A stretch of DNA of 64,000 nucleotides, taken from assembly GCA_964540635.1 (NCBI GenBank), contig CAZINP010000003.1, positions 43,892 to 107,891 on the forward strand, in the 5' to 3' direction. Under the pieces are notes generated by a model. It was not told the origin of the DNA. It did not search any database and was given only the letters and a program-made list of their open reading frames with translations. A program made the translations under genes and the position numbers. This document shows, piece after piece, positions 1 to 64,000 of this stretch (position 1 is the first letter of the stretch; each line of letters begins with the position of its first letter). The stretch comes from an uncultured Gammaproteobacteria bacterium (GTDB lineage Bacteria > Patescibacteriota > Patescibacteriia > Buchananbacterales > UBA6539).

Positions 1-213
1 TTGCGTGATTCCAGCTTGGTTCAATACGATGAGACCGGATCAATCGGTAAGCGCTATCGCCGTCAAGACGAAATTGGTACGCCATATTGCATTACTATTG
101 ATTTTGAAACATTGGAAGATAAGGCTGTTACTGTCAGGGATAGAGATACTATGCAGCAGGAAAGAATTAAAATTAGTGAGATAAAAAATTATTTTAGCGA
201 CAAGCTAAATTAA
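1..213 (+). CDS. glyS: glycyl-tRNA synthetase (alpha2-type GlyRS), C-terminal anticodon-binding fragment; 5' end lies upstream of window
   Basis: Translation [42 protein letters not shown] matches the conserved GlyRS C-terminal motif ([18 protein letters not shown]). The ORF runs from base 1 with no upstream start, so it is partial. Confidence 0.6.
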
Positions 214-288
214 TAACTAAAACAAGAAATTTAATTAAAAACATCCAATATAAATTGGAATTTGTTATTTGTTGCTTGCAATTTTTTT

Positions 289-1557
289 ATGTATAAAAAA
301 CAAAAACTCAAAAATGGTTTAAGATTAATCACCGCCCCCCTTAAAGATACCAAAGCGGTTACGGTTTTAATTTTATTGCCAGTTGGCTCAAGGTATGAAG
401 TCGAAAAAAACAATGGTGTATCTCACTTTATTGAGCACTTGATGTTTAAGGGAACGGAAAAAAGACCAACTTCACTTGATTTAACCAAAGAGCTTGATGC
501 TATTGGTGCCGAATATAACGCTTTTACTTCAAAAGATCATACCGGTTATTATATTAAAGCTGCGGCTGATAATATTGAATTGGCTTTTGATATATTATCT
601 GATATGATTTTTAATTCCACTTTTAAATTTGAAGAAATCGAAAAGGAAAGAGGCGTAATCGTGGAAGAAATTAATATGTATGAGGATAATCCGATGATGA
701 TGATCCAAACGATTTTTGAAGAGACGTTGTTTGAAGAAAGCCCATTGGGCCGGTGGATTTCGGGTCCGCGGGAAATAATCAAAAAAATCAGTCGTCAAGA
801 AATTATAAAATATCGGGATAATCATTACTATCCGGCCAATATGGTTGTGACGGTTGCAGGTAAATTTTCTGAAAAAAAAGTAAAAAATTTGGCCGAAAAA
901 TATTTCGGTAAGTCTCGCCTAAAAAAGCATAAACCTAATTTTGAGCCGTTTTCTTCAAAACAGAACGGCCCCAGAGTCAAAATTAATTATAAAGAAACCG
1001 AACAGGTTCAGCTTTGTTTGGGCGTGCCGGCTTTTGCTTTAGATGATCCCAAGATGTACCCATTATATCTTTTGGCCGTGATTTTAGGCGGCAATATGTC
1101 TTCCAGGCTTTTTGCCAGTGTCAGAGAAGAAAAGGGTTTGGCCTATTACATCAGAACCGATATTTCCCATTATCAAGATACCGGCAATTTTTTGGTTCAA
1201 GCCGGTTTGGATAAGAATCGAATTCAAGAAGCGATCATCTTAATTCTTTCGGAATTAAAAAAGACGGCTCTTCAAGGGGTGACGCCAAAAGAATTGCTTT
1301 CAGCCAAAAATTTCTTAAAAGGCAAATTAATTTTGGATTTGGAAGATTGTGAAAGTTTTGCCGATTGGTTTGGCAAACAAGAATTACTTTCCAAAAAAAT
1401 TCTTAAACCGGAAGATAAAATAAAAAAAATTTTTGACGTTAAGCTTGAACAAGTTAAACAAGTGGCCGAAGAATTGTTTAAATCCCAAAAACTGAATTTG
1501 GCCCTAATTGGTCCATTTAAAGACAAAGATAAATTTAAATCCTTGTTAAAATTTTAG
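289..1557 (+). CDS. M16 family zinc metallopeptidase (insulinase/pitrilysin-like)
   Basis: HFIEHLMFKGT inverted zinc-binding HxxEH motif; ~420 aa M16 architecture; likely start ATG 289 (MYKKQKLKNG), in frame with the longer ORF from 262. Confidence 0.8.
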   Translation: MYKKQKLKNGLRLITAPLKDTKAVTVLILLPVGSRYEVEKNNGVSHFIEHLMFKGTEKRPTSLDLTKELDAIGAEYNAFTSKDHTGYYIKAAADNIELAFDILSDMIFNSTFKFEEIEKERGVIVEEINMYEDNPMMMIQTIFEETLFEESPLGRWISGPREIIKKISRQEIIKYRDNHYYPANMVVTVAGKFSEKKVKNLAEKYFGKSRLKKHKPNFEPFSSKQNGPRVKINYKETEQVQLCLGVPAFALDDPKMYPLYLLAVILGGNMSSRLFASVREEKGLAYYIRTDISHYQDTGNFLVQAGLDKNRIQEAIILILSELKKTALQGVTPKELLSAKNFLKGKLILDLEDCESFADWFGKQELLSKKILKPEDKIKKIFDVKLEQVKQVAEELFKSQKLNLALIGPFKDKDKFKSLLKF

Positions 1558-1569
1558 CAATATAAAAAA

Positions 1570-1597
1570 CAGTCCGAAAGATTAGGACTGTTTTTTT
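1570..1597. terminator. bidirectional rho-independent terminator between convergent genes
   Basis: cagtcc-gaaagattag-ggactg hairpin followed by T7 on + strand and a T-run on - strand. Confidence 0.6.
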
Positions 1598-1599
1598 AT

Positions 1600-2067
1600 T
1601 TAAAAAATAAATACCAAAGACAATAAAGCAGCTTCAACAAAAACTTGAAAAATTATTCCTTGTATTAAAGTTAATTTAAAGGGGATGGTATTATGAATTT
1701 TTTCATGAAAATCCATTAAAGGCCTTAAAAATTTAATTTTAAAAAGAATGTAAACGGCATTGATTAAATCAGGCAGGAGTCCGCCAAAAACACCAAAAGC
1801 AATTATCAAATCTACGGGTAGTTTTTCAAAATAGCATAAAATTGTCAATATTAAAGACATGATTATCATGTCTAGAGTCGCAATAACAACGACAAAATTT
1901 AATTCTTTTTTGCTTGGGTTCTTAGGATCATCAAATAGATTTTCATCACCGTGCGGGATTAAATCAAAAATAAAGTGAAGAAATATGGCCGTAAAAAAAC
2001 CGATAAAAATATTACCGCTGTATTTGGCGGCTAAGGCCCCGGTTGTGCCGTGAATGGTTGAAAACAT
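1600..2067 (-). CDS. hypothetical polytopic membrane protein (possible DUF457-like metal-dependent hydrolase)
   Basis: 155-aa ORF with several hydrophobic helices and an HFIFDLIPHGD motif; no firm family assignment. Confidence 0.4.
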   Translation of the reverse strand: MFSTIHGTTGALAAKYSGNIFIGFFTAIFLHFIFDLIPHGDENLFDDPKNPSKKELNFVVVIATLDMIIMSLILTILCYFEKLPVDLIIAFGVFGGLLPDLINAVYILFKIKFLRPLMDFHEKIHNTIPFKLTLIQGIIFQVFVEAALLSLVFIF

Positions 2068-2153
2068 AATTTAAAGGGTAATTTATTTAATCATATCAAA
2101 ACCTTTGACAAATTTCAATTATTTATTTATAATGTTATCTGTAACGTATTTTT

Positions 2154-2238
2154 GCCGAAGTGGCGGAACTGGTAGACGCGCACGACTCAAAATCGTGTTG
2201 GGCAACCCCCAGTGAGAGTTCGAGTCTCTCCTTCGGCA
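2154..2238 (+). tRNA. tRNA-Leu (anticodon CAA), long variable arm
   Basis: gccgaag acceptor stem pairs with cttcggc; GTAGAC D-loop; anticodon loop cuCAAaa; long extra arm; GTTCGAGTC T-loop; CCA not encoded. Confidence 0.85.
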
Positions 2239-2282
2239 GATTGACAATCAAGGCTATCTCGTATATTATTAATTGATATCGA

Positions 2283-2358
2283 CGCGGGGTGGAGCAGCTA
2301 GCAGCTCGTCGGGCCCATAACCCGAAGGTCGTGGGTGCAAATCCCACCCCCGCTACCA
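2283..2358 (+). tRNA. initiator tRNA-fMet (anticodon CAT)
   Basis: CGCGGGGTGGAGCAGC...GTCGGGCCCATAACCCGAAGGTCGTGGGTGCAAATCCCACCCCCGCTACCA closely resembles bacterial tRNA-fMet. It has the three G-C pairs in the anticodon stem, a C1:U72 mismatch, and an encoded CCA. Confidence 0.85.
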
Positions 2359-2390
2359 AAATATTAAATTTTCATATATTTTTTTGTGAT

Positions 2391-2467
2391 GGCGAGGTAG
2401 CTCAGTTGGTTAGAGCGAAGGAATCATAACCCTTAGGTCGGCGGTTCGATCCCGCCCCTCGCTACCA
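2391..2467 (+). tRNA. tRNA with CAT anticodon (elongator Met or lysidine-modified Ile2)
   Basis: GGCGAGGTAGCTCAGTTGGTTAGAGC...aTCATAa anticodon loop...GGTTCGATCCCGCC...CTCGCTACCA; CCA encoded. Met and Ile2 identity cannot be distinguished by eye. Confidence 0.8.
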
Positions 2468-2487
2468 TTTAAAATTTTTATAATAGT

Positions 2488-2541
2488 CAGGCTTATGGCC
2501 TGTTTTTTTATAAAAAAACCCGGATGATATTTTATCCGGGG
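2488..2541. terminator. two hairpin terminators (one for the + tRNA cluster, one for the - gene 2562..2909)
   Basis: caggc-ttatg-gcctg followed by T7 (+ strand). A-run then ccgga...tccgg, which reads as hairpin+T-run on the - strand. Confidence 0.5.
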
Positions 2542-2561
2542 GCAATGAATAGTTTTCATCT

Positions 2562-2909
2562 TTAGCCGTTCAAACAACCGCATGGGGTTACGGCCGAAGC
2601 AATTAATTCATAGCGCCTAGGACCAAGAACAAAGGCTAGTTCGGCCAACAGTTTTTGGAATTTTTTCTTATTCCATTTTTTTGAAATGAGCACTTTGGTA
2701 ATCTTCAGAATCAACTCCCTTAATTTCGGGCCGTAAACCAACTCCCAGTTTACGGTCATGGGGTCATTGTTCAGCCATTTGGGAAAAATCGCGATTGCGT
2801 CTTCAATGTTGTAGGACTCCGGCTGTGATTGCAATTCATTAATGAACGTTTGGCAGTTTTTTATACGCCTTTCAAAAACCTTAATTACTTCTTCGATTGT
2901 CATGACCAA
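2562..2909 (-). CDS. hypothetical protein (115 aa), tRNA-adjacent
   Basis: Clean ORF flanked by a terminator; no recognisable motif. Confidence 0.35.
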   Translation of the reverse strand: MVMTIEEVIKVFERRIKNCQTFINELQSQPESYNIEDAIAIFPKWLNNDPMTVNWELVYGPKLRELILKITKVLISKKWNKKKFQKLLAELAFVLGPRRYELIASAVTPCGCLNG

Positions 2910-3075
2910 TCCCTTTTTGTTGATTGCTTCTTAATTTTATCAGTTTATTATCCGTTTAAAGAAACCTAGAGTTCATTTTACATAAAATCAATTTTTAAAG
3001 CAAATAAGTTTAAATATCATTATTTTTTAACCGGCCCCCCTTGTGAGAAAGGGCTTTTTTTATTATAATTAAAAT

Positions 3076-3849
3076 ATGTCAAGAGTCATTGCCATTGTTA
3101 ATCAAAAAGGCGGAGTTGGTAAAACGACCACTGCCGTAAACCTGGGCGCCTATCTGGCGATGCTGGGTAAATTTGTGCTGTTAATTGACATTGACCCTCA
3201 GGCCAATGCCACTTCTGGCCTTGGAATTGATCACAATATTTTGGATAAGGGTGTTTATCACGCGCTTTTTCAGGAAACATCAATCAGGGATATTTTAAAA
3301 AATACCCCACATCAGGGTTATCGGGTGGCACCGGCTACGGCTGATTTGGCCGGAGCGAGAGTTGAGTTAGTTGGCCTTGATAGTCGAGAATTCCTTTTGC
3401 GAGATAGAATTTTGGAAATAAAGAACGATTTTGATTATATTATTATTGATTGTCCGCCTTCACTTGATTTATTAACCATTAATGGCTTGGTGGCCGCTGA
3501 AGAGATTTTAATTCCAGTGCAGGCCGAATATATGGCTTTGGAGGGTTTGGGTCAGCTCTTAAATACGATAAATTTAATAAAAGAAAATTTAAAACCGGAA
3601 TTAAAAATTTTGGGAGCAGTGGTGACCATGTTTGATAAAAGGAACAGATTATCTTCACAGGTTGAAGGCGATTTGCGGCAGAATTTTCCGCACCCTGTTT
3701 TAAAAACGGTTATTCCCCGAAACGTTCGATTAACCGAGGCGCCAAGTTTTGGACAATCAATACTTTCTTATGACGCCAGATCGGCCGGCGGCCAAGCATA
3801 CCAAGAGTTGGCCCGAGAGCTGATTGGTCAGGAATATTTTATAGTGTAA
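3076..3849 (+). CDS. parA: chromosome partitioning ATPase ParA/Soj
   Basis: Deviant Walker A KGGVGKTTTAVNLGAYLA; typical ParA length; followed by parB. Confidence 0.9.
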   Translation: MSRVIAIVNQKGGVGKTTTAVNLGAYLAMLGKFVLLIDIDPQANATSGLGIDHNILDKGVYHALFQETSIRDILKNTPHQGYRVAPATADLAGARVELVGLDSREFLLRDRILEIKNDFDYIIIDCPPSLDLLTINGLVAAEEILIPVQAEYMALEGLGQLLNTINLIKENLKPELKILGAVVTMFDKRNRLSSQVEGDLRQNFPHPVLKTVIPRNVRLTEAPSFGQSILSYDARSAGGQAYQELARELIGQEYFIV

Positions 3850-3870
3850 AAATAAATAAAGATTAGATAT

Positions 3871-4737
3871 ATGGCAAAAACTTACGGTTTGGGTAAAGGT
3901 CTTAGTTCCTTAATCCCGCCAAAATCACAGTCAAATACTATTAAGTCTGATTCACCGATTTTGCCAGACCAGGAAAGAATAGTTCAAGTTCCGCTTGAAA
4001 AGGTTAGGGCAAACCCTTTGCAGCCGCGACATAATTTTGAGCACGAGGCAATGGAAGATCTGACCAATTCTATCAGAGAACATGGTATTCTTCAGCCCTT
4101 GATTGTTGTTAAGGATGAGAAAGGTTATGAGATTGTGGCCGGTGAGAGACGTTTTCGCGCCTCGCAAATTTTGGGCTTAAAAACCGTGCCCGTGATTGTC
4201 AGAGACATTAAGGAGCAGCAAAAACTGGAATTAGCTTTGGTTGAAAATATTCAAAGAAAAGATCTTAACCCGATTGAAGAGGCGATTGCATATCGAAGAT
4301 TGATTGATGAGTTTAATCTTACGCAAGAGGAGGCGGCCAAAAAGGTGGGTAAAAGCCGAACGGTAGTTACCAACACCTTACGCTTGCTCTCTCTGCCAAC
4401 TGAAATTCAAAAAGCGGTAATTTCTGAAAAATTACCTTATTCGGCGGCCAGGGTTATTGTTGGCTTGCCGCCGGAAGAAAGGATGAAGTTTTTTCAAAAA
4501 GTGATGAAAGAGGAGCTACCGGTTCATGCCATAGAGGAGCGGGCGAGAAAATCAAGCTCTAAGGCTAAAGCAAAAAAACCAATTGATCCTAATCTGGTTT
4601 CTTTAGAAGAAAAAATCCAAGCAATTCTGGGCACAAAGGTGACCATAAAAAAATCAGGTCAAACGGGCAGTATTATTATTGATTTTTATTCGCCCGAAGA
4701 ATTAAATGAGTTAATTTCAAAATTTAATAAATTATAA
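3871..4737 (+). CDS. parB: chromosome partitioning protein ParB/Spo0J
   Basis: GERRFRASQILGL and LVENIQRKDLNPIEEA ParB-box motifs; HTH region. Confidence 0.9.
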   Translation: MAKTYGLGKGLSSLIPPKSQSNTIKSDSPILPDQERIVQVPLEKVRANPLQPRHNFEHEAMEDLTNSIREHGILQPLIVVKDEKGYEIVAGERRFRASQILGLKTVPVIVRDIKEQQKLELALVENIQRKDLNPIEEAIAYRRLIDEFNLTQEEAAKKVGKSRTVVTNTLRLLSLPTEIQKAVISEKLPYSAARVIVGLPPEERMKFFQKVMKEELPVHAIEERARKSSSKAKAKKPIDPNLVSLEEKIQAILGTKVTIKKSGQTGSIIIDFYSPEELNELISKFNKL

Positions 4738-4741
4738 AGTT

Positions 4742-4921
4742 ATGACCGGCGAACAAAATAAAAATTCTATTCCGCCATTGCCAACAAAAATAAACACCAC
4801 TCTTGGGGTGGTTCTTATTATTTGTATGTTAATAATCGGTTCTCTGAACATTGCCGCTGCTTATGTTGGTTTAGACAGAGATGCCGGCACCGTCAGCCAG
4901 AATGTCAGTTTAAAAAAATAA
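4742..4921 (+). CDS. possible small membrane protein (59 aa)
   Basis: ATG 5 nt after the parB stop, one TM helix (LGVVLIICMLIIGSLNIAAAY), ends just before the terminator. It is below the ORF-track size cutoff and speculative. Confidence 0.25.
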   Translation: MTGEQNKNSIPPLPTKINTTLGVVLIICMLIIGSLNIAAAYVGLDRDAGTVSQNVSLKK

Positions 4922-4931
4922 TACAAAATTT

Positions 4932-4962
4932 AAAAAATTCCGCCTAAGAGGCGGAATTTTTA
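4932..4962. terminator. bidirectional rho-independent terminator (parAB operon / rel)
   Basis: A6-ttccgcc-taaga-ggcggaa-T5; the rel stop codon lies in the T-run. Confidence 0.65.
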
Positions 4963-6462
4963 TTTTGGTAATTTTGACCTGATTTTACTTCTTGCTGCTT
5001 GCGTTTTGGCAAATAGCAGCCAATCTCTATTGGGTCCTTTGCGGTGTTTGTCGGTAACAATTTCAACTACATCACCACTTTTTAAAGTGGTATCGCAAGA
5101 GGCCATAACTCCGTTAACCTTACCGCCAACACAATGATCGCCAATCCAGGTGTGAACATCATAAGCAAAATCAACCACCGTTGCTTCTTCCGGTAAATCG
5201 ATAACGTCGCCATTAGGGGTGAAAACAAAAATTCTGTTCTTAAAGAAATCAAGATTTAGGCTGTCTAAATATTGTTCATTGTCTTGTATTTCTTTTTGCC
5301 AGTCAACAAGATCTTGGATCCATTTAAATTTTTTAGGAAGCTCCCTGCCTTTTTCCCCGATTTTTTTAGGGTTTTTATCGCTTTCTTTATAGTGCCAATG
5401 GGCGGCAATACCATATTCGGCCTGTTCGTGCATTTCTGCTGTTCTAATTTGAAATTCAACAATCTTTCCCTCAAGGCAAAAAATTGTTGTATGTAATGAT
5501 CGATAACCGTTTGGTTTTGGTTGGGCAATATAATCTTTTATTCTGCCGGGCAGAGGCTTCCATAAGTGATGAATTATGCCGAGGGCGTGGTAGCAATCGG
5601 AAACATCTTTAACAATAATTCTAAGAGCGACTAAATCATAAATTTTATTTACGTCGCCATTATATTGCGGTCGGCGAAGCTTTTGAAAAAGGCTGTATAA
5701 ACGTTTGGCCCGACCGTGAATTGATGTGATTTTTATATTTTCTTTTGAGAGTTCTTTTTCAACGATTTTTATGACGCGATTAACATAATCCATTTGGATT
5801 TTAATCTGAGGAATAATCTCTGTTTGCATCCAGTGATATTCTTTGGGGTAAACATAAGGGAAGGCTAAATCTTCAATTTCACCTTTGACAAAACCCATAC
5901 CTAGACGGTTTGCAATGGGCGCATAAATTTCAAGTGATTCTTTAGCAATACGTTCCTGTTTTTCCGGCGGCAGAGCTTTTAAGGTTCTAAGATTATGGAG
6001 GCGGTCAGCCATTTTTATCAGAATAATTCTTATATCCTGAGCCATTGAAATAAACATCCGCCTTAAATTTTCGGCATATCTTTCCATGCCACGATATTTG
6101 ATGACGCCTAATTTAGTAATGCCCCCAACAAGTTTTGCCACTTCGGGTCCGAAGTTTTTTTCCACATCAACCAGGCTGTAATTAGTGTCTTCCGGTACAT
6201 CGTGGAGTAGGGCAGCGATTATGGTTGGCTGGTCCATGCCCATTTTGGCCAGGGTAATTGCCGTCTCAAGCGGGTGAATGATGTATGGCTCACCCGACTT
6301 TCTTTTTTGCCCGCCATGCGCTTCATTGGCAAAATCGTATGCCAATTTTATCATGTCAATATCGTAACTATTATTTTTTTTCTTGAGCACCTCAAAAACG
6401 GGTATTTTGCTGTTACCACGCGTGTCTTTTATTGCTTTGATTAAATCATTTAAATCAGGCAT
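4960..6462 (-). CDS. rel: RelA/SpoT-family bifunctional (p)ppGpp synthetase/hydrolase, short form (HD + synthetase + TGS, no C-terminal ACT)
   Basis: HD domain (HDVPEDT), synthetase domain (ALRIIVKDVSDCYHALGIIHHLWKPLPGRIKDYIAQPKPNGYRSLHTT), TGS-like C-terminus; 500 aa. Confidence 0.85.
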   Translation of the reverse strand: MPDLNDLIKAIKDTRGNSKIPVFEVLKKKNNSYDIDMIKLAYDFANEAHGGQKRKSGEPYIIHPLETAITLAKMGMDQPTIIAALLHDVPEDTNYSLVDVEKNFGPEVAKLVGGITKLGVIKYRGMERYAENLRRMFISMAQDIRIILIKMADRLHNLRTLKALPPEKQERIAKESLEIYAPIANRLGMGFVKGEIEDLAFPYVYPKEYHWMQTEIIPQIKIQMDYVNRVIKIVEKELSKENIKITSIHGRAKRLYSLFQKLRRPQYNGDVNKIYDLVALRIIVKDVSDCYHALGIIHHLWKPLPGRIKDYIAQPKPNGYRSLHTTIFCLEGKIVEFQIRTAEMHEQAEYGIAAHWHYKESDKNPKKIGEKGRELPKKFKWIQDLVDWQKEIQDNEQYLDSLNLDFFKNRIFVFTPNGDVIDLPEEATVVDFAYDVHTWIGDHCVGGKVNGVMASCDTTLKSGDVVEIVTDKHRKGPNRDWLLFAKTQAARSKIRSKLPK

Positions 6463-6510
6463 ATAATGATTTTAGTATAGATTAAAACAGGTTAAAAGGC
6501 AAAAATGAGA

Positions 6511-6539
6511 TTGACATTGATATTTTTTTATGCTATACT
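6511..6539 (+). promoter_or_regulatory. sigma70-type promoter TTGACA-N17-TATACT
   Basis: Exact -35 consensus, 17-nt spacer, 5/6 match at -10. Confidence 0.5.
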
Positions 6540-6551
6540 TAAAACAGTTGG

Positions 6552-6575
6552 TAGGCAAGTGCCTATCTTTTTTAT
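6552..6575 (+). promoter_or_regulatory. promoter-proximal leader hairpin + U-run (copy 1 of a duplicated element)
   Basis: taggc-aagt-gccta followed by tcttttttat, about 10 nt after the predicted +1. Confidence 0.3.
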
Positions 6576-6595
6576 ATAAATAATATGCTAAATTT

Positions 6596-7567
6596 ATGAT
6601 AAATTTAAGCACAGTTGACCTGAATTATATTTATTTAGTTTTTATTATTATTGCCTCTGGGGTTATTGTATTAATTTGGCGCGGAGACAATCTTAAGAAT
6701 TTTTTTCGCTTTTTTCGCGGTAATTCGATAACGACATTGATTCAATATTCAAAAGATTTAACGTGGATGGCCCAAGAAGGTAAGCTTGATCCGGTGATTG
6801 GCCGAGAAAAAGAAATTGACCGCGTAATTCAAGTTTTGTGTCGCAGAACTAAAAATAATCCTGTCTTAATCGGTAAGTCAGGTGTCGGCAAAACGGCAAT
6901 TGCCGAGGGTTTAGCTTTGGCTATAAACGAAGAAAAGGTGCCAGACATACTTTTAAATAAAAAAGTATTAGCCCTTGATTTAGCAAGCATTGTAGCCGGG
7001 ACAAAGTATCGAGGAGAATTTGAAAAAAGATTAAAAAAAATTGCTGATGAAATTTCAGCGTCAAATCGTAGTATAATCTTATTTATTGATGAAATTCATA
7101 CTTTGGCTCAGGCTGGCAGTGCGGAAGGTTCAATGGATGCCGACGATATTTTGAAGCCGGCTCTTTCGCGCGGCGAACTCCAGGTGATAGGTGCTACAAC
7201 CATTGAAGAGTATCGAGATTTTATAAAAAATGATGTAACATTGGATCGCCGCCTTCATCCGATATTGGTTGATGAGCCAGACAAGGAAGAAACCATTGAG
7301 ATTTTAAAAGGAATAAAAAGAAAATATGAACAGTTTCATAAGGTTAAGATTACGGATGAGGCTATCATTGCCTCTGTTGAGTTGGCTGAAAAAAACATAA
7401 AGGATAAATTTTTTCCCGACAAGGCAATTGATTTGATGGATGAGGCTGCGTCAAAAGTTAATATTGAAAACGTAGATGATCAGAATCAAGAATATTGGCC
7501 TCAGGTTGGTAAGGCCGAGGTTGAAGCGGTTATGCAAGAATGGTTGGAGGGCGGTTTAGCCAAATAA
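6596..7567 (+). CDS. membrane-anchored ClpA/ClpB-type AAA+ ATPase, single D1 (NBD1) module only
   Basis: N-terminal TM helix, then [18 protein letters not shown], Walker A GKSGVGKT, Walker [11 protein letters not shown] (ClpB/ClpC NBD1 signature). The ORF ends after NBD1 with no NBD2 downstream. Confidence 0.6.
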
Positions 7568-7588
7568 TTTTGCTTATTTCTTTCACCC

Positions 7589-7617
7589 TTGACAAAATTA
7601 ATTTTTCGTGCTAACAT
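7589..7617 (+). promoter_or_regulatory. promoter TTGACA-N17-TAACAT
   Basis: Consensus -35 and a weaker -10. Confidence 0.35.
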
Positions 7618-7619
7618 AG

Positions 7620-7779
7620 CATTGTTGATGCTAGGTTTACCCCTAGACCAAAATACGCTTCGTGGATATCGAAGCGTATTTTGTTTTATTTATACCGAAA
7701 GATAATATTGTAAAAAATTTTTATATTTGTTATTATATATTTGCGGTTGGGAAGCTAGCGCCCTAGCATCAACATTGTT
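7620..7779. repeat. 160-bp AT-rich element bounded by 16-bp terminal inverted repeats (MITE-like or structured RNA)
   Basis: cattgttgatgctagg at 7620-7635 and its reverse complement (1 mismatch) at 7764-7779. Confidence 0.3.
7624..7688 (+). ncRNA. candidate ~65-nt small RNA (two hairpins; the second is an intrinsic terminator)
   Basis: Downstream of the promoter: ctagg-tttacc-cctag hairpin, then aaatacgcttcg-tggata-cgaagcgtattt perfect 12-bp hairpin + T-run. Confidence 0.25.
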
Positions 7780-7813
7780 TAAGGGTACAGCGACCTTCCC
7801 CCGCACTTTTGGT

Positions 7814-7842
7814 TTGACAAAAAAAACCAGCCATGCTATAAT
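7814..7842 (+). promoter_or_regulatory. perfect sigma70 consensus promoter TTGACA-N17-TATAAT
   Basis: Exact consensus hexamers with a 17-nt spacer. Confidence 0.55.
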
Positions 7843-7856
7843 GAATATGTATTGAG

Positions 7857-7880
7857 ATGGGCAGAAGCCTATCCTTTTTT
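7857..7880 (+). promoter_or_regulatory. promoter-proximal leader hairpin + U-run (copy 2 of the duplicated element)
   Basis: atgggc-agaa-gcctat followed by ccttttttat; about 19/22 identical to the element at 6552..6575. Confidence 0.3.
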
Positions 7881-8022
7881 ATTTTCTTTGCCTACGGGCA
7901 AGCGCTCCAACCAAAAAGAGAGCAATAAAAACAAAAGGCCCAATTGGGTAAAAAATTTGATCTTTAAAAACAAAACTAAAAAAATTACGGCTATACGCCG
8001 TAAGTAAAACAAAAACAAAAAT

Positions 8023-8220
8023 ATGGACTCAGTTCAACCTATTGCCACGCCGCAAGAGCCACAAGCCCAGTGCAGTCCTCAACCGTGTACGCCTAAAGCG
8101 TATAATGATTGGGAATTTGATATTGGACGAACATATTTGCTTTTGACGGCAACCTTAGTGATTCCGCTTTATCTCTCAATTTCTTTGATTGCGTTTTCAC
8201 TGGGTGGTTTGGTCGTATAA
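8023..8220 (+). CDS. possible small membrane protein (65 aa)
   Basis: ORF with a C-terminal TM helix between the consensus promoter and the terminator; no SD. Weak. Confidence 0.25.
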   Translation: MDSVQPIATPQEPQAQCSPQPCTPKAYNDWEFDIGRTYLLLTATLVIPLYLSISLIAFSLGGLVV

Positions 8221-8241
8221 ATTTAAAAAATTTGTCATGAT

Positions 8242-8277
8242 AAAAAAATTCCTCCGAGCAAGCGGAGGAATTTTTTT
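8242..8277. terminator. bidirectional rho-independent terminator
   Basis: A7-ttcctccg-agcaag-cggaggaa-T7. Confidence 0.65.
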
Positions 8278-8291
8278 ATTGTTTTAAACAA

Positions 8292-8873
8292 TTAGTATTC
8301 TTCGCATTTAATTTGATAATATGCTTGAGCGTGCTGGCAAGACGGGCATTTTGCCGGCGCAATTTTGCCAAAATGAACATAGCCGCATTCTCGACAAACC
8401 CATGAAACTTCCTTTTCTTTTTTGAAGGTGCTGCCATCTTCTACAACCTTGAGAATTTTCATATATCTTTCTTCGTGATGCTCTTCGGCTTTGCCGATAG
8501 CCAAAAGTCTCTGGGCAATTTCATTTAAACCCTCTTCTTTGGCAATGGCGGCAAATTCCGGATACATGGTTGTATGCTCGTAATTTTCACCGGCAATGGC
8601 TGATTTCAGGTTTTCGGCAGTGGTGCCGTAAACGGCCGGGACTTCAGCCTCAACTTTTATATCATCAACCTTGGCGCCTTTTTCTTTTAGTTCGCTTATC
8701 ATTTTAAAGAGTTGAGCAGCGTGCTCGCGTTCATTGTCAGCAGTAATCATAAAAAGTTCGGCATATTGCTCAAACCCTTCTTTTTTGGCGACCTTAGCAT
8801 ACATTGTATAGCGGTTTCGCGCTTGACTTTCGCCAATGAACGCTTTGGCCAAGCACTCAATAGTTCTTTGCAT
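8292..8873 (-). CDS. rbr: rubrerythrin
   Basis: Ferritin-like diiron four-helix region (E...ExxH repeats) plus a C-terminal rubredoxin-like CxxC...CxxC (WVCRECGYVH...CPSCQ). Confidence 0.85.
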   Translation of the reverse strand: MQRTIECLAKAFIGESQARNRYTMYAKVAKKEGFEQYAELFMITADNEREHAAQLFKMISELKEKGAKVDDIKVEAEVPAVYGTTAENLKSAIAGENYEHTTMYPEFAAIAKEEGLNEIAQRLLAIGKAEEHHEERYMKILKVVEDGSTFKKEKEVSWVCRECGYVHFGKIAPAKCPSCQHAQAYYQIKCEEY

Positions 8874-8943
8874 AATTTATAAATTATTAATTATCCCAGA
8901 CATTTTAGCACAGAATAAAAAATTTTAAAAGTATTATTTGATT

Positions 8944-9294
8944 TCATTTTTCTTGATAGTTGTTTAGTAAAATTGTGGTCGGGTACATTGGCCAGCTTCT
9001 GATTACTTCTTGGCAGTCTTGAAATATTGTAAAATCATTCGGATCCTGGCAGTTTAGCGCGCAAACCGCGCGATCGTCCGGATTGCTGTTGTTGGTCAGT
9101 AGATTGTTTGCCCAATCTCGACAATCATTGAAATTGTCATATGTTTTACTGCTGGCGGTAGTCGTTTGGTCCAAAATATCGCCATTCGGATAGTAAATAC
9201 CGCGCCAGTTGGTTTTTTCTCTCGGGGCAAAATAAGAAATTAAAAAAAAGAACAAGCCAAGGACTATCAAAAAATAAATTATTTTATTCATCAT
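8944..9294 (-). CDS. secreted cysteine-rich hypothetical protein
   Basis: N-terminal signal/TM helix; several Cys; overlaps the upstream gene by 11 nt (operon). Confidence 0.4.
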   Translation of the reverse strand: MMNKIIYFLIVLGLFFFLISYFAPREKTNWRGIYYPNGDILDQTTTASSKTYDNFNDCRDWANNLLTNNSNPDDRAVCALNCQDPNDFTIFQDCQEVIRSWPMYPTTILLNNYQEK

Positions 9295-9784
9295 TTTTTT
9301 TAATGTTTAAAATTAATCGGTCAAAATATTCAAAATCATTCTTAGGGTCAGGGGAACATTCTCCATTTGAAAATTTAAGGTTTGACTGGTTGCCGACTAG
9401 GATACTATAGGCCTTTTGGCATGGTCCGGTTTGAATAATTTTAATGATTTCATATTCGCCAGTTATACTTTTTTGCGACTCGGTGATTAGATAATCTTTT
9501 TGATTTTGGAAAGATTCAATTATTTCGTCTTTATTTTGCTGCTTCATTAAATCTAGTTTATATTCCGGCACTCCTTCTTTGGAATTAAACTCCAAAGTTG
9601 TCTTTTGCGATAAATCATTTATTTCAAATCCGTCGGGAAAATAAATTTCGATATTTTCTGGATTTACTTCTATGATATTATCATCAATTTTAATAAAAGA
9701 GAATTCTTGATCCAAATAGCTTTGGCAGCCTGACAGTGCTAATGCAAATATGGTTAAAGTAATTATGCAAATGGCGTTTCTCAT
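9284..9784 (-). CDS. hypothetical lipoprotein
   Basis: Signal peptide with lipobox LALSGC; 166 aa. Confidence 0.45.
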   Translation of the reverse strand: MRNAICIITLTIFALALSGCQSYLDQEFSFIKIDDNIIEVNPENIEIYFPDGFEINDLSQKTTLEFNSKEGVPEYKLDLMKQQNKDEIIESFQNQKDYLITESQKSITGEYEIIKIIQTGPCQKAYSILVGNQSNLKFSNGECSPDPKNDFEYFDRLILNIKKNDE

Positions 9785-9826
9785 ATAATTACTTTAATTT
9801 TAGATTATTTTTTCCTTTTTTTCAAT

Positions 9827-9860
9827 TAAAAAATACGCCCCGAAAGGGGCGTATTTTTTT
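9827..9860. terminator. bidirectional hairpin terminator downstream of topA
   Basis: A5-tacgcccc-gaaa-ggggcgta-T7; the topA stop codon lies in the T-run. Confidence 0.6.
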
Positions 9861-12093
9861 AGGCTTTATATTTACATTCTTTGTTTGAGCATTTTATGGC
9901 GTCATCTTTTGCGTGAACAAGGATTGCGCCGCATTCGGGACATTTTTCATTTTCAGTTTTACCTTCTAAAATTACCGGTTTGCCCCAAAGAGTAAAGTCG
10001 CAATCAGGGTAGCGGCTGCAGCCATAGAACCAACCGCGGCGACTTCTTTTTCCAACGATTTTGCCTTCTTGGCATTTTGGGCAACTGCCTAATTCTTGCG
10101 CTGGTTTTTTCTTAATGTATTTACATTTAGGATAATTTGAACAACCAACAAAAGGTCCAAAGCGGCCTTTTCTTTCCACCAACTCCGATCCGCATTCGGG
10201 ACATTTTTCGCCAACCGGCTTGGGTCCCTCGCCGGGCTGTCCGCCCTCGCCTATAGGTTTGGCGTTTTTACATTCCGGCCAGCCGCTGCAAGCCAAAAAT
10301 TTTCCATATCGTCCCATTTTAATCACCATTGGTTTGCCGCACTTATCGCAAATTTCGTCGGTTTTTGATTCGGTTAATTCTTTTTTGTCTAGCTCCATAT
10401 ATTTTTTATCCAGGTTTTCCTTGAAGGGTCCCCAGAACTCCTTTATGACCGGTTGCCATTTGGTTTTTCCTTCAGAAATATCATCCAAATCATTTTCCAT
10501 TTTTGCGGTAAATTCGTAGTCAACAATTTGAGGAAAATGAGCGACCAATAGATCGTTGACCAAAAAGGCCATTTCGGTCGGTTTTAATTTTTTATCTTCC
10601 TTTTGAACATAACCTCTGTCTTGAATGGTTGAGATGGTCGGAGCATATGTTGAAGGGCGGCCAATGCCGTGATCTTCCAGAACCTTAACCAATGAAGCTT
10701 CAGTGTATCGGGCGGGAGGTTGAGTGAAGTGCTGGTTTGATTGTAAATCAGACAGATCAACTTTTGATTTTTCTTTCAGGGCGGGCAAAATGTTTTCTTT
10801 GGTTTGGACAGGATAAACTTTTAAATACCCCGGAAATTTTATAACCGAACCGTTGGCCCTGAAAGTATAAGTTGTATTTTTAGCGCCAATATCAATTTTT
10901 GTTGCCTCCATAATAGCTTCAGTCATCTGGCTGGCGATGGCGCGCTGCCAAATCAATTGATAAAGCTTGAATTGTCTGGGATCTAAATATTCTTTGACTG
11001 ATTCCGGATCGTTAAAAGCTGATGTGGGGCGGATTGCTTCGTGGGCTTCTTGGGCGGTTTTTGATTTAGCGTGGTAGGTTCGTTTTCCGCTTGTGTAATC
11101 TTTTCCGTATTTATCTTTAATGAAACTTTCAGCTTCGTTTAAAAACTTTGAGGCGAGGTTAAATGAATCAGTTCTCATGTAGGTAATTAAACCAACCTGA
11201 CCTTGTTTACCCAAATTAACACCTTCATATAGCTGTTGGGCCAAGACCATTGTTTGTTTGGCCGAAAAGCCGAGGCGATGGTTGCTTTCTTGCTGCAGGG
11301 TGGATGTGGTAAACGGCGCCGGCGGATTTTTTTTGCCGGCTTTTTGTTCAACCTCTAAAACTTCATATTCGGCGTTTTTTAAATCAGACAGGATTTTGTC
11401 AGCCAAATCTTTGCCCTTGATGCCAAGTTTATCAATTGTTTTGCCGTCCATGGTATTAAGCTTGGCTTCAAATTCGATTTTTTCATCTTTTTCGGGAATG
11501 AATTTTGCGTCAATTGTCCAATATTCTTCAGGGACAAAGGCCTGAATCAGTCTTTCTCTTTCAACGATTAATCTTACGGCAACAGATTGAACGCGTCCGG
11601 CCGATAAGCCCTTGGCGACTTTTTTCCAAAGCAGAGGGGAGAGTTGATAGCCAACCAGGCGATCAAGAATTCTTCTGGCTTGCTGAGCATCAACTAAGTT
11701 TAAATCCAGGTGGCGAGGATTTTTTAAGGCTTCAAGAATGGCTTCTTCGGTGATTTCGTGAAAGACAATTCTTTTTATTTTGTTTGCCGGTGTTTTTAAA
11801 ATTTCAGCCAAATGCCAAGAAATTGCCTCACCTTCGCGGTCCTCGTCAGTCGCGAAGTAAATTTGGTCGGCCTTTTCCGCCAATTTTTTTAAGGCTGTAA
11901 CGTTTTTTCTGGCCTTGGTGGGGATGACATATTGTGGTTCAAAATTATTTTCCGTATCAACACCAAGCTTGCTTTTTGGCAAATCACGGATATGGCCAAA
12001 AGAAGATTCAATTTTAAAATCTTTGCCTAAAAATTTGGAAATTGTTTTTGCCTTTGTCGGTGACTCGACAATGACTAAATTTTTCGTTTTCAT
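9859..12093 (-). CDS. topA: DNA topoisomerase I
   Basis: Toprim (VIVESPTKAKTISKFLG), active-site region, C-terminal zinc ribbons (CDKCGKPM...CSGWPEC, CPECG, CPKCQ). Start set at MKTKNLVIVESP; the longer in-frame extension overlaps the folC terminator. Confidence 0.9.
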   Translation of the reverse strand: MKTKNLVIVESPTKAKTISKFLGKDFKIESSFGHIRDLPKSKLGVDTENNFEPQYVIPTKARKNVTALKKLAEKADQIYFATDEDREGEAISWHLAEILKTPANKIKRIVFHEITEEAILEALKNPRHLDLNLVDAQQARRILDRLVGYQLSPLLWKKVAKGLSAGRVQSVAVRLIVERERLIQAFVPEEYWTIDAKFIPEKDEKIEFEAKLNTMDGKTIDKLGIKGKDLADKILSDLKNAEYEVLEVEQKAGKKNPPAPFTTSTLQQESNHRLGFSAKQTMVLAQQLYEGVNLGKQGQVGLITYMRTDSFNLASKFLNEAESFIKDKYGKDYTSGKRTYHAKSKTAQEAHEAIRPTSAFNDPESVKEYLDPRQFKLYQLIWQRAIASQMTEAIMEATKIDIGAKNTTYTFRANGSVIKFPGYLKVYPVQTKENILPALKEKSKVDLSDLQSNQHFTQPPARYTEASLVKVLEDHGIGRPSTYAPTISTIQDRGYVQKEDKKLKPTEMAFLVNDLLVAHFPQIVDYEFTAKMENDLDDISEGKTKWQPVIKEFWGPFKENLDKKYMELDKKELTESKTDEICDKCGKPMVIKMGRYGKFLACSGWPECKNAKPIGEGGQPGEGPKPVGEKCPECGSELVERKGRFGPFVGCSNYPKCKYIKKKPAQELGSCPKCQEGKIVGKRSRRGWFYGCSRYPDCDFTLWGKPVILEGKTENEKCPECGAILVHAKDDAIKCSNKECKYKA

Positions 12094-12145
12094 ATGGAAT
12101 GATTTAGAAGTAAAAGTCAAAAAACAAAAGTCCGCCAAAGCGGAT

Positions 12146-13402
12146 TTATTTTTTGGTTTTTAATTCTTGATTTTTAAGAATTTCATTTTCGCTTATCCAG
12201 TATTTTCTTAATTCGCCGGCCAGAAAAAATGAGCCGGTTATTAATATTAGATCATTAGGTTTAGCAATTTCAAGAATTGATTCTAATGCCAGTTGAGGGT
12301 CTAAGCTGAAACTGTAATTATTTTTTAATCCCAGTTTTGCCGCCAGTTCTTTAGGTGCCCAGCATTGTTTACCAAACAGGTAGCGAGTCAAAACCACCTT
12401 GTCAGCTTCCTTTATTATTTGACCTAAGACTTGCCTTGGATTTCTCTCTTTGGTCAGTGCAATAATAATAAATAATCTTTGATATGTCAAGTTTTTGAGA
12501 TTTTTAATTAATGAGGCGATTTTGATTTTGTTGTGTGAGCCGTCAATAATTACTCTTGGTTTTTTTTGCATTAATTCAAAGCGCCCAGGTATTTTTAGCT
12601 TAGTAAGCTCTAGGTTTTTAAGCTTTTCGGGCGGGATAAATTTACTTAGAATGGTTTGGGCCACTTTAATATTTGCTTGATGATAATCGGGCAATTTTTT
12701 GGTTTTAATCAGATTAAAATTCGCCTTATTTTTTTGGCAAACCACTTTGAATATCTTTATAACTTTTTTTCGGTTAGAATCAATAGTATAGAAATCGGTT
12801 TTATATTTTATAATTCCCGCCTTTTCCTCGGCGATATCGTTAATTGTTTTGCCTAAAATTTTCGTGTGATCGTAGTCAACAAAATTTACTAAAGCCGTAG
12901 CAGGCGAAGGGATTATATTGCTGGCGTCGTTTTTGCCGCCAATGCCGGCTTCTAAAACCACAAGACGGCATTTTTTATTTTTAAAATATAAAAAGGCAAT
13001 TGCCAAAAGAATTTCATAATACGACGGCCGGCCGTAGCCGGATTTTTGGTAAGTTTTATCAACCGCGGGTTTGATTGTTTCCATCAACTTGGCAAAGTCA
13101 TTCGGCGAAATAAATTTTTTTCCAACCTTAATTCGTTCAATAGTCGTGCTTAGATGGGGAGAAGTGTAAAGCCCGGCACTAATTTTTGCCTCAACCAATC
13201 CATGATGAATCAAATGGGCGATTGTGCCTTTACCGGCTGTGCCGGCAATATGAATGTATTTTAATTTTTTTTGAGGATCACCCAAGGTTTTTAAAAAAAA
13301 TCGCATTCGCGGCAAATAAAAAGACCGGTTGTCCTTAACCGGTTGAGAAACGTTTTTTATTGTTTCTAAATATTTTATGGCTTGAAAATAATTTTCAAAC
13401 AT
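12146..13402 (-). CDS. folC: Mur-ligase family protein, folylpolyglutamate synthase/dihydrofolate synthase-like
   Basis: P-loop IHIAGTAGKGT; ~418 aa; three-domain Mur-ligase layout. Confidence 0.6.
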   Translation of the reverse strand: MFENYFQAIKYLETIKNVSQPVKDNRSFYLPRMRFFLKTLGDPQKKLKYIHIAGTAGKGTIAHLIHHGLVEAKISAGLYTSPHLSTTIERIKVGKKFISPNDFAKLMETIKPAVDKTYQKSGYGRPSYYEILLAIAFLYFKNKKCRLVVLEAGIGGKNDASNIIPSPATALVNFVDYDHTKILGKTINDIAEEKAGIIKYKTDFYTIDSNRKKVIKIFKVVCQKNKANFNLIKTKKLPDYHQANIKVAQTILSKFIPPEKLKNLELTKLKIPGRFELMQKKPRVIIDGSHNKIKIASLIKNLKNLTYQRLFIIIALTKERNPRQVLGQIIKEADKVVLTRYLFGKQCWAPKELAAKLGLKNNYSFSLDPQLALESILEIAKPNDLILITGSFFLAGELRKYWISENEILKNQELKTKK

Positions 13403-13404
13403 AT

Positions 13405-14496
13405 TTATCTGGCTTTAATGTAATTTTGTCCACCCAAATTTTTGACCGAACCCTTTATCTCCATCATTGCGAGAGTGGAATTTACAACACTGATATTAAG
13501 CATACTTAATCTAATTATTTTGTCAACTGGTGTCGGTTCAAAACTAAGAAGGCTAAAAATTATTTTTTCCACTTCGTTGTCGGGAATAATTTGCGCTGCG
13601 CTTTGGAAAAACTTAGCCTCTTTTAGATTGAGTGTTTCAAGAATATCATTTGAGCTTTCCGTTAATACGGCGCCCTGTTTGATTAAAAAATTTGGCCCAG
13701 CTGACAGTGGATTGTAAATACTGCCCGGCACGGCAAAAACTTCGCGGTTTTGTTCCAAGGCATATTTGGCCGTAATCATGGCGCCGGATTTAACGTCGGC
13801 TTCTGTTATTAAAACGCCAAGACTTAGCCCGGAAATAATGCGGTTTCGTCTGGGGAAGTTGCTTTTAAATGGCCTTGTGCCAATTGGAAACTCGGAAATA
13901 ATCGCGCCGTCTTTTTCTATGATCTCTTTGGCCAAATTTTGATTCGCGCTCGGGTAGATTTTTTCTAGTCCACAGCCCAAAACGGCGATGGTTTTTTTGT
14001 TAACCCCAACTGCAGCTTGATGAGCCAAAGTATCTGTTCCTAAAGCCAAGCCGGAAACTATGCTTAAATTGTTTAAGGCCAAGTCCCTTGCCAGTTGAGT
14101 GGTTATCTGTTTGCCATATGAACTTATTTTTCGGGTACCGACAACGGCAAATGGAAAATCGTTTTCCAAATTTAATTTTCCCAAAACTTGAATCATAAAA
14201 GGTGGTTGATGTATTTCTTTGAGCAATTTTGGATAGTTAGAATCATCAAGCTCAATTATTTTAATGCCCAGTTTTTTAACTTTTTCTTCTTCATTTTCCG
14301 GCGAAATTTCTTTTCTTTGAGCAATAATCGTTTCGGCTGTTTTGGAATCAATTCCGGCCTTGGTGATTTCACCAAAATCAGCCTTCCAAAAGTTACGAAG
14401 ATCAAAAAAGTGTTTTTTTATTTTTTTATATCGGCTTGGTCCGATAGTGGTAATCTTGGCTATTCCAAGAAGATATTTTTGTTGATCGTCTTTCAT
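13405..14496 (-). CDS. dprA: DNA processing protein DprA/Smf
   Basis: Rossmann-like DprA core (VVGTRKISSYGKQ...SGLALGTDTLAHQAA...GAMITAKYALEQNREVFAVPG); classic smf-topA linkage. Confidence 0.85.
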   Translation of the reverse strand: MKDDQQKYLLGIAKITTIGPSRYKKIKKHFFDLRNFWKADFGEITKAGIDSKTAETIIAQRKEISPENEEEKVKKLGIKIIELDDSNYPKLLKEIHQPPFMIQVLGKLNLENDFPFAVVGTRKISSYGKQITTQLARDLALNNLSIVSGLALGTDTLAHQAAVGVNKKTIAVLGCGLEKIYPSANQNLAKEIIEKDGAIISEFPIGTRPFKSNFPRRNRIISGLSLGVLITEADVKSGAMITAKYALEQNREVFAVPGSIYNPLSAGPNFLIKQGAVLTESSNDILETLNLKEAKFFQSAAQIIPDNEVEKIIFSLLSFEPTPVDKIIRLSMLNISVVNSTLAMMEIKGSVKNLGGQNYIKAR

Positions 14497-14521
14497 ATAT
14501 ATAATTAATATTAAGTTAGTC

Positions 14522-14550
14522 TTGACAAAAGCCGTTTTTTCTGTTAAATT
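14522..14550 (+). promoter_or_regulatory. promoter TTGACA-N17-TAAATT
   Basis: Consensus -35, 17-nt spacer, AT-rich -10. Confidence 0.45.
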
Positions 14551-14557
14551 GATAAAT

Positions 14558-14702
14558 CTTCAAGAGCTTCCAGGGCTCTGTTTGCCAGCGGCAAAAGTAA
14601 GGTTAACCCTCCTAGCCAAACGATTAGCCAAAAAGCAAAGTTAAGAATGTCTTCTGACATTTGTGACTTTCGCTGGCAAGCAGTGTCCTGGGAGTTTTTT
14701 TT
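14558..14702 (+). ncRNA. candidate structured ~145-nt RNA with a 24-bp imperfect closing helix and a U8 tail (6S-like or SRP-RNA-like topology; identity unknown)
   Basis: 5' strand cttccagggctctgtttgccagcg (14567-14590) pairs with 3' strand cgctggcaagcagtgtcctgggag (14671-14694), 20/24 complementary. An internal hairpin atgtc-ttc-tgacat follows, then T8. No ORF. Confidence 0.35.
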
Positions 14703-14750
14703 AATTAAAAAACGCCCTTTGTCGGGCGCTATGTTGATTTTGTTGTTTTG

Positions 14751-15323
14751 TTAATTAAATTTGTTCATTGCTTTTTCCGGAGAATTAAGAATTGCTTCTT
14801 TGATGGCTAAAACTGTCGTTTGCAAGACGGGTCGTAATATCTTATCATTTTCTTTGCTGATTTTTTTCAAAACAAATTTTTCCGCTGGAATTTTGGTGGC
14901 AATTATCGGTTTGATGCCGATTCGAAAGCGGACGAATTCCTTGGTTCCTGTTTGGTTGATGATTGATTGTATCCCTTTATGGCCGCCGGCTGATGAATTT
15001 TTTGAAATTCTAATTTGACCCAGAGGCAAATCAAATTCGTCATGAATAATCCAAATGTCTTCTGGTTTGATTTTGTAAAATGAAGCCACGGCCAGAACAG
15101 ATTGGCCGGAAAGATTCATATACGTTTGAGGTTTAACCAAAATGACTTTTTCATCAATAATTTTACCCTCGCTGATTTCCGCTTTATATTTTTTAATTAA
15201 TTTTAAATCCGAAAAATTTTCTTTTTCGTCTTTTTTTATTTCATCCAAGGCTTGAAAGCCGACATTGTGCCAGGTTTTCTCGTATTCTTTGCCGGGGTTA
15301 CCCAGGCCGATGATTAATTTCAT
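14751..15323 (-). CDS. pth: peptidyl-tRNA hydrolase
   Basis: MKLIIGLGNPGKEYEKTWHNVGF Pth N-terminal signature; 190 aa. Confidence 0.9.
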   Translation of the reverse strand: MKLIIGLGNPGKEYEKTWHNVGFQALDEIKKDEKENFSDLKLIKKYKAEISEGKIIDEKVILVKPQTYMNLSGQSVLAVASFYKIKPEDIWIIHDEFDLPLGQIRISKNSSAGGHKGIQSIINQTGTKEFVRFRIGIKPIIATKIPAEKFVLKKISKENDKILRPVLQTTVLAIKEAILNSPEKAMNKFN

Positions 15324-15328
15324 ATTTT

Positions 15329-16198
15329 TTATGATTCTTGTCGTTTATAGTAACCTTGTTGTTTTGGTGGCAGCATCTCGCTGATGGCCACGCCAATTTG
15401 TTCAGATTGTTCTTGTAAGGTTTTGTGAACTCTATGGAATTCGGCCAAATCTTCGGGGCTGATTCTATCTTCGGCGGTGATTTCTTCTCCATTTTTTATT
15501 TTTTCTTTCCTTTTTTTTCTTTTTTCAATCACGGTATCAATAATGCCTACATCAATTGGTTCTAGCTCGATTGGTTGGCCAATATGGTAGGTGCCATTTA
15601 ATCTTTTTATTAAAGCTTTAAAACCTTTCCATCCATGAATACTTAGATCATTTTCTTCTCCTTGGATTTCTAGGGCAGTTGGAATTATTTTTGCTCTAGC
15701 TTTTTGAGCTAGATAGATCGGTCCGATACTAGCCCTTGTCATTTTCCCGTCAAGATTGAATGGATGTATGGCAATCCATGGCGTTTTTCCCTCGTCCATT
15801 TTGCTTTCTAGTGAGGCGAAATTATCAGGATTAAATGAACCGGCACGATCAGTCGGGGTTAAATGATAGTCAAGAAAACTAAAATTTTCTTTACCGCCGA
15901 GTTGAAACATTATTTTTTGTCCTACCTCATCGGTCAATAATGATTGGGCGGTAATTTGCATATTAAATTTTTCGCCCAAAGCCTTGATTGCTGCCGGAGC
16001 ATCTAAATTTGATAAGTGTGCGGACGTGACAATATACTTATCGTCATTGCTAAGAGTTTCGAGATTTTCTGATCCTTTTATGGTAAATGATCTTAAGCCC
16101 AACATTAGGGCTTCGGCCCCAAGACGAAGCCTTTTTGGCGTTTCTTGTTTTGTATTTTTTGCATACTCTTCGGGCACAGGGGTGTTGAATTCTGACAT
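15329..16198 (-). CDS. PlsC-like lysophospholipid acyltransferase family protein
   Basis: HLSNLD = acyltransferase motif I (Hx4D); 289 aa. Confidence 0.4.
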   Translation of the reverse strand: MSEFNTPVPEEYAKNTKQETPKRLRLGAEALMLGLRSFTIKGSENLETLSNDDKYIVTSAHLSNLDAPAAIKALGEKFNMQITAQSLLTDEVGQKIMFQLGGKENFSFLDYHLTPTDRAGSFNPDNFASLESKMDEGKTPWIAIHPFNLDGKMTRASIGPIYLAQKARAKIIPTALEIQGEENDLSIHGWKGFKALIKRLNGTYHIGQPIELEPIDVGIIDTVIEKRKKRKEKIKNGEEITAEDRISPEDLAEFHRVHKTLQEQSEQIGVAISEMLPPKQQGYYKRQES

Positions 16199-16209
16199 AT
16201 TGCAGGTAA

Positions 16210-17634
16210 TTATTTTTTTTCGTGAACTTTAACGTTGGTTACTTTAAGGTTAATTGGCGTGCCAATAAAGTCAAACCTTTCTCTGAGTTGATTTTCAATA
16301 AAGCGTAAGTAGGAAAAGTGAACAGAGTCATTGCGACCAATTGATAAATTAAATTGCGGCGGGTTGCTTTTGATTTGCTCCAAAGAGATAAGGCGCGGGG
16401 GATTTTGGCCCTTGGCTTGGGCCGGGTGCTGTTTTTTAACCAAGCCTTTCAGGATGGCGTCAAGCTCGGGCTGGTCGATGATTTTTTTGCGTTGATTGTT
16501 AACGGCCATAACCAAGTCTAAAATTTTATGAACGTTTTTTCCGGTTTGAGCCGAAATAAATATCAGGGGCGCAAAGCTTAAAAATGGAAAATGTCTTTGA
16601 TAGTATTTTAAAAATTTTGAATCGGTTTTTTCGTTTTTCTCTCCAATCAGATCCCATTTGTTTGCCACCACGATAATGCCGGCGCCGGCATCTTTTATCA
16701 TTCCGGCCAAATGCAAATCTTGAACCGTTAGCGGTTTATCGGCTTCGGTAACAAAGATGATGATATCAGCGGCCTTGATTAAGTTTAGTGAGCGGCGAGT
16801 GGAGAGCTTTTCCAGGCCGCGTTCAATTTTAGCTTTTTTGCGCAGCCCGGCCGTGTCAATGATTTCAATTTTTTGATCATTATAAATAATCTCAGTATCT
16901 TGCGGTTCGCGAGTGGTATGGGGAATAGGCGAGACAATTACGCGTTCTTCGCCTAAGATTGCATTTAGCAATGATGATTTCCCCACATTTGGTTTGCCGA
17001 TAATGGCGACTTTCAGGGCTCGGTTTTCGGCTTGGGTTTTTGGTCTGCCTTTTTGACCCTTAACCTTTTTTATCAACTCATCAAGCATATCGCCGGTTCC
17101 GGAACCATTTGCCGCTGAAACCGGCCAGGGTTTACCCAGACCTAATTTGTAGAATTCATTTAGGTTGGTGGCGTATTTTTGGCTGTCTACTTTATTGCTG
17201 ATTAAAAAAATCGGTTTTTTAATTTTTTTTAAAACCAAGGCGAGCTCTTTATCTTCCGGCATCAGACCGGTTTGACCGTCGGTAACCATTAAAATCATAT
17301 CCGCTTTCTGCATTGCCAGTTTGGTTTGTTTGACAATTTCTTTTTCAATTACGTCTTCGGGGAGAGATTCCAGAGATTTTTTGCCGGGCAAAAGCGATTG
17401 AATGCTGTGCTTGAGAGTATTGATGTTTATTCCGCCCGTATCAATTAATTCAAAATTTTTATTGCGCCAAGAAACCAGGCCAACATTATAATCTCTGGTC
17501 GTGCCTTCAATGTCTGAAACCAAAGCTCGGCCGGTTTCGGTTAGACGATTAAAAAGCATTGATTTACCCACATTAATTCGGCCGACAATAACAATCGTGG
17601 TGAGTTTTTTTTCAATTTTGAATTTTTTTTCCAT
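16210..17634 (-). CDS. der: ribosome-associated GTPase Der/EngA (tandem GTPase domains + KH-like C-terminus)
   Basis: Two P-loops (GRINVGKSMLFN and GKPNVGKSSLLN) with DTAG motifs after each. Confidence 0.9.
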   Translation of the reverse strand: MEKKFKIEKKLTTIVIVGRINVGKSMLFNRLTETGRALVSDIEGTTRDYNVGLVSWRNKNFELIDTGGININTLKHSIQSLLPGKKSLESLPEDVIEKEIVKQTKLAMQKADMILMVTDGQTGLMPEDKELALVLKKIKKPIFLISNKVDSQKYATNLNEFYKLGLGKPWPVSAANGSGTGDMLDELIKKVKGQKGRPKTQAENRALKVAIIGKPNVGKSSLLNAILGEERVIVSPIPHTTREPQDTEIIYNDQKIEIIDTAGLRKKAKIERGLEKLSTRRSLNLIKAADIIIFVTEADKPLTVQDLHLAGMIKDAGAGIIVVANKWDLIGEKNEKTDSKFLKYYQRHFPFLSFAPLIFISAQTGKNVHKILDLVMAVNNQRKKIIDQPELDAILKGLVKKQHPAQAKGQNPPRLISLEQIKSNPPQFNLSIGRNDSVHFSYLRFIENQLRERFDFIGTPINLKVTNVKVHEKK

Positions 17635-17653
17635 ATGTGTAAATCAAAAGATT

Positions 17654-19099
17654 TTATTTTTGGTCTTGACCCAAAACAATTACAATGTCAACCTCGCCGT
17701 TGCCGCCCGCGGTTTTTACCCAGTCGGGCAGGGTGGTAGTGACCTCCGCCTTTAATTGCTTGGCAATCTTGCTTGCCGTCTCATCGTTTTTGTCGGTAAT
17801 TAAATTATAGACAACTGTTTTTTGATAATCTTGAGTCGGGGCATTGCCGTATTTATGTATTTTGTAGCCTTGACTTTCAAGCATGTCAGCGGTTTTAAAG
17901 GCCAGGCCCGGGATCTTTGTGCCATTTCTGACTTCAATTACTTTTGGTGTGTATTTTTGCTCAACTTCGGCGGTTTGGGCTTGAGCTTCCTGGGTGGTAT
18001 TGAAAATATTCAAAACAATTTGGCGCATCTCGTTAAAATTTCCCGATTTGGGTTGAAGCACCCAAGCGCCATCCGCGGTGGTGCCGCCGACCAAAAGTCC
18101 ATTGGGGCTGTCGTCAAAAACGTGGCGGATAATATCTTCTTCATTAATGTCTTTGCCTAAATTAAATCCGTGAAGAATTTCCCAGCCCTGGACGTTTGTC
18201 AGCAAGTGCTGGCTTAAGGTGTCCATAATGTTGGCGATTTTTACGGGGTTGGCCAGGGTGGAAAAAGCCAGGGCTTTTTCTTTTACGGTCATTAAAACTT
18301 TTTGCTGTCTTTTACTTCTGGCAAAGTCTGAGCCCTCACTGCCAACGGCATGTCGTGAGCGTACGTATTTAAGAGCAAGTTCACCGTCCATATGACGCAA
18401 GCCTTTTTCAATATGCAGATGTTCATATCTTTCCGAGGTGGTGGCGGTTTCTTTGCCGGCAACCGGATAGGCATAGTCGTCAAGCGTATTTTCAACCTCA
18501 ACATCAATTCCGGCCAAGTCATCAATTATTTTTTTAAATCCGTAAAAATCCAATCTGACGTAATAATGGATTGGTTGATTTACAACCTGGGAGACAACCT
18601 GTGCGGCAAGCTTTGGACCGGCACCGGTTTCTTGGTTTTCGCCAAAAGCATTGGCGTTATTTATTTTTCGCCAACCATAACCGGGAATTTGAACTTGCAA
18701 GTCGCGAGGAATAGAAATCAGAGCAACCTGATTGGTTGACGGTTTAAAGCTGGCCAAAATTATGGTATCGGTTAGCTGCGGTCCGTCGTGTCTGACGCCA
18801 GATTCATCAAAGCCGCCAATGCCTAAAAGCAAAACATTGATTCGGTCATCTTCTTCGCCCAAAAGTTTTTGGTCGTTTTGGCCGATTAGGTTTTTAAATT
18901 GTTCCCACAGGCTGATATTGCCAAAGCTTTTGGACAGTTTTTCGGTTGAAGAAACAACACCGACGCTATAGGAAACCGCCAAGATAATAAAAATCACCAA
19001 TAAATATAAAAATAATTTACTGATGAGCTTTTTTTTCTTTTTTGGTTGTTTGACGATTTGATCGTCTTCCTTTACGAATTCGAATTCAGTTCTGGACAT
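17654..19099 (-). CDS. LytR-CpsA-Psr (LCP) family cell-envelope phosphotransferase
   Basis: N-terminal TM, LCP core (INVLLLGIGG...DTIILASF...ISIPRDL). Confidence 0.8.
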   Translation of the reverse strand: MSRTEFEFVKEDDQIVKQPKKKKKLISKLFLYLLVIFIILAVSYSVGVVSSTEKLSKSFGNISLWEQFKNLIGQNDQKLLGEEDDRINVLLLGIGGFDESGVRHDGPQLTDTIILASFKPSTNQVALISIPRDLQVQIPGYGWRKINNANAFGENQETGAGPKLAAQVVSQVVNQPIHYYVRLDFYGFKKIIDDLAGIDVEVENTLDDYAYPVAGKETATTSERYEHLHIEKGLRHMDGELALKYVRSRHAVGSEGSDFARSKRQQKVLMTVKEKALAFSTLANPVKIANIMDTLSQHLLTNVQGWEILHGFNLGKDINEEDIIRHVFDDSPNGLLVGGTTADGAWVLQPKSGNFNEMRQIVLNIFNTTQEAQAQTAEVEQKYTPKVIEVRNGTKIPGLAFKTADMLESQGYKIHKYGNAPTQDYQKTVVYNLITDKNDETASKIAKQLKAEVTTTLPDWVKTAGGNGEVDIVIVLGQDQK

Positions 19100-19332
19100 A
19101 AAAATTTTGTTTTAAGACATATAAATTTTGCCATAAAAAAACTATTTTGGCAAACGGCGAATAAAGGCTTATTATAAAATTTTTTAATATATTTGTCAAT
19201 GATATTTTTTAAATTCTCCTTTATTTTGCCGTCTTGAAATATGCGGCTGTTTCTGTTATTCTTTAATAAGCATTTTACGTTTTTTGAACCTGCCGTTTGG
19301 TAGGTATTTAGATTTATCATTGACTCTTTGGC

Positions 19333-19409
19333 GGGTCTGTAGCTCAGTTGGTTAGAGCGCTGCATTCACATTGCAGAAGTCAGAGGTTCGAGTCCTCTCA
19401 GGCCCACCA
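19333..19409 (+). tRNA. tRNA-Val (anticodon CAC)
   Basis: GGGTCTGTAGCTCAGTTGGTTAGAGC-gctgca-ttCACat-tgcag-...GGTTCGAGTCC...caggccc-A-CCA; CCA encoded. Confidence 0.85.
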
Positions 19410-19446
19410 TTTATTTATAAGAAGGTTTTTTGCGATAAATAGTTTT

Positions 19447-20175
19447 ATGTTAAAAATTGGACATCGTGGCGCCAAAGCTTATGCGCCGGAAAATACAATT
19501 GCCTCTTTCAAAAAAGCGTTAGAATTGGGCGTTGATATGGTGGAATTTGATATTCGCCTGACAAAGGATTTTCATCCGGTTGTAATTCACGATTCGCAAT
19601 TGACGCGTTTAGCGAAGAAAGCTAAAAGAATCAGCCATATAAATCTTGATGAACTTAAAAGTTTGCGCATAAAGGGAGAAGAAGAAATCCCAACCTTGGT
19701 TGAAGTTTTGGAAGTGATTGGCAATAAAATCGCGCTTGATATTGATATAAAAGTAAAAGGCGCCGCCCAGCCTGTCATTCAAACTTTACGCGACAATGGA
19801 ATTGATTTTAGCAATGTGATGATCTCCTCCAATTATGCCGGTGAGTTAAGGATGGCTGAGCAGATGGAGCCGGAGATAACGACAGCTTTAATTTTTCGTT
19901 CCGCCTTTCATTATTATTCATTTTGGCTGTTTATGGATTTTTTAGCGGTCCTCTTTTTGCCGATTACGAAATATTACATAAGTTGGCTGGTTAAGCGCGC
20001 CAATGCCGATTATTTGGTGATTAATCATCATTTGTTAAACAAGAAAAAGGTGGAATGTTTTAAGAAGAATGGCATTAGGATTTGTGCTTGGACGGTTAAT
20101 AACGTTAAAAAAATTAATTATTTAAAAAGCCTCGGCGTCGATGGCATCATAACTAATTATCCTGATCGTTTATGA
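19447..20175 (+). CDS. glycerophosphodiester phosphodiesterase
   Basis: HRGA...ENT...FKKA...GVDMVEFDIRLTKD...VIHD GDPD signature; start chosen at MLKIGHRG, because the longer ORF runs into tRNA-Val. Confidence 0.8.
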   Translation: MLKIGHRGAKAYAPENTIASFKKALELGVDMVEFDIRLTKDFHPVVIHDSQLTRLAKKAKRISHINLDELKSLRIKGEEEIPTLVEVLEVIGNKIALDIDIKVKGAAQPVIQTLRDNGIDFSNVMISSNYAGELRMAEQMEPEITTALIFRSAFHYYSFWLFMDFLAVLFLPITKYYISWLVKRANADYLVINHHLLNKKKVECFKKNGIRICAWTVNNVKKINYLKSLGVDGIITNYPDRL

Positions 20176-20786
20176 TTTTTTTCAAAAAACAAAAAGAACA
20201 AACATTGGCAGGGGGTGAACTGTCTTTTGGCAAGCAAGCCATAATTTTTGTCTGGGAGCTGGTTAAAGTGGTGGTAATTTCCATGGCAATAATAATTCCC
20301 GTCAGATATTATTTAATTAAACCTTTTTATGTGATTGGTTCTTCAATGGAACCGAATTTTGAAAATCATGAATATTTAATTATTGATGAGATTAGTTATC
20401 GTTTTGCTTTACCGCAACGAGGCGATACGGTGGTAATTCATAATCCCTTTAAGTCGGGAGAATATTTTATTAAAAGAGCCATTGGTTTGCCGGGAGAAAA
20501 GATTAAAATCACCGGCGGACATGTCTATATTTATAATACTCAGTATCCGGACGGCGAAAAATTAGTTGAGCCTTATCTTGATCCTGAACTCAAAACTTTA
20601 GGCGAAATTGAGGTGACCCTAAAAGATGATGAATATTATGTATTGGGCGATAACCGAACCGCCAGCTTGGACTCCAGAGTTTTTGGGCCGATTAAAAAAA
20701 CCGGCATCATCGGCCGAACTTTATTGCGCGGCTATCCCTTAAACAGATTTGGTTTGGTAAACGATAAAGTTGATTATAATTTTTAG
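20172..20786 (+). CDS. lepB: signal peptidase I
   Basis: GSSMEP (catalytic Ser), RGD, GDNRTASLDSR boxes of S26 peptidases; 4-nt overlap with the upstream gene. Confidence 0.85.
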   Translation: MIFFKKQKEQTLAGGELSFGKQAIIFVWELVKVVVISMAIIIPVRYYLIKPFYVIGSSMEPNFENHEYLIIDEISYRFALPQRGDTVVIHNPFKSGEYFIKRAIGLPGEKIKITGGHVYIYNTQYPDGEKLVEPYLDPELKTLGEIEVTLKDDEYYVLGDNRTASLDSRVFGPIKKTGIIGRTLLRGYPLNRFGLVNDKVDYNF

Positions 20787-20825
20787 TTTTAGATAAATTT
20801 ATTTCATTTTTAACAAGATAAACAT

Positions 20826-22154
20826 ATGCCGAAAGAAAAAAAAGAAAAAAAACAGGCCGTGCCTAAAACTTCCCAGCTTTTGCGGGGGTTTAAAGATATT
20901 TTGCCGGCCGAACAGCCTTATTGGCGTTATTTGTACCGCACTGCCGAAGAGTTTGCCCTTGCTTATGGGTTTGAAAAAATTGACCCGCCGATTTTAGAAG
21001 AAGTCGGTTTGTTTGTTCGTTCTATTGGTAAAGGAACAGACATTGTTGAAAAGGAAATGTTTTCTTTTGCCGATCAAGGCGAGGGAGTAGTGGTGATGCG
21101 TCCGGAAGCGACCGCTTCAATTGCCAGGGCATATGTAAATCACGGTATGGCTAATTTGCCTCAGCCGGTTAAACTTTGGTATTGGGGTCAAATGTTTAGA
21201 AGAGAAAGACCTCAGTCTGGTCGTCAGCGCCAGTTTCATCAGTATGGCTTTGAAGTTTTGGGCGAAAACGATCCGGTTATTGACGCACAAGTGATTGCCA
21301 TGACTTATAATTTTTATAATCAAATCGGTCTTGACGGCGTTAGTATCCAAGTTAACAGCATCGGCTGTCCCGATTGTCGAAAAGTTTATTTGCAGGAATT
21401 GGTGAAATATTTTAAATCAAAAAGAAAGATGTTATGCGAAGATTGCAAAAAGCGTTTACTGAAAAACCCTTTGAGATTGCTTGATTGTAAAAAACCGACT
21501 TGTCAGTTTGTTAAAAATGAAGCGCCCCAGATTGTTGATTGGCTCGATGAAACTTGCCGCAACCACTTTATGAAAGTGGTTGAATACTTGGACGAAATGC
21601 ATATTTCTTATAAATTAAACCCGTTTTTGGTTCGCGGCTTGGATTATTACACCAATACGGTTTTTGAAGTTTGGCCAAAAGAAGAAAAAGAAGGTGCGCA
21701 AAGCGCTTTGTGCGGTGGCGGCAGATATAACGGTTTGGTGGAATTGGTTGGCGGCAAGCCAACGCCGGCTGTGGGCGTGGCAATTGGCATTGAACGTATT
21801 ATTACCCAAATGCGATCTCACGAAATTGTTCCACCCCAGGCACCAGCCCCTGATATTTTTCTTTGCCAGATTGGCGACCAAGCAAAAGTTAAAGCCATGC
21901 GCCTTTTTGAGCAATTGCGCCGAGAAAAAATTGTTTGCGCCGAATCGTTTTCAAAGGATAGCCTTAAGGCGCAGCTGGAAGTGGCAAATAAATTAAAAGT
22001 CAAATACGCTTTAATTCTCGGTCAAAAAGAGGTAATGGACGGAACCATACTGATTAGGGATATGGAAAGCGGGGTTCAGGAAATTATTGATTTTAACAAG
22101 ACAGTCAATGAAATGAAAAAGAAACTTATTCCCGTTTCAGCAACAAAGGATTAA
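20826..22154 (+). CDS. hisS: histidyl-tRNA synthetase
   Basis: Class II motifs (RGFKDILP, FRRERPQSGRQRQFHQ, GGGRYNGL). Confidence 0.9.
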   Translation: MPKEKKEKKQAVPKTSQLLRGFKDILPAEQPYWRYLYRTAEEFALAYGFEKIDPPILEEVGLFVRSIGKGTDIVEKEMFSFADQGEGVVVMRPEATASIARAYVNHGMANLPQPVKLWYWGQMFRRERPQSGRQRQFHQYGFEVLGENDPVIDAQVIAMTYNFYNQIGLDGVSIQVNSIGCPDCRKVYLQELVKYFKSKRKMLCEDCKKRLLKNPLRLLDCKKPTCQFVKNEAPQIVDWLDETCRNHFMKVVEYLDEMHISYKLNPFLVRGLDYYTNTVFEVWPKEEKEGAQSALCGGGRYNGLVELVGGKPTPAVGVAIGIERIITQMRSHEIVPPQAPAPDIFLCQIGDQAKVKAMRLFEQLRREKIVCAESFSKDSLKAQLEVANKLKVKYALILGQKEVMDGTILIRDMESGVQEIIDFNKTVNEMKKKLIPVSATKD

Positions 22155-22336
22155 TCTACACAAAAATAACTTAAATTTTTTTAGTGCCGACAAAAGTCGG
22201 CACTATTTTTTTTGATTTATTTTTAATTTTTCATTGTAATAATAATTATATTTTGACGTTTGACATTGATATGATAAAATGTTATTGTATAGTTAACCTT
22301 AAAAATTAATTTTCACCGTAAGGAGGTGAGAATATT

Positions 22337-22579
22337 GTGTCAGAAGTAAAACGAAAGAAAAGCGAGACTTTTGAAAGTCTTTTGCGCCGATTTCACAAGA
22401 AACTGCAGCAAAGCGGTCGTTTGATTCAAACGAGAAAAATCCGTTTTCACACTCAGGCCAAGAATCGCAACGCGGTTAAAAAAGAAGCCTTGAGACGCAA
22501 AGAAATTGGCGAAAAACGCGAATATTTGAAGAAAATCGGCAAATTGAAAGACGAATTTTCTCCAAACAGATATCGTTAA
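22337..22579 (+). CDS. rpsU: 30S ribosomal protein S21 (GTG start)
   Basis: KRKKSETFESLLRRFHKK...IRFHTQAKNRNA; strong SD AAGGAGGTG 8 nt upstream of the GTG. Confidence 0.85.
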   Translation: MSEVKRKKSETFESLLRRFHKKLQQSGRLIQTRKIRFHTQAKNRNAVKKEALRRKEIGEKREYLKKIGKLKDEFSPNRYR

Positions 22580-22643
22580 TCTTTACCTGATCTCGACTGT
22601 GCCTGTCTAAAGGTGCAGTCGAGAAATAAGGTTTAAAACAAAA

Positions 22644-23093
22644 ATGGATATCATCAATAAATTAGAAAACGATTATACCCAGGCGTTTAAGAATAAAAAC
22701 GAGCTGGTTATTTTAGTTTTAAGGGGATTAAAAACCGCGATTACAAATGCGGAAATTGCTAAAAATCGCGAGGCTTTAACCGAATTGGAGATAATCAAAT
22801 TATTCAAAACTGAAGTAAAGAGACGAAAAGACGCGATTTTAATGTATGAAAAGGGTGGTCGCCAGGATTTGGCCGATAAAGAAAGACAGGAAGTTGAAAT
22901 TATTAGTCAATATTTGCCGGCTGAGTTGGGCGAAGATGAAATTAAGAAAAAAGTTATTGAAGTTATTGAAAAAACCGGCGCCAAAACACCCGCAGAAGCC
23001 GGAAAAGTTATCGGTGCGGTTGTTAAAGAGCTGGGCGGCAATGCCGATGGTGGTGTTGTTGGTCAAATAGTCAGATCCGAGCTTTCAAAATAG
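22644..23093 (+). CDS. yqeY: GatB/YqeY domain protein
   Basis: YqeY family pattern and the typical rpsU-yqeY synteny. Confidence 0.8.
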   Translation: MDIINKLENDYTQAFKNKNELVILVLRGLKTAITNAEIAKNREALTELEIIKLFKTEVKRRKDAILMYEKGGRQDLADKERQEVEIISQYLPAELGEDEIKKKVIEVIEKTGAKTPAEAGKVIGAVVKELGGNADGGVVGQIVRSELSK

Positions 23094-23185
23094 TTTTGCC
23101 GTTCAGAACGGTTATATAAAAGGAGCATAGGGAACGAGTGAATTATATTCATTATATTTTTTACCAAAAATAAAACATAAACTTT

Positions 23186-26100
23186 ATGTATAACTTTCAA
23201 AAAGGTTTTTGTTCCCCATTAAGAAATAAAAGGTCTAGAATCGCCCTGATTGTTTTCAGTATGGCGGTTTTATTTTTAGCCGGAATCGCCCCGGCTCTTG
23301 CTACGGACTATGGTTTAAGCTATGGCACTTATTTGGGCTTTGGGACCCAAGACTTGCGGGTTACCATCATGAATATTGTCCGGATATTTTTGGGTTTTTT
23401 GGGTATTATTGCCTTGCTTTTGGTAATTTATGCCGGTTGGCTTTGGATGAGTTCGGCGGGCAATGAAGAAAAAATTACTCAGGCCAAAAATATTTTAAGA
23501 AATACTTTGATTGGTTTGGCAATAATTATGTCAGCCTTTGCCATTGTCAGCTTTATCATTGTCATGCTTACCGGCGGCCTTGGCGGCAACGGCACGATTC
23601 CGGATGTTAACCCGCCGCCATCTGGCTGTGAAAACTGCGGCTACTTGGGGACAGGCATAATTGAAAGTGTTTACCCGGCCCCGATGTCAACTGATAATGA
23701 TCGCGATACAGCTATTATTGTTACCTTTAAAGAAGAAATCAGCCCGGATTCAGTTATTAATGGTGTATCCGCATCGGCTGTTTGCGGCGGTAATCCAAAT
23801 CCGTGCGCCGGCACTCTTAGGGAAATAAGTGGCGAGCCGGTTGTTAAGATATTTAAGCGCGCTGAAACTGAATCCGCTTTTATTCCGACGATTAACGTCA
23901 ATGTTGTTACGGTTGATAAAAAAACTTATCAATTTATCCCGCCGGTTCTAGGTGATTCAGTCAGTAAGAATTGGTATACCGTAAAGTTAACCAATGCCAT
24001 TAGCAAGGCTTCTGACGGCAGCAGTGCTTTTCCCGGTGTTAATAGTTATTTTTCATGGGATTTTGAAGTTGGCACGAAACTTGATGTTTTACCCCCAAAG
24101 ATTACCAGCGTTTTTCCTTATCCTGATAATAATGTTGATGATTATACGCCGGTGGCCGGCCAAAAAGCTCAAGGTTCTGTGGTTGTTGTTTCTCAGCCAA
24201 AAGTTAGTCGCGAACCAAGTGCAACTTTGAGTGTTATTGTTGGGGATACAGATATTGAGCTTAATGGTGTATACAATGGGACTTATGAGGGTACGGCAAC
24301 ATACACTGTTGGTCCAGACAGAACAACTGTTGGGGTTGTCTATAGTCCCACTCTAACCAATGGCGCCGCCTCATTTCCAATTGATAATATGAGAATCACT
24401 TTAGGCGTAGGTGTTAATGTTGTTTTTCAGGAAGACACCTTTGCCGCCGGCGATCAGTTTAGCATTTCTTTTGTGCCAAATACCGAAGCGGATGTTTTGC
24501 AGATTTCAAATAAAATATACAGATTTGTTTCCGGCACGCCCACGGGTGATCAAATTCAGGTTGGTTCAAATATTAATAATACGGCGGCCAATATTGCCAC
24601 CAAAATTCAAAGTGACGGCCAAGCGCCAAAGGTTAATGCCACGGCTTCAGGCGCGACGGTTAGCCTAACGGCTGATGTAGCCGGTTCGGCGGGTAATTAT
24701 ATTAATGTAGCCGGTTCCGGTACTTGGGCTACTATTACCAACTTTGGCGGCGGTGCTAATCAAACAACAAGCGCCGAATGCTCTGGTGCTTGCGATCAAC
24801 CGCGCAATTCGGTAATTAGGCTTGATTTCAGCGAAGGGATTATGCCTTCGGTTGCTTCCGGCAAAAATACAATTACCCAGGAGACAGGCTCGCCAACCGG
24901 TGTTGGTTCCGGACCAAGTTTTAATTATGTTACCGTGCAAGCTGATATAAATAATGACGGCACTTTTTCGTCTAACGAATATATTTCAGGTACATTTACC
25001 CAGAGTAATCAATATAAAACCGTTGAGTTTCTTTCTTTGCAGCCTTGTGCATCTGAGACTAGTGTTGTCACCAATTCTTGCGGTGACCCGATTTATTGTT
25101 TGCCAATCAGACCAAACGCTGACGCTACTCGCTATCGCGTGACCGTAAAGGCTTCATCGCTAAAAGGTTGTACGAATTCAAATGAGTGTTTGGGCTTAAA
25201 ATATGAAAGCGGCGAATTAACCGAAACCTGCACCACCATTCCAAAAGATAAGCAAAACCCCGCAACTACTGACAGGGCTTGCGGTAATAGTAACGGAATA
25301 TTCTATCCTAAAGCGGCAACCGCAATTGATGGTATCGCTGATTTGGCAAGTAATTCATTTGATGGTAATGGTAATGGTTTTTCTCAAGGAACCTTGACTC
25401 AAAGCTTGAGCTGGGCTTTTGCCTTGCATTTGCCAAACGTTACCCAGCGCTGTGATTTGCAGTCTTTGGCGCCGACAAATCCGGCAACAACGGGCCAGGT
25501 CGGTACTAACTGTACCGGCGATCCGGCAATTTGCATTGACGGTACCTGCCGTGATTTGGGCGATGATTTAATTTTTGATTTCTGGATTTCGAGCCGCATC
25601 GATTCCGGTTCGCCGGTAATCATAAAAGTAAATCCATCGGTGCAAGGTTCGGGTTCAAGTTTATTAAGTCCAATTTCTAGCTACTTTAATAAATTATTAA
25701 TGAGCAGCACGGTTAAATCCGGCACAGGCTATAAAGATGGTCGCTGTACTTGTACGGCTGATATTGATTGTGCGGATGCGGATCAAAAGTGTTTACCGGC
25801 CAACGGCACAGTTAAATATTGCGTAAACGTTAATAATCCTCAGATTTATTGTGCGGCCACAAATGAATGCAAAAAGACCGGTACTACTCAGGGATTTTCT
25901 CCGGCTTGTGAAACCAAGGAATACATTACGCTTGTTAACCCTACAACAATCGGTGTTGGTTGGTGGTTAAGCAATATTGGTCAAGATATTAGAATGTGTC
26001 TAAACGAAAGCAATAAATATAAAGAATGCACCGGCAATTCAGATTGCAACCCGGGTGGCGTTTGCTCTCAGGCCGACAGCTATTTTGACCGAAATTTAAT

Positions 26101-26329
26101 CCAGATAAATCACACCCGTTTTGCCGAATCAACCCAGTATGGTGCCAAGGTCGCATCGGGCGTTAAAGATATTTATCAGAATTGTTATATTCCCGGCAAA
26201 GGTCCGCAAGTGGAAAACTGTAATTATCCATATGGCACTAGTAATGGTTGTTGCGCGGTTACGGCTACAGGTGCCAATCCTCAACCGTTTTGCTGCAATG
26301 GTAATCCTCAAGACACACCTTGCAATTAG
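23186..26329 (+). CDS. giant secreted cysteine-rich surface protein 1 (1047 aa) with an N-terminal TrbC/VirB2-like pilin-type two-helix membrane module
   Basis: Signal peptide (cleavage near ALA-TDY), then two hydrophobic helices separated by SSAGNEEKITQAKN. About 1000 aa of extracellular Cys/Gly/Thr-rich sequence follows. The N-terminus is paralogous to that of the next gene. Confidence 0.8.
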   Translation: MYNFQKGFCSPLRNKRSRIALIVFSMAVLFLAGIAPALATDYGLSYGTYLGFGTQDLRVTIMNIVRIFLGFLGIIALLLVIYAGWLWMSSAGNEEKITQAKNILRNTLIGLAIIMSAFAIVSFIIVMLTGGLGGNGTIPDVNPPPSGCENCGYLGTGIIESVYPAPMSTDNDRDTAIIVTFKEEISPDSVINGVSASAVCGGNPNPCAGTLREISGEPVVKIFKRAETESAFIPTINVNVVTVDKKTYQFIPPVLGDSVSKNWYTVKLTNAISKASDGSSAFPGVNSYFSWDFEVGTKLDVLPPKITSVFPYPDNNVDDYTPVAGQKAQGSVVVVSQPKVSREPSATLSVIVGDTDIELNGVYNGTYEGTATYTVGPDRTTVGVVYSPTLTNGAASFPIDNMRITLGVGVNVVFQEDTFAAGDQFSISFVPNTEADVLQISNKIYRFVSGTPTGDQIQVGSNINNTAANIATKIQSDGQAPKVNATASGATVSLTADVAGSAGNYINVAGSGTWATITNFGGGANQTTSAECSGACDQPRNSVIRLDFSEGIMPSVASGKNTITQETGSPTGVGSGPSFNYVTVQADINNDGTFSSNEYISGTFTQSNQYKTVEFLSLQPCASETSVVTNSCGDPIYCLPIRPNADATRYRVTVKASSLKGCTNSNECLGLKYESGELTETCTTIPKDKQNPATTDRACGNSNGIFYPKAATAIDGIADLASNSFDGNGNGFSQGTLTQSLSWAFALHLPNVTQRCDLQSLAPTNPATTGQVGTNCTGDPAICIDGTCRDLGDDLIFDFWISSRIDSGSPVIIKVNPSVQGSGSSLLSPISSYFNKLLMSSTVKSGTGYKDGRCTCTADIDCADADQKCLPANGTVKYCVNVNNPQIYCAATNECKKTGTTQGFSPACETKEYITLVNPTTIGVGWWLSNIGQDIRMCLNESNKYKECTGNSDCNPGGVCSQADSYFDRNLIQINHTRFAESTQYGAKVASGVKDIYQNCYIPGKGPQVENCNYPYGTSNGCCAVTATGANPQPFCCNGNPQDTPCN

Positions 26330-26346
26330 TTTTAGCTTAAATAAGA

Positions 26347-29300
26347 ATGAAGCCTAAAACAAAAATAATCACCAAAAAAATTACTGTGCTGGCACTTTTT
26401 GCCATTGCCATTTTTGCGATTGCCCCCGTGGCTTTGGCTGCCGATTTTGGTTTGGGGTATGGGACGAATTTAGGGTTGGGTACTCAGGATTTGCGCGTGA
26501 CGATTATGAGAGTGGTTCAGGTAGCCTTAGGATTTTTAGGTATAATTGCCATCATATTGTTTATGTATGGCGGATGGCTTTATTTGTCTTCGGCCGGCAA
26601 TGAAGAAAAAATCAGCCGAGGCAAGCAAGTTTTAATTAATGCTGTTATTGGTTTGGTTATAATTTTTACTTCATTTGCCATTGTCAGTTTTATTATAAAT
26701 TTCTTGGGATCGGCAACCGGTTCCCAGCCGCCGCAGGGTTTTACATGTACGGCCAATCAATGTGTTTCTTGCGGTGTAAGGTGCAATGATACCGGCGATG
26801 GCTATGTTTCTACAAGTGATTGCTCAACCCAGGAATACTGTTCTGTCCCGCCAAACCCGGCCTGTCCGAAGCCAGATGATATTATTCCGACTATTTGCCG
26901 CATTGAGCCGGTTAGGGGAGTTGGTTTTGGTGGCGTACCTCAAGGTTACGTCGGTGATTTTGTAACAATTGAAGGTTGGTATTTAGGTATTTTTGAGTCG
27001 GGAGTCAGCCGGGTTAAATTTGATGAAACCGAGGCTTCAATTGCCACTTGTGATAACAATCCGATTTGGTATACCAACGCTAATCGCTATAGCATTATCA
27101 GGGCAATTGTCCCTTCAATTGAATTGGGTACGACAAATGTTTTAATTGAAACAAGCGCTTCTCTTACCAGCAATACAAAACCGTTTATAGTAATTGAAGG
27201 AAATCCCGGTCCCGGCTTGGCCTGCTTGATTCCGCCGAACGGAAAGAACAACGACCTTTTAACCAAAGCCGAAGGTGTTCGTTTTGGTGATGATCCGGAT
27301 ATTTTAGGTGGCTTATTCTTTAATGACAATCAAAAATCAACTTTTGTTTCTTGGTCGGATGAGATTATTAGTCAGCCAACAGTTCCGGCGAATGCGGTTT
27401 CCGGTCAGGTTTATGTTAAAGACGCTGACGGCATTCAAAGCAATGGCGTCTGGTTTACGGTTAGTTGTACCGAGAATAGCAGTTGTGCCAGTGGCTGTTG
27501 CAAGAGCTTTATGTGTCAGCCTGATTCGGCTTGCCAATCGGGCGTGGGCGAAAGTTGTGATAACGATATCAACACGACCAATTGTGAGCCCGGATCAAAT
27601 TGTGCCGATGGTTTAGTTTGTAACAGTAATAGTTGTCTTTGTGATTTACCCGGATATGATCAACCGTGTGATACAAATTTAGATTTGCCACTTTGCCAAG
27701 GTGGCAGTTGTGCGGCGGGTTATTATTGCCAAGAATCAACTTGTACCTGTCAGGAGATTCCAACTTACGGCGAGCCGATTATTTACGGCTTTACGCCAAC
27801 GAGCGGCGCAGTTGGGACTTATGTGACAATTTCCGGCGGTAATTTTGGTCCAAATAAAACTTCAGCGGCCGGTCATGTTTATTTTATTGAAGGTGCGAAT
27901 AAGGTTGAAGCCGATTATACATTAATTAAAGAATGCGCCGATACTTTTTGGCACAATACTCAAATCGTCGTTAAGGTGCCGGCCGGTTTAGTTAACGGCA
28001 ATCAATATATTATTGAGGTTGAAAATAGCGAAGGGAAATTTGATACTTCCGGCTTAAACCCCTCCGTCTTTACGGTTGATGAAAATTTAATTCGTCCGAA
28101 TATTTGTAAGATTACTCCAGACAACGGACCTATTTATCAAGATGTAGAAATCTACGGCGAAAATCTTAACCCGAGCGCTGCGCCAGTCAGCAGTGTCATA
28201 TTTTCGTCAAATGTTGTTCAGAGTAATTTCACTTTATCTACCAATGACATCTTTGCTTCTGTTCCGGCCGGGTCAGTTTCCGGTTTGGTAAAAGCTAAAA
28301 ACAGCAAAGACAATGAGAGTAATGGTTTGTATTTTCAGGTCGGTGCTTGCGTAGTTGGCGGTTGTCAGTCCGGCTATGAGTGCTGCCAGGGTGGCAGATA
28401 CAACTTAAGTTGTATGCCCGAAGGCGGTTGTTATGCGGCAGTCAGTAATTCGTCTTATGATTGGACTTTTACCACCGGCGCCAGACCGGGGAATTGTTCA
28501 AATGATTCAGGTATTTGTATTCCCAATAATGATATGTGTTCGGCCGGTTATACTTGCGATACTCAAACTTGTAATTGCACCCCAACCGGCACGTTTAATT
28601 GCAGTAATAAAGCTTATCCGGTTTGCGAGCCAAACAGTGATCTTTGTCCCGATAATCAGTTTTGCGGCGCAACTTGTACTTGTTTAGCTAAGATCCCATG
28701 CGATGGCAATGTCGCCACCCCGGCTTGTCAGCCAAGCGACGACATTTGCCGCAGTGTTGACTCAAGCCTTTCTTGTGACCCAGAGACTTGTTATTGTGAT
28801 ACCGGATTTAGCGCCACAAAGGCAGCTTATGATTGGACTTTTAATTCTTACACCGAAGGTCCGCAAGTGGTTGATGAATGTAATCGTACTCCCGAATGTG
28901 CCAAGGTTTGTGCCAACGACAGATCGATTACCTGTTCTCAAGACAGTGATTGTGGTGCTGACGGGCCGTGCATCAAAGCCTTTTCCAGTCCTTCGCCAAA
29001 GTATAATCGTGACGGTGAGGTTTATGCCAATTCTCAAATCAGCGTTAGTTTTGACCAAGAGATTCTACCAAGCACCGTTAATTCAAATACCATAAAATTG
29101 TATCGTTGCAATCAAGACTCCGGGTTTTTAAGCGCCAGTTGTTCGGTTATAACTGTTAGTAGTTATTTAGTTTTTGATTGGGATTACGGAATAATTGATG
29201 CTAATGGTGTAATCATCAACCCAGTCAACTCATTAGAAGCGGGTTATTGGTATAAAGCGGAAGTAACCGCCGGTGTCATCGGTCGCAACGGGTTTGCTGC

Positions 29301-32300
29301 CGCTCCTTATTCTTGGCTCTTCAAAATAAAAGCCGGAACAGGCAGTGTTGGCTGTGCGACTTGCCAACCGGGTTATGCTACATTATTTGCTCGATATGAC
29401 GGCAACTGCAGTGGAGTGGGTGATCCCGACTGTCAACCTTACCTTGGTCAGGCTTGGGATCAAGATCACGTTTGTGTCATGTTGAAACCTGAAACTTTAA
29501 CCTGGAATTGGAATTTGTTAAATGAAACCGATAAACGAGCTTCAATATTTAACAGAGCAACGTCGCAACCGGCTTATCCAAACGACGAAGATGCTTATCT
29601 TTCAAGTGTGAGCGGCCAGGGCTTTGATGTTATTGATGTTTATGCCAGAAAGGAAACTTTGACTAATCCGGTTAAGGTGGCTACGGAAATTAATGGTTTG
29701 CCGTCTCAAGCCTATCAGTATGGTGAAAATATTTGCGATTTAAGCGTTGATTTATCAACTCCGATTGTTGTTAAGCGCTGGCCGGATTGTAATGGCGCTT
29801 GTACAAACGCTTCTGTTGGGGCGGCTTTTTCCATCCCCATGAATTCAAGCTCAATTACCGCCAGCGGAGCGGTTGTGCTTTATGCTTGTGCGGATAATGC
29901 CAATTGTCGGCCCGGTTATGGTGTTTGCAGTGTTACCGGCAACTACTGTAATGCGGCCAAAGGAACCGGTTGTGGTACGGGTGAGACCTGCCAGGCCCTT
30001 GATTACGATCAAGTAAGTGTCCCGCTAAACTTTAACCAGCTAGGTGCGGTTGTTAATGGTTATGCGAATTCTTATTTGGCTGATTCGCCCTGTTTTGATA
30101 TAAACGCTGACGGAAAAACCGATTATTGTCTTTTACCAAACACCTATTATAGAGTTATTTTACGAAATACGATTGAAGCAACCAATGGTAAAAAATTAGG
30201 TAAATTAAATTATGACGATGCCCTATATAACGGTTTGAGTGAGCTAGGAATTAAAGATTCTTATTCTTGGGTTTTCAGAACTCAGGATAATATGTGCGCC
30301 CCCGGCCGAATTTCAGTTCAGCCGGAAGAAAGACATATGAGTATTTATGAGGTGCAAAAATACGCTTCTTATCCTTACACCTCGCCGGATAGCTGTGATG
30401 CCCAGGGCCAGCCGTTGATTGCCGCAAGTTTCGTCTGGGAATGGCAATCAAAATATTGCCAGATCGCCGATTTGTTTTCATCTTCATATGGTGGTTATTT
30501 AAATACTCACACCTTTTTTGCGGTGCCTCCCGGTTGCACTAAAGTGACCAGCCAGTACGCTACTTTACGCAGCGGTTGCGGTAATGGTGTTGTTGGCTTG
30601 GGTGAAGATTGTGATGATGGCAACATTTTCAATCAAGATGGTTGCAGTTCAACCTGTCTTAACGAAGGTGTTAGTACAATGCCGAATTATAATTTTTCAT
30701 TTGACGGCATTCCAACAATTTCGTCAAACACCAATGAATTTCCATTTGAAAGTACTTCATTTTCTTTGCTTAGAAATTATCCCCTAAATGGCACTGCCAG
30801 ATCGGGTTTTGGTTCAAGTCAAAATTTAGGTGTAAATAATAGTGGTGTTATTTATGCTCAATCAGACAATGGCCGATCCGGCCTAATGAGAGATAATTGG
30901 GTTAGTGCTGATCATTATTTTGTCAGTGCAAACATTAAACTTCCTCAGAATACTGAAAATATAAATGATGTTGGTTTAATTTTTGGCTATCTCAGTAATA
31001 ATAGCAATTATTTTGCTGCAATCTGGTCAAGCCTTGGTTATTCAGCCATGGCTGACTATCAGCAATTAAAGATAATTAAAGCCGCAAGTGGCCTGCCGCA
31101 AAGTGTTGCTAATACGCAAAAGATTCCGGCCGATCAAAATTGGCACGAAATTAAAGTTGAAGTCATTAATTATGATTTTTCAGCGGATATAAAATTATAT
31201 TTTGATGATAATTTGTATTTAACTTACAAATCAAATACTAGGGTTGTGGGTAATGCCGGTATTTATGCTTATGATACTGATGGTCAGGTTTTATTTGATA
31301 ATCTAAAAATTTACGGGGATGATTTGCCGATTTGCGGCAATGGCATTTTAGAGAAGGGCGAAGAGTGCGAAAAAGATCAAGCTGGAAATTTTGGACCTTA
31401 TTGCACCTTGGGTTGCTTAAATAGTGGAAACGCCGCTTCCGGTGCGGTTTGCGGCAATGGCGTGGTTGAGCCGGGCGAAGAATGCGACAATGGCAACGAG
31501 CCTAATAATAATGAGGCTGACGGTTGTACCAATACTTGTATTTTAAGTGGCTTTACTCTTTCAAATATGTGTGGCAACGGCATCGTTGATAAAGGAGAGG
31601 CTTGCGATAACGGTGACTTTACCAGATACACCTGCCTTAATAATCCAAGTCAGGTTTGTGATCCCAATGATGATACGGCCTGTGGTAATCAGAAAGCTCT
31701 TTGCACTAATCGGGCCAAGTCTGGCGATGGGTGCACCGGTTATTATCAAAGCGTCGCTTTTCCGGAGAATATTTCGGGGCACAGTTGCAGCACGATGACT
31801 GAAACTCAATGTAAAACTTTTTCGGAAACATCAAGTGATAATCACGCTAAGTATTGCTATTGGACTGGTACCGAGTGTCGCATTAGGCCTTGTATTTCAG
31901 AAACCAGCACGGCTCAAGGCAACGACCGCTATGACATTTCCATCTGCGGCAATGGATTGGTGGAGGCTGGTGAAGAGTGTGACTATGGTTCTCTTTGCCA
32001 AACGTCTTACGGCGGGGTGGCAAGATGCACTTCATTAAATGCTTCAACGGTTTGCGCTTCGGGTATTTGCGGCCAGGGGGTTTGTCAGGCAAAAACTTCA
32101 ACTGGATATATTACTAATCAATACGTTGCATGTACCGAGGAAAACGCCGGTGATCTTTGCTATTCCGGCTCTTGTGAGTTGCCGGCAAATTCTTATCTGC
32201 CAGGGTGTACTTCAAATTGTTTAAACGCCGGCTCTGTTTCTGATAATCGGTCACACCAAATCGCTCAAGGCTTAGCTGACGGTCAAACCGAGGTCCAAGC

Positions 32301-35300
32301 TTGGACAAGCGAATTTAAGCCCAGTAGCGGCGGTCCGATGGGAATTGGTAAATTATTTGTTGGCGCTTGGGGTCAGCCGGAAGATTTCTATGTCATTGAT
32401 CAATGGCCAAATTGTTTCACGGCCTGCTTAAACGCTGATATTGGCGCCCAATTCAGCCAATATGTTAATACCGCTTCGCTTACTACTTCAGATAATATCA
32501 AGCTTTATGAGTGCCGCACCGATTCGGGTTGCAATTTGGCTAATGCGACCAAAATATCCGGTTTAAGCGTTATCCCATTTACGATTAAGACCAATTCGGA
32601 TAATCGTATTGATGCGGTTCAACTTTTATTGCCAAATTCTTATAATCCGGTTAACCACGATAATAATCCGTCGACCGCCCCAATTCCGGCACTATTGCCT
32701 GATAGTTATTATCGCGTGGTAATAAGCAAAAATGTCAGGACCGATTCCAATCCGCCAAAGAATTTACAGTATTTAAACTTTAACGACCCAACCGTTGGCT
32801 CCGGTACGGAAAATGATTCATACTCATGGGTTTTCAAAACTCAAAACAAAAATAATTTCTGCGCCCTATCCAGTGTAAAGGTTTTGCCGCAAACCTGGCA
32901 GATGTTTACCGGTAACAAGAGACAATTATATTTCTCACGGCCGATAAGTAAGCCGGATGAATGTTCGGTTAATGGTCAACTTTTGAATCCTTTCTATTTT
33001 GATTGGCGCTGGGATGATGTAGAAATGTCTCAAGATAATGGCAACTTTATCAATGGTGCTGATATATTAATTGACACTTTGGATGAGTTTCTTAAAAAAG
33101 TTATAAATGGTGGAACTCTACCGACGACACCCCCAACCGCTGGCGGATACCTTAAGGACGGTTGTGGTAATGGGGTGGTTGAGTTTGGCGAAGATTGCGA
33201 CCCGGGTTTGCAGTCCATTGAGGGTTGTTCCAATACCTGTCAGCACGCCGGCAGTGGCGCCTGTAGCCCGACGGTAAGTACCAATTGTTGCGGCAATTCA
33301 ATTATTGAACCGGGCGAAGAATGTGAACCTTTTGTTAATGGCGGTTTTTGCACCAGCAATGGTTTGCTGTGTGATCCTTTTCTTGATCCAAACTCTTGTC
33401 CTGGGGGTACCTGTTTATATTTATGTGATAGTAGATGTAGGTTTGCCGGCAATACAAATACCCAAGCCAATTGCGGCGACGGCGTGATTTCACCTATCGA
33501 AATTTGCGACGGTAAACTCGGAGATGATAGCGACGGTTGTTCTGATTATTGCCAACCTTCAGGTGCTGTACCCGCAACCGGCTCAACCTGCGGCAATGGG
33601 ATTATTGAAAAAGGAGAAGAATGCGATGGTGGGGAACTTGCTTCGGGCAATATACCTTTAAGTTTTGATGGTAATAATTGTTCGGGAATCAAAAATAAAA
33701 CCGGCGTAAGCGGCGGTTGCACCAATTATTCAACCGAAACTCAATGCCAGTCTTGGAAGGGTTGTTATTGGAGTGGTAATGAATGTAAACATCGGCCTTG
33801 TATTATTGAGAATCGAAATGTCGCCGTCTGTCGGAATAGTGAAAATTTATCCGTTGATTTCAAACAAAATTATAATGCCTGTAAACCGGGTTATACGTCT
33901 ATTTTTCTAAATACTTTGACCGGAACCTCATTAACCAATCGACCGGTTTGCGGCAATGGCGTGGTTGAGCCGGGCGAAGAATGCGATTTGGGCGGCTGGT
34001 GTATTGATGAAGAAACCAATAATTTTAAGACTTGTACAACTTACAATGCAGTCGGTTGTCGCAACAATATCTGCTTAACTTACAGTTACTATTGTTCGGT
34101 TGATGGTTTGCCCATAGATGGTGCTACCACACTTGGCGCCTGCAGTGCCGAAGGTATTTGCGATAGCAATAAAAATTGTGTTGTTGCCGGTCCCGGTGGT
34201 TCAGAAATAGAATATCCCAAGTCAACATGCACGACAATTGGCGCGGCATGCTCTATTTCCGGGACGGGATATGTCAATGGCTGCTCAAGTAATTGTGTGT
34301 ATAATGGTTCGCGTTATGATGATGGCATTAACGATCCGTATCAAATTGTTCAGTCGGTTGGTGTTTTTTCTAACACTGTTTTGACGGAGGTAAATGAAGA
34401 AATTCGCGCTTGGCACGCTTTGCAACCTGATAGAGTCGGGGTGGGCGAATTAACGATTTTGGCCAGCGCCAACGTACCGTTTACGGTTGTTGGCCATCAG
34501 CCAAAAGCAAGGGGTCTTGATCCAACTAATCAGTGCCGTAACGTCGGCATCTGGGCAATTTTGTCCAGACCGCTTGATGCAACATCTGTTACCGCTGAAA
34601 ATTTATATTTGGGCAAGCAAGGTGTTGAGGATAATCTTATCAAGAGCTATTCGGTTTTACCGGTTTCCGGGTCCTGCAATGAAAATCACCGCTGTGTTTA
34701 TCCTGGTGCGGAAGATAGTCCACTGGAAACCAGTTATTGTTATGTAAATTCCGACTGTGTCGGCAGTAAGATTGTAATAAATGAAATTGAAGGTGTTTAT
34801 TTGGATGGTAATTCTTCTTATGTATTACGTTTTAAACAAAGTTTGAAGGCTCAAGACGGCTCAAATTTGCAGGAGTTAAACTATTCAGACCAAGATCTGA
34901 AAAATTATACAATTTGGGGTTTTGATACAAGCGCTGATTTCTGTTCGTGCAATTATGTTGGTGTCAATATATTAAACACCACCGGGCAGGCTTTTACCAC
35001 CAAGGATTATTTCACTTGTGCCGGTGATAATTGCGGGTCAAATACTTATAAAGTTTTATTTGATGACGACTACAAGCCAAAAGCAATGTGTCGTTTGTCC
35101 GGGCAGGAAGCTAAATTTGCTTGTGACACTTCAAAATCTGCTGTTGATCAATGTGGTACCGGTGGCACCTGCAGTCTTTATAGCGCTATGGCCGGCAATC
35201 AGCATTTGTACAATGCCAACTGTTATGATACCGAATATTCGGAAGGCACAGATATTCCGGTTGGTTTGGGAACTGCTTATGATTTTGCTGAAATTGATCC

Positions 35301-38300
35301 GCAAAAATTAATTTATTTAACAGGAGTTGACGAAAAGACCGTTGACTGTACAAATGTTAATGGTCAGTGTTTGGTTACGCCGGGTGATAATCAGGTTCCG
35401 GCCGGAAAAAATGGTGATTCGCAAGTTATGGTTTCGGGCAAACAATATATGGATAATAACAATCAGATTTGTACCCCAACAGAAGCCAATGCTCAAACTT
35501 GCCTATTGCGTCGGTCAGCTCACCAAACCATTGATATCACCAATTTTATTTGTGATAATCCTTGGCCGGCTCTTGGATCTTTCCCGTATACAGACAGTAA
35601 TGCCAGCGGCAACTCGCCGACAAACAGCGTTACGCCATATTATAATTTCACCATGTATTATTGCCGCGATTACGGCAAAGAAGGTTTTGATGACGATTTG
35701 CCGTCGTTAAATATCAATGGGCCGGTTTTTGGCAGCCGCGGTGATGTCCTAAAAGAATTTTTATTCCCGGTTGGAACCGATGTGGTTATTAATGCCCCCG
35801 GTTCACCAAAGAGGGGTGTTGATTTCTTGAGCAATGACTGCACTCAGGCCGGTATGGGTGGTATCGTGCCAAGCAATACCGATGCTTATCGGTGCAATGT
35901 TAATTCCCATTTCCGTTATAAATTTACGGGCGTGGAGAAGGGTTACTATAAATTAGTCTACCAAACTTATAATTACGGTTCGGGCAGCATGAATTCTCTG
36001 GATTTATATGGTTTGAAGATGTGTGATAAAAATAAAAATGGTTATATAAATACCGGCGGGGCAACCGGGGAAACAACTCCTTGCAACACTCAGGCTGATT
36101 GTGCCAGCTTGGGAACGGGCATTGCCTGCTTGCCGGTAACTCAAGAAATTGATGTATATCACGTTAATGTTAACGATACAGTTCCGATTGCAAGAATATC
36201 AGCTATACCGCGCGCATACGACAATATGCAGTCAAATGAAGTGCCGGTGTTATTAGAGGCGGGTGATCACACTTTTAGATTTAGATGGATTAATGATTGG
36301 AATGTAACAGTAGATGGTAAATATTATGATTCTAATTTGATTATCAATAAGGTTTCATTGATTAAAGTTGAAAATGAAGCAACTTCAGATGCAATCGGCT
36401 TAAGAATTTTACCAAATACGCTGCATCTTTCCGCCTCAACTTGGTATAATACCGGCCTTTGCGGCGCCCAAGTTGGCAGTGGTGTAGAGAATATTTGTTA
36501 TAGCAACAATGATTGCGCCGGCATTAATTTGTTTAAGAACGCAAACTTTGAAGATACAACAAAGCCTTGGGTTTATGAATATAACACGCTTTCGCCAAAT
36601 GTTTACCATAATCAGCCCGGTGAAATTATTGCCGGTGGCAGAAGTGGCAAAGCCGATAAACTTGCTGGTCAAAGCACGGTAACAACCTGGGGTTATCAAA
36701 TAAAATATCCTTCCCCGTTTGATTTGCCGGCAGGAAACTACGTCTATTCGGCTTGGATAAAATCACAAGACGGTGGAAAGGTTGGGATCACGGTTCAAGA
36801 AACAACCGGCTGGAGCCATTTATGCAGCAATAAAGATTGCACGATTAGGGGTGATTCAGTCGTCTGTGCCAATACTGATAACGAGTGGCATAAAGTTACT
36901 TGTACTTTTAGTTTGGCAAAAAAGACACAGGTTCAAATGGCCGTTAGAGCCGACGATGAGGCTAAAACCTTTTTGGTTGATGACGTCTCTCTCACGACGG
37001 GTTGCAATTTTAATTTGCCAAGCCGCGGCACAGCCCAACCTTTGACTTTTGACGGATACAACGCCGCTTCAGACGGCAGAAGCTTATACGTTAATGCCAC
37101 TAATTTTAACGGCACCAATTTGTTTTCAAACATTTTCTTATTATCGTATACTCAAAACGCCAGCGAAAGTACGAAGGAAATCTTCAGGCGTTTATCTGAT
37201 CAAACCAATACTTTGGGCGGCTTGAGCTTTAATGCCAATATGACCAGCCATCGCCTTTGCAGTGGCGTTGGTTTGTACGAGAAGACAAGCTTTATTTGTA
37301 ATCAAGTCGGCGTTGCCACCGATTGCCGTGGATATAACAGTCAATCGCTTTGCGAAAGCGAAGCAAACTTAAAGAATGGCTGTTACTGGAGTGAAACCGA
37401 TAAAATTTGCAGCGGCCGCATGTGTTTGCCGATTTATTGTCAAAGTGATAAAGACTGCCCGAATTTAATTTGCGATAATCAAAAGGGCGGAGCAGTCAGG
37501 GATAATTTGCGTTTCGGCAATTTGCGCGATATGCAGCTGACTTTGGAAAGAAGTTATAAATCAAACGGCAGCTATCCTAAGTTATCAGCCGGTACCTATA
37601 TAGCGTCCACTACTTTTGCGGTTTGGCCGTCTTGGCAGGCAACCTTGGGCAGTGGAATCGGCAGCACCTTGCCTTCTGATCCGTTAAATTATTTTACCGG
37701 TTGTGTGGCCAGTTATTGCGACACCAATGAAAACGGTACACTTGAAACCGCTGAAACCACTTCTTGCTTGCCCTATAATGTTACTTCCTGCAATAACAAG
37801 CCTCAAAATTGTTTGCCGACCGAAGTTGATCCGGATAGAGTAAAAACCTGCTGGGACGAAAAGGCTAAAGAATTTTCTTGCCCGCAAGAAATGTACACTT
37901 ATGCTTATCGTTCAAGTGAAGGCGGCAAGGAGTATGAACTTTATACCAATTTTGAATTTATAACTTCCGGCTGGGTGAGTAACGCCACCGGCTATCAATT
38001 GCCTTTTTATGGCACGCAAGAATGCAAGAAATTAAATTTTGAAATACATCAAACCAGAGATAGGGTTTCAACCCCAATTGAAGATTCCAGCTGTGCCATT
38101 AAGCATTGCTGGGGAGCCTCAGGTATTTTAACCGGCTTAAGGGACGGTTGGACCTATGGTCAGAACAACACAAATGATTGCGAAGGTACCAGGCCGGCGT
38201 GTCCAAGCGGTTATCGCTGTACCGGTGATGCTGATTCGGACGGAGTTTGTGATGAAGGCTTGAGTGATAATTGCGCACCTCTTTTGATGTGTTCGGCTAA

Positions 38301-41300
38301 CGCCAAGGATTGCTATAACCCAGATCAGCGCGACAGCAACGGTGATGGTCGCGGCGATGTTTGCGATCAGACATGTTCGGGCGATAAGGATGGCGATACG
38401 ATTTGTGATAACATTGATAATTGTCCGACAGTCAGAAACACCGATCAACTCGATCACGATGGCGACACAATTGGTGATGCCTGCGATCCGTGTACGGATA
38501 TGGATAGTGATGGTTATTGGGATTATAAGACAGCTGCCAATGACGAAAAAGTTTGCCCTCAAGACAATTGTTCCCCGTTCTATAACGGTTATTGCCAGAG
38601 CAGCGCCGGAGATCGAAACGGTCAACGTTGTCATTCAACCTCGGATTGCGTTGCCGGGTTTAATAATACATGTTTTATCCCATTTACCTCTTCCTTTGGT
38701 GTCTCTAATGATCGTCCAAAATATTGCATTAAAACGGTTGACGGTAAAGAGCTTTTTGCTTCAAAGGAAGTTTGTAGTACTGCTTGTCCCACCGGCTATA
38801 CTTGCAAGCAAGCCTTGGACAGTTCAACCAGGTATTTTAATCCGAACCAAGAAGATTATGATAACAGCGGTCGCGGCTATATTTGCAATGATTGTTTGGA
38901 TTATGATCAGGATGGTTTAGGTGATTGGACCTTTTATGCCAAATCAAGCGATGTCGCAACGGCCGTAAATTTAACCTTTGATCAGAAAGAACATTTTGCC
39001 GGTTGCCGAGCCGATCAAAGAGCATTTGTTGGTTTTGGGACACCGTCACCGGCGACAGATTTAGATAATTGTCCGGGTGGGCCTTATTCAAAGAAGTGCT
39101 ATGATAATTTCGGCGTGGAAACCCTCTGCTCAAATCCGCCGACAAATTGGAGTGATGAAAATAATAATAGTTATGTTAACAGCCAAGCCGATATTGATTT
39201 GAATCATTATGGTGATATCTGTGATCCTTCGGGCGACGGCCGCCTTGACCCGGGCGAGGCCTGTGATTGCGGTGATTTAGCCATTTCTCAAGATGAACAA
39301 AATCCGTTCCAATGTACAACTTTAAATGATGTAGAATGTGCGCATTCAGAAAGATATGGTGATTGCTGCAAGTATTGCGCCACTGATTTGGCCACCGGGC
39401 AGCACTACATTGCTCAATCTTGCGGTCCAAGGCTGGGAGACGGCATTGTTAATGGTAGTGAAGAGTGCGATTGCGGCGAGAACCAAATAATTCGCGACAG
39501 CATTACCGATCCGCCTAATATTGACGCTACCGCCACTTCCGGTATTTCGTGTTTGACTTTTGATACGGCCAGAACCCCCAGAACCATTTTTAATGGAATT
39601 GATTGTGGACCGATAACTCAAAACGGGGTGTTTCAGTGGAGCATGGACGGCTATTCCTGTCAGTGGTGCGATATGGGTAGAATCGAAGAAACTACCGGCC
39701 CATATTTTGGTGATGGGATAGTTGACACGGACGTTTCCGGGGGCTTGGAACAGTGCGATTGCGGTGATGCGGCGCCGATTTCTACAGATACCAACAACTC
39801 TTTCTGTGTCTATGGCACATACAATTATTATGGTGAAACCAGGACCGGCAATTATTGGACTTTAACCGAAACTGCTGTTTTATTTAATGAAACAGAGACG
39901 ATTACCAGAAATATTCCTTGTATCTCAAAATGTTCGTCGTTTAACGGCCAACCCTGCACACCACAGGAAAGATGCGATGGTGTTTGCGGGTATTGCCGGG
40001 CTAATGATACTAACACCGGTAGCATAGAAGACTATTCCGGTCATCTGTGCCTGCCGTGTTCATCAGTAGAATGCAATTCAATTTGCATTAACTTACCAAA
40101 TGACGGTTGTTGCCGTGATGGAGAAACAGCTGATAATGAATATGGCTGTCCGTTTAAGGTGGGTGATCAAATTTTAATAAAAACACGAGAAAATAATACT
40201 GCTTGCGGATCAAACGAAGATAAGCCGTGGTGTCACCCTTCAATTTTCTTGAAAGCTAAGACGCGTTTGGCAACCGATCCGGGGATTTTTGGCGACGGTA
40301 CCTCGGCTTCACCATTTTATTTCTTTAAGGTTTTACCTGGAGATGAAGATGACTGTCGAGTGAACAATAATCGAATTCCTGAATTGGGCAGTGACGTAAA
40401 AACCGGGGATTGTATTAAATTTGAAATTACTTCGATTAATGGTAAAAACAAGGTTTCGATTGGTTCGGACGGCTGGATAACGGTTGGGGATAATTTCGCC
40501 AGCTGGGTTATTAACATTGTTGACGGTATGCCGCTGAAGGTTGGTAGTATAATCTCATTGAAACAGGCTGGTCAGAGTGATGATAAATTTTGGTCAACCA
40601 GGTGGAAAAATGTTGTTACGCTTTTTGGCGAGGATACTCCTGTGGGCACGGCAGATAAGGATCAGGACTGGGAAAAATTTAAAATTTGCAATCGTGCAAA
40701 TATTTGTTCAAACCAGGAGCTTATTCAAGAAACGTGTACGCCGCCCGCCACCGGTGAAGTGGATTCGTGTGCAAATAAATATACCGGCTGCCACCGTTGC
40801 GTAGCAATATCTGAAAACTTAAATATTTGTAGTGAGTACAATTATACTTGGAATCCGGACTTAGTTATAACACCAATTTTGCTGTGCTCTGGTGCTAATC
40901 GTGACTATTGTTGTAATGAGTCTTTGTGTAACGGCAATCCTAATGATTCAGCTAAATATGATATTGATTGTGACGGCGTAAAAATAAATGAGCCAATCAG
41001 TTTGAATGCCGTAGTAGAAAGTAATGGTGTTGATGGTTTTGAATTTTTAACCGGTGGAACAAACTCTTCTGATTATGTTCACACGAAAGGAACTGGTGAA
41101 AACCTTACAAATTATAGGTTTGTGGCAGCTATTTCTCGTGCCTGCAGATCCGATCGGGATACTGTCATAAGAATGCCCGGGGCAGGTAATGCCGTTACTG
41201 GTGGTGGGGACGATAATATTCGTGACGGGGACTGCATTTCGCTTGAAGCTAATGCCGGCGCCTTGGTTATGAACGATGAAAGCTTTTGGAATAATAAAAA

Positions 41301-43260
41301 ATGGTTACGAAGCGAAAAAGACGGTATGAATGGAGATGTAATTACCAGAGAATTTAGTGTGTATAATTATACAGCCAGAGAAAACGGCATAGATGATGCA
41401 AACATTTCTTATGGAGATATTATTGGTTTTTATGAAATTCGCAGCCCTTATGGATATGGCGCCTGGTGGCAAAATTTTTATCCGGACGAGGGGGGTAAAA
41501 TTGGTAATAATCCGACGGAAGGCTGGTGGAGCACTCCAATGAATGACTGGTCAAGAAAATTTAAAGTTTGTAAAGCTGATGGCGTCTGCGCACCTATATG
41601 TGATGTTGTTAACAGTAAAGTTTCCGGTTGCCCTGAGCCTCAAGGCTGCTATATTTGTCAAGATCCAGGCGCTTGGTCTTCTATTTGTTTGCCAAACCCG
41701 ACTTATACTTACGGTTCTTACACTTGTGGCGTGAGAGAGGACAATTCTTTATGCGCCGGCGTAATTGGTGAGGATAATTGTTGCGTCTCCGGGGAGTCAT
41801 GGTTGCAAGATCGCGCCTGTCCTTTAACTGACGGTTCACAGATCTCAATGAAGGATGATCATTCTTATTCTGCTGGTTTGCGAGTATTTTTAGCTGCGGG
41901 CAATAATAATGGGGCTGATTCCATCTCTGGCTGTGGTGGTCCTGGTGAGGAGTGGGATTGGCGCGCCATTAGATTAAGCGTAACAGATGATGCAAAGTTT
42001 ACAGTTGAGAAGTGTGATAAATATAAGGCAGGCTGCACAGCTGTTAATCCAAAGGGTCCAATTCGTTATGGTGAAATAGTAAGAATCAAGAGTAATAGAA
42101 ATTATTGCCCGGCAGTTGAGGCAGAGACAGGAGTATTTTCTGGGGAAGAGGTTGATGTGGAGTTTGGTGATGGCGTTGCCGCATACTTTAAGCTTTGCAG
42201 TGCGGTGGTTGGCGGAAATTGTGCGCAGAGAGATGATGATATTAATAGTTTAAATTCTTATCCTTATATAAGAAAAGGCGATAAGGTTTACCTGGAAAGG
42301 GCGTCTTGGAATCAAGCAAACAATTGGTGGGCTGGAAATGGAAAATATATAGATTTAAATGAACACAGTGAAGATATAAATGATACTCAGGGCGACAAGG
42401 ATAATAAAAATCCAGTATTATTAAGTTCTGGAAGCGGCGAAGGTTTATTTGTTTGCGACTCAACATTAAATCAATCAAACTGTTATTGCAGGGAATATCC
42501 CGGTACGATAGTTTGTGGGGCAGAATGCAAAGCACCACAGACAAAACCGGCCGATGATTATTGTAATACTTATGTTCCTAATTCTGCCAGACCCGAATGT
42601 GACGGTTGGCATGCTGTCAGTACCGGTAAGCCGGAGTGTGGTCCCTGCAGTGAGTCAAACTGCCAATTGTATTGCGCTAATGCTGACAACGACGGTTGTT
42701 GTAAGGGTAGTGAAACTATCAGCAATGAGTATGCTTGCCCGATCTTATCGGGTAGTGATGTAATTTTATATTCGGTTGGTGGCGGTACTTATATTGATAG
42801 GTATAACGATTGGTATACCTTAGATGCTGATTCCGCTGTGGTTACTAGAATTATGGAAACTACCGGCGGTCGAGACCAAAACTTTACGGTTCATAATTTG
42901 GCAATTTTTGATGGCGCATTTTTTGAGATGGTCGGAGACAATGAGGATAGCCGTATTTGTAATAGAAAATCACTCCATTGGTGGTTGGCGTGGACATCAT
43001 GTGATAATAGTCAGTTTAAACTTCATTTGGTATCTGATTCAAGGCCTGGTATCGCCGGGATTCAACCGGGGTCTATTATTGGCTTGGAAACCGGGACTGA
43101 TACTCCAACTAATCGCAAGTGTTATAGGGTTAGGACAAGCGCCAACTCTAGCAGTTGGGCCGGGTATTTTGATGGCGTTGATTGTCCAACATGGAACGCA
43201 AGCACCGATAATACTTTCTTATTTATCATTCAGGCCAGTAATGGCAATCAAGCTCCTTAA
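26347..43260 (+). CDS. giant secreted cysteine-rich multidomain surface protein 2 (5637 aa, 16.9 kb) with the same pilin-type N-terminal module
   Basis: Uninterrupted 16.9-kb ORF in AT-rich DNA. Domains read from the translation: pilin-like N-terminus; 3 IPT/TIG-like domains; about 13 CGNGxxExGEECD Cys-rich repeats; LamG/ConA-like and CBM-like beta-sandwich domains; Ig-like modules ending YSWVFKT; thrombospondin type 3 repeats (DNCPTVRNTDQLDHDGDTIGDACD); a triplicated C-terminal module. Confidence 0.85.
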   Translation: MKPKTKIITKKITVLALFAIAIFAIAPVALAADFGLGYGTNLGLGTQDLRVTIMRVVQVALGFLGIIAIILFMYGGWLYLSSAGNEEKISRGKQVLINAVIGLVIIFTSFAIVSFIINFLGSATGSQPPQGFTCTANQCVSCGVRCNDTGDGYVSTSDCSTQEYCSVPPNPACPKPDDIIPTICRIEPVRGVGFGGVPQGYVGDFVTIEGWYLGIFESGVSRVKFDETEASIATCDNNPIWYTNANRYSIIRAIVPSIELGTTNVLIETSASLTSNTKPFIVIEGNPGPGLACLIPPNGKNNDLLTKAEGVRFGDDPDILGGLFFNDNQKSTFVSWSDEIISQPTVPANAVSGQVYVKDADGIQSNGVWFTVSCTENSSCASGCCKSFMCQPDSACQSGVGESCDNDINTTNCEPGSNCADGLVCNSNSCLCDLPGYDQPCDTNLDLPLCQGGSCAAGYYCQESTCTCQEIPTYGEPIIYGFTPTSGAVGTYVTISGGNFGPNKTSAAGHVYFIEGANKVEADYTLIKECADTFWHNTQIVVKVPAGLVNGNQYIIEVENSEGKFDTSGLNPSVFTVDENLIRPNICKITPDNGPIYQDVEIYGENLNPSAAPVSSVIFSSNVVQSNFTLSTNDIFASVPAGSVSGLVKAKNSKDNESNGLYFQVGACVVGGCQSGYECCQGGRYNLSCMPEGGCYAAVSNSSYDWTFTTGARPGNCSNDSGICIPNNDMCSAGYTCDTQTCNCTPTGTFNCSNKAYPVCEPNSDLCPDNQFCGATCTCLAKIPCDGNVATPACQPSDDICRSVDSSLSCDPETCYCDTGFSATKAAYDWTFNSYTEGPQVVDECNRTPECAKVCANDRSITCSQDSDCGADGPCIKAFSSPSPKYNRDGEVYANSQISVSFDQEILPSTVNSNTIKLYRCNQDSGFLSASCSVITVSSYLVFDWDYGIIDANGVIINPVNSLEAGYWYKAEVTAGVIGRNGFAAAPYSWLFKIKAGTGSVGCATCQPGYATLFARYDGNCSGVGDPDCQPYLGQAWDQDHVCVMLKPETLTWNWNLLNETDKRASIFNRATSQPAYPNDEDAYLSSVSGQGFDVIDVYARKETLTNPVKVATEINGLPSQAYQYGENICDLSVDLSTPIVVKRWPDCNGACTNASVGAAFSIPMNSSSITASGAVVLYACADNANCRPGYGVCSVTGNYCNAAKGTGCGTGETCQALDYDQVSVPLNFNQLGAVVNGYANSYLADSPCFDINADGKTDYCLLPNTYYRVILRNTIEATNGKKLGKLNYDDALYNGLSELGIKDSYSWVFRTQDNMCAPGRISVQPEERHMSIYEVQKYASYPYTSPDSCDAQGQPLIAASFVWEWQSKYCQIADLFSSSYGGYLNTHTFFAVPPGCTKVTSQYATLRSGCGNGVVGLGEDCDDGNIFNQDGCSSTCLNEGVSTMPNYNFSFDGIPTISSNTNEFPFESTSFSLLRNYPLNGTARSGFGSSQNLGVNNSGVIYAQSDNGRSGLMRDNWVSADHYFVSANIKLPQNTENINDVGLIFGYLSNNSNYFAAIWSSLGYSAMADYQQLKIIKAASGLPQSVANTQKIPADQNWHEIKVEVINYDFSADIKLYFDDNLYLTYKSNTRVVGNAGIYAYDTDGQVLFDNLKIYGDDLPICGNGILEKGEECEKDQAGNFGPYCTLGCLNSGNAASGAVCGNGVVEPGEECDNGNEPNNNEADGCTNTCILSGFTLSNMCGNGIVDKGEACDNGDFTRYTCLNNPSQVCDPNDDTACGNQKALCTNRAKSGDGCTGYYQSVAFPENISGHSCSTMTETQCKTFSETSSDNHAKYCYWTGTECRIRPCISETSTAQGNDRYDISICGNGLVEAGEECDYGSLCQTSYGGVARCTSLNASTVCASGICGQGVCQAKTSTGYITNQYVACTEENAGDLCYSGSCELPANSYLPGCTSNCLNAGSVSDNRSHQIAQGLADGQTEVQAWTSEFKPSSGGPMGIGKLFVGAWGQPEDFYVIDQWPNCFTACLNADIGAQFSQYVNTASLTTSDNIKLYECRTDSGCNLANATKISGLSVIPFTIKTNSDNRIDAVQLLLPNSYNPVNHDNNPSTAPIPALLPDSYYRVVISKNVRTDSNPPKNLQYLNFNDPTVGSGTENDSYSWVFKTQNKNNFCALSSVKVLPQTWQMFTGNKRQLYFSRPISKPDECSVNGQLLNPFYFDWRWDDVEMSQDNGNFINGADILIDTLDEFLKKVINGGTLPTTPPTAGGYLKDGCGNGVVEFGEDCDPGLQSIEGCSNTCQHAGSGACSPTVSTNCCGNSIIEPGEECEPFVNGGFCTSNGLLCDPFLDPNSCPGGTCLYLCDSRCRFAGNTNTQANCGDGVISPIEICDGKLGDDSDGCSDYCQPSGAVPATGSTCGNGIIEKGEECDGGELASGNIPLSFDGNNCSGIKNKTGVSGGCTNYSTETQCQSWKGCYWSGNECKHRPCIIENRNVAVCRNSENLSVDFKQNYNACKPGYTSIFLNTLTGTSLTNRPVCGNGVVEPGEECDLGGWCIDEETNNFKTCTTYNAVGCRNNICLTYSYYCSVDGLPIDGATTLGACSAEGICDSNKNCVVAGPGGSEIEYPKSTCTTIGAACSISGTGYVNGCSSNCVYNGSRYDDGINDPYQIVQSVGVFSNTVLTEVNEEIRAWHALQPDRVGVGELTILASANVPFTVVGHQPKARGLDPTNQCRNVGIWAILSRPLDATSVTAENLYLGKQGVEDNLIKSYSVLPVSGSCNENHRCVYPGAEDSPLETSYCYVNSDCVGSKIVINEIEGVYLDGNSSYVLRFKQSLKAQDGSNLQELNYSDQDLKNYTIWGFDTSADFCSCNYVGVNILNTTGQAFTTKDYFTCAGDNCGSNTYKVLFDDDYKPKAMCRLSGQEAKFACDTSKSAVDQCGTGGTCSLYSAMAGNQHLYNANCYDTEYSEGTDIPVGLGTAYDFAEIDPQKLIYLTGVDEKTVDCTNVNGQCLVTPGDNQVPAGKNGDSQVMVSGKQYMDNNNQICTPTEANAQTCLLRRSAHQTIDITNFICDNPWPALGSFPYTDSNASGNSPTNSVTPYYNFTMYYCRDYGKEGFDDDLPSLNINGPVFGSRGDVLKEFLFPVGTDVVINAPGSPKRGVDFLSNDCTQAGMGGIVPSNTDAYRCNVNSHFRYKFTGVEKGYYKLVYQTYNYGSGSMNSLDLYGLKMCDKNKNGYINTGGATGETTPCNTQADCASLGTGIACLPVTQEIDVYHVNVNDTVPIARISAIPRAYDNMQSNEVPVLLEAGDHTFRFRWINDWNVTVDGKYYDSNLIINKVSLIKVENEATSDAIGLRILPNTLHLSASTWYNTGLCGAQVGSGVENICYSNNDCAGINLFKNANFEDTTKPWVYEYNTLSPNVYHNQPGEIIAGGRSGKADKLAGQSTVTTWGYQIKYPSPFDLPAGNYVYSAWIKSQDGGKVGITVQETTGWSHLCSNKDCTIRGDSVVCANTDNEWHKVTCTFSLAKKTQVQMAVRADDEAKTFLVDDVSLTTGCNFNLPSRGTAQPLTFDGYNAASDGRSLYVNATNFNGTNLFSNIFLLSYTQNASESTKEIFRRLSDQTNTLGGLSFNANMTSHRLCSGVGLYEKTSFICNQVGVATDCRGYNSQSLCESEANLKNGCYWSETDKICSGRMCLPIYCQSDKDCPNLICDNQKGGAVRDNLRFGNLRDMQLTLERSYKSNGSYPKLSAGTYIASTTFAVWPSWQATLGSGIGSTLPSDPLNYFTGCVASYCDTNENGTLETAETTSCLPYNVTSCNNKPQNCLPTEVDPDRVKTCWDEKAKEFSCPQEMYTYAYRSSEGGKEYELYTNFEFITSGWVSNATGYQLPFYGTQECKKLNFEIHQTRDRVSTPIEDSSCAIKHCWGASGILTGLRDGWTYGQNNTNDCEGTRPACPSGYRCTGDADSDGVCDEGLSDNCAPLLMCSANAKDCYNPDQRDSNGDGRGDVCDQTCSGDKDGDTICDNIDNCPTVRNTDQLDHDGDTIGDACDPCTDMDSDGYWDYKTAANDEKVCPQDNCSPFYNGYCQSSAGDRNGQRCHSTSDCVAGFNNTCFIPFTSSFGVSNDRPKYCIKTVDGKELFASKEVCSTACPTGYTCKQALDSSTRYFNPNQEDYDNSGRGYICNDCLDYDQDGLGDWTFYAKSSDVATAVNLTFDQKEHFAGCRADQRAFVGFGTPSPATDLDNCPGGPYSKKCYDNFGVETLCSNPPTNWSDENNNSYVNSQADIDLNHYGDICDPSGDGRLDPGEACDCGDLAISQDEQNPFQCTTLNDVECAHSERYGDCCKYCATDLATGQHYIAQSCGPRLGDGIVNGSEECDCGENQIIRDSITDPPNIDATATSGISCLTFDTARTPRTIFNGIDCGPITQNGVFQWSMDGYSCQWCDMGRIEETTGPYFGDGIVDTDVSGGLEQCDCGDAAPISTDTNNSFCVYGTYNYYGETRTGNYWTLTETAVLFNETETITRNIPCISKCSSFNGQPCTPQERCDGVCGYCRANDTNTGSIEDYSGHLCLPCSSVECNSICINLPNDGCCRDGETADNEYGCPFKVGDQILIKTRENNTACGSNEDKPWCHPSIFLKAKTRLATDPGIFGDGTSASPFYFFKVLPGDEDDCRVNNNRIPELGSDVKTGDCIKFEITSINGKNKVSIGSDGWITVGDNFASWVINIVDGMPLKVGSIISLKQAGQSDDKFWSTRWKNVVTLFGEDTPVGTADKDQDWEKFKICNRANICSNQELIQETCTPPATGEVDSCANKYTGCHRCVAISENLNICSEYNYTWNPDLVITPILLCSGANRDYCCNESLCNGNPNDSAKYDIDCDGVKINEPISLNAVVESNGVDGFEFLTGGTNSSDYVHTKGTGENLTNYRFVAAISRACRSDRDTVIRMPGAGNAVTGGGDDNIRDGDCISLEANAGALVMNDESFWNNKKWLRSEKDGMNGDVITREFSVYNYTARENGIDDANISYGDIIGFYEIRSPYGYGAWWQNFYPDEGGKIGNNPTEGWWSTPMNDWSRKFKVCKADGVCAPICDVVNSKVSGCPEPQGCYICQDPGAWSSICLPNPTYTYGSYTCGVREDNSLCAGVIGEDNCCVSGESWLQDRACPLTDGSQISMKDDHSYSAGLRVFLAAGNNNGADSISGCGGPGEEWDWRAIRLSVTDDAKFTVEKCDKYKAGCTAVNPKGPIRYGEIVRIKSNRNYCPAVEAETGVFSGEEVDVEFGDGVAAYFKLCSAVVGGNCAQRDDDINSLNSYPYIRKGDKVYLERASWNQANNWWAGNGKYIDLNEHSEDINDTQGDKDNKNPVLLSSGSGEGLFVCDSTLNQSNCYCREYPGTIVCGAECKAPQTKPADDYCNTYVPNSARPECDGWHAVSTGKPECGPCSESNCQLYCANADNDGCCKGSETISNEYACPILSGSDVILYSVGGGTYIDRYNDWYTLDADSAVVTRIMETTGGRDQNFTVHNLAIFDGAFFEMVGDNEDSRICNRKSLHWWLAWTSCDNSQFKLHLVSDSRPGIAGIQPGSIIGLETGTDTPTNRKCYRVRTSANSSSWAGYFDGVDCPTWNASTDNTFLFIIQASNGNQAP

Positions 43261-43286
43261 TTTTAAAATATTTAATTATATTAATT

Positions 43287-44033
43287 ATGTTTGACCAACC
43301 ATTAAATCCAAATTCTAATCAAAATTCACAACCACAGCCGCCGATGGCGGGCGCGGGTTCGCCTATGCCCAAAAGAGAAATGTTTGACGAGCCGGAAGAT
43401 ATTTTGGGCGATGTTGATCGCATTCAACCGGCTAAACCCCAAGTCCCAAGACCGACGGTTTCTGCTTTTGGCACCAAACCAAGCCCAATTTTAAATCCGT
43501 TAGCTGCCACGCCAGCCATGCCGATGGAGAAAAAATCATCCGGCCTTGGGTTTTTAGCTAACTGGAAAAAGATTTTAGTGGTAATTGTCGGGATCGTTGT
43601 TGTTGGCGGTTTTTTAAGTGCGGCGGGTTATTATGCATTTTCGTTTATTTCTAATTTAACCGCCTCAAAACAACCCGTGGTTAACGTTAATCAAAACACC
43701 AATGCCTCAGTTCCGGTTAATGTTAATACTAATGCTGGCGTCGTTGATCAAACGCCGACCCAGCCCTCAGTAGTTGACACCCAACCGGAAGTAGCAGTTG
43801 ATACCGATAAAGACGGCTTGCTTGATTCAGAAGAAAGATTATATGGCACTGATATAACCAAAGCCGATACTGACAATGATGGCTTAACTGACAGGGACGA
43901 GGTTAAAGTCTTTAAGACCGATCCAAATAATCCGGATACGGACGGAGATACTTATATAGACGGCAAGGAGGTTTTATCTGGTTATGATCCCAAAGGACCG
44001 GGTAAGCTTTTAAAGATCCCGACTGAAGAATAA
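43287..44033 (+). CDS. small type-II membrane protein with TSP3-like Ca-binding repeats (paralog A)
   Basis: Pro-rich N-terminus, one TM (ILVVIVGIVVVGGFL), then DTDKDGLLDSEERLYGTDITKADTDNDGLTDRDEV...DTDGDTYIDGKEVLSGYDPKGPG. Confidence 0.5.
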   Translation: MFDQPLNPNSNQNSQPQPPMAGAGSPMPKREMFDEPEDILGDVDRIQPAKPQVPRPTVSAFGTKPSPILNPLAATPAMPMEKKSSGLGFLANWKKILVVIVGIVVVGGFLSAAGYYAFSFISNLTASKQPVVNVNQNTNASVPVNVNTNAGVVDQTPTQPSVVDTQPEVAVDTDKDGLLDSEERLYGTDITKADTDNDGLTDRDEVKVFKTDPNNPDTDGDTYIDGKEVLSGYDPKGPGKLLKIPTEE

Positions 44034-44085
44034 GGGAGAAGATCACAAATTTCAACTTGCAAGTCCCAACATTGGTATTTAGGTG

Positions 44086-44174
44086 CTTGGAACTTGATAA
44101 GAGTTTAAGATTTGTAATTTGGAATTTGTTTGGACCTTGTTATTTGATGCTTGGAATTTATTTTTGGAATTTTT
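44086..44174. repeat. five direct copies of TTGGAAYTT-like motif in the intergenic region
   Basis: cttggaacttg, atttggaatttg, tttggaccttg, cttggaattta and tttggaattttt within 90 bp upstream of the 44210 CDS. Confidence 0.35.
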
Positions 44175-44209
44175 AATTTATTTTCCCACAACCTACTCAC
44201 TAATACTTT

Positions 44210-45175
44210 ATGTTTTTCAAACCGAAAAAAAAACCGGAAATCACTCCGGAAAAAGAAGCCTCAGAAAAGCTGGATCAGAATTTGATCAAGCAAGTTCATG
44301 TTATGCCCTCACGTTATTATCTGCCACCCAAAAAAAGCAATTTGGGTTTGGTTGTTATGATTATCATTGGTTTATTGATAATTTTGGTTTTAGCCGTTGC
44401 CGCCTTTTATTTAAATGAAACCTTAAAAAAAGCTTCACAGTCTAATGTTGTTCAAACTCAAACACAAGAGATGACTGAAGTGGTGCCAGAGCCGCAAGTT
44501 CAGGTGCCGGTTGAAGAAGTCCTTGAGCCAACCACTACGCCGGAGCTCATTGAGCAGCCGCTTGAACCAACCAGCACCCCAGCCGTAGAAGAGGAGAAAG
44601 AAGAGGAGCCGGCATCGGTTGGACCGTCGGTTGATTCTGATAATGATAATTTAAGTGATGCCGAAGAAGCGCTCTTGGGCACTAACCCTAAAAATTCTGA
44701 TACGGATAGTGACGGCTACCCGGATGGAAGCGAAGTGCTTTCCGGATATGACCCCAAGCTAGCCAATAAGAAATTATCCGCTTCCGGTCTTTTTAATAAT
44801 TATAGCAACGATCAATTTTTAACGATTTATCCGACCACTTGGCGCACAAGAGAGAATGATAATACCGGCTCGGAAGTTTTATTCATCTCCGGCAGCGGCC
44901 AATTTTTTGAAGTTCTAGTCCTTGATAATCCGGCTGAATTAAGTTTGAGTGAATGGTTGAATTCGGAATTTGAGCAGAATTTGCCCCAGACCATTGCCCA
45001 AAAAGTTAACGAGTTTGATGTTTTAAAGGAAGCAGACGGTTTGACATACTATTTAATGAATCCGGCATCTCCGGAAAAGATTTATCTTTTGACTTACAAT
45101 ATTGGCAGTGCTACCCAGGCCGATTATACAACGTTGTTTGTTACCATGGTAAAAAATTTCAAGCAAGTTAAATAG
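44210..45175 (+). CDS. small type-II membrane protein with TSP3-like Ca-binding repeats (paralog B)
   Basis: Basic N-terminus, one TM, acidic/Pro-rich linker, DSDNDNLSDAEEALLGTNPKNSDTDSDGYPDGSEVLSGYDPK, then a ~150-aa C-terminal domain. Confidence 0.5.
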   Translation: MFFKPKKKPEITPEKEASEKLDQNLIKQVHVMPSRYYLPPKKSNLGLVVMIIIGLLIILVLAVAAFYLNETLKKASQSNVVQTQTQEMTEVVPEPQVQVPVEEVLEPTTTPELIEQPLEPTSTPAVEEEKEEEPASVGPSVDSDNDNLSDAEEALLGTNPKNSDTDSDGYPDGSEVLSGYDPKLANKKLSASGLFNNYSNDQFLTIYPTTWRTRENDNTGSEVLFISGSGQFFEVLVLDNPAELSLSEWLNSEFEQNLPQTIAQKVNEFDVLKEADGLTYYLMNPASPEKIYLLTYNIGSATQADYTTLFVTMVKNFKQVK

Positions 45176-45177
45176 GT

Positions 45178-45606
45178 ATGAAAATTGATTTTTCTGTTAA
45201 TCAGCAAAGCGGTCCCAAAATTCCAGTTAGTTTTTGGCAAAAATCATGCAAAAAAATAGAGAAAAATATTAAGATAAAGTCAAAAGTGGAAGTTTCAATT
45301 GCCGTAATCGGTTCGGATAAGATAAGAACCTTAAATAGAATGTATCGCAAGAAAGACAAGCCAACAGATGTTTTGAGTTTTGAAGCAGTCAAGGATTTTA
45401 GGGGTAGAGATTATCTTGGAGAAGTGATTATTTGTTATCCCAAGGCGCTATCACAGGCCAAAAAGAGGGGAGTAAATGTTTTAGCCGAGATTGAGTTTTT
45501 GCTTGTACACGGTTTTTTGCACTTGATTGGTTTTGATCATCAAAATTTAGCGGAAGAAAAGAAGATGGACGTGCTTCATGAAAAAATTATAAAAACAAAA
45601 ATATAA
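45178..45606 (+). CDS. ybeY: rRNA maturation endoribonuclease YbeY
   Basis: HGFLHLIGFDH zinc-binding H3xH5xH motif; 142 aa. Confidence 0.85.
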   Translation: MKIDFSVNQQSGPKIPVSFWQKSCKKIEKNIKIKSKVEVSIAVIGSDKIRTLNRMYRKKDKPTDVLSFEAVKDFRGRDYLGEVIICYPKALSQAKKRGVNVLAEIEFLLVHGFLHLIGFDHQNLAEEKKMDVLHEKIIKTKI

Positions 45607-45769
45607 AATAAAAACAAAATTACAAGTTAAAAGTCACAAATTTTTTAAGTTTGAGATTTTAAATTTGTAATTTATTTATTTACTTTGAATATTTCACTTT
45701 TTGTGTTAAAATAATTAATATCAAAATTGACTTTTCCCCAATTCAGGGGTGAGGCAATAACCTAAAATT

Positions 45770-47002
45770 ATGGCAGAAAATGATATCATTGCTGGTTTAG
45801 ACATCGGCTCATCGGCAATTCGAATTGCGGTGGGTCAGGTTGTCGGTGATCAGGAAAAAATTCAAATTATCGGTTCGGCCGAAGTGCCGGCTGAGGGCAT
45901 TTCAAAGGGGATAATCTCTAGCATTGAAGATGCGGTTTCTTGCATTTCTGCCTGTCGGGAAAAGGCCGAAAGAATGACCGGCGCTTCTGTTGATAGTGTT
46001 TGGGCTGGTGTTTCCGGTTCTCATATAATTTCTCAAGAAAGCCATGGTACGGTTGCGGTTTCGCGCTCAGACGGGGAAATATCCGAAGACGACGTAGAGC
46101 GCGCCGTAGAAGCGGCCAGAACCGTTGCTACACCTCAAAATTACGAAATATTGCACGTTATTCCTAAGAATTTTACGGTTGACGGCCAAGGTGGCATAAA
46201 AGATCCGGTTGGCATGACCGGCGTTAGATTAGAGGTTGACACTCAGATTATTCAGGGTCTAAGTTCGCAGATTAAAAACATTTCAAAAGCGGTTTATCGT
46301 CCGGGTTTACAGGTTCAGGATTTGGTTTTATCAATCTTGGCAACCGGTGAAGCCGTTTTATCAAATCGCCAAAAAGAATTGGGCGTGGCCGTTATTAACA
46401 TCGGTGGTTCCACGACCAGTTTGGCGATTTTTGAAGAAGGCGATATTTTACACACTACGGTTTTGCCCATTGGTTCCGATCATATCACTTCTGATATTGC
46501 TATTGGTTTGCGCATCCCGATTGATTTGGCCGAAAAAATAAAATTAGAATATGGTACAGCTGATTCCGAAGGTATCTCCAAAAGAGAGGAAATTGATATT
46601 GGTGCCTTGGAGGGAGGAGAGGCCAATTATGTTTCCAGAAAGTATATTGGTGAGATTACTGAGGCTAGAGTTGAAGAGATTTTTGAAAAGATTGACAACG
46701 AGTTGAAAAAGATTGATAAGAGTGGTAAACTACCCGCAGGCATTGTTTTAACCGGTGGTGGCGCTAAGCTAAATGGCCTGGTTGAAGCCGCTAAAAAATA
46801 CTTAAGGTTGCCGGCAGTTATGGGTCAACCGGTTAATGTTACAAGCGCGATTGATAAAGTGGGCGATCCGGCCTTTGCTACTGTTATTGGTTTGGTTTTG
46901 TGGGGCAAGCAGATGCAAGGTCAGGGTGGAGGAGGCGGGTTGAATAAATTTTTTGAACAGTTGCCCGGTTTAGGTAAAATTAAAAAACTTTTTAGAAAAT
47001 AA
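45770..47002 (+). CDS. ftsA: cell division protein FtsA
   Basis: Actin-like ATPase N-terminus IIAGLDIGSSAIRIAVG; ftsA-ftsZ synteny. Confidence 0.9.
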   Translation: MAENDIIAGLDIGSSAIRIAVGQVVGDQEKIQIIGSAEVPAEGISKGIISSIEDAVSCISACREKAERMTGASVDSVWAGVSGSHIISQESHGTVAVSRSDGEISEDDVERAVEAARTVATPQNYEILHVIPKNFTVDGQGGIKDPVGMTGVRLEVDTQIIQGLSSQIKNISKAVYRPGLQVQDLVLSILATGEAVLSNRQKELGVAVINIGGSTTSLAIFEEGDILHTTVLPIGSDHITSDIAIGLRIPIDLAEKIKLEYGTADSEGISKREEIDIGALEGGEANYVSRKYIGEITEARVEEIFEKIDNELKKIDKSGKLPAGIVLTGGGAKLNGLVEAAKKYLRLPAVMGQPVNVTSAIDKVGDPAFATVIGLVLWGKQMQGQGGGGGLNKFFEQLPGLGKIKKLFRK

Positions 47003-47026
47003 TACTTATCAAAATATTTTGTTAAT

Positions 47027-48220
47027 ATGGCTGAAATCAAACCAGAAATAGAAACATTTGCTAAAATTAAAGTAATTGGTGTTGGCGGAGCCGGAAATTC
47101 GGCGGTCAACAGAATGGTGAAAGCCAATATTCGTGGCGTTGAATTCATGGCCATTAACACGGACGTTCAAGCCCTACATCAATCTCAGGCTCAGACCAAG
47201 CTTCATATTGGTAAGATGACCTCGCGCGGTTTGGGTGCTGGTATGGATCCGGAAGTTGGCGCCAAGGCAGCCGAGGAAAGTCAGAATGAAATTAGGGAGT
47301 TAATCAAAGGATCAGATATGGTTTTTATTACTTGTGGTTTGGGTGGCGGTACCGGCACGGGTGCTTCGCCGATTGTGGCCAATATTGCCAAAGAGTCCGG
47401 CGCTCTAACAATTGCCGTTGTTACCAGGCCATTTGAGTTTGAAGGCCCGATTAGAAATGATATTGCGGAAAGAGGCTTTAATGTTTTGCGTGATCGGGTG
47501 GATGCAATTGTGACCATTCCCAATGATCGTATTTTGCAAATTATTGATAAAAAGACTTCAATGGTTGATTCGTTTAAGATTTGCGATGATGTCCTAAAGC
47601 AGGGTGTGGCAGGCATTGCTGAAATTATTACCATCCCGGGATTAATCAATGTTGATTTCGCTGACGTTAAAACAATCATGAAAGATACCGGCTCAGCCTT
47701 GATGGGCATTGGCACGGGCACAGGTGAGAATCGCGCCACGGATGCGGCCAGAGCGGCAATTTCTTCTCCCTTGCTTGAGCTTTCCATTGAGGGTGCCAAG
47801 GGAATTCTGTTTATGATAACCGGCGGGCCGGATATGGGTATGCACGAAGTCAGCGAAGCGGCCAAAGTTATCACCCAATCGGCCGATCCAAACGCCAAAG
47901 TTATTTTTGGCGCCAATATTAGCGAAAACATGAAGGATGAGATAAAAATTACTGTTATTGCTACTGGTTTTAACCAGAGAGAAGTGCGCGGCACCCCCCA
48001 AGCCTTTAAGATGCCTGAGGTTCAGCCAAGCCAACCGCAGCCGACTTATATTCCGCCGGAGTTTAGCTCTGCGCCAAGCCAACCTGCCGTGGCGCCGGTT
48101 AGTCCGATTACCAGAATTGCCAAAAAAGTTGCCAAAAAACCTGATTTATCCGAAATTAATGTCTCTGAGGGTGATGATGAATTAGAGATCCCGGCTTTTA
48201 TTAGAAAAAAAATGAAATAA
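47027..48220 (+). CDS. ftsZ: cell division protein FtsZ
   Basis: GVGGAGNSAVNRM and tubulin signature GGGTGTGASP. Confidence 0.95.
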   Translation: MAEIKPEIETFAKIKVIGVGGAGNSAVNRMVKANIRGVEFMAINTDVQALHQSQAQTKLHIGKMTSRGLGAGMDPEVGAKAAEESQNEIRELIKGSDMVFITCGLGGGTGTGASPIVANIAKESGALTIAVVTRPFEFEGPIRNDIAERGFNVLRDRVDAIVTIPNDRILQIIDKKTSMVDSFKICDDVLKQGVAGIAEIITIPGLINVDFADVKTIMKDTGSALMGIGTGTGENRATDAARAAISSPLLELSIEGAKGILFMITGGPDMGMHEVSEAAKVITQSADPNAKVIFGANISENMKDEIKITVIATGFNQREVRGTPQAFKMPEVQPSQPQPTYIPPEFSSAPSQPAVAPVSPITRIAKKVAKKPDLSEINVSEGDDELEIPAFIRKKMK

Positions 48221-48330
48221 AATTTGAGTTAGTGAACAAAAAAACAACAAAAAACTTCACTAATTTTAGGAACAAAAATAAACACACACTGAAAAACAAA
48301 AAGGGTTGATGTTGAAAATTTTAAATAAGG

Positions 48331-48352
48331 CAAAGACTATGTCTTATTTTTT
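48331..48352 (+). terminator. rho-independent terminator after ftsZ
   Basis: aagac-tat-gtctt followed by T6. Confidence 0.5.
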
Positions 48353-48399
48353 AGTCGCTTAAATTCATAAAATAACTATAAAAATTAAGATAAAAAGAT

Positions 48400-50748
48400 A
48401 TGATTTTGGGAATCGGAGAATCAAAACTAAAACTTTCAAAAAACGCTTTAACTGTCTTGGAGAGTCGTTATTTGCTTAAGGATGAAAAAGGCAAGGTAAT
48501 TGAAAAGCCAATGGAAATGTTTAAGCGCGTTTCCTCTTATATAATACAAGCTGAAGACAAATATAATTTATCCAAAGAACGCAAGGAAGAATTGGAAAAA
48601 GCGTTTTTGGAAATAATGACCAATTTGGAGTTTTTACCAAATAGCCCGACTTTTACCGGTGCCGGTACGGCCTTGGGCCAACTTTCTGCCTGTTTTGTTT
48701 TGCCGGTTGGCGACTCAATGGAAGAAATATTTTCAGCTATAAAAAATACCGCCTTAATCCACAAGTCCGGCGGGGGAACCGGCTTCTCATTCTCTCGGCT
48801 TCGTCCGTCAAATGATCCGGTTAGATCAACAAGCGGCGTGGCTTCCGGTCCGATTTCATTCATGGCAGTATTTGATGCGGCCACCGAAACCATCAAACAG
48901 GGCGGAACCAGGCGTGGTGCCAATATGGGCATTCTACGTGTTGATCATCCGGATATTTTACATTTCATTACCTGCAAGGAAGACAGTAACAAATTAAACA
49001 ATTTTAACATTTCCGTCGCCATCACCGATAAGTTCATGACCGCCATGGAGAGCAACGATGAATATGAATTAGTTAATCCTCATGATGGCAAAGTTGCAAT
49101 CAAGCTAAAGGCTCGCGAAGTTTGGGATAAAATTGTTGACCATGCTTGGCGCAACGGTGATCCGGGTATAATTTTTATTGATCGGATTAACAAATACAAC
49201 CCAACTCCGCATGTGGGTGAAATCGAAAGCACCAACCCTTGCGGGGAACAGCCTCTCTTGCCCTATGAATCTTGTAATTTGGGTTCAATTAATTTGGCCA
49301 AATTAATTAAAGATGGTCAGGTTGACTGGGACAGACTCGGCGATGTTGTAAAAATTGCTGTACGATTTTTGGACGATGTGATTGACATGAATTCTTATCC
49401 AATTCCAGAGATTGATAAAACAACAAAATCAAACCGAAAAATCGGTTTAGGAGTAATGGGTTGGGCAGATATGTTAATGATGCTTGGCATTCCCTATAAC
49501 TCCAACGAGGCGATTGATTTGGCTGAAAAGGTTATGAGATATATTAAAGAAATTGCCGATAAAACCTCAACAATTTTAGCCAAAGAAAAAGGCGTTTTCC
49601 CTAATTTTGAAGGCAGTATTTATGACACTCCAGAATCAGCCGGCATGAGAAATGCCACCAGAACCACTATTGCTCCAACCGGCACTTTAAGTATTATTGC
49701 CGCTTGCTCTTCCGGTATTGAGCCGCTTTTTGCCTTAGCTTATGTGCGCAAATCTCATATTGGCAAAAAGGGCGGCGACGAATGGGTTGAATTGGTTGAA
49801 GTCAATCCGTATTTTGAGGAAGTAGCCAGAGAGCGTGGTTTTTACAGCAAAGAATTAATGGATAAAATTGCCAAAGAAGGTTCAATTAAAGACATTCCCG
49901 AAGTGCCGGAAGATATCAAAAAGATTTTTGTTACTTCTCATGATATTACGCCCGAGTGGCATATCAGAATGCAGGCGGCGTTTCAGAAGTATGTTGATAA
50001 TGCGGTTTCTAAAACGGTTAATTTTCCGCACTCGGCCACCAGAGAGGATATTGCCAAATCCTATTTGCTTTCGTATGAAACCGGTTGCAAGGGCGTAACA
50101 ATTTATCGCGATGGCAGCCGCGATGTTCAGGTTTTAACAACCGGCAAATCTCATGGCCAAGAAAAATCGGGGCAAAATTTACCCGCCGTTTCCTTAACCA
50201 AACGCGAGAGACCCGTGGCCATGAAGGGCACAACCTATAAAATCAATACTTCATATGGTGATTTATATGTAACTATTAATGACGATGATTCCGGTCGTCC
50301 GTTTGAGGTCTTTGCCACGATCGGTAAGGCCGGCGGTTTTTTCTCGGCCAAATCAGAAGGTATTTGCCGCCTGGTTTCTTTGGCTTTAAGGTCAGGCATT
50401 CCGGCCGAAGATGTCATTAGACAAATTAAAGGTATTCGTGGGCCAATGCCGTCTTGGACCGAATGGGGGATGGTTTTATCTTTGCCGGATGCTGTTGCTC
50501 AGATAATGGAGCACCATATTACAAAAAATCAGCCGAAACTTGATTTGGAATTTCATAATAAATCCGAAGAAGAAAAGCAATCAGCTGGCAATCAATCAGC
50601 CCCAAAGCCAAACGGCAATGGTTTGAATATCAAACGCTCAATTGCGGATATCGGCGCAGCGCCAGAATGCCCGGAGTGCGGTAATGTTCTAGAGATTGCC
50701 GAGGGTTGCTTAAAATGCCAATCTTGCGGCTATTCCAAGTGCGGCTAA
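48400..50748 (+). CDS. nrdJ: class II adenosylcobalamin-dependent ribonucleotide reductase
   Basis: NPCGEQPLLPYESCNLGSINL active-site region and a C-terminal zinc-ribbon CPECG...CLKCQSCG; 782 aa. Confidence 0.9.
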   Translation: MILGIGESKLKLSKNALTVLESRYLLKDEKGKVIEKPMEMFKRVSSYIIQAEDKYNLSKERKEELEKAFLEIMTNLEFLPNSPTFTGAGTALGQLSACFVLPVGDSMEEIFSAIKNTALIHKSGGGTGFSFSRLRPSNDPVRSTSGVASGPISFMAVFDAATETIKQGGTRRGANMGILRVDHPDILHFITCKEDSNKLNNFNISVAITDKFMTAMESNDEYELVNPHDGKVAIKLKAREVWDKIVDHAWRNGDPGIIFIDRINKYNPTPHVGEIESTNPCGEQPLLPYESCNLGSINLAKLIKDGQVDWDRLGDVVKIAVRFLDDVIDMNSYPIPEIDKTTKSNRKIGLGVMGWADMLMMLGIPYNSNEAIDLAEKVMRYIKEIADKTSTILAKEKGVFPNFEGSIYDTPESAGMRNATRTTIAPTGTLSIIAACSSGIEPLFALAYVRKSHIGKKGGDEWVELVEVNPYFEEVARERGFYSKELMDKIAKEGSIKDIPEVPEDIKKIFVTSHDITPEWHIRMQAAFQKYVDNAVSKTVNFPHSATREDIAKSYLLSYETGCKGVTIYRDGSRDVQVLTTGKSHGQEKSGQNLPAVSLTKRERPVAMKGTTYKINTSYGDLYVTINDDDSGRPFEVFATIGKAGGFFSAKSEGICRLVSLALRSGIPAEDVIRQIKGIRGPMPSWTEWGMVLSLPDAVAQIMEHHITKNQPKLDLEFHNKSEEEKQSAGNQSAPKPNGNGLNIKRSIADIGAAPECPECGNVLEIAEGCLKCQSCGYSKCG

Positions 50749-50932
50749 TCTGAAAAAAATAACAATAACTTTCAATAATCCCGGACAGTTTTGCCCGGGA
50801 TTATTTAATGAAAAAAATCATCTTTTGTGTTATAATAAAAACATAAAAATTAAAATAAATTTAATCCCTGCCAGGACGCAAATTAAGGGGTGGCTTCAGG
50901 GCTAAAAAATTTTTAGCCGAAAAAAATAATTT

Positions 50933-53485
50933 ATGAACAGCCAAAATATTTTTGGAAAATATTGGGAATTTGACAGCAATAAAACGCTAAAAATTTTTAA
51001 TACCAGTACGCAGGGGATTACAGAAAAAGAAATCGCTTCAAGAAGAAAAAAATTTGGTTCCAATGAAATTAAATCCCAAAAACAGCGATCTGCTTTAAAG
51101 ATTTTGCTTTCACAATTTTCAAGTCCGCTTTTGATTATTCTTTTGGTTGCTGCGCTTGTTTCGGGATTTTTGGGAGAATTTTTTTCAACAACAATAATCA
51201 TTTTAATGATTATTTTTTCGGCGATCATTTCTTTTTTTCAGGAGTACAGAAGTGAAAAAACCGTTCAGTTGCTTAAAAAAAAGGTGGCGCTTAAAACGCA
51301 AGTGATTCGCCACAATAAGACTCGTCAAATTCTAGCCAGCGATTTGGTGGTAGGAGATATTGTCAGTTTATTGTCCGGCACAGTCATCCCGGCAGATTTG
51401 AGAATTATTCAAAGTGATGAATTAACGATAAACGAGTCGGTTTTAACCGGAGAATCCTATCCGGTTCAAAAAAACTCTGAACCGCAAAGAGTAAAAGATT
51501 TTTTACCTCAGGCGATGAACAATTTAGCCTTTGCCGGCACGCATGTGGTTTCCGGTTCAGGCTTGGGCGTGGTGGTGGCCGTGGGTGCAAAAACTGAATT
51601 TGGCAAAACCGCTGCTTTATTGGGCGCACAACAAACGCCTTCACAATTTCAAAAAGGAGTTTCTGATTTTGGTATTTTTCTTTTTAAAATCATCGTGGTT
51701 TTTTCCTTGATGGTTTTTTTGTTTTTGGCAATCTTTAGAGGGAATTGGCTGGCCTCATTGATGTTTTCTTTATCAATTGCCGTTGGTATATCACCTGAAC
51801 TTTTGCCTTTGATTATCACCATAAATCTTTCCAAAGCCGCCAGGTTGATGGCAAAAAATCATGTTATTGTTAAAAGATTAATGGCCATTGAGAACTTAGG
51901 CAATGCTGATATTTTATGCACGGATAAGACCGGAACCCTAACGGAAGGCAAAGTGTTTTTACGAGATTTTTTCAATTTTGAAGGCAAGAAGGACTTAAAA
52001 CTTTTGACTTTTGCAAATTTATGCAACTGTTATAATTTTACCAAAGCTGATTGCCATAATATTTTGGACGATGCGGTTATTGAGTTTGTGAAGAAGAATA
52101 AATATGGCAAAAAATTAATTAAAGAATATAAATTTATCGACGACGTTGCTTTTGATTTCGATCGTCGTCGCATGAGCGCCATTGTTCAAAATAAAGAAAG
52201 ATTGATTATTACCAAGGGCGCTGACGAGGAAATGCTTTCTGTTTGTACTCATGTGGAAATAAATGAAAGAGTTGCTCCAATTAACGCACATTTGAAAAAA
52301 ATCAAAGCTAAAATAAAAGAACAGGAAAGTTGCGGTTTGAAAACATTGCTTTTAGCCTACAGGGAAATTGAAGTTAAAGATAAATATTCTACCGAAGACG
52401 AAAAAGATTTAATCTTATCCGGGTATTTGGTTTTTGCCGACCCGCCTAAAAAGTCAGCGGCCAAATCTCTGGAGATGTTTAGGCAAATGGGGGTTCATAT
52501 AAAATTAATTACCGGAGACACCGAAGAGTCAGCAAAATTTTTAGCCAAGGAGACGGGATTTTTGTATGCCAAAACAATCTCCGGGCAAAAATTGCAAAAA
52601 TTTAAAACGGAAAAATTTAATCAAGCGGTTTCTGATTATGATATTTTTGCCAAAGCCACGCCTGAATTAAAATTACGTATTATTAAGGCCTTAAAAGAAA
52701 AAGGTCATGCCGTTGCTTTTTTGGGCGATGGCATTAATGATGCCCCGGCCTTAAGGCAAGCTGATGTGGGCATCTCGGTTGACAGCGCGACGGATGTGGC
52801 CAAGGAGGCAGCAGATGTTATTTTGTTAAAGAAAAATTTGCAGGTGTTAATTGGCGGCATAATTGAGGGTCGAAAAACCTTTGGCAACACGCTTAAGTAT
52901 ATTTTTTGCACCATCTCTTCAAATTACGGTAATATGTTTTCTGTTGTTGGCGCGTCAATTTTATTGCCATTTATTCCTTTATTGCCGGTTCAAGTTTTAC
53001 TTCTAAATTTTTTAAGCGATTTTCCACTTTTGGCAATTTCCACGGACCGGGTGGACGAAGAATATTTAAAAAAACCGAAGCAATGGGACATAAAGAAAAT
53101 TAAAAAGTTTATGAATTACTTCGGACTTATCAGCTCCGCTTTTGATTTTCTGACTTTTGGTTTTTTACTTTTTATTGTCAAAGCTTCCATGCCGCTTTTT
53201 CAGGTTGGTTGGTTTTGGCAGTCATTTCTAACAGAGGTGCTTTTGATTTTCGTAATCAGAACCCGAAAGTGGTTTTTTAGATCAAGACCGTCAAACGGTT
53301 TAATTACGGCTTTTTTAATAACCATTTTGATTGTTTTGGCAATAATGTATACGCCGTTGGCCGATTATTTCGGTTTTGCGATAATGCCCCTTTGGGTTAA
53401 TTTAACAATGATTGCCATGGGCTTTGGCTATTTCTTCGTGGTTGAATTGGGCAAGAAGGCATTTTATCGTAAATATGACATTTGA
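50933..53485 (+). CDS. cation-transporting P-type ATPase (MgtA/Ca-type like)
   Basis: TGES, DKTGTLT phosphorylation site, TGD, GDGINDAPAL; about 10 TM helices. Confidence 0.8.
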   Translation: MNSQNIFGKYWEFDSNKTLKIFNTSTQGITEKEIASRRKKFGSNEIKSQKQRSALKILLSQFSSPLLIILLVAALVSGFLGEFFSTTIIILMIIFSAIISFFQEYRSEKTVQLLKKKVALKTQVIRHNKTRQILASDLVVGDIVSLLSGTVIPADLRIIQSDELTINESVLTGESYPVQKNSEPQRVKDFLPQAMNNLAFAGTHVVSGSGLGVVVAVGAKTEFGKTAALLGAQQTPSQFQKGVSDFGIFLFKIIVVFSLMVFLFLAIFRGNWLASLMFSLSIAVGISPELLPLIITINLSKAARLMAKNHVIVKRLMAIENLGNADILCTDKTGTLTEGKVFLRDFFNFEGKKDLKLLTFANLCNCYNFTKADCHNILDDAVIEFVKKNKYGKKLIKEYKFIDDVAFDFDRRRMSAIVQNKERLIITKGADEEMLSVCTHVEINERVAPINAHLKKIKAKIKEQESCGLKTLLLAYREIEVKDKYSTEDEKDLILSGYLVFADPPKKSAAKSLEMFRQMGVHIKLITGDTEESAKFLAKETGFLYAKTISGQKLQKFKTEKFNQAVSDYDIFAKATPELKLRIIKALKEKGHAVAFLGDGINDAPALRQADVGISVDSATDVAKEAADVILLKKNLQVLIGGIIEGRKTFGNTLKYIFCTISSNYGNMFSVVGASILLPFIPLLPVQVLLLNFLSDFPLLAISTDRVDEEYLKKPKQWDIKKIKKFMNYFGLISSAFDFLTFGFLLFIVKASMPLFQVGWFWQSFLTEVLLIFVIRTRKWFFRSRPSNGLITAFLITILIVLAIMYTPLADYFGFAIMPLWVNLTMIAMGFGYFFVVELGKKAFYRKYDI

Positions 53486-53519
53486 TTATTTTAGCGATTT
53501 GCGCTAAGTATTAATTTGT

Positions 53520-54041
53520 ATGAAAAAAGATTTGGGTAAAATACATGTTTATACCGGCAACGGTAAGGGCAAGACCACGGCGGCCTTAGGTTTGGCTTTG
53601 CGCGCCATTGGCGCCGGGTATAAGGTTTATATTATTCAGTTTTTGAAAGCCCAAGATTATAGTGAGTTAAAAAGTCTAAAGCCGCTTAAACAAATTACTC
53701 TCAAGCGCTTTGGTTTAAAATCTTTTATCGTCAAAGAAGCAAAATCTGCCGACAAGGTTTTAGCCAAAGAAGCCTTGAGTTGGTCAAAAAAAATATTACA
53801 AAGCAAAAAATTTGATCTGGTTATTTTAGATGAAATATTTTTAGCGACATTTTTTAAGCTTATTGATGTTAAGGATTTGATTAAGCTGATAAAACAAAAA
53901 CCAAAAGGCATTGAGCTTATTTTAACCGGCCGGCAAGCGCCAAAAGAAGCGATTGCTTTGGCCGATTACGTTACGGAAATGAAAGAAATTAAGCATCCAT
54001 ATCAAAATGGTCAGCTGGCCAGGAAGGGAATAGAGGATTAA
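53520..54041 (+). CDS. cobO: cob(I)alamin/corrinoid adenosyltransferase (CobO/BtuR family)
   Basis: P-loop GNGKGKTTAALGLALRAIGAGYKVYIIQFLK typical of the CobA/CobO/BtuR family; 173 aa. Confidence 0.75.
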   Translation: MKKDLGKIHVYTGNGKGKTTAALGLALRAIGAGYKVYIIQFLKAQDYSELKSLKPLKQITLKRFGLKSFIVKEAKSADKVLAKEALSWSKKILQSKKFDLVILDEIFLATFFKLIDVKDLIKLIKQKPKGIELILTGRQAPKEAIALADYVTEMKEIKHPYQNGQLARKGIED

Positions 54042-54093
54042 TTTTTTTGTGGATAAGTTATTTTTATAAAAAATTCTAGTTGTTTTGCCACAT

Positions 54094-54122
54094 TTGACAA
54101 CCCAAAATAAATAAACTAAAAT
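54094..54122 (+). promoter_or_regulatory. promoter TTGACA-N17-TAAAAT
   Basis: Consensus -35, 17-nt spacer, AT-rich -10. Confidence 0.45.
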
Positions 54123-54149
54123 TAAAAACACATTAAAAACTTGTTTGAA

Positions 54150-54334
54150 TTTTCCGAAGCGAGGTGAGAGTCCTCCACTGGTCCGCAACTGTGAAGTTTT
54201 AGCCAAAAGCTAAAAATAAGTCAGGTCGCGAAAATTCAGACGCTAACACTTAACTCTTCGAGATCAAGAGTTGGTGGCCTGGCCGTTTGTCGCGGCTTGT
54301 TGCCCCGACTCCCTCGAAAAAGGGAGATTTTTTT
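54150..54334 (+). promoter_or_regulatory. candidate cobalamin riboswitch with SD-sequestering intrinsic terminator
   Basis: cGAAGCGAGGTGAGAGTCC resembles the AGGGAAgccGGTGAAAATCC core. cCACTGGTCCGCAACTGTGAAG resembles GGTCCCGCCACTGTaa. A B12-box-like AGTCAGG follows. The platform hairpin ctccct-cgaaaa-agggag + T7 abuts the ATG, and the SD (agggag) is its 3' arm. Confidence 0.45.
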
Positions 54335-56113
54335 ATGAAAAAAAGCAAAGTTTTGCTTTTGGGCCTAGCCCTAATGCTTTTGCCCATTAATCCGGCAGTG
54401 GTTTTGGCTGATTTACCGTCAGGCGTTTCCTATCTGCAATCGGCCACACAAGACGCTTGGACAACTCAAGCTTTGGCGGCGGCCAATCAAACGAATTTAA
54501 GTTTGGCGCATTTGCAGTCGGTTTCCGGAAGTTTGGCCACTGATTACGCTAAAGCGATTTTAGCTTTGGCTTCAGCCGGAGAAGATCCAAAAACTTTTGG
54601 TAATATTGATTATGTTGCCAAATTAAAAACCTATTACAATAATAATCAATTTGGTGATGCCGGTTTAATTAACGACGATATTTGGTCGCTATTGGCTTTG
54701 GCGGCCGTAAGGGATACAGCCGGTCAAGATTTTATTGATGCAAAGAATTATATTCTCAATCATCAAAACAGTGATGGCGGCTGGTCTTATGCCGCTTCTG
54801 GATCAAGCGACAGCAATGATACGGCCGCGGCCATTATCGCTTTGGTTGAAGCCGGTTATGATTCTTCAAGCCAAGAGGTTGCGGCGGGAATCGATTATTT
54901 AAGAACTACTCAAAATTCCGACGGTGGTTTTGGTTATGATACATCTTCTGACTCTGATTCTGGATCTGACTCTTGGGTAATTGCGGCCTTGAACAAATTA
55001 AATATTCAAGCCAACACTTGGGAAAAAGACGGCAATGATCCGATTGAGCATTTAAATTCGTTGCAAGATACTGATGGCGGCTTCTGGTGGGTAAAGCCAG
55101 GTACTTCTGATTTTAATAATAAAGCGATGACTGCTTATGCTGTAATTGCTTTGTCCGGGAAGTCATTTCCGGTTGGTTATTATCAATTGGCAGTCAGCAA
55201 TGATTTTTATTTGAGAGTGGAGGGGAGTGCAGGTCAAATTTGTGAAACAGAAGTTGCCGGTCAAACGGCGTTGGATTTAATTAAGAATGCCGCTGAAGAA
55301 TGTAATTATACCTATACAATTACTCAGGAAAGCTTTGGGCCTTATTTGCGCGCAATTAATTCCGAAGAAGCGCAAGGACTGGATGGTTGGCTTTATTTTG
55401 TCAACGATTCTTCGCCGGCCGTGGGCGCGGCTGATTATGTCTTGGCTGCCGGTGATAAGGTTTTGTTTTATTATGGTCAGTGGGGCTGGAATCCAACCAA
55501 ATTGATTTTATCTGCTCAAGATATTGAAGTCGGCCAGAGTGTTCAGGTTCAGGCCAAATATTTTAATGGTACAAACTGGCTTCCTTTACCCGAGGCGACA
55601 ATTTACGTTAACAACACTTCGCGCCAGGCTGATTCAGCGGGTGGGTTGACTTTAACCTTTGAGCAAAATGGCATTAATCAAATTTGGCTTGATACGCCGG
55701 AATTTGTGCGCAGCGCTAAATATAAAATCCAAGTGGGCGCCGGTGTTTCCCAAGCCGTTGGTTTGCAGGCTGAAATTGATCAAGCCGGATCGATTTTGGG
55801 TGATTCAATCGGGCTGGAAGTTGTCCCGGGAAATCTTGATTTTGGACGCCTAAAACCCGGCCAGAGCTTATCTCAGACTTTGGTTCTCAGAAACGTTGGG
55901 CAAAGCCAAATTGAAGTTGGTGCCAATGTTACCGGCGATGATTTATTTGTAAATCAGATAAAAATTAACAGTATTTCCCCCAATCAATTTTTGGAAACAA
56001 TTGACTATGCTGATCAAAAAGAAGTGGTAATCGGTTTTGCGGTTCCGGCCAGTTACGGCGGCAGCGGCGTTAAAACCGGTCAGATAATTTTTTGGGCGAC
56101 AAGCGCGAATTAA
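54335..56113 (+). CDS. secreted transcobalamin/BtuG-like protein: prenyltransferase-type alpha/alpha-toroid repeats + C-terminal DUF4430-like beta domain
   Basis: Signal peptide MKKSKVLLLGLALMLLPINPAVVLA; repeats QNSDGGWSYA...TAAAIIALVEAGY, QNSDGGFGYD, QDTDGGFWWV; C-terminus GLDGWLYFVNDSSPAVGAADYVLAAGDKVLFYYGQWGW. Confidence 0.55.
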   Translation: MKKSKVLLLGLALMLLPINPAVVLADLPSGVSYLQSATQDAWTTQALAAANQTNLSLAHLQSVSGSLATDYAKAILALASAGEDPKTFGNIDYVAKLKTYYNNNQFGDAGLINDDIWSLLALAAVRDTAGQDFIDAKNYILNHQNSDGGWSYAASGSSDSNDTAAAIIALVEAGYDSSSQEVAAGIDYLRTTQNSDGGFGYDTSSDSDSGSDSWVIAALNKLNIQANTWEKDGNDPIEHLNSLQDTDGGFWWVKPGTSDFNNKAMTAYAVIALSGKSFPVGYYQLAVSNDFYLRVEGSAGQICETEVAGQTALDLIKNAAEECNYTYTITQESFGPYLRAINSEEAQGLDGWLYFVNDSSPAVGAADYVLAAGDKVLFYYGQWGWNPTKLILSAQDIEVGQSVQVQAKYFNGTNWLPLPEATIYVNNTSRQADSAGGLTLTFEQNGINQIWLDTPEFVRSAKYKIQVGAGVSQAVGLQAEIDQAGSILGDSIGLEVVPGNLDFGRLKPGQSLSQTLVLRNVGQSQIEVGANVTGDDLFVNQIKINSISPNQFLETIDYADQKEVVIGFAVPASYGGSGVKTGQIIFWATSAN

Positions 56114-56114
56114 T

Positions 56115-56618
56115 ATGAGAATTATTGGCCAAAAAATATTATTTATCTTGGTTGTTGCCTTATTTTTTTGGCCGTTGCCGTCATCGGGTTTGGGTCTTTT
56201 GGTTAAGCCTCAGAAGTTGGAAGTGATTTCGTCTCCCGCGAATTTTAATGCCACCGAAATTATGGTTTTGAATAATTCCGATCAGCCGGCCATATATTTG
56301 GTTTCTTCGGATGGTTGGCAAAATCAAATTTCAATTGAGCCCAATGAGTTCAAGCTTGAGCCGAACGAATCAAAAGCAGTTAAAATTTACAGTCGCTTTT
56401 TGTGGCCCGGTTCATACAAAACCAACATTGCCGTTATTGCCAAGTCATTGTCGGCAGGGGATGCTTTGGCGGTTCCGGGAGTTAAGATACCTTATAAAAT
56501 TAATATCTCAAATTGGTTTTATGTATTGTTTTTAGGGTTAATTATATTTTTTTGCTTTGTTCTGTTTTTTGCGGTAAAATGGTTATTGTCAATAAAAAGA
56601 AACAAGAATGAATTATAG
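56115..56618 (+). CDS. hypothetical surface protein with N-terminal signal and C-terminal TM anchor
   Basis: Hydrophobic N- and C-termini, beta-rich middle; 11-nt overlap with the next gene. Confidence 0.4.
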   Translation: MRIIGQKILFILVVALFFWPLPSSGLGLLVKPQKLEVISSPANFNATEIMVLNNSDQPAIYLVSSDGWQNQISIEPNEFKLEPNESKAVKIYSRFLWPGSYKTNIAVIAKSLSAGDALAVPGVKIPYKINISNWFYVLFLGLIIFFCFVLFFAVKWLLSIKRNKNEL

Positions 56619-57063
56619 GATTATAAAAAATTTAACCAGGATTTTGGTCGTTTTATTGGTTTTTTTTGCCGGGTTTTGGTTTGGCCGCTTGCAGGTTCAA
56701 GCGCCTGTTCAAAATCTTGATAACACTCAGATTCCGGCTGAAATTTATGTTGACTTAACTATTGATTACGGCTCGGGAAATATTCAGGAATTTAAAGATC
56801 TGTCATTAAGCCCAAAATCAAGCGTTTATGATTTACTCAAGGTTGCAGAGAAATCAAATGGTTTAGGGCTGCAGGTTAAAGATTACGGCTCGGACATGGG
56901 TGTTTTGATTGAGGGTTTGGGAGGGGTTAGTAATAATCCCAGAACCGGCACTTATTGGCAGCTGTGGGTTAACGGTTCATACGCCCAAGTTGGTGCCAGT
57001 GCGTATGAGCTAAATTCAGGTGATAAGGTTGAGTGGAAATATACTAATTCTCAAATTAAATAA
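56608..57063 (+). CDS. DUF4430-like domain protein (membrane-anchored)
   Basis: N-terminal TM; VYDLLKVAEK...GTYWQLWVNGSYAQVGASAYELNSGDKVEWKY parallels the C-terminal domain of the 54335 protein. Confidence 0.55.
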   Translation: MNYRIIKNLTRILVVLLVFFAGFWFGRLQVQAPVQNLDNTQIPAEIYVDLTIDYGSGNIQEFKDLSLSPKSSVYDLLKVAEKSNGLGLQVKDYGSDMGVLIEGLGGVSNNPRTGTYWQLWVNGSYAQVGASAYELNSGDKVEWKYTNSQIK

Positions 57064-57076
57064 TTAAGGATATATT

Positions 57077-57610
57077 ATGAATTTAAAGACAAAAATTTTA
57101 TTTGCCGCCTTCTTGGTTGGCTTGGGTTTATTGGCAAGGTTGGCGCCACATTTTTGGAATTTTGCGCCGATTACTGCCATTGCCCTTTTTTCCGGCGCTT
57201 ATCTTGGCAGACGCTGGGGCGCAATGGTGCCGTTAGCCGCAATGTTTGTTGGTGATTTATTTATTGGTTTTTATGAATGGCCGTTAATGATTACGGTTTA
57301 TGCTTGTTTTGCGCTGTTTGGTTTGGCCGGTTCAATCATTTCCAAGAATAAGAATTTCAAATCGGTTTTAGCTCTTAGTCTCACGGCCTCTATTTCCTTT
57401 TTTATCTTAACGAATTGGGCGGTTTGGCAATTCTCTCCTTGGTATGCCAAAACTTTTTCCGGCTTAATCGGATGTTATACCAATGCTTTGCCTTTCTATC
57501 GCAATACTTTGTTGGGAGATGTTTTTTACACCCTGGCTTTGTTTGGCTCATACGAGTTAGTTAGAAATTATTCCCAGAAATGGCAGCTAAAAGCGATTTT
57601 TTCGCGTTAA
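57077..57610 (+). CDS. small polytopic membrane protein (possible vitamin-transporter substrate-capture/S-component-like)
   Basis: 177 aa with about 5-6 TM helices, rich in W/F/Y; the functional assignment is an inference from context only. Confidence 0.35.
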   Translation: MNLKTKILFAAFLVGLGLLARLAPHFWNFAPITAIALFSGAYLGRRWGAMVPLAAMFVGDLFIGFYEWPLMITVYACFALFGLAGSIISKNKNFKSVLALSLTASISFFILTNWAVWQFSPWYAKTFSGLIGCYTNALPFYRNTLLGDVFYTLALFGSYELVRNYSQKWQLKAIFSR

Positions 57611-57706
57611 AATCAAACAGAAATTTATTTGACCGGCAAGCCTTGCCGGTCTTTTTTTATTTAGATTTATATTGTATAATATAGGGAAGAAAATAAGCAC
57701 AAAACT

Positions 57707-58165
57707 ATGACAGAAAATCAAATTAATCAAAACCTGGCGGATGAGTCAAAGTCTTTTCATGATCAAATTGATGAGGTCAGAGGCATTGCCGAGGAAAATC
57801 TGCATTATATAAAAGCGATTTATCAAGCCAAAACGGACGGCTTGGGTAAGGATGAGGCTGATTTAAGGCAACTGGTTCAGGAAAACTTAAATTTGTCCCA
57901 TGAAATTTATCGTTTGGTTAAAAAAATCAGGAAACAGCTTTTGTGGCAAAAGATTTTTGGCTTTTTGAAATTTTTAATTATCGTTGTTCCTTTGGTGGTG
58001 GGTTCAATTTATTTATATCCCATGCTTCAGGAAATGATTGGAACTTACCAACAAATAACGGAAATGACCAAGGGTAATACGGTTGATGTCTCAAAATTGA
58101 ATTTGGATACCAGTAAGCTTAGCCCGGAAGTTATTCAAAATTTATTAAAACAGATTAAAAATTAA
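57707..58165 (+). CDS. hypothetical coiled-coil protein with one TM helix
   Basis: 152-aa ORF; TM FLKFLIIVVPLVVGSIYLY. Confidence 0.4.
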   Translation: MTENQINQNLADESKSFHDQIDEVRGIAEENLHYIKAIYQAKTDGLGKDEADLRQLVQENLNLSHEIYRLVKKIRKQLLWQKIFGFLKFLIIVVPLVVGSIYLYPMLQEMIGTYQQITEMTKGNTVDVSKLNLDTSKLSPEVIQNLLKQIKN

Positions 58166-58168
58166 CAT

Positions 58169-58588
58169 TTGGCTATGCTCAAAGAGTTTTATAAGTCATT
58201 GCCCAAGAGAACAATTATCTTGCTTTTGATTTTTATCACTTTATTGGCAATTGCCAATACTTATATTTATTTTTACCGTCAGAATATTAAAGGTGTTGTT
58301 AATAAGTATCTTTCCGAAATTACTGTTTGTGAGAATATTAAAGATGAGCAAACTTGTTTTGAAAAGGATTTTTGTGAGGGTATTTATGATAACGACGGCT
58401 CAGTTTTAAGTTTTAAATCTTGTCGTCGCATTAGCAATGAATCAATAGAAAACCAAAGAGCGCAACAACAATTATGCGAAAGAACTCAGGGAACATGGTA
58501 TGTTAATAAGCTTGGCTCGTTTTGTCTTTGCCAGTCAGCCGGTCCGGGAAAAATATTTGATTCAAATAATGGTTGTCTTGATCAATAA
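58169..58588 (+). CDS. secreted cysteine-rich hypothetical protein
   Basis: N-terminal TM/signal; 10 Cys in 139 aa. Confidence 0.4.
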   Translation: MAMLKEFYKSLPKRTIILLLIFITLLAIANTYIYFYRQNIKGVVNKYLSEITVCENIKDEQTCFEKDFCEGIYDNDGSVLSFKSCRRISNESIENQRAQQQLCERTQGTWYVNKLGSFCLCQSAGPGKIFDSNNGCLDQ

Positions 58589-58594
58589 TATATT

Positions 58595-59690
58595 ATGAAA
58601 GAAGTTATCCAAAAATTTAAAGATTTAAAAGACCGCATTTCGGCAACCCGGAGGTTACTTTGACCTGGACAATCTTAAGGCGGAAATAAAAAAATTAGAA
58701 GAAAAAATGATCGCGCCAGATTTCTGGCAGGATCAGGAAAGCGCTAAATCAATTTCCAAGAAATGCGAGAGTTTAAAAAAAACTGTTGGGTCTTGGGACG
58801 AAATTGACAGCGAAGTTTCTGCAAACCTTGAGATTGCTCAGCAAGCAGTTGATGATCTTGATTTGGAAGGAGAGTTAAAAAAAGAATTGAATAAATTAGA
58901 AAAAGAGTACGAGAAACTTGAGTTTCTTGTTTTATTTTCCGGAAAGTATGATCAAAACGACGCGATTATTTCGATTCACGCCGGCACCGGCGGCACGGAA
59001 GCTCAGGATTGGGCGGAAATGCTTTTAAGGATGATAATGCGTTTTTCCGAGAAGAATGATTTTGAAGTTAAGTTAATTGACGAAACGAGAGGGCAGGAGG
59101 CGGGTATAAAAAGCGTAACCATTGAGGTTTCCGGCCCTTATACTTACGGCCATTTAAAATCTGAAGCCGGTGTTCATCGCCTGGTGAGAATTTCACCCTT
59201 TGATGCGGAAAAAATGCGCCATACCTCTTTTGCCTTAATTGAAGTGCTGCCTGTTTTAGACGATAGCGATGATTTTGAAATTAACGAAAAAGATTTAAGA
59301 ATTGACGTTTTTCGTTCCGGCGGCGCCGGCGGTCAAAGTGTTAATCGGACCGATTCGGCGGTGCGCATTACCCATCTGCCTACCAATATTGTGGTAAAAT
59401 GTCAAAACGAGCGTTCGCAGTTGCAGAATAGAAAAACCGCAATGAAGATTTTAAAATCCAAATTAGCCGAATTGTCACAAAAAGCAAAAGGTAAAGAAAT
59501 AGCCGAAATCAGGGGTGAGGTTTTGGAAGCGGCTTGGGGCAACCAAATCAGGTCTTATGTGCTGCAGCCTTACAAGCTGGTTAAAGATCATCGTACTGAT
59601 TTTGAAACCAGCGACCCCGATGCGGTTTTAAACGGAGATTTGGATGATTTTGTCGCGGCTTATTTAAAACATATAAACCAAGTTAAATAA
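58595..59690 (+). CDS. prfB: peptide chain release factor 2 with programmed +1 ribosomal frameshift (join 58595..58660, 58662..59690)
   Basis: Frame 0 reads [22 protein letters not shown] and stops at CTT TGA C, preceded by an SD-like GGAGG. The +1 frame continues [24 protein letters not shown]...[22 protein letters not shown] (GGQ motif). Confidence 0.85.
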
Positions 59691-59706
59691 TAAATTTTAC
59701 TTTTTT

Positions 59707-60636
59707 ATGAAGATTCTTGTTACCGGTGGTGCCGGATTCATCGGTTCGCATTTAATTAAACTTTTATTGGAAAGAGGGGATCAGGTTGTGTGCCTAGATA
59801 ATTTTTTCACCGGCCAAAAAAGAAATATTAATCAATTCTTGGAAAATAAAAATTTTGAGTTGATGGTTCAGGACGTTACCTTGGCAATTGATTCAAAAGT
59901 AGATCAGATTTATAATTTAGCTTGTCCGGCTTCGCCAATTCATTACCAAAAAAATCCGGTTGAAACCGTTAGGACCAATGTTTTGGGGGCGATTAATTGT
60001 TTAGAGCTTTCTAAGAAATTGGGCGGCGTAAAAGTTTTACAAGCTTCAACTTCTGAAGTTTATGGCGACCCCAGTATTCATCCTCAGCCAGAGAGTTATC
60101 ATGGTAATGTCAGTTGCATTGGTCCAAGAGCTTGTTATGATGAAGGTAAGCGTTGTGCTGAGACTTTATTTTTTGACTATCATCGTCAGGATGGCATACC
60201 AATTAAAGTGGTGAGAATTTTTAATACTTACGGTCCGAATATGGCCGCCGATGATGGTCGGGTGGTTTCTAATTTTATTATTCAAGCTTTGAAAAACCAA
60301 GACATAACCATCTACGGCAAGGGTGATCAAACTCGTTCATTTTGCTTTGTTTCCGATCTGGTTTCCGGTTTGATTAAAATGATGGATTCAAATGGTTTTA
60401 CGGGTCCGGTTAATCTTGGCAATCCGGGAGAGTTTACAATCAAGGAATTGGCCGAAATGATTATTGAAATGACAAAGAGTAAGAGCAAAATTGTTTATCA
60501 ATCTTTGCCGGCCGACGATCCCAAGCAGCGAAAGCCGGATATTGCTTTGGCAAAAGCAAAACTTGGCTGGGAACCGACGATTCCATTGAGCCAGGGTCTA
60601 GAAAAAACAATAAATTATTTTGAATCAATAATTTAA
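59707..60636 (+). CDS. UDP-glucuronate decarboxylase (UDP-xylose synthase)-type short-chain dehydrogenase
   Basis: GGAGFIGSH Rossmann fold, NFFTG, YDEGKR catalytic YxxxK region; 309 aa. Confidence 0.75.
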
Positions 60637-60637
60637 T

Positions 60638-61312
60638 ATGAACGATCACGGTGAGAGAAATTTAGAACAGCAAAAACAATTAGCCGAATCATGGTTGTTG
60701 GATTTTGGCGAAAGCCTTAATTCGGCAATCAAAAACCCCGAATCTGATTTTGATCAAATTATGGATGTGGTTTGGGAAAAAGGAATATTGAATCGGATTT
60801 GTCCCGACAGCCAGGAAGTAAAAGCCGCCAGAAAAAATTTAGGCAGGAATGTGTATGAAGGTCAAAAAGAAGATTCTGATCTTTATTGGCGTTTATTAGC
60901 GTCGGCTGAGAACGTGGAGTATGCCGCCAAAAATAGTTTGACCCTTGCTTCCGGTGATCTATCGCCGATGTTTGAGGCCTTTGTGGCAATGAATAGTCCT
61001 GAGATTAAAAGAAGATTTTTTCAGAAAGATGATGACGGTAGGGAACTAGACAAAGTTATTGACGCGATTAGGCAAAAAGCGATTTCTAAAATTTCTGATT
61101 TAGAAAAAAAACAAGTGCCGGCCTTGCCGGCCTATGGTAAAAAGATTAATGTCGCAGGCATTGATTTAAAGGTTCGCTATACGCCTAACGGTCAAATTGC
61201 TTTGGAAGCTTTTAGTCCAGAAGATCATGAAAAAATTGGTCAGATGACTGATTATACCGGTACAATCTCACCCAAAAAATTATTTGAATTAGGTTTTGAA
61301 GAAGTAAAATAA
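60638..61312 (+). CDS. hypothetical protein
   Basis: 224-aa ORF between two sugar-nucleotide enzymes; no recognised motif. Confidence 0.4.
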   Translation: MNDHGERNLEQQKQLAESWLLDFGESLNSAIKNPESDFDQIMDVVWEKGILNRICPDSQEVKAARKNLGRNVYEGQKEDSDLYWRLLASAENVEYAAKNSLTLASGDLSPMFEAFVAMNSPEIKRRFFQKDDDGRELDKVIDAIRQKAISKISDLEKKQVPALPAYGKKINVAGIDLKVRYTPNGQIALEAFSPEDHEKIGQMTDYTGTISPKKLFELGFEEVK

Positions 61313-61319
61313 TAATTAT

Positions 61320-62237
61320 ATGAAAATTTTTGTTACCGGCGGTGCCGGATTCATTGGCTCAAATTTGGTCGATGCTTTAATCGAACTTGGTCATCAGGTT
61401 TGTATTATTGATAATCTGTCAACCGGCCAGAAAGAGAATATTAACCAACAGGCGAAATTTTTTGAACTTGATATTCAGGATAAAAAATTGGCTGAAATTT
61501 TTGAGTCTGAAAAGCCGGAAGTAGTTTTTCATTTAGCCGCCCAGATTGACGTGAGAAAATCCGTAGCTGAACCGGTTGAAGATGCCAAAGCAAATATTTT
61601 AGGCTCGCTGAACCTTTTGGAAAATTGCAAAAAATTTAAAATAAAAAAAATAATTTTTTCTTCCACCGGCGGCGCAATCTACGGCGATTCAGACATTGTT
61701 CCCACGCCAGAATCCGCACCCCAATTGCCAATTTCACCTTATGGTATTGGCAAGCTTTCCGTTGAAAAATATCTTTATTATTACCACATTGTTCATGGTT
61801 TGGATTATACGGTTTTAAGATATGCCAATGTTTATGGTCCTCGGCAAAATTCCCACGGGGAAGCCGGTGTGGTTGCGATTTTTTGCGATAAGCTTTTAAA
61901 AAATCAACCCCCGATAATTAACGGCGACGGCAAGCAAACCAGAGATTATGTTTATGTGGCAGATGTGGTTTCGGCTAATTTAGCGGCCTTAAATTCTTTG
62001 CCCGGCCAAACTTATAATGTCGGCACCGGAATTGAAAGTGATGTTAATAAAGTGGCGGCATTGATTAAAGAGGGTATTGGCAGTGATTTGGATTTTTCAT
62101 ACGGTCCGGCTAAACCAGGCGAGCAAAAACGTTCATGTTTAAATTATGACAAAATCAAAAAGGAACTTGGTTGGTTGCCAAAAACCAGCTTGGCCCACGG
62201 CATAGCCGCCACAACCCAGTGGTTTATAAATAAATAA
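61320..62237 (+). CDS. NAD-dependent sugar epimerase (GalE family)
   Basis: [19 protein letters not shown], YxxxK (YGIGKLSVEKY); 305 aa. Confidence 0.8.
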   Translation: MKIFVTGGAGFIGSNLVDALIELGHQVCIIDNLSTGQKENINQQAKFFELDIQDKKLAEIFESEKPEVVFHLAAQIDVRKSVAEPVEDAKANILGSLNLLENCKKFKIKKIIFSSTGGAIYGDSDIVPTPESAPQLPISPYGIGKLSVEKYLYYYHIVHGLDYTVLRYANVYGPRQNSHGEAGVVAIFCDKLLKNQPPIINGDGKQTRDYVYVADVVSANLAALNSLPGQTYNVGTGIESDVNKVAALIKEGIGSDLDFSYGPAKPGEQKRSCLNYDKIKKELGWLPKTSLAHGIAATTQWFINK

Positions 62238-62245
62238 AAAGTTTT

Positions 62246-62273
62246 TTAAAAAAGGAGCATTGCCTCCTTTTTT
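62246..62273 (+). terminator. rho-independent terminator
   Basis: aggag-cattgc-ctcct followed by T5. Confidence 0.5.
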
Positions 62274-62322
62274 AATTTACTCTCTTGATTATTCTGAATT
62301 TTTATTTTATTATTATTGGCGT

Positions 62323-63027
62323 ATGAGTAAATCGGCCTTATCAAGCTTAAAAAATAACCTCGCGGTTTTAGAGGAAATTATTGAGACTTTCAGCAGCAAC
62401 TTTGAGCTGAGAGAGATTTTAAATAATATTGCTAAAATAATCGGCAAAGTAACAAAGGCTGATTCTTGTTTTATATACCTTATTACCGGCGATGAGGTTA
62501 TTCTAAAGGGTTCGCAAAATCCGCATCATTCCAATTTAGCTAAGATAAAAATGAAATTGGGCGAAGGTATTACCGGTTGGGTGGCCGAGACCAAAAAAAC
62601 CGTTGCCATTTCTCAGAAAGCCTATGAAGACAAGCGCTTTAAACTTTTTTCCGGTTTACCGGAAGATAAATTTGAAGGCTTTTTGTCCGTGCCGATTATT
62701 TTTCAAAAAAAAGTAATTGGCGTCATTAATATTCAACATCGTCGATCAAAAAAATACTCTAAAAAAGATATTAGTTTTATGGAAACGATTGCCAAGCAAA
62801 TCGGCGGCATTTTGGAAGTATCGCGTTTGATCTCTGAGACAAATGTTTTAAAGGAAGCTTTAGAAACCCAAAAGTTAATTGCCAAGGCCAAAGCCATATT
62901 AATAAGATCGGGTAACCTTTCCGAAGAAGACGCTCATAAGCTTTTGGTTAAAAAGAGTATGGATAAAAGAAAAAGTTTAAAAGAGGTGGCCGAAGCTATA
63001 ATTTTAGCCGAAGACGTAGTCAGATAA
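62323..63027 (+). CDS. GAF + ANTAR domain RNA-binding antitermination regulator
   Basis: GAF-like N-terminus. C-terminal ANTAR helix-bundle pattern AKAKAILIRSGNLSEEDAHKLLVKKSMDKRKSLKEVAEAII. Start chosen at MSKSALSS. Confidence 0.7.
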   Translation: MSKSALSSLKNNLAVLEEIIETFSSNFELREILNNIAKIIGKVTKADSCFIYLITGDEVILKGSQNPHHSNLAKIKMKLGEGITGWVAETKKTVAISQKAYEDKRFKLFSGLPEDKFEGFLSVPIIFQKKVIGVINIQHRRSKKYSKKDISFMETIAKQIGGILEVSRLISETNVLKEALETQKLIAKAKAILIRSGNLSEEDAHKLLVKKSMDKRKSLKEVAEAIILAEDVVR

Positions 63028-63036
63028 TTTTTCCTC

Positions 63037-63064
63037 TTGTCAAAAAAAATAATTTTGATAAAAT
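63037..63064 (+). promoter_or_regulatory. promoter TTGTCA-N16-TAAAAT
   Basis: 5/6 match at -35; AT-rich -10. Confidence 0.4.
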
Positions 63065-63070
63065 ATAAAT

Positions 63071-63128
63071 AGGCACAAGGGCGTGCCCAAAAGACATAGA
63101 CGTCATCATAGTTTTGACGGCTTTTTTT
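63071..63128 (+). promoter_or_regulatory. ANTAR-target dual hexaloop hairpins overlapping an intrinsic terminator (amt leader)
   Basis: P1 ggcac-AAGGGC-gtgcc and P2 gac-ATAGAC-gtc, each hexaloop with A1/G4, separated by a 5-nt linker. The P2 3' arm lies inside the terminator 5' arm (cgtca...tgacg followed by T7). Confidence 0.5.
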
Positions 63129-63146
63129 ATTATTAATAAATTAATT

Positions 63147-64000
63147 ATGATTGAATTAAATTACGGCAATACCGCCTTTATGTTGGTTGCCACTGCCTTG
63201 GTGATGATTATGACGCCCGGCTTAGCTCTTTTTTATGGCGGTTTGGTTGGACGCAAAAACGTTTTGGCGATAATGATTCAAAGCTTTATTTCCATGAGTC
63301 TAACAACAATTATTTGGTTTGCTTATGGCTACTCTTTAAGTTTTTCCGGTGATAACTTTGGATTAATTGGCAATTTGGATTGGGCTTTTTTAAGAAATGT
63401 TGATTTGGGCTCACTGCACGCCAACGGTTTTCCAATTTTGGTTTTTATTGCTTATCAGATGATGTTTGCGGTTATTACCCCGGCTCTGATTACCGGCGCG
63501 TTTGCCAACAGGATTAGATTTGGCGCGTATCTTGCCTTTTTAACTCTTTGGCTTACTTTTGTTTATTTTCCGGTTTGCCATATGGCTTGGTCAGCCGACG
63601 GCTTATTAATAAAACTTGGCGTGCTTGATTTTGCCGGCGGTATGGTGGTTCATGCCACAGCCGGTTTTGCCGCCTTAGCTTCGGTCCTATTTGTTGGCAA
63701 GCGCGAACAAGTTACCGAGGCAGCCCACAATGTACCCTTGGTTGCCTTGGGAACCGGCTTGCTTTGGTTTGGCTGGTATGGTTTTAACGCCGGTAGTGAG
63801 TTGGCTGCAGACAGAATAACGGCTTTGGCTTTTTTGAACACGGATATTGCCGCTTCGGTGGCTGCAGCAGTTTGGCTTTTATTGGTTTGGGTGCTGGAAA
63901 AGAAACCGAAATTTGTCGGGCTTTTAACCGGGGCTTTAGCCGGGTTAGTTGCCATTACTCCGGCAGCCGGCTTTGTTACTCCCGGGGCGGCCTTTTTGAT
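63147..64000 (+). CDS. amt: ammonium transporter (Amt/AmtB), 3'-partial at window end
   Basis: MIELNYGNTAFMLVATALVMIMTPGLALFYGGLV...DFAGGMVVHATAGFAAL Amt signature; the ORF continues beyond base 64000. Confidence 0.85.
   Translation, partial: MIELNYGNTAFMLVATALVMIMTPGLALFYGGLVGRKNVLAIMIQSFISMSLTTIIWFAYGYSLSFSGDNFGLIGNLDWAFLRNVDLGSLHANGFPILVFIAYQMMFAVITPALITGAFANRIRFGAYLAFLTLWLTFVYFPVCHMAWSADGLLIKLGVLDFAGGMVVHATAGFAALASVLFVGKREQVTEAAHNVPLVALGTGLLWFGWYGFNAGSELAADRITALAFLNTDIAASVAAAVWLLLVWVLEKKPKFVGLLTGALAGLVAITPAAGFVTPGAAFL

Follow-up and report, generated by a model that had tools for sequence, protein, structure and literature searches.

A giant cysteine-rich modular protein with a VirB2-type pilin at its N-terminus: a candidate adhesin from a putative Patescibacteria genome

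The giant gene and its neighbourhood

The stretch of DNA analysed here, 64 kb long and hereafter called the window, contains a giant ORF (26347..43260) that starts with ATG and runs as a single 5,637-codon frame, such that the encoded protein has 5,637 aa; this gene and all the features described below are on the forward strand. An identical protein at NCBI (P0001) is carried on a 168-kb contig. The protein contains 334 cysteines (5.9%), all of them outside its N-terminal anchor. A gene of 1,047 aa (23186..26329) precedes the giant gene with a spacer of 17 nt and encodes a paralogous pilin anchor (PF18895, 34.1 bits) followed by Big_5; the two anchors are 58% identical over 113 aa and the remaining sequence of the two proteins is unrelated. 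After a spacer of 26 nt on the other side comes the gene of a membrane protein of 248 aa (43287..44033), which spans the membrane in a single pass and has bacterial TSP3 repeats, and a second single-pass membrane protein (321 aa; 44210..45175) carries a TSP3_bac repeat according to the domain scan. The neighbours in the window are housekeeping genes, and no terminator was found in the neighbourhood of the giant gene.

A search for relatives with residues 638-5637 as the query revealed collinear orthologues of ~4,800-6,860 aa in other Patescibacteria, with identities of 32-44%, and shorter relatives of 2.7-3.5 kaa; the named sources of all the listed relatives are bacterial or metagenomic. The pilin anchor is present in every giant orthologue whose N-terminus is known. 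The locus scan was run with a four-sequence alignment (A4 was too divergent) against the GTDB species representatives, a set outside which the genome of the window lies. One orthologue stands in a syntenic locus (L002), in which the position of the 248-aa gene is kept. Patescibacteria is the probable source lineage of this DNA, as judged from the PF18895 anchor and from the sources given for the relatives.

Modules of the giant protein

The first 125 residues (26347..26721) make up a complete VirB2-type T4SS pilin module, as judged from PF18895, hydropathy and an end-to-end alignment with pilins. This module is the most informative feature of the protein and was overlooked in the original prediction, which had been made from the sequence letters. 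It is composed of a signal peptide ending VALA and followed by AD, a first transmembrane helix at aa ~55-78, a short charged loop and a second helix at aa ~97-120. Pfam PF18895 (T4SS_pilin) matched aa 49-116 with 31.5-32.5 bits, above the curated threshold of 26.6, the match to TrbC was weak (E=0.048), and NF045849 gave 36 bits, below its cut-off of 40. Stand-alone Patescibacteria pilins of the same VirB2-like family (PF18895; 119-128 aa) aligned with aa 1-125 from end to end at 48-53% identity, have the same signal peptide, hairpin of transmembrane helices and GNEEK loop, and stop at most 10 residues from the start of the giant ectodomain. The module is only the N-terminal 2% of the 5,637 aa, and the protein is therefore not a small stand-alone pilin (~100-150 aa). 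Between orthologues it is the best conserved part (~50% identity, versus 32-44% for the remainder), a strong conservation that suggests a role beyond anchoring. In the hydropathy profile of the whole protein, the only hydrophobic segments were at aa 5-38, 49-84 and 92-124; a C-terminal anchor, in the form of a hydrophobic tail or a sorting motif, was not found after aa 124, and the C-terminus reads ...FIIQASNGNQAP.

Three IPT/TIG folds had been predicted next, and all of them were recovered in place, but only copy 2 (aa 477-572; 27775..28062) scored above the Pfam cut-off for TIG (PF01833), with 33.8 against 20.9 bits. Copy 1 (aa ~199-280; 26941..27186) remained below it with 16.2 bits (E=0.011) and copy 3 (aa 584-656; 28096..28314) slightly under it with 20.2 bits; the combined score of the three copies was 36.4 bits, and copy 3 was also supported by the self-BLAST similarity of aa 323-420 to aa 618-718. 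A similar situation was found for the predicted Ig-like modules ending YSWVF(K/R)T, of which one, Big_5 copy 1 (aa 890-992; 29014..29322), was detected by Pfam (PF13205, 38.6 bits, cut-off 23.6), and three further copies were tied to its family by internal similarity only. Copy 2 (aa 1141-1320; 29767..30306), which ends YSWVFRT, and copy 3 (aa 2016-2175; 32392..32871), which ends YSWVFKT, were recognised from this motif and from their self-BLAST similarity to each other (E 4e-11 and 1e-9), the Pfam Big_5 match of copy 2 reaching only E=0.19. Copy 4 is degenerate (aa ~2720-2875; 34504..34971), had no Pfam match and was recognised from the self-BLAST similarity of aa 1262-1325 to aa 2819-2874 (E=0.005).

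The cysteine-rich CGNGxxExGEECD repeats, predicted in about 13 copies, were all detected at the predicted coordinates (13/13) with a repeat HMM built here, as 10 strong copies (E 1e-12 to 1e-17) and three degenerate ones. Copy 1 of this acidic repeat (aa 1410-1444; 30574..30678) was matched by TIGR02232, DUF4215 and our HMM (E=1.9e-15). It is followed by cluster A, with four copies (starting at aa 1662, 1701, 1741 and 1866; 31330..32055) supported by the HMM and by the DNA unit family D1, and by cluster B, with five copies (aa 2272, 2315, 2376, 2414 and 2534; 33160..34059) found with the HMM. The three degenerate units, at aa 4296, 4364 and 4468 (39232..39798), end in ...EECDCG and gave E=9e-5, 0.002 and 0.5, respectively; the first of them was also linked to a strong copy by self-BLAST (aa 2536-2571 to aa 4296-4331). 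TIGR02232, the Myxococcus cysteine-rich repeat, matched stretches of 5 + 4 repeats with 52.6 and 43.2 bits (cut-off 20.8) and DUF4215 scored 43.5 bits (cut-off 27). At the DNA level, the repeat appears as 11 copies of a 43-nt unit (family D1). Units of the Myxococcus cysteine-rich acidic repeat proteins (TIGR02232/DUF4215) are shared by the giant protein, but they make up <10% of it. One orthologue (P0004) is labelled 'MopE-related protein' at NCBI; this label was not adopted as a classification, since no MopE-type NCBIfam matched the giant protein at E<=1. The short Cys-rich modules, described in the original prediction as Cys-knot segments, are real but match no family.

The region at aa ~1450-1660 (30694..31326) had been described as a LamG/ConA-like lectin; the ConA-like part of this assignment is supported only at the superfamily level (LamG/DUF1080/TSP_C-like), the evidence lies below threshold, and no Pfam match to LamG was obtained in the giant protein itself. 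The orthologous segments matched Laminin_G_3 (E=0.0019), Laminin_G_2 (E=0.018) and, in one orthologue, TSP_C (E=0.063). With hhalign, the profile built from this region aligned with the protein P0021 at 97% probability, and P0021 is itself only sub-threshold ConA-like, just under the cut-offs for 3keto-disac_hyd (26.3 vs 26.8) and Laminin_G_3 (24.8 vs 27.6). The search with profile A3 returned only P0021 and none of its own source orthologues, which shows that this search recalls long proteins to a limited extent. The sole PDB sequence match of the module was the lectin-like C-terminal domain of COMP/thrombospondin-5, at a non-significant E=0.38, and in the orthologue P0002 the module is missing at the corresponding position.

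Two other predicted modules were found marginally above their cut-offs. The CBM4/9-like domain corresponds to CBM_4_9 (PF02018, 27.8 bits, cut-off 25.9) at aa 3394-3535 (36526..36951), with 130 of the 136 profile positions spanned. The thrombospondin type 3 calcium-binding repeats extend over aa ~3930-4210 (38134..38976), where TSP_3 (PF02412) gave 26.3-26.4 bits at aa ~3995-4034 when 640-aa segments were scanned (cut-off 25), and 24.6 bits, below the cut-off, within a 2,037-aa piece; the region also contains an internal duplication (aa 3951-4016 and 4146-4190, by self-BLAST) and DxDxDGxxD calcium motifs, three strict and two loose.

About 60% of the giant protein matches no known family, a share that the original prediction passed over together with the four orphan modules at the C-terminus. 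Profile searches of four regions (A3, A4, A7 and A8) against PDB sequences gave nothing significant. One block without a recognised fold (aa 2880-3392; 34984..36522) is conserved, with 31-37% identity in the orthologues, and had no match in Pfam or PDB searches. A second module (aa 3561-3877; 37027..37977), which contains a long helix (aa ~3709-3740), is conserved family-wide, in the giant orthologues and in the 2.7-3.5-kaa relatives P0006-P0010 and P0013-P0015. AlphaFold2 modelling of aa 3545-3900 from 12 family members reached a pLDDT of 50, and Foldseek found nothing in the PDB at E<=0.001; pilin entries in the Foldseek noise were not counted as evidence. A type IV pilin/pseudopilin-like head at aa ~3700-3880 was considered on the basis of the motif RD..R..DLRD.Q..LE.Y...G.YP ... 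DPLN ... Y.Y, with the expected helix in alignment, and was set aside as unproven: hhalign against an approximate GspG-type query gave a probability of only 6.7%, and neither Pfam nor the PDB yielded a match for the region.

The C-terminal ~1,070 residues are occupied by the four orphan modules (aa 4568-4814, 4815-5100, 5101-5430 and 5431-5637; 40048..43257), which were delimited by self-comparison (off-diagonal self-hhalign P=2.7e-4 and 4.5e-4). In each, a Cys-rich head is followed by three sub-repeats that carry a GD-x-I-x-L-type motif. They have one full-length relative in a set of 1.84 billion protein clusters, a weak match (24-26%) occurs in L002, and no match was found in Pfam or PDB. 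The AlphaFold2 model of the first module, for which the four modules were aligned with one another, was unusable (pLDDT 32). A beta-trefoil was suggested by the three-fold repeat (P ~3e-4) but was not adopted, as it had no Pfam or PDB support and SH3-like or OB-like barrels suit the motif just as well.

Putative function of the protein

We consider it probable that the giant protein is a Sec-exported, membrane-anchored adhesin with several lectin modules, stiffened by disulphides and calcium, with which the cell attaches to a host or surface. The protein would leave the cytoplasm via the Sec pathway and its first 125 residues, that is, the signal peptide and the two-helix hairpin of a VirB2-type pilin, would hold it in the cytoplasmic membrane. 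The remaining ~5,500 residues would form an extracellular string of some 45-50 modules, presumably stiffened by disulphide bonds of the 334 cysteines and by the calcium-binding TSP3 repeats, with a contour length of 150-200 nm if ~3-4 nm are assumed for each module. The CBM_4_9 and ConA-like modules would be spread along the string with Ig-like TIG and Big_5 spacers, and the four lineage-specific modules would occupy the distal end. The likeliest job of such a string may be to reach and bind a glycan or protein on a host cell or particle, aiding an attached lifestyle. The original prediction had also spoken of an adhesin, and this is the most reasonable functional reading of a set of modules (TIG, Big_5, CBM_4_9, TSP_3, TIGR02232 and ConA-like) typical of adhesins and lectins.

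Giant adhesins such as the T1SS/RTX protein SiiE and the Gram-positive-type 7,651-aa adhesin of Mobiluncus (PMC6272769, PMC10619420) share with the architecture predicted for the present protein the modular extracellular fibre, the Ig-like spacers, the calcium binding and the ligand-binding modules. The present protein differs from them by its N-terminal Sec signal peptide and pilin hairpin in place of an RTX/T1SS signal (no RTX family matched) or an LPXTG motif, which is absent from its C-terminus, by its heterogeneous modules instead of tens of near-identical repeats, and by its very high cysteine content. Closer in lineage are the large Cys-rich extracellular CPR proteins described in 2016, weakly similar to the Myxococcus repeat and proposed to act in attachment (PMC4736985). 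The proteins of Ca. Peribacter riflensis, compared here by description only, are likewise large CPR proteins with a signal peptide and a weak Myxococcus-repeat similarity, contain ~7% cysteine and vary between strains, but they have 1.2-3.9 kaa, come from a different CPR phylum and no pilin anchor was described in them (PMC4736985). The new element is the fusion of a pilin to a large Cys-rich CPR surface protein.

The pilin module also admits another arrangement, in which it would co-assemble with stand-alone pilins, as a minor or tip subunit of a T4SS pilus, and the ectodomain of 5,500 residues would be displayed on the pilus and not on the membrane, which would fill the adhesin gap of the T4SS surveys. 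We regard this as possible although unlikely. The completeness of the pilin and its 48-53% identity to stand-alone pilins agree with it, the more so as paralogous pilins in CPR arrays average only ~25% identity (PMC12102498), and so does its better conservation between orthologues than that of the rest of the protein. The two pilin-anchored genes in tandem recall the reported pilin arrays, such as the essential ones of Ca. Southlakia epibionticum. In the T4SS survey, VirB2 was treated as a small protein and no adhesins were reported, nor was a PrgB-like adhesin in Patescibacteria (PMC12102498). The giant protein adds ~5,500 residues to what is otherwise a pilin of 119-128 aa, and no helically packed pilin is known to carry an appendage of ~600 kDa. 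In the structures of F pili, the two ends of the pilin are exposed on the outer side of the pilus, which makes a C-terminal extension sterically conceivable. The gene content of the neighbourhood argues against the pilus, since neither VirB4, VirB6 or another T4SS gene nor a stand-alone pilin is present among the scanned genes of the 64-kb window.

The sole genetically tractable lineage of Patescibacteria depends on type IV pili, on a T4SS that has VirB2-like pilins and on unnamed adhesins, all of which were shown to be essential. A cultivated Saccharibacterium needs both adhesins and VirB2-like pilins for epibiotic growth (PMC10633639, PMC12857230). It is tempting to propose that the VirB2-pilin-fused giants are the missing adhesin of this essential secretion apparatus, with the pilin co-polymerising and the fibre capturing the host; we find this idea doubtful at present. 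If it were true, a fibre bearing lectin modules, with a reach of roughly 150-200 nm, would be presented on or beside the pilus, its terminal lineage-specific modules would set the host range, and fusion to a conjugative pilin would be an undescribed route of surface display or anchoring. For the question of how ultrasmall Patescibacteria recognise and hold their hosts, the locus offers a concrete and conserved candidate, in which a complete VirB2-type pilin is physically joined to a giant lectin-bearing ectodomain. It defines a protein family with a syntenic locus that is easy to survey and whose modules can be expressed and tested, and such giant proteins are poorly labelled by annotation pipelines.

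Some observations count against the membrane-anchored adhesin that we prefer. CBM and ConA-like modules occur too in proteins that degrade glycans or capture nutrients, the scan of the window genes revealed no enzyme of disulphide formation, and the unmatched part of the protein may have activities other than binding. Accordingly, the protein could be not mainly an adhesin but a scaffold or coat of the cell surface, or a protein that captures or processes glycans and gathers polysaccharide or nutrients with its lectin modules, with catalytic or pore-forming activities perhaps carried by the unannotated blocks. We give this little credence. CBM_4_9 and ConA-like/DUF1080-like modules are indeed often found in glycoside hydrolases and in proteins that process sugars, and the absence of a recognisable fold from ~60% of the protein leaves room for such activities, but searches along the entire protein at E up to 1-5 returned no catalytic family, and Ig-like spacers combined with calcium and Cys-rich repeats form the architecture of a fibre. 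A precedent for polymer processing is found in the TSP3-bearing giants of Omnitrophota, which were linked to surface-polymer degradation (10.1101/2023.11.21.568195). These dockerin-type giants, likewise from ultrasmall, host-dependent bacteria, share with the present protein a predicted membrane anchor, a predicted extracellular location and bacterial TSP3 calcium-binding repeats; they differ in having at least 30,000 aa, dominated by dockerin/EF-hand modules, in their phylum and in their position beside a T2SS/T4P-like secretion locus, and no dockerin was found in the present protein.

The modules had been described in the original prediction as a eukaryote-ECM-like repertoire, a likeness that is superficial because TIG, Big_5, CBM_4_9, TSP3, ConA-like modules and the Myxococcus repeat are all ordinary in bacterial surface proteins. 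The protein shares with thrombospondin/COMP a TSP_3 match at threshold and a COMP-like strand motif, which lies in the putative ConA-like module; however, this module precedes the TSP3 repeats by ~2,300 residues, in the reverse order, type 3 repeats directly before a lectin-like C-terminal domain are absent, and the matches are marginal, which on the sequence is resemblance and not membership. Horizontal transfer of a eukaryote-derived ECM set (thrombospondin- or laminin-like), already disfavoured, is highly improbable: the TSP_3, COMP/thrombospondin-5 (E=0.38) and TSP_C (E=0.063) matches that speak for it reach threshold at best, the domain scans gave no EGF, TSP1, laminin or collagen modules, the listed relatives are all bacterial or metagenomic, and the TSP3_bac repeats of the two downstream genes are of the bacterial type.

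Integrity of the gene in an independent assembly

The 5637-aa ORF proved to be real and intact. Two Logan contigs of run SRR8925758, from a ~99%-identical strain, cover positions 10826-31474 and 33957-54031 of the window and thereby 85% of the ORF, which is uninterrupted in both. These short-read contigs end exactly at the 43-nt units 31445-31487 and 33944-33986, which are 100% identical and flank a 2.5-kb segment; short-read assemblies of such giant genes break inside them, at DNA-identical repeat units. Such a break, and the frameshift within a 43-nt-type repeat unit that splits one orthologue (2,877 + 2,890), could point to a decaying pseudogene or to an assembly artefact in which a chimeric ORF was mis-joined at internal repeats, to which we attach hardly any probability: both flanks of the 2.5-kb segment were independently confirmed, its order is collinear with the orthologues P0003, P0004 and P0005, and one segment between two repeat copies allows only one path. 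In exact-sequence look-ups for the other strain, FtsZ, HisRS and the 248-aa gene were matched; the upstream gene and the signal peptidase gave no match because that strain differs by a few residues. Between the two strains, 127 synonymous and 43 non-synonymous differences were counted over the 4,809 comparable codons of the giant ORF, and this excess of synonymous changes indicates that the gene is under purifying selection, which again argues against an artefact or a decaying gene.

The pilin anchor of the giant protein

The protein of 5,637 aa encoded at 26347-43260 on the forward strand begins with a module of 125 residues, the anchor, which the original prediction overlooked. Residues 49-116 match the Pfam family T4SS_pilin (PF18895) over its cut-off, with weaker matches to TrbC/VirB2 and to a Mycoplasma ICE pilin-like model. 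The hydrophobic segments of the protein are confined to aa 5-124, where they form a signal peptide and two helices; beyond the anchor we found neither another membrane segment nor a C-terminal sorting signal, and all the cysteines are located there. A search with aa 1-135 retrieved more than 100 proteins, the large majority of them stand-alone pilins of ~110-150 aa, and the matches with a named organism came almost always from Patescibacteria, mostly 'Patescibacteria group' or Candidatus Buchananbacteria. The closest stand-alone pilins align end to end with the N-terminus of the giant protein at 48-53% identity, and these pilins end at most ~10 residues from the start of its ectodomain. Together, the PF18895 match and the end-to-end alignment indicate that, as judged from sequence, the giant protein consists of a whole pilin of the VirB2 type, extended at its C-terminus by ~5,500 residues.

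The gene immediately upstream, separated by a spacer of 17 nt, encodes a protein of 1,047 aa whose anchor is 58% identical over 113 residues to that of the giant; its remaining sequence is unrelated to the giant and contains a Big_5 domain. No other pilin module was found in the 64-kb window. A fusion of a pilin with a giant ectodomain is not described in the literature that could be searched, since the T4SS survey of Patescibacteria handled VirB2 as a small protein and did not find adhesins (PMC12102498).

Modules of the ectodomain

Most of the domains listed in the original prediction were recovered by curated models where they had been placed. The cysteine repeat CGNG scored 52.6 and 43.2 bits with TIGR02232 (cut-off 20.8) and 43.5 bits with DUF4215 (cut-off 27), and an HMM trained on these copies matched all 13 proposed sites, ten of them strongly (E 1e-12 to 1e-17) and three as degenerate units. 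For the Ig-like modules ending in YSWVF(K/R)T, Big_5 gave 38.6 bits at aa 890-992, and self-BLAST related three further modules to this copy and to one another. The carbohydrate-binding module was recognized as CBM_4_9 at aa 3394-3535 (27.8 bits, cut-off 25.9). The thrombospondin type 3 repeats exceeded the TSP_3 cut-off of 25 in 640-aa segments (26.3-26.4 bits) and scored 24.6 in a 2,037-aa piece. All three proposed IPT/TIG domains gave a stretch of their own: the second passed the cut-off of 20.9 with 33.8 bits, and the third and the first fell just short of it (20.2 and 16.2).

The weak point of the list was the proposed LamG domain. Its region (aa 1450-1660) has zero Pfam matches in the giant itself, and the best matches of the orthologous segments were Laminin_G_3 (E=0.0019), Laminin_G_2 (E=0.018) and TSP_C (E=0.063); the sole PDB sequence match, to the lectin-like domain of COMP, was not significant (E=0.38). 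A three-sequence profile of the region retrieved one protein, P0021 (hhalign probability 97%), which lies slightly below the cut-off for both 3-keto-disaccharide hydrolase and Laminin_G_3. The region probably belongs to the ConA-like superfamily, with no finer assignment.

By our own tally of mapped modules, roughly 35-40% of the residues of the giant fall within recognized families. Its sequence abounds in G, S, N, D and T, and its 334 cysteines make up 5.9%. The unannotated majority and the C-terminal modules had escaped the original prediction. Residues 4568-5637 form four modules with a mutual identity of 24-26%, each with three sub-repeats behind a Cys-rich head; in a self-comparison of a ten-module profile, sub-repeat 1 aligned with sub-repeats 2 and 3 (P=2.7e-4 and 4.5e-4). 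When these modules were searched exhaustively with HMMER against 1.84 billion cluster representatives, only the giant itself and P0020 (38% identity) came back; P0020 appears to be a fragment of another orthologue. Comparison of the C-terminal modules with Pfam and PDB sequences gave no lead, and the AlphaFold2 model of one of them was unusable (pLDDT 32). The short Cys-rich modules, read as Cys-knots in the original prediction, likewise had no match in family searches, nor did aa 2880-3392 and the module at aa 3561-3877 in family and PDB searches. The latter is common to the giant orthologues and to shorter relatives; its AlphaFold2 model reached a pLDDT of only 50 and had no fold match. Within it, at aa ~3709-3740 (37470-37570), AlphaFold2 predicts a long helix, and the motif RD..R..DLRD.Q..LE.Y...G.YP resembles, without statistical support, the first helix of type IV pilins and pseudopilins over the C-terminal half of that helix.

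Integrity of the gene and turnover of modules among relatives

The giant gene is a single unbroken ORF of 5,637 codons, and an identical protein (P0001) is recorded on an NCBI contig of 168,360 bp. The original prediction had allowed for an assembly artefact that would interrupt the ORF. In two Logan contigs of run SRR8925758 (covering 10826-31474 and 33957-54031), from an independent short-read assembly of a strain ~99% identical to the window, the ORF is open, with neither stops nor frameshifts over 4,809 comparable codons. The two strains differ in this gene by 127 synonymous and 43 non-synonymous changes, which by a crude site count gives a dN/dS of roughly 0.1. Both contigs stop exactly at CGNG units of 43 nt (31445-31487 and 33944-33986), and the assembly breaks there because these two units are 100% identical in DNA; in short-read MAGs, members of this giant gene family will therefore usually be fragmented. 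The 2.5 kb left uncovered by the contigs is collinear in order with the orthologues P0003, P0004 and P0005. The open ORF in an independent strain, the synonymous excess and the collinear order thus establish that the gene is real, intact and subject to purifying selection. Within the giant gene the strain differences are patchy, with 32 and 38 mismatches in 34000-35000 and 37000-38000 and 0-4 in each remaining 1-kb bin, which hints at tracts of recombination or at a consensus drawn from a mosaic population.

Four other giants, all opened by the pilin module, align collinearly with the protein described here over thousands of residues (32-44% identity): P0002 (4,806 aa), P0003/P0019 (6,860 aa), P0004 (6,853 aa, labelled 'MopE-related protein [Patescibacteria group bacterium]') and P0005 (2,877 aa), the front half of an orthologue that a frameshift within a CGNG unit divides in two. 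The P0005 locus, L002, is syntenic, with GDPD, signal peptidase, hisS, yqeY and a pilin-anchored gene ahead of the giant and the same 248-aa TSP3_bac gene after it; its orthologue consists of ORFs of 2,877 and 2,890 aa, and the frameshift (L002 18560-18660) reflects a sequencing error or else a genuine disruption. The orthologues diverge through gain and loss of modules: P0002 lacks the ConA-like module and has a Laminin_G_3-like segment in place of part of block 2880-3392, and VWA domains occur only in P0002 and P0003. In a wider set of proteins of 2.7-3.5 kaa, the anchor, Big_5 and the aa 3561-3877 module are shared, and most also have TIG or DUF4215. A scan of GTDB species representatives located relatives in a Candidatus Buchananbacteria MAG, a Patescibacteria MAG and a MAG labelled Gammaproteobacteria. 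This last is the contig of P0002 (CAZHUO010000012.1), titled 'uncultured Gammaproteobacteria bacterium'; the P0002 anchor is of the Patescibacteria type, and the contig is probably mis-binned or mislabelled.

Proposed role and genomic surroundings

The reading of the giant as an adhesin with an ECM-like repertoire was partly supported, the observation of the domains itself being confirmed. We infer that it is a giant adhesin of the bacterial surface that belongs to the large Cys-rich type of CPR bacteria and is set apart by its complete conjugative-pilin anchor and its orphan terminal modules. The sequence has a Sec-type signal, a pilin hairpin, and calcium- and carbohydrate-binding module types. 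The ectodomain would be extracellular, with disulphide cross-links and stiffening by calcium, as a fibre of some 45-50 modules that at 3-4 nm per module would measure 150-200 nm, comparable to the cell width of Patescibacteria. The lectin-type and the variable distal modules would attach to the surface of a host or particle. What has been proposed earlier from genomes for large Cys-rich extracellular CPR proteins is consistent with this mechanism (PMC4736985), and the proposed role agrees with Ca. Southlakia epibionticum, in which experiments showed that adhesins and VirB2-like pilins are needed (PMC10633639, PMC12857230). The main alternative, that the pilin module is functional and puts the ectodomain on a T4SS pilus, is favoured by the unusually high conservation of the anchor; however, the 64-kb window contains no T4SS machinery genes and the appendage would be extremely large, both of which count against it. 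Among proteins that could attach Patescibacteria to a host, the giant is a good candidate and one that can be tested.

The neighbours of the giant gene are housekeeping genes, among them parAB, topA, dprA, hisS, ftsAZ and ribonucleotide reductase. With parA and parB at 3076-4737, ~22 kb from the giant gene, and a cumulative GC skew that climbs monotonically over all 64 kb, the window is probably near the replication origin, on the leading strand; according to a T4SS survey, T4SS genes are origin-proximal in some CPR genomes. Downstream of hisS, the stretch 22182-22293 contains a strong terminator-like hairpin (a 10-bp stem, then eight T) followed by three overlapping promoter-like sites. The 1,047-aa gene, the giant gene and the 248-aa TSP3_bac gene follow one another at spacers of 17 and 26 nt with no terminator found in between, and the three may form one long transcription unit from near 22.3 kb. 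After the giant gene, 43287-44033 and 44210-45175 encode two small membrane proteins that cross the membrane once and have bacterial TSP3 calcium-binding repeats; the first is a possible partner of the giant, since its gene holds the same position in L002. Further downstream, 54287-56113 encodes a 608-aa protein with a prenyltransferase or terpene-cyclase-like alpha-alpha toroid and DUF4430. Finally, tRNA-Val (19333-19409) overlaps the TTG start of the GDPD ORF as listed mechanically (19348-20175); the true start lies further downstream, because in a related contig the GDPD product is called at 242 aa.

Follow-up and report, generated by a model that had tools for sequence, protein, structure and literature searches.

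The question that this locus raises is whether the leader in front of the gene that starts at ATG 54335 responds to a corrinoid and, if so, whether it acts on transcription, on translation, or on both. In the window (the whole 64,000-nucleotide stretch of DNA that was analysed), we favor the reading, with a probability of about 80%, that a riboswitch of the Rfam family RF01482 leads a four-gene operon for B12 scavenging in a bacterium of the Parcubacteria/Patescibacteria and is most likely a transcriptional OFF switch. We infer the identity of the ligand (AdoCbl), the termination itself and the direction of the regulation. The coordinates of the features are collected in Table 1.

Table 1. Elements of the leader, the downstream operon and the neighboring genes (positions in the window; nt, nucleotides)
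Feature	Position	Strand	Basis
Sigma-70-type promoter: TTGACA 54094–54099, 17 nt, TAAAAT 54117–54122	54094–54122	+	Consensus scan
AdoCbl (cobalamin) riboswitch aptamer, including P13	54129–54280	+	Rfam RF01482
P1	54142–54153 with 54231–54242	+	RF01482 alignment
P4 hairpin	54159–54176	+	RF01482 alignment
P4 loop, GGTGAGAGTCC	54163–54173	+	Sequence reading
L5 and 5′ side of P6, CACTGGTCCGCAACTGTGAAG	54177–54197	+	Sequence reading
L5	54179–54187	+	RF01482 alignment
L5 kissing nucleotides G-U-C (partner 54262–54264)	54181–54183	+	Covariation in homologues
P6 with B12 box	54189–54225	+	RF01482 alignment
B12-box core, AGTCAGG	54219–54225	+	Sequence reading
P13 hairpin (inner stem 54252–54258 with 54266–54272)	54247–54276	+	Rfam alignment
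L13 loop CGAGAUC (kissing nucleotides 54262–54264)	54259–54265	+	Rfam alignment
Variable spacer hairpin GGCCGU/GCGGCU, capping the antiterminator	54281–54297	+	Fold prediction
Predicted antiterminator, 3′ strand	54302–54318	+	MFE of nascent RNA
Antiterminator helix A	54302–54311 with P13 3′ strand 54268–54278	+	Predicted fold
Antiterminator helix B	54313–54318 (CUCGAA) with L13 and flank 54257–54262 (UUCGAG)	+	Predicted fold
Terminator hairpin CUCCCU-CGAAAA-AGGGAG (6 bp, −8.0 kcal/mol)	54309–54326	+	Sequence, folding, conservation
U7 tract, one A after the hairpin, ending at the start codon	54328–54334	+	Sequence reading
Secreted 592-aa protein: transcobalamin-like alpha-toroid, DUF4430 beta domain, then Ig-like domains	54335–56113	+	Pfam, AF2, PDB fold match
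167-aa membrane-anchored protein	56115–56618	+	Gene context
151-aa DUF4430 protein	56608–57063	+	Pfam
177-aa DUF6580 membrane protein	57077–57610	+	Pfam
Operon-ending intrinsic terminator (9 bp, −14.1 kcal/mol, U7)	57631–57651	+	Folding
Class II (B12-dependent type) ribonucleotide reductase, upstream of the leader	48400–50748		
P-type ATPase gene, upstream of the leader			
Cob(I)alamin adenosyltransferase cobO/btuR, upstream of the leader	53520–54041		

The family assignment comes from a cmscan search of the whole window against Rfam 15, in which RF01482 (named "AdoCbl") is the sole riboswitch match. The hit covers positions 1–149 of the 149 of the model, with a score of 54.5 bits (gathering score 50) and an E-value of 3.1e-7, or 2.9e-9 when the search is restricted to a local segment of 601 nt, where cmscan returns no other credible match. 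The margin over the gathering score is only 4.5 bits, which counts against the assignment. The conserved core is in place: the P4 loop (GGUGA..UCC, 54163–54173), GCAACUGUGA at 54185–54195 and the B12 box AAGUCAGG at 54217–54225 align at the consensus positions with posterior probabilities of "*", and the loop of the 3′ hairpin, P13, carries the CUUCGAG motif of the family. The aptamer lies in the 5′ leader of a B12-related gene, 7 nt downstream of a promoter. RF01482 belongs to clan CL00101, together with RF00174 (Cobalamin) and RF01689 (AdoCbl-II), and the window shares with it P1, P4, L5, P6 with the B12 box, and P13 with its L13 motif; it differs from the family in that it lies near the threshold, in that the host is a Patescibacterium and in that the related leaders have large insertions in P4 or P6. 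Judged by its sequence, the RNA is a cobalamin-clan riboswitch of the ordinary AdoCbl type, and the name of the Rfam model and the gene context suggest that it would be selective for AdoCbl.

A preliminary description of this DNA, made without database searches, had compared three segments of the leader (GGTGAGAGTCC, CACTGGTCCGCAACTGTGAAG and AGTCAGG) to the conserved cores of cobalamin riboswitches. All three are found at the places it gave when 53800–54700 is read. The cmscan search that it proposed gives a significant match, and the covariation analysis that it also proposed reveals a conserved structure in homologous leaders (kissing loop, P13 and hairpin, see below), so that the reading as a cobalamin riboswitch holds. 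The promoter that it had noted, TTGACA-N17-TAAAAT, is likewise correct, with 11 of the 12 consensus positions matched in a consensus scan; homologous leaders have TTGACA and TAAAAT or TACAAT at an equal distance from the aptamer. Transcription is predicted to start near 54129–54130, about 7 nt past TAAAAT. At 54126–54141, and at the same position in the homologues, there is a conserved segment AC(C/U)UUAA(C/A)AA, located after the presumed start and before P1, whose counterpart in the Rfam model is positions 1–13, which are unpaired; the segment could be an initially transcribed sequence or make a tertiary contact.

The comparison with other organisms is based on loci that were gathered by protein homology, ignoring the RNA, from three close relatives, from species-representative genomes and from metagenome contigs. 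The three close relatives (L081–L083) have an identical synteny and the same gene order in the operon. The scan with a full-length protein alignment retrieved Streptomyces SCO2321-type proteins through the generic prenyltransferase-repeat pattern and about 10 useful loci from Patescibacteria; the metagenome contigs were queried with an alignment restricted to the C-terminal part of the protein. The best protein relatives come from organisms named Buchananbacteria, Falkowbacteria and Parcubacteria. Start codons were fixed by aligning the N-termini of the proteins, which gave 23 non-redundant leaders, the window and 22 others from Patescibacteria. All 23 have the same layout: promoter, aptamer, P13 with the L13 motif YUUCGAG, a spacer hairpin of unrelated sequence, a short hairpin (typically CUCCC(U)/(A)GGGAG), 0–1 nt, a U-run, and the ATG.

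The kissing interaction between L5 and L13 covaries. The pair C54183–G54262 is invariant in the 23 leaders, and the pair U54182–A54263 appears as U-A in 11 of them, as C-G in 6 to 8 and as G-C in 4. With automated extraction, the kissing loop is paired in 21 of the 23 leaders, which none of 10000 permutations matches; the two unpaired cases (L091 and L093) result from mis-anchoring on a second CGAG, and by eye they are C-G. The anchor used for L13 was the last YYCGAG before the hairpin, copies of CGAG being present in P6 insertions and in the 3′ strand of P13. P13 itself is paired in 89% of the cells of the alignment of 22 leaders, and 4 of its 7 pairs show changes on both sides. When P13 and the terminator hairpin are considered together in a MAFFT alignment of 22 platforms, 87.8% of the cells are paired, versus at most 62% with slid partners, 6 of the 13 pairs have changed on both sides, and the covariation score is reached by none of 500 shuffles.

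The hairpin that follows was written in the preliminary description as ctccct-cgaaaa-agggag-T7-ATG. It is present at 54309–54337, with one A between the arm and the T7; 4 of the 6 bp of the stem are G-C pairs. In this AT-rich window, terminator-like patterns are not enriched (2 sites versus 2.2 expected); the significance of the pattern comes from its conservation in the homologous leaders. The hairpin is kept in 23 of 23, with 86% of the cells paired and compensatory variants: in UCUCUCUU/AAGAGAGA, GUCCCGC/GCGGGAU and UCCUC/GGGGA the pairing is kept but the sequence is not. A run of at least 4 U begins 0–1 nt past the stem in all 23 leaders (at least 5 U in 22 of them), the ATG lies 7–12 nt past the stem, and the bases between the U-run and the ATG vary. 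In distant orthologues (L002, L105, L108, L114, L116 and L125), the hairpin and the U-run are found 30–250 nt before the ATG. Intergenic terminators at gene ends of the window have stems of 4–10 bp, energies of −4 to −17 kcal/mol and U5–U8 tails; the leader hairpin falls in the lower part of this range, and it is short and weak for a terminator, which counts against the explanation that we prefer. On sequence grounds, the hairpin and its U-run are consistent with an intrinsic terminator of the OFF type. We also note that U7-AUG-A7 (54328–54344) is self-complementary, so that a small hairpin could form between the U-tract and the lysine codons AAAAAAA, with AUG as its 3-nt loop; this arrangement recurs in close homologues, and it may simply be that an MKK signal peptide adjoins the U-tract of the terminator.

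The preliminary description had spotted this hairpin platform but missed the parts that would make it a switch, namely P13 with L13, the kissing loop and the antiterminator. The latter appears when the nascent RNA is folded from P13 through the loop of the hairpin, as it would be while the 3′ arm is still to be synthesized: in 23 of 23 leaders, the structure of minimum free energy (MFE) is predicted to be the antiterminator. It is 5–12 kcal/mol better than the fold in which P13 is enforced (mean 8.0 over the 23 leaders with corrected anchors; 8.8 in the window), whereas the mean advantage is 1.9 kcal/mol when the downstream segment is shuffled. The specificity of the partners points in the same direction, with an advantage of 7.97 kcal/mol for cognate partners versus 4.63 ± 0.54 for permuted ones, and none of 20000 permutations reaches the cognate value. 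It is important to note that the antiterminator was tested in this alignment-free manner, by folding each sequence and permuting partners. In fixed columns of a MAFFT alignment, 77% of the antiterminator cells are paired and the covariation is no better than in shuffles. Column-wise covariation is uninformative here because helix B hardly varies and the alignment of helix A is poor; MAFFT also misregistered hairpin loops of differing length when the full leader (238 columns) was aligned. The support for the antiterminator is therefore prediction for each sequence and partner specificity, not classical covariation. The position of the spacer hairpin is predicted to be occupied in every homologue by a hairpin of other sequence.

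When the platform of the window is folded in full, the combination of P13 and terminator has a predicted energy of −30.0 kcal/mol and the antiterminator −31.3 kcal/mol. The OFF and ON states are thus nearly isoenergetic, so that the kissing loop, which depends on the ligand, would decide between them; by these predicted energies, near equality is what a switch tipped by a ligand requires. L13 is complementary to the arm and loop of the terminator, so that G54262 belongs to the antiterminator as well as to the kissing loop. Another possibility that we considered is that the terminator loop mimics L13 through a common UCGA. Complementarity was judged more likely, because UCGA is palindromic and because the variants CUUGAA (L001) and CCUCAAG (L093) still pair with L13.

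The mechanism that we propose is as follows. With a bound corrinoid, L5 would kiss L13 and lock the P13 hairpin; 54302–54318 would then remain free, CUCCCU (54309–54314) would pair with AGGGAG (54321–54326), and the resulting hairpin with its U7 would stop RNA polymerase just ahead of the ATG. Without ligand, P13 would open, its 3′ strand would pair as helix A, and UUCGAG (54257–54262) would pair with CUCGAA, which spans the end of the 5′ arm of the terminator and its loop. This antiterminator, capped by the spacer hairpin, would block the terminator, and the operon would be transcribed.

The main question about this proposal is whether the hairpin acts on the ribosome as well. The preliminary description had seen a combined switch, a terminator whose 3′ arm is the Shine–Dalgarno (SD) sequence: a hairpin and U-run terminator of OFF type is supported, whereas the sequestration of an SD is not supported as it was put, since SD-like motifs are rare and the arm varies. 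In this alternative, the hairpin would both terminate and sequester a functional SD (AGGGAG, 8 nt before the ATG), and the bound ligand would also repress the translation of transcripts that are pre-made or result from read-through. The GGGAG is indeed at the canonical SD distance, it is kept in most close homologues, and a good AAGGAG in front of a few genes of related contigs indicates that some relatives may keep a usable anti-SD; besides, a hairpin that ends 8 nt before an ATG falls inside the footprint of the 30S subunit. The surroundings argue against it. An SD-like GGAG, GAGG, AGGA or GGGA within 30 nt upstream of the start is found for 2–3 of the 39 other genes of the window, the only certain one at a plausible distance being the AGGA at −10 of the DUF6580 gene, and in the relatives (L081–L120) for 6 of 69 other ORFs, four of which look like genuine AAGGAG; in a survey of CPR ribosomes, only 48% of Parcubacteria were reported to have the anti-SD motif (PMC9297842). 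Judged from upstream sequences, the use of SD motifs seems to be a minority mode in the clade. Moreover, the 3′ arm changes together with the 5′ arm in the homologues (UGAGAGG is a further form) and drifts to the non-SD sequences AAGAGAGA, GCGGGAU and GGGGA; the distant leaders whose hairpin is 30–250 nt upstream have no SD between hairpin and ATG; and the predicted ON structure of minimum free energy also pairs GGAG in part, weakly, with CUCU. From the upstream motifs and the variation of the arm (the 3′ end of the 16S rRNA lies outside the window), a functional SD is not apparent, and it is improbable that the GGGAG arm serves as a ribosome-binding site: its sequence is most likely explained by the need for a G+C-rich stem and by the fact that the 5′ arm must pair with the purine-rich 3′ strand of P13. 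A dual terminator and SD hairpin is therefore rather unlikely, and we give the same low weight to any translational contribution, be it through a rare SD or through the position of the hairpin 8 nt before the ATG.

It is even less probable that the riboswitch is purely translational, with the hairpin blocking the start region and the U-run being an AU-rich spacer or an S1-binding enhancer, so that no regulated termination takes place. In favor of this reading, so weak a stem (6 bp, −8 kcal/mol) is found more typically in sequestering hairpins, this one immediately adjoins the ATG, and the upstream regions of the genome are AU-rich in any case. On the contrary, the U-run is kept 0–1 nt past the stem in every leader, when the bases from there to the ATG vary, and the other start regions of the window are A-rich and not U-runs. 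In the distant homologues, the hairpin and its U-run are too far from the ATG to mask the start site, and bona fide terminators at gene ends of the genome look alike. The last alternative, a degenerate, non-functional remnant of an aptamer giving a borderline Rfam match next to a constitutive attenuator, has in its favor the score just above the gathering score, but the whole leader (kissing loop, P13 and hairpin) is conserved across orthologues whose proteins have 35–66% identity, which makes such a decay very improbable. Regulated termination most likely remains the primary mechanism.

The genes downstream of the leader fit a response to B12. Four tightly packed genes form a unit from 54335 to 57610, and a strong intrinsic terminator 21 nt past the DUF6580 gene limits the riboswitch-controlled unit to these four. 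The first of them codes for the 592-aa protein, in which Pfam recognizes DUF4430 and Prenyltrans domains. Its AlphaFold (AF2) model has a mean pLDDT of 86, and the top PDB folds found with it are transcobalamin, intrinsic factor and haptocorrin, aligned over about 420–440 columns with E-values of 2e-11 to 8e-9; these transcobalamin-type folds come ahead of prenyltransferases and terpene cyclases. The sole PDB sequence match of the DUF6580 protein is a chain of 6FNP, with a marginal E-value of 0.11, an entry that we take to be the ECF-CbrT B12 transporter. NCBIfam gives no match for the three small proteins of the operon. The riboswitch would therefore control what looks like an operon for the capture and uptake of B12.

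The genes just upstream of the leader, outside the control of the riboswitch, are likely to include consumers of AdoCbl and an enzyme that makes it; the presence of cobO/btuR and of a class II ribonucleotide reductase nearby, together with the transcobalamin fold, makes the gene context fit B12. Two small ORFs at 57707–58588, beyond the terminator and hence outside the riboswitch-controlled unit, are conserved in synteny. Elsewhere in the window, 26347–43260 on the forward strand is one uninterrupted open reading frame of 5637 aa.

The position of the start codon deserves a comment. For an identical database protein (P0001, NCBI, 608 aa), the start given is TTG 54287, a position within the expression platform. 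The starts of the homologues, MKK aligned with ATG 54335, and the signal peptide MKKSKVLLLGLALMLL agree with the downstream position. The alignment of the sequences thus indicates that the gene is probably annotated 16 codons too long in the public record, and that the protein starts at ATG 54335 and has 592 aa.

[quoted passage not shown] As in that system, a kissing loop between L5 and L13 is predicted in the window to stabilize P13, with a transcriptional OFF outcome. The two differ in several respects: in the window, L13 (UUCGAG) is also complementary to the 5′ arm and loop of the terminator (CUCGAA); the terminator, as known here from sequence and prediction, directly adjoins the start codon and is much shorter than that of metE; and the regulated genes are devoted to uptake and scavenging, rather than being metE. 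It may be, although we consider it rather unlikely, that in a lineage nearly devoid of SD sequences the terminator has been compacted onto the start codon, so that a hairpin of 18 nt acts on two levels, by termination and by occlusion of the ribosome landing site or of a rare functional SD, and that L13 toggles directly between kissing L5 and pairing with the 5′ arm and loop of the terminator. If this were true, the toggle of L13 would be a more direct coupling than that described for the metE platform.

Cobalamin riboswitches that act on translation, such as those of E. coli btuB and the env8 class II RNA, have the ribosome-binding site within P13 or L13 and no terminator. The window resembles them in its predicted kissing-loop-dependent control and in the purine-rich element near the start codon, but its P13 is separate and followed by a hairpin and U7, and the genome hardly uses SD sequences. 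As for the cargo, bacterial transcobalamin-like SLBB/DUF4430 proteins were already described by Burroughs, Iyer and Aravind (2007, PMC1796856). The 592-aa protein resembles them in its modelled fold of alpha-toroid and beta domain and in its Pfam DUF4430 domain, and adds C-terminal Ig-like domains and a signal peptide; its binding of B12 is putative.

We found nothing relevant in the literature on cobalamin riboswitches in Patescibacteria (CPR) or on DUF6580. In the former case, the absence is a gap in coverage and does not define a new kind of element: the RNA is recognized by a standard Rfam model, the proposed mechanism agrees with a published platform that was dissected by experiment, and the cargo falls in a known class of bacterial B12-binding proteins. 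No new mechanism is involved. The value of these observations is mainly one of annotation. In Parcubacteria, whose genomes are tiny and which are presumed to be auxotrophic for B12, a corrinoid riboswitch of the classical type has been retained, which is predicted to throttle a scavenging operon centered on a secreted transcobalamin-like protein; the start of the first gene is set at ATG 54335 instead of the TTG of the database; and, as a word of caution, a purine-rich hairpin arm near a start codon should not be taken for an SD by default in lineages that rarely use one.

Last, a few observations concern the distribution of these leaders. In 14 further loci, the leader of the orthologue matches RF01482 above the gathering score, and the clearly homologous leaders of two of the close relatives (L081 and L082) are just under it, which places the clade near the edge of the RF01482 model. 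Other members of the clan also precede orthologues: RF01689 (AdoCbl-II) in L012, L034, L105 and L116, for example in Saccharimonadales, and RF00174 in L004, L006, L007, L014, L069, L098, L107, L108, L114, L117 and L125. That differing cobalamin-clan models are found before orthologues suggests that the link between this gene and a B12 riboswitch is older than any aptamer subtype or platform.

In several aptamers, P6 (L087, L086, L095, L111 and L112) or P4 (L090 and L093) is enlarged by G+C-rich insertions, whose length ranges from 60 to more than 200 nt; one is also seen at 2760–2890 of L081. Many of the P6 and P4 insertions are built of repeated hairpins of the CCCCGAG...CTCGGGG type, and they explain why some aptamers fall under the Rfam threshold. 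Such insertions may be extensions at the periphery of the RNA or small elements that entered it. One contig (L089) has two riboswitches of the RF01482 type 1.2 kb apart (110–264 and 1389–1627). Downstream of the first come a long terminator of conventional form and a gene with a good CAGGAG SD (334–1323 of L089); the second, with the compact platform of hairpin, U7 and ATG, leads the transcobalamin-like gene.

Follow-up and report, generated by a model that had tools for sequence, protein, structure and literature searches.

Antitermination by proteins carrying the RNA-binding ANTAR domain follows an established model, and such control of amt and glnA has already been predicted in other phyla. 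The dual-hexaloop rule, by which two hairpins expose A at the first (A1) and G at the fourth (G4) position of the loop, and ANTAR RNA matches located upstream of genes for PII, amt, GS, and GOGAT have both been reported (PMC3369931). Together with a minimum stem length of 3 bp and overlap of the second hairpin (P2) with a terminator, this rule was defined in EutV/EutW of Enterococcus faecalis (PMC3369931, PMC8934654), which serve ethanolamine-utilisation genes and possess a phosphorylation-activated receiver domain. Nitrogen genes are addressed by GnfK/GnfR of Geobacter sulfurreducens, where an ANTAR protein relieves premature termination in leaders including those of amtB and glnK (Ueki and Lovley, 2010; PMC2995071); GnfR is a phosphorylated receiver-ANTAR response regulator with partner kinase and sigma-54/GnfM control, which binds CAGGCAANGGCGCC ahead of the nifH, glnK, and amtB terminators (PMC2995071). 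According to PMC6316151 and PMC4676874, which report on Stutz et al. (2007), NitR of Clostridium saccharobutylicum and C. acetobutylicum is an ANTAR-family antiterminator encoded beside glnA and inducing GS/GOGAT genes under nitrogen limitation; clostridial homologues are annotated as receiver plus ANTAR (PMC4676874), without GAF, and antisense RNA is also reported to be involved. NasR of Klebsiella oxytoca (NIT-ANTAR; PMC7496416) combines a ligand-binding domain and ANTAR in one chain and acts on the leader terminator of a nitrogen-assimilation operon, nasF, with nitrate or nitrite bound by its NIT domain. As of 2020, NasR and PAL were the only characterised one-component ANTAR proteins (PMC7496416). 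In the literature searched, no characterised member of GAF-ANTAR architecture was found, though this architecture is widespread, and a literature search of incomplete coverage returned no paper linking ANTAR with Patescibacteria.

Here, we describe a locus at the 3′ end of a 64,000-nucleotide stretch of Patescibacteria DNA (the window), in which a gene for GAF-ANTAR protein is followed by a dual-hairpin leader and by amt (Table 1). This locus very probably encodes an antitermination switch by which a one-component ANTAR protein governs nitrogen assimilation; it represents a new, well-supported case of a switch type that is already known, the mechanism as such not being new. The RNA site mapped for GnfR, CAGGCAANGGCGCC, is a GGC/AANGGC/GCC hairpin, and its AANGGC hexaloop is common to the first hairpin, P1, of the leader (AAGGGC); unlike GnfR, the regulator considered here carries a GAF sensor on the same polypeptide, would not need a kinase, and is associated with a sigma-70-like promoter. 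Clostridial systems are resembled in gene order, since one related locus (L012) is arranged as leader-glnA-regulator, which is similar to glnA-nitR, whereas the receiver annotated in clostridial homologues has no counterpart here. One-chain composition is shared with NasR, sensor type and target operon are not. The closest relative of the sensor itself is the N-terminal GAF domain of PtsP/EI-Ntr (3ci6, 3trc; PMC4848567), with motifs D-x-C-x-x-Y-L and E-G-[IL]-x-G in common, but the output of PtsP/EI-Ntr is a PEP-dependent phosphotransferase rather than an RNA-binding domain.

Table 1. Features of the regulator-leader-amt locus in coordinates of the window.
Feature	Position	Strand	Details
Promoter-like site of regulator gene	62285..62313	+	TTGATT, 17-nt spacer, TATTAT; consensus scan 9/12, pattern match only
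GAF-ANTAR one-component regulator gene	62323..63027, stop codon included	+	234 aa
GAF sensor domain, PtsP/EI-Ntr type	62407..62817 (residues 29-165)	+	NCBIfam, PDB sequence, and Foldseek matches
Predicted continuous 51-residue helix from GAF to first ANTAR helix	62761..62913 (residues 147-197)	+	DSSP on AF2 model
ANTAR RNA-binding domain	62848..63003 (residues 176-227)	+	PF03861, profile positions 3-54 of 54
Promoter-like site of leader and amt	63037..63064	+	TTGTCA, 16-nt spacer, extended -10 TGaTAAAAT
P1 hairpin	63072..63087	+	GGCAC 63072-76, loop AAGGGC 63077-82, GTGCC 63083-87; 5 bp
Linker CAAAA, 5 nt	63088..63092	+	Read from sequence
P2 hairpin, antiterminator element	63093..63104	+	GAC 63093-95, loop ATAGAC 63096-101, GTC 63102-04; 3 bp
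Putative intrinsic terminator	63098..63128	+	AG.CGUCA / UGACG.CU stem, 9-nt loop, U7 63122-63128
amt ammonium-transporter gene, 5′ 284 codons, runs off window	63147..64000	+	Pfam Ammonium_transp (PF00909) 272 bits; NCBIfam amt 306 bits

The GAF-ANTAR regulator and its putative signal

The original prediction assigned the gene adjacent to the leader to a GAF plus ANTAR protein, which is borne out by Pfam profiles (GAF domain, PF01590 / PF13185, with GAF_2 69 bits and GAF 66 bits; ANTAR 64 bits); for the C-terminal domain, named beforehand as a point of possible refutation, the HMM search returned PF03861 at 64.4 bits, the cut-off being 27.3. Both domains are present in each of the best 120 of 1328 homologues, the length of which mostly falls within 229-247 aa with a minority near 400-410 aa, and the starting Met is common to the regulator and 14 of 14 homologues compared residue by residue. 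The promoter-like site of the regulator gene lies inside a longer TTG-start ORF (62260) used by one database record, and since the end of this site and the ATG at 62323 are 10 nt apart, the regulator mRNA would be nearly leaderless.

Matches to EutV, Rv1626, and NasR were obtained for the ANTAR domain among PDB sequences, and it can be aligned without gaps with EutV 6wsh, Rv1626 1s8n, and NasR 4akk. In this alignment residues R142, K143, E160, Y164, and M172 of EutV, for which roles in RNA contact are described (PMC8934654), correspond to Q183, K184, E201, H205, and M213, so that K143, E160, and M172 are retained and Y164 is replaced by His. All of 60 homologues retain K184, E201, and M213, and at least 90% of them retain H205, while position 183 is occupied by R in most family members. 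In the AF2 model of the regulator (pLDDT 83) the GAF domain is followed by a long helix and by the ANTAR bundle of three helices, with helices predicted at residues 147-197, 201-215, and 219-233. By analogy with EutV, where a long helix likewise precedes the ANTAR bundle (PMC8934654), helix 147-197 is a candidate coiled-coil element for dimerisation and signalling.

For the GAF domain the N-terminus of PtsP was the best NCBIfam match (81.6 bits, spanning positions 2-185 of the profile; the cut-off of 583 refers to the full-length protein and is inapplicable to a single domain), followed by NifA. PDB sequence matches included 3ci6 (E 4e-17), 3trc (E 2e-13), and 3e0y, and Foldseek placed 3ci6 and 3trc on top with TM 0.84-0.86. 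Invariant motifs of the domain include D47, C49, and E81-A88 (EGITGWVA). According to PMC4848567, with reference to Lee 2013 and Goodwin & Gage, glutamine is bound by EI-Ntr's GAF domain. Since the sensor belongs to the PtsP/EI-Ntr type, the most likely signal is cellular nitrogen status, and judging from this similarity the regulator may sense glutamine or 2-oxoglutarate.

Ligands of the GAF fold are very varied, and the switch might operate as proposed while responding to another signal, namely, a cyclic nucleotide, nitrate, redox state at Cys49, or a protein partner. We consider this somewhat unlikely, albeit deserving serious attention: weaker matches to cAMP/cGMP GAFs (5w10, PDE), to fRMsr-type GAFs, and to the nitrate-related NreA (19.7 bits, far under the cut-off) were also obtained, Cys49 is invariant, and c-di-GMP was found to bind the ANTAR regulator NasT (PMC10783516). 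On the other hand, the best matches in both sequence and structure consistently point to GAFs of PtsP (EI-Ntr) and NifA, which are sensors of nitrogen status; natural effectors for a regulon composed of glnA, amt, and GOGAT are glutamine and 2-oxoglutarate; and Cys49 appears to be shared by the family and not to mark a special redox site, because Cys is also found in the aligned GAFs of PtsP.

Leader, terminator, and start of amt

Two hexaloop hairpins with A1 and G4 in both loops and a 5-nt linker are located exactly where they had been proposed, and the leader combines stems of at least 3 bp, 6-nt loops, a short linker, and A1 plus G4 twice, as in the dual-hexaloop rule. Folded alone, P1 yields -7.1 kcal/mol and P2 -2.2 kcal/mol. 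Both the structure and its alternative, which were to be looked for by RNA folding, were returned by RNAfold: a 35-nt piece adopts P1 plus P2 (-10.3 kcal/mol, 95% of the ensemble), and a 60-nt piece adopts P1 plus the terminator with both arms of P2 consumed. The core of the terminator is formed by pairing of CGTCA (63101-05) with TGACG (63115-19) and is extended by AG/CU, the upstream A-run (63089-94) being able to pair with the U-run. The terminator 5′ arm (63101-05) includes the P2 3′ arm, making P2 and the terminator mutually exclusive in the MFE folds; the suggested overlap of these arms is therefore confirmed by coordinates and by both folds. As to the downstream gene, its assignment to amt proved right, and the start codon had to be shifted from 63148 to 63147.

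The promoter-like site ahead of the leader is the best promoter match of the region (10/12 with TG in a consensus scan), with transcription start predicted near 63070-63072, at the foot of P1, and a site of TTGnCn/TAnnnT type occupies the same position ahead of P1 in most related loci. Separately, TATCCACA was considered as a general promoter element of this genome and rejected, because its occurrence in the window, one match against 1.4 expected, is at chance level.

The predicted terminator is weak (5-bp core with two additional pairs, 9-nt loop, -5.5 kcal/mol) and was not listed by a simple terminator scan of the + strand. To our knowledge, the way in which RNA polymerase of Patescibacteria terminates has been demonstrated by no one. 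One might suppose, then, that the ANTAR protein binds the leader but affects how the mRNA is translated or how stable it is, and not termination, a mode proposed for ANTAR targets in mycobacteria. Apart from the weakness of the terminator in the window, this is in line with the fact that no Shine-Dalgarno sequence was seen in 63129-63146, implying unusual initiation of translation, and with ANTAR matches overlapping ribosome-binding sites as noted by Ramesh et al. (PMC3369931). We nevertheless find it improbable, since a hairpin overlapping P2 and directly followed by a U-tract of at least five residues is present in most loci folded, terminator stems of higher-GC relatives are much stronger, reaching -16 to -20 kcal/mol, and P2 is placed at least 43 nt upstream of the start codon without overlapping it.

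Conservation of the leader in related genomes

Additional A1/G4 dual-hexaloop motifs, the search for which had been suggested together with the original prediction, were sought within the window. The known site was recovered there, no second leader appeared, and the loose pattern was not enriched, with 15 occurrences against 14.6 ± 3.9 expected from Markov simulations, or 4 against 2.8 if a T-run was also required. Since the count in the window does not exceed chance, the A1/G4 pattern alone provides no evidence. Discrimination was achieved with the covariance model R2, built solely from other genomes with the window left out: in the 64 kb it scored the leader at 37.1 bits (E 4e-8), and the next best match in the window had 10.4 bits (9.7 bits for R1), leaving no candidate for a second leader inside it. 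One locus (L002) was left out of the model seed, as its P2 was misaligned by MAFFT, and was aligned correctly by the covariance model.

According to R1 and R2 matches, the same leader adjoins the GAF-ANTAR gene in approximately 35 related loci, on the strand of the regulator and typically 40-170 nt past its stop codon, including a locus of Thermodesulfobacteriota whose regulator is just 31% identical. It was absent from five loci having enough flanking sequence (L017, L025, L027, L028, and L037). Around approximately 40%-identical GAF-ANTAR homologues from soil metagenomes, no leader was detected within 2.5 kb, 224 kb in all, and the link between RNA and regulator therefore holds for one subfamily only. 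Conservation of the hairpins upstream of amt, absence of which in relatives had been named in advance as a possible refutation, was observed in L020 and L024, with regulators 90% and 59% identical, respectively.

In 30 distinct sequences P1 covaries, four of its five pairs being changed on both sides and 97% of cells being paired; set against controls, paired cells constituted 98.3%, with 85% in shuffles and 26-46% with partners slid. Its loop has the consensus AAnGGC, with A1 conserved in 27/27, A2 in 25/27, and G4 in 26/27 cases. The P2 stem, GAC/GUC, is invariant in 29 of 30 relatives, the exception being L002, where the middle pair is flipped to U-A; as P2 comprises 3 bp and is almost invariant, it is practically devoid of covariation support, which is neutral for its evaluation. 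G4 of the P2 loop is present in 30/30 and A1 in 26/30, the remaining four having G at this position. Linkers of relatives measure 4-11 nt and in one case 23 nt. Overlap with the terminator persists as well: of 21 relatives folded, 17 have 2-3 nt of the 3′ arm of P2 inside the terminator stem, even though terminator sequences differ. The score under a covariance model derived from other genomes shows the site to be more than a chance occurrence, and persistence of the leader beside the same regulator gene supports this.

These data bear on another explanation, by which the hairpin with its T-run does no more than terminate transcription of the regulator gene, P1 and P2 being small hairpins present incidentally and without regulatory function. 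The stretch from the regulator stop at 63027 to the T-run contains no other terminator, so that read-through transcripts of the regulator would end at the T-run, and about 15 chance occurrences of the loose dual-hairpin pattern fall in 64 kb; still, we judge this explanation very improbable. A good promoter-like site intervenes between the stop codon and P1 both here and in relatives, P1 covaries and A1, A2, and G4 of its loop are conserved across phyla, and there are copies of this leader that no regulator gene precedes: in L012 one stands ahead of glnA, which lies upstream of the regulator, in L026 one stands ahead of the regulator, and in L100 one separates amt from glnA. A search of 62000-64000 against Rfam 15 at E up to 10 returned noise only, with neither ANTAR nor glutamine-riboswitch nor any other cis-regulatory family. 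A protein-independent metabolite riboswitch placed beside the regulator gene by coincidence, conceivable because glutamine riboswitches control nitrogen genes in other bacteria (PMC6316151), is the least credible explanation of all given this Rfam result, a conserved part that consists of two minimal hairpins of 3-5 bp and lacks a junction able to form a pocket, agreement of the leader with the experimentally defined ANTAR/GnfR site (PMC3369931, PMC2995071), and its tight co-occurrence with one ANTAR gene subfamily.

Target genes and the second leader

Genes downstream of the leaders encode glutamine synthetase in most loci, and Amt or a Glu_synthase-like product in others. By exact match, neither the window protein (234 aa) nor P0001 (255 aa) led to a contig, but through the cluster member P0124 we reached contig L100, which is 99.2% identical to the window and continues beyond its end. 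On this contig amt is followed by a terminator, a promoter, the second leader (40.8 bits; L100 8169-8210), and glnA. Complete amt on L100 encodes 401 aa (365 bits to PF00909) and has its own strong terminator ahead of the second leader. Because the leader precedes glutamine synthetase in most relatives and glnA here, the regulated unit is a small nitrogen-assimilation regulon rather than amt alone; the proposed antitermination control of amt is supported, and its scope is widened rather than corrected.

Proposed switch and its significance

Transcription initiated from 63037-63064 would produce P1 at once and P2 next. By default the stronger downstream hairpin should form, taking the 3′ arm of P2 and, via A-run/U-run pairing, its 5′ arm, and the terminator hairpin with U7 would halt RNA polymerase about 20 nt ahead of amt. 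When active, the GAF-ANTAR protein, presumably dimeric, would bind both AnnGnn hexaloops in turn with its ANTAR domains; P2 held closed would block the terminator and allow polymerase to read into amt. Through the second leader beyond the window end, the same action may be exerted on glnA, located directly downstream of amt. Glutamine would turn the regulator off and/or 2-oxoglutarate would turn it on.

A broader proposal, which we advance tentatively as a real possibility, is that the GAF-ANTAR protein represents a self-contained nitrogen sensor operating without PII or NtrBC, its PtsP-type GAF directly binding glutamine and/or 2-oxoglutarate and gating RNA binding, and that it may serve as the main, perhaps sole, nitrogen regulator of glnA/amt/GOGAT across many Patescibacteria and some other phyla. 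Neither here nor in L024 does a PII gene adjoin amt. A tblastn search of the window plus L100 with GlnB of E. coli as query gave no PII match either, over approximately 69 kb, too small a part of the genome to indicate absence from it. If the proposal of a self-contained sensor is true, it would provide the first assignment of ligand and regulon for the large uncharacterised class of GAF-ANTAR proteins. For this architecture the locus offers a ligand candidate as well as a concrete regulon of amt, glnA, and GOGAT-type genes, and the 234-aa protein with its leader of about 60 nt could possibly be used as a small nitrogen-responsive expression module. As for the organisms themselves, ultra-small Patescibacteria, having few regulators, would still reserve a post-initiation switch for assimilating ammonium; this implies uptake and assimilation of ammonium by these bacteria on their own, with adjustment to its supply.

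Leader RNA and its alternative folds

The original prediction of two short hairpins with hexaloops carrying A at position 1 and G at position 4 (A1/G4), separated by a 5-nt linker within 63071-63128, is borne out by the sequence (see table). Folded with RNAfold, the first 35 nt of the leader adopt P1 plus P2 (-10.3 kcal/mol, 95% of the ensemble), and once the downstream arm is included the leader refolds as P1 plus terminator; since the upstream A-run pairs with the U-run in the latter fold, both arms of P2 are consumed, and the mutually exclusive structures proposed for P2 and the terminator were thus reproduced. The terminator core is predicted to be weak (5 bp, 9-nt loop, -5.5 kcal/mol), and the leader terminator is absent from the + strand list of a consensus terminator scan. 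From the position of the promoter-like site, transcription is predicted to start at the foot of P1. Neither G nor a Shine-Dalgarno-like sequence occurs in the 18 nt that separate the U-tract from the amt start (63129-63146), as is also the case ahead of glnA in the related locus L001.

Features of the regulator-amt region and of contig L100
Feature	Location	Strand	Details
Regulator gene	62323-63027	+	234 aa; GAF residues 29-165, ANTAR residues 176-227
Promoter-like site, sigma-70-like	63037-63064	+	TTGTCA, 16-nt spacer, TGaTAAAAT; rated good
P1	63072-76, 63077-82, 63083-87	+	GGCAC, loop AAGGGC, GTGCC; read from sequence
Linker	63088-92	+	CAAAA; read from sequence
P2	63093-95, 63096-101, 63102-04	+	GAC, loop ATAGAC, GTC; read from sequence
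Predicted terminator	63101-05 with 63115-19; 63122-28	+	CGTCA paired with TGACG, AG/CU extension; T7
amt start codon	63147
amt terminator hairpin	L100 8102-8129		strong, -22.3 kcal/mol
Second leader with own promoter-like site	L100 8169-8210		40.8 bits; ~1.4 kb past window end; P1 AGCAC/AAAGGC/GUGCU, P2 GAC/AAAGAU/GUC; overlapping terminator and U6
glnA	L100, ATG 8282		468 aa

Significance and conservation of the leader

Pairs of A1/G4 hexaloop hairpins lying within 25 nt occur 15 times in the window versus 14.6 +/- 3.9 expected from first-order Markov simulations, so the loose pattern is not enriched and alone is no proof. A covariance model, R1, was built from 15 of the species-genome leaders, and a second one, R2, from R1 matches only, with the window sequence left out. 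R2 scored the window leader at 37.1 bits (E 4e-8), the runner-up in 64 kb reaching 10.4 bits; as the model had been built without the window, this is a non-circular test that the leader is not a chance find.

The same two hairpins, with a terminator, lie directly 3' of the regulator gene in 16 of 17 GAF-ANTAR loci (themselves 17 among 19 species-genome loci). A search of 99 loci with R1 gave 31 matches at E <= 1, every one on the strand of the regulator and mostly 40-170 nt past its stop codon; R2 with filters off added three loci (L042, L041, and L039). No R2 match was obtained in 224 kb around soil homologues of ~40% identity, which both serves as a specificity control and sets a limit to the subfamily. 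Within 2.5 kb of their regulators (~40% identical), loci L043-L099, from soil and other metagenomes, carry no such leader; the RNA targets of their GAF-ANTAR proteins differ or sit elsewhere.

P1 covaries: both sides have changed in four of its five pairs, and its cells are paired in 98.3% of cases versus 85% in shuffles and 26-46% with slid partners. P2 (GAC/GUC) is invariant save one flipped middle pair in L002, so its pairing is neither supported nor contradicted by covariation. The loop of P1 retains A1 in 27/27, A2 in 25/27, and G4 in 26/27 sequences, that of P2 A1 in 26/30 and G4 in 30/30. In L001 and L005 the P2 loop, GAAGAC, has G at position 1 and departs naturally from the A1 rule; there an AAGA tetraloop closed by 4 bp (GACG/CGUC) could form instead. 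Linker length varies from 4 to 11 nt (23 nt in a single case), and in 17 of 21 folded relatives the 3' arm of P2 contributes 2-3 nt to the terminator stem, although terminator sequence and strength vary (-4 to -20 kcal/mol).

A conserved (T)TATCCAC element, similar to a DnaA box (TTATCCACA), was observed in 13 loci (L002-L008, L010, L011, L014, L015, L023, and L024) at 0-10 nt upstream of the -35 element of the leader promoter (farther upstream in L024, and as ATCCCC in L015), the background rate being ~0.02 per 90 nt. The window's own leader promoter lacks it, and with 1 match versus 1.4 expected TATCCACA shows no enrichment in the window. A second level of control, at transcription initiation, may act through this element as a DNA site.

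The regulator protein

The adjacent gene does encode a GAF plus ANTAR protein, whose ANTAR match, at 64.4 bits, exceeds the cut-off of 27.3. RNA contacts of EutV are made by R142, K143, E160, Y164, and M172 (PMC8934654); in a gap-free alignment with the chain of the EutV crystal structure, Q183, K184, E201, H205, and M213 stand at these positions, K184, E201, and M213 being invariant in 60 homologues and H205 at least 90% conserved. The AlphaFold model (pLDDT 83) comprises GAF, an unbroken 51-residue helix (147-197), and two more helices, which together would form an ANTAR bundle on a long stalk. The search returned 1328 homologous proteins at E <= 1e-3, with GAF and ANTAR in all of the best 120 of the 1328; the nearest bear the names Candidatus Buchananbacteria or Patescibacteria, and 576 of 600 pattern matches from a metagenome scan were confirmed. 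Eight homologues of ~400-410 aa (P0079, P0081, P0087, P0095, P0102, P0104, P0119, and P0120, one named Elusimicrobia), in which 68-80% of the query is covered, probably carry an additional N-terminal domain.

In a residue-by-residue alignment, all of the 14 homologues begin at the Met equivalent to ATG 62323. One database record, P0001 (255 aa), takes TTG 62260 as the regulator's start; this longer ORF contains a promoter-like site (62285-62313), and the regulator mRNA would be nearly leaderless. Upstream, a perfect 12-bp palindromic hairpin with A-runs and T-runs at its flanks (62246-62275), called as terminator on both strands, separates the regulator gene from an epimerase gene ending at 62237. 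In 59707-62237 a 224-aa ORF for which no Pfam match is on record sits between the genes of two paralogous NAD-dependent epimerases/dehydratases (309 and 305 aa), an order shared by L100.

Target genes

The ORF following the leader in the window is an ammonium transporter (272 bits; NCBIfam amt also matches), and the leader precedes amt in related genomes as well (L020 and L024). In most loci the leader is followed by a glutamine-synthetase gene, Pfam-confirmed in L001, L006, L013, L046, and L062 and recognized elsewhere by near-identical N-termini. A second gene for glutamine synthetase (Gln-synt_N/C) comes after amt in L024, the target in the Thermodesulfobacteriota locus L016 is a Glu_synthase-domain protein, the order in L012 is leader-glnA-regulator, and in L026 the leader stands ahead of the regulator gene itself.

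Contig L100, found via P0124 from the regulator's cluster, matches window 56260-64000 at 99.2% identity (65 mismatches over 7741 ungapped positions) and continues past the window end with complete amt (401 aa), terminator hairpin, promoter-like site, second leader, and glnA. Hence at least two predicted switches of this type are present in the organism, serving amt and glnA respectively. Where an amtB-glnK pair would be usual, no PII gene (glnK) adjoins amt in L100 6888-10133 or L024 2830-4866, and tblastn with GlnB detected nothing in ~69 kb; a 113-aa ORF after glnA on L100 has no Pfam match.

Discussion

The anatomy of leader and regulator fits the established ANTAR model, in which an active ANTAR dimer binds the hexaloops, P2 is kept closed, and read-through replaces default termination (PMC3369931), with successive binding as a later refinement (PMC8934654). 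By default, transcription would end before amt; an active dimer on the hexaloops would keep P2 closed and let polymerase read through.

As to the signal, the top NCBIfam match of the GAF domain is the PtsP N-terminus (81.6 bits), followed by NifA, whose GAF domain binds 2-oxoglutarate; 3e0y, 3ci6, and 3trc are the top PDB sequence matches, and the PtsP GAFs 3ci6 and 3trc the top fold matches (TM 0.84-0.86). Cys49 (62467-62469; motif ADSCFIYL) is retained in each of 60 homologues, and an aligned Cys is present in the PtsP GAF 3ci6 and in 3e0y. Glutamine bound by the GAF of EI-Ntr is described as inhibiting autophosphorylation, 2-oxoglutarate having a reciprocal effect in E. coli (PMC4848567, citing Lee et al. 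2013). These matches and the ligands of such GAFs lead us to infer that the regulator directly senses glutamine and/or 2-oxoglutarate; high glutamine would then turn amt and glnA off.

In several phyla, ANTAR RNA matches were reported before genes for PII, ammonium transporters, glutamine synthetase, and glutamate synthase, with the remark that none of the GAF- or PAS-ANTAR proteins was then characterised (Ramesh et al. 2012, PMC3369931). Geobacter GnfR binds CAGGCAANGGCGCC ahead of the nifH, glnK, and amtB terminators (PMC2995071), the AANGGC hexaloop of its site being that of the window P1, and clostridial NitR is described as an ANTAR antiterminator of GS/GOGAT genes (PMC6316151, PMC4676874). 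Given these precedents, the mechanism and the type of regulon are known. By 2020 the characterised one-component ANTAR proteins were limited to NasR and PAL (PMC7496416), GAF-ANTAR is given as an architecture only in a review from 2025 (PMC12591593), and we found no literature report of an ANTAR switch of this kind in Patescibacteria. Nitrogen-related antitermination control of amt, as first proposed, is a supported interpretation, which the second leader on L100 widens to a regulon of amt and glnA; what would be new is the hitherto unstudied sensor module, GAF, and the lineage, Patescibacteria.
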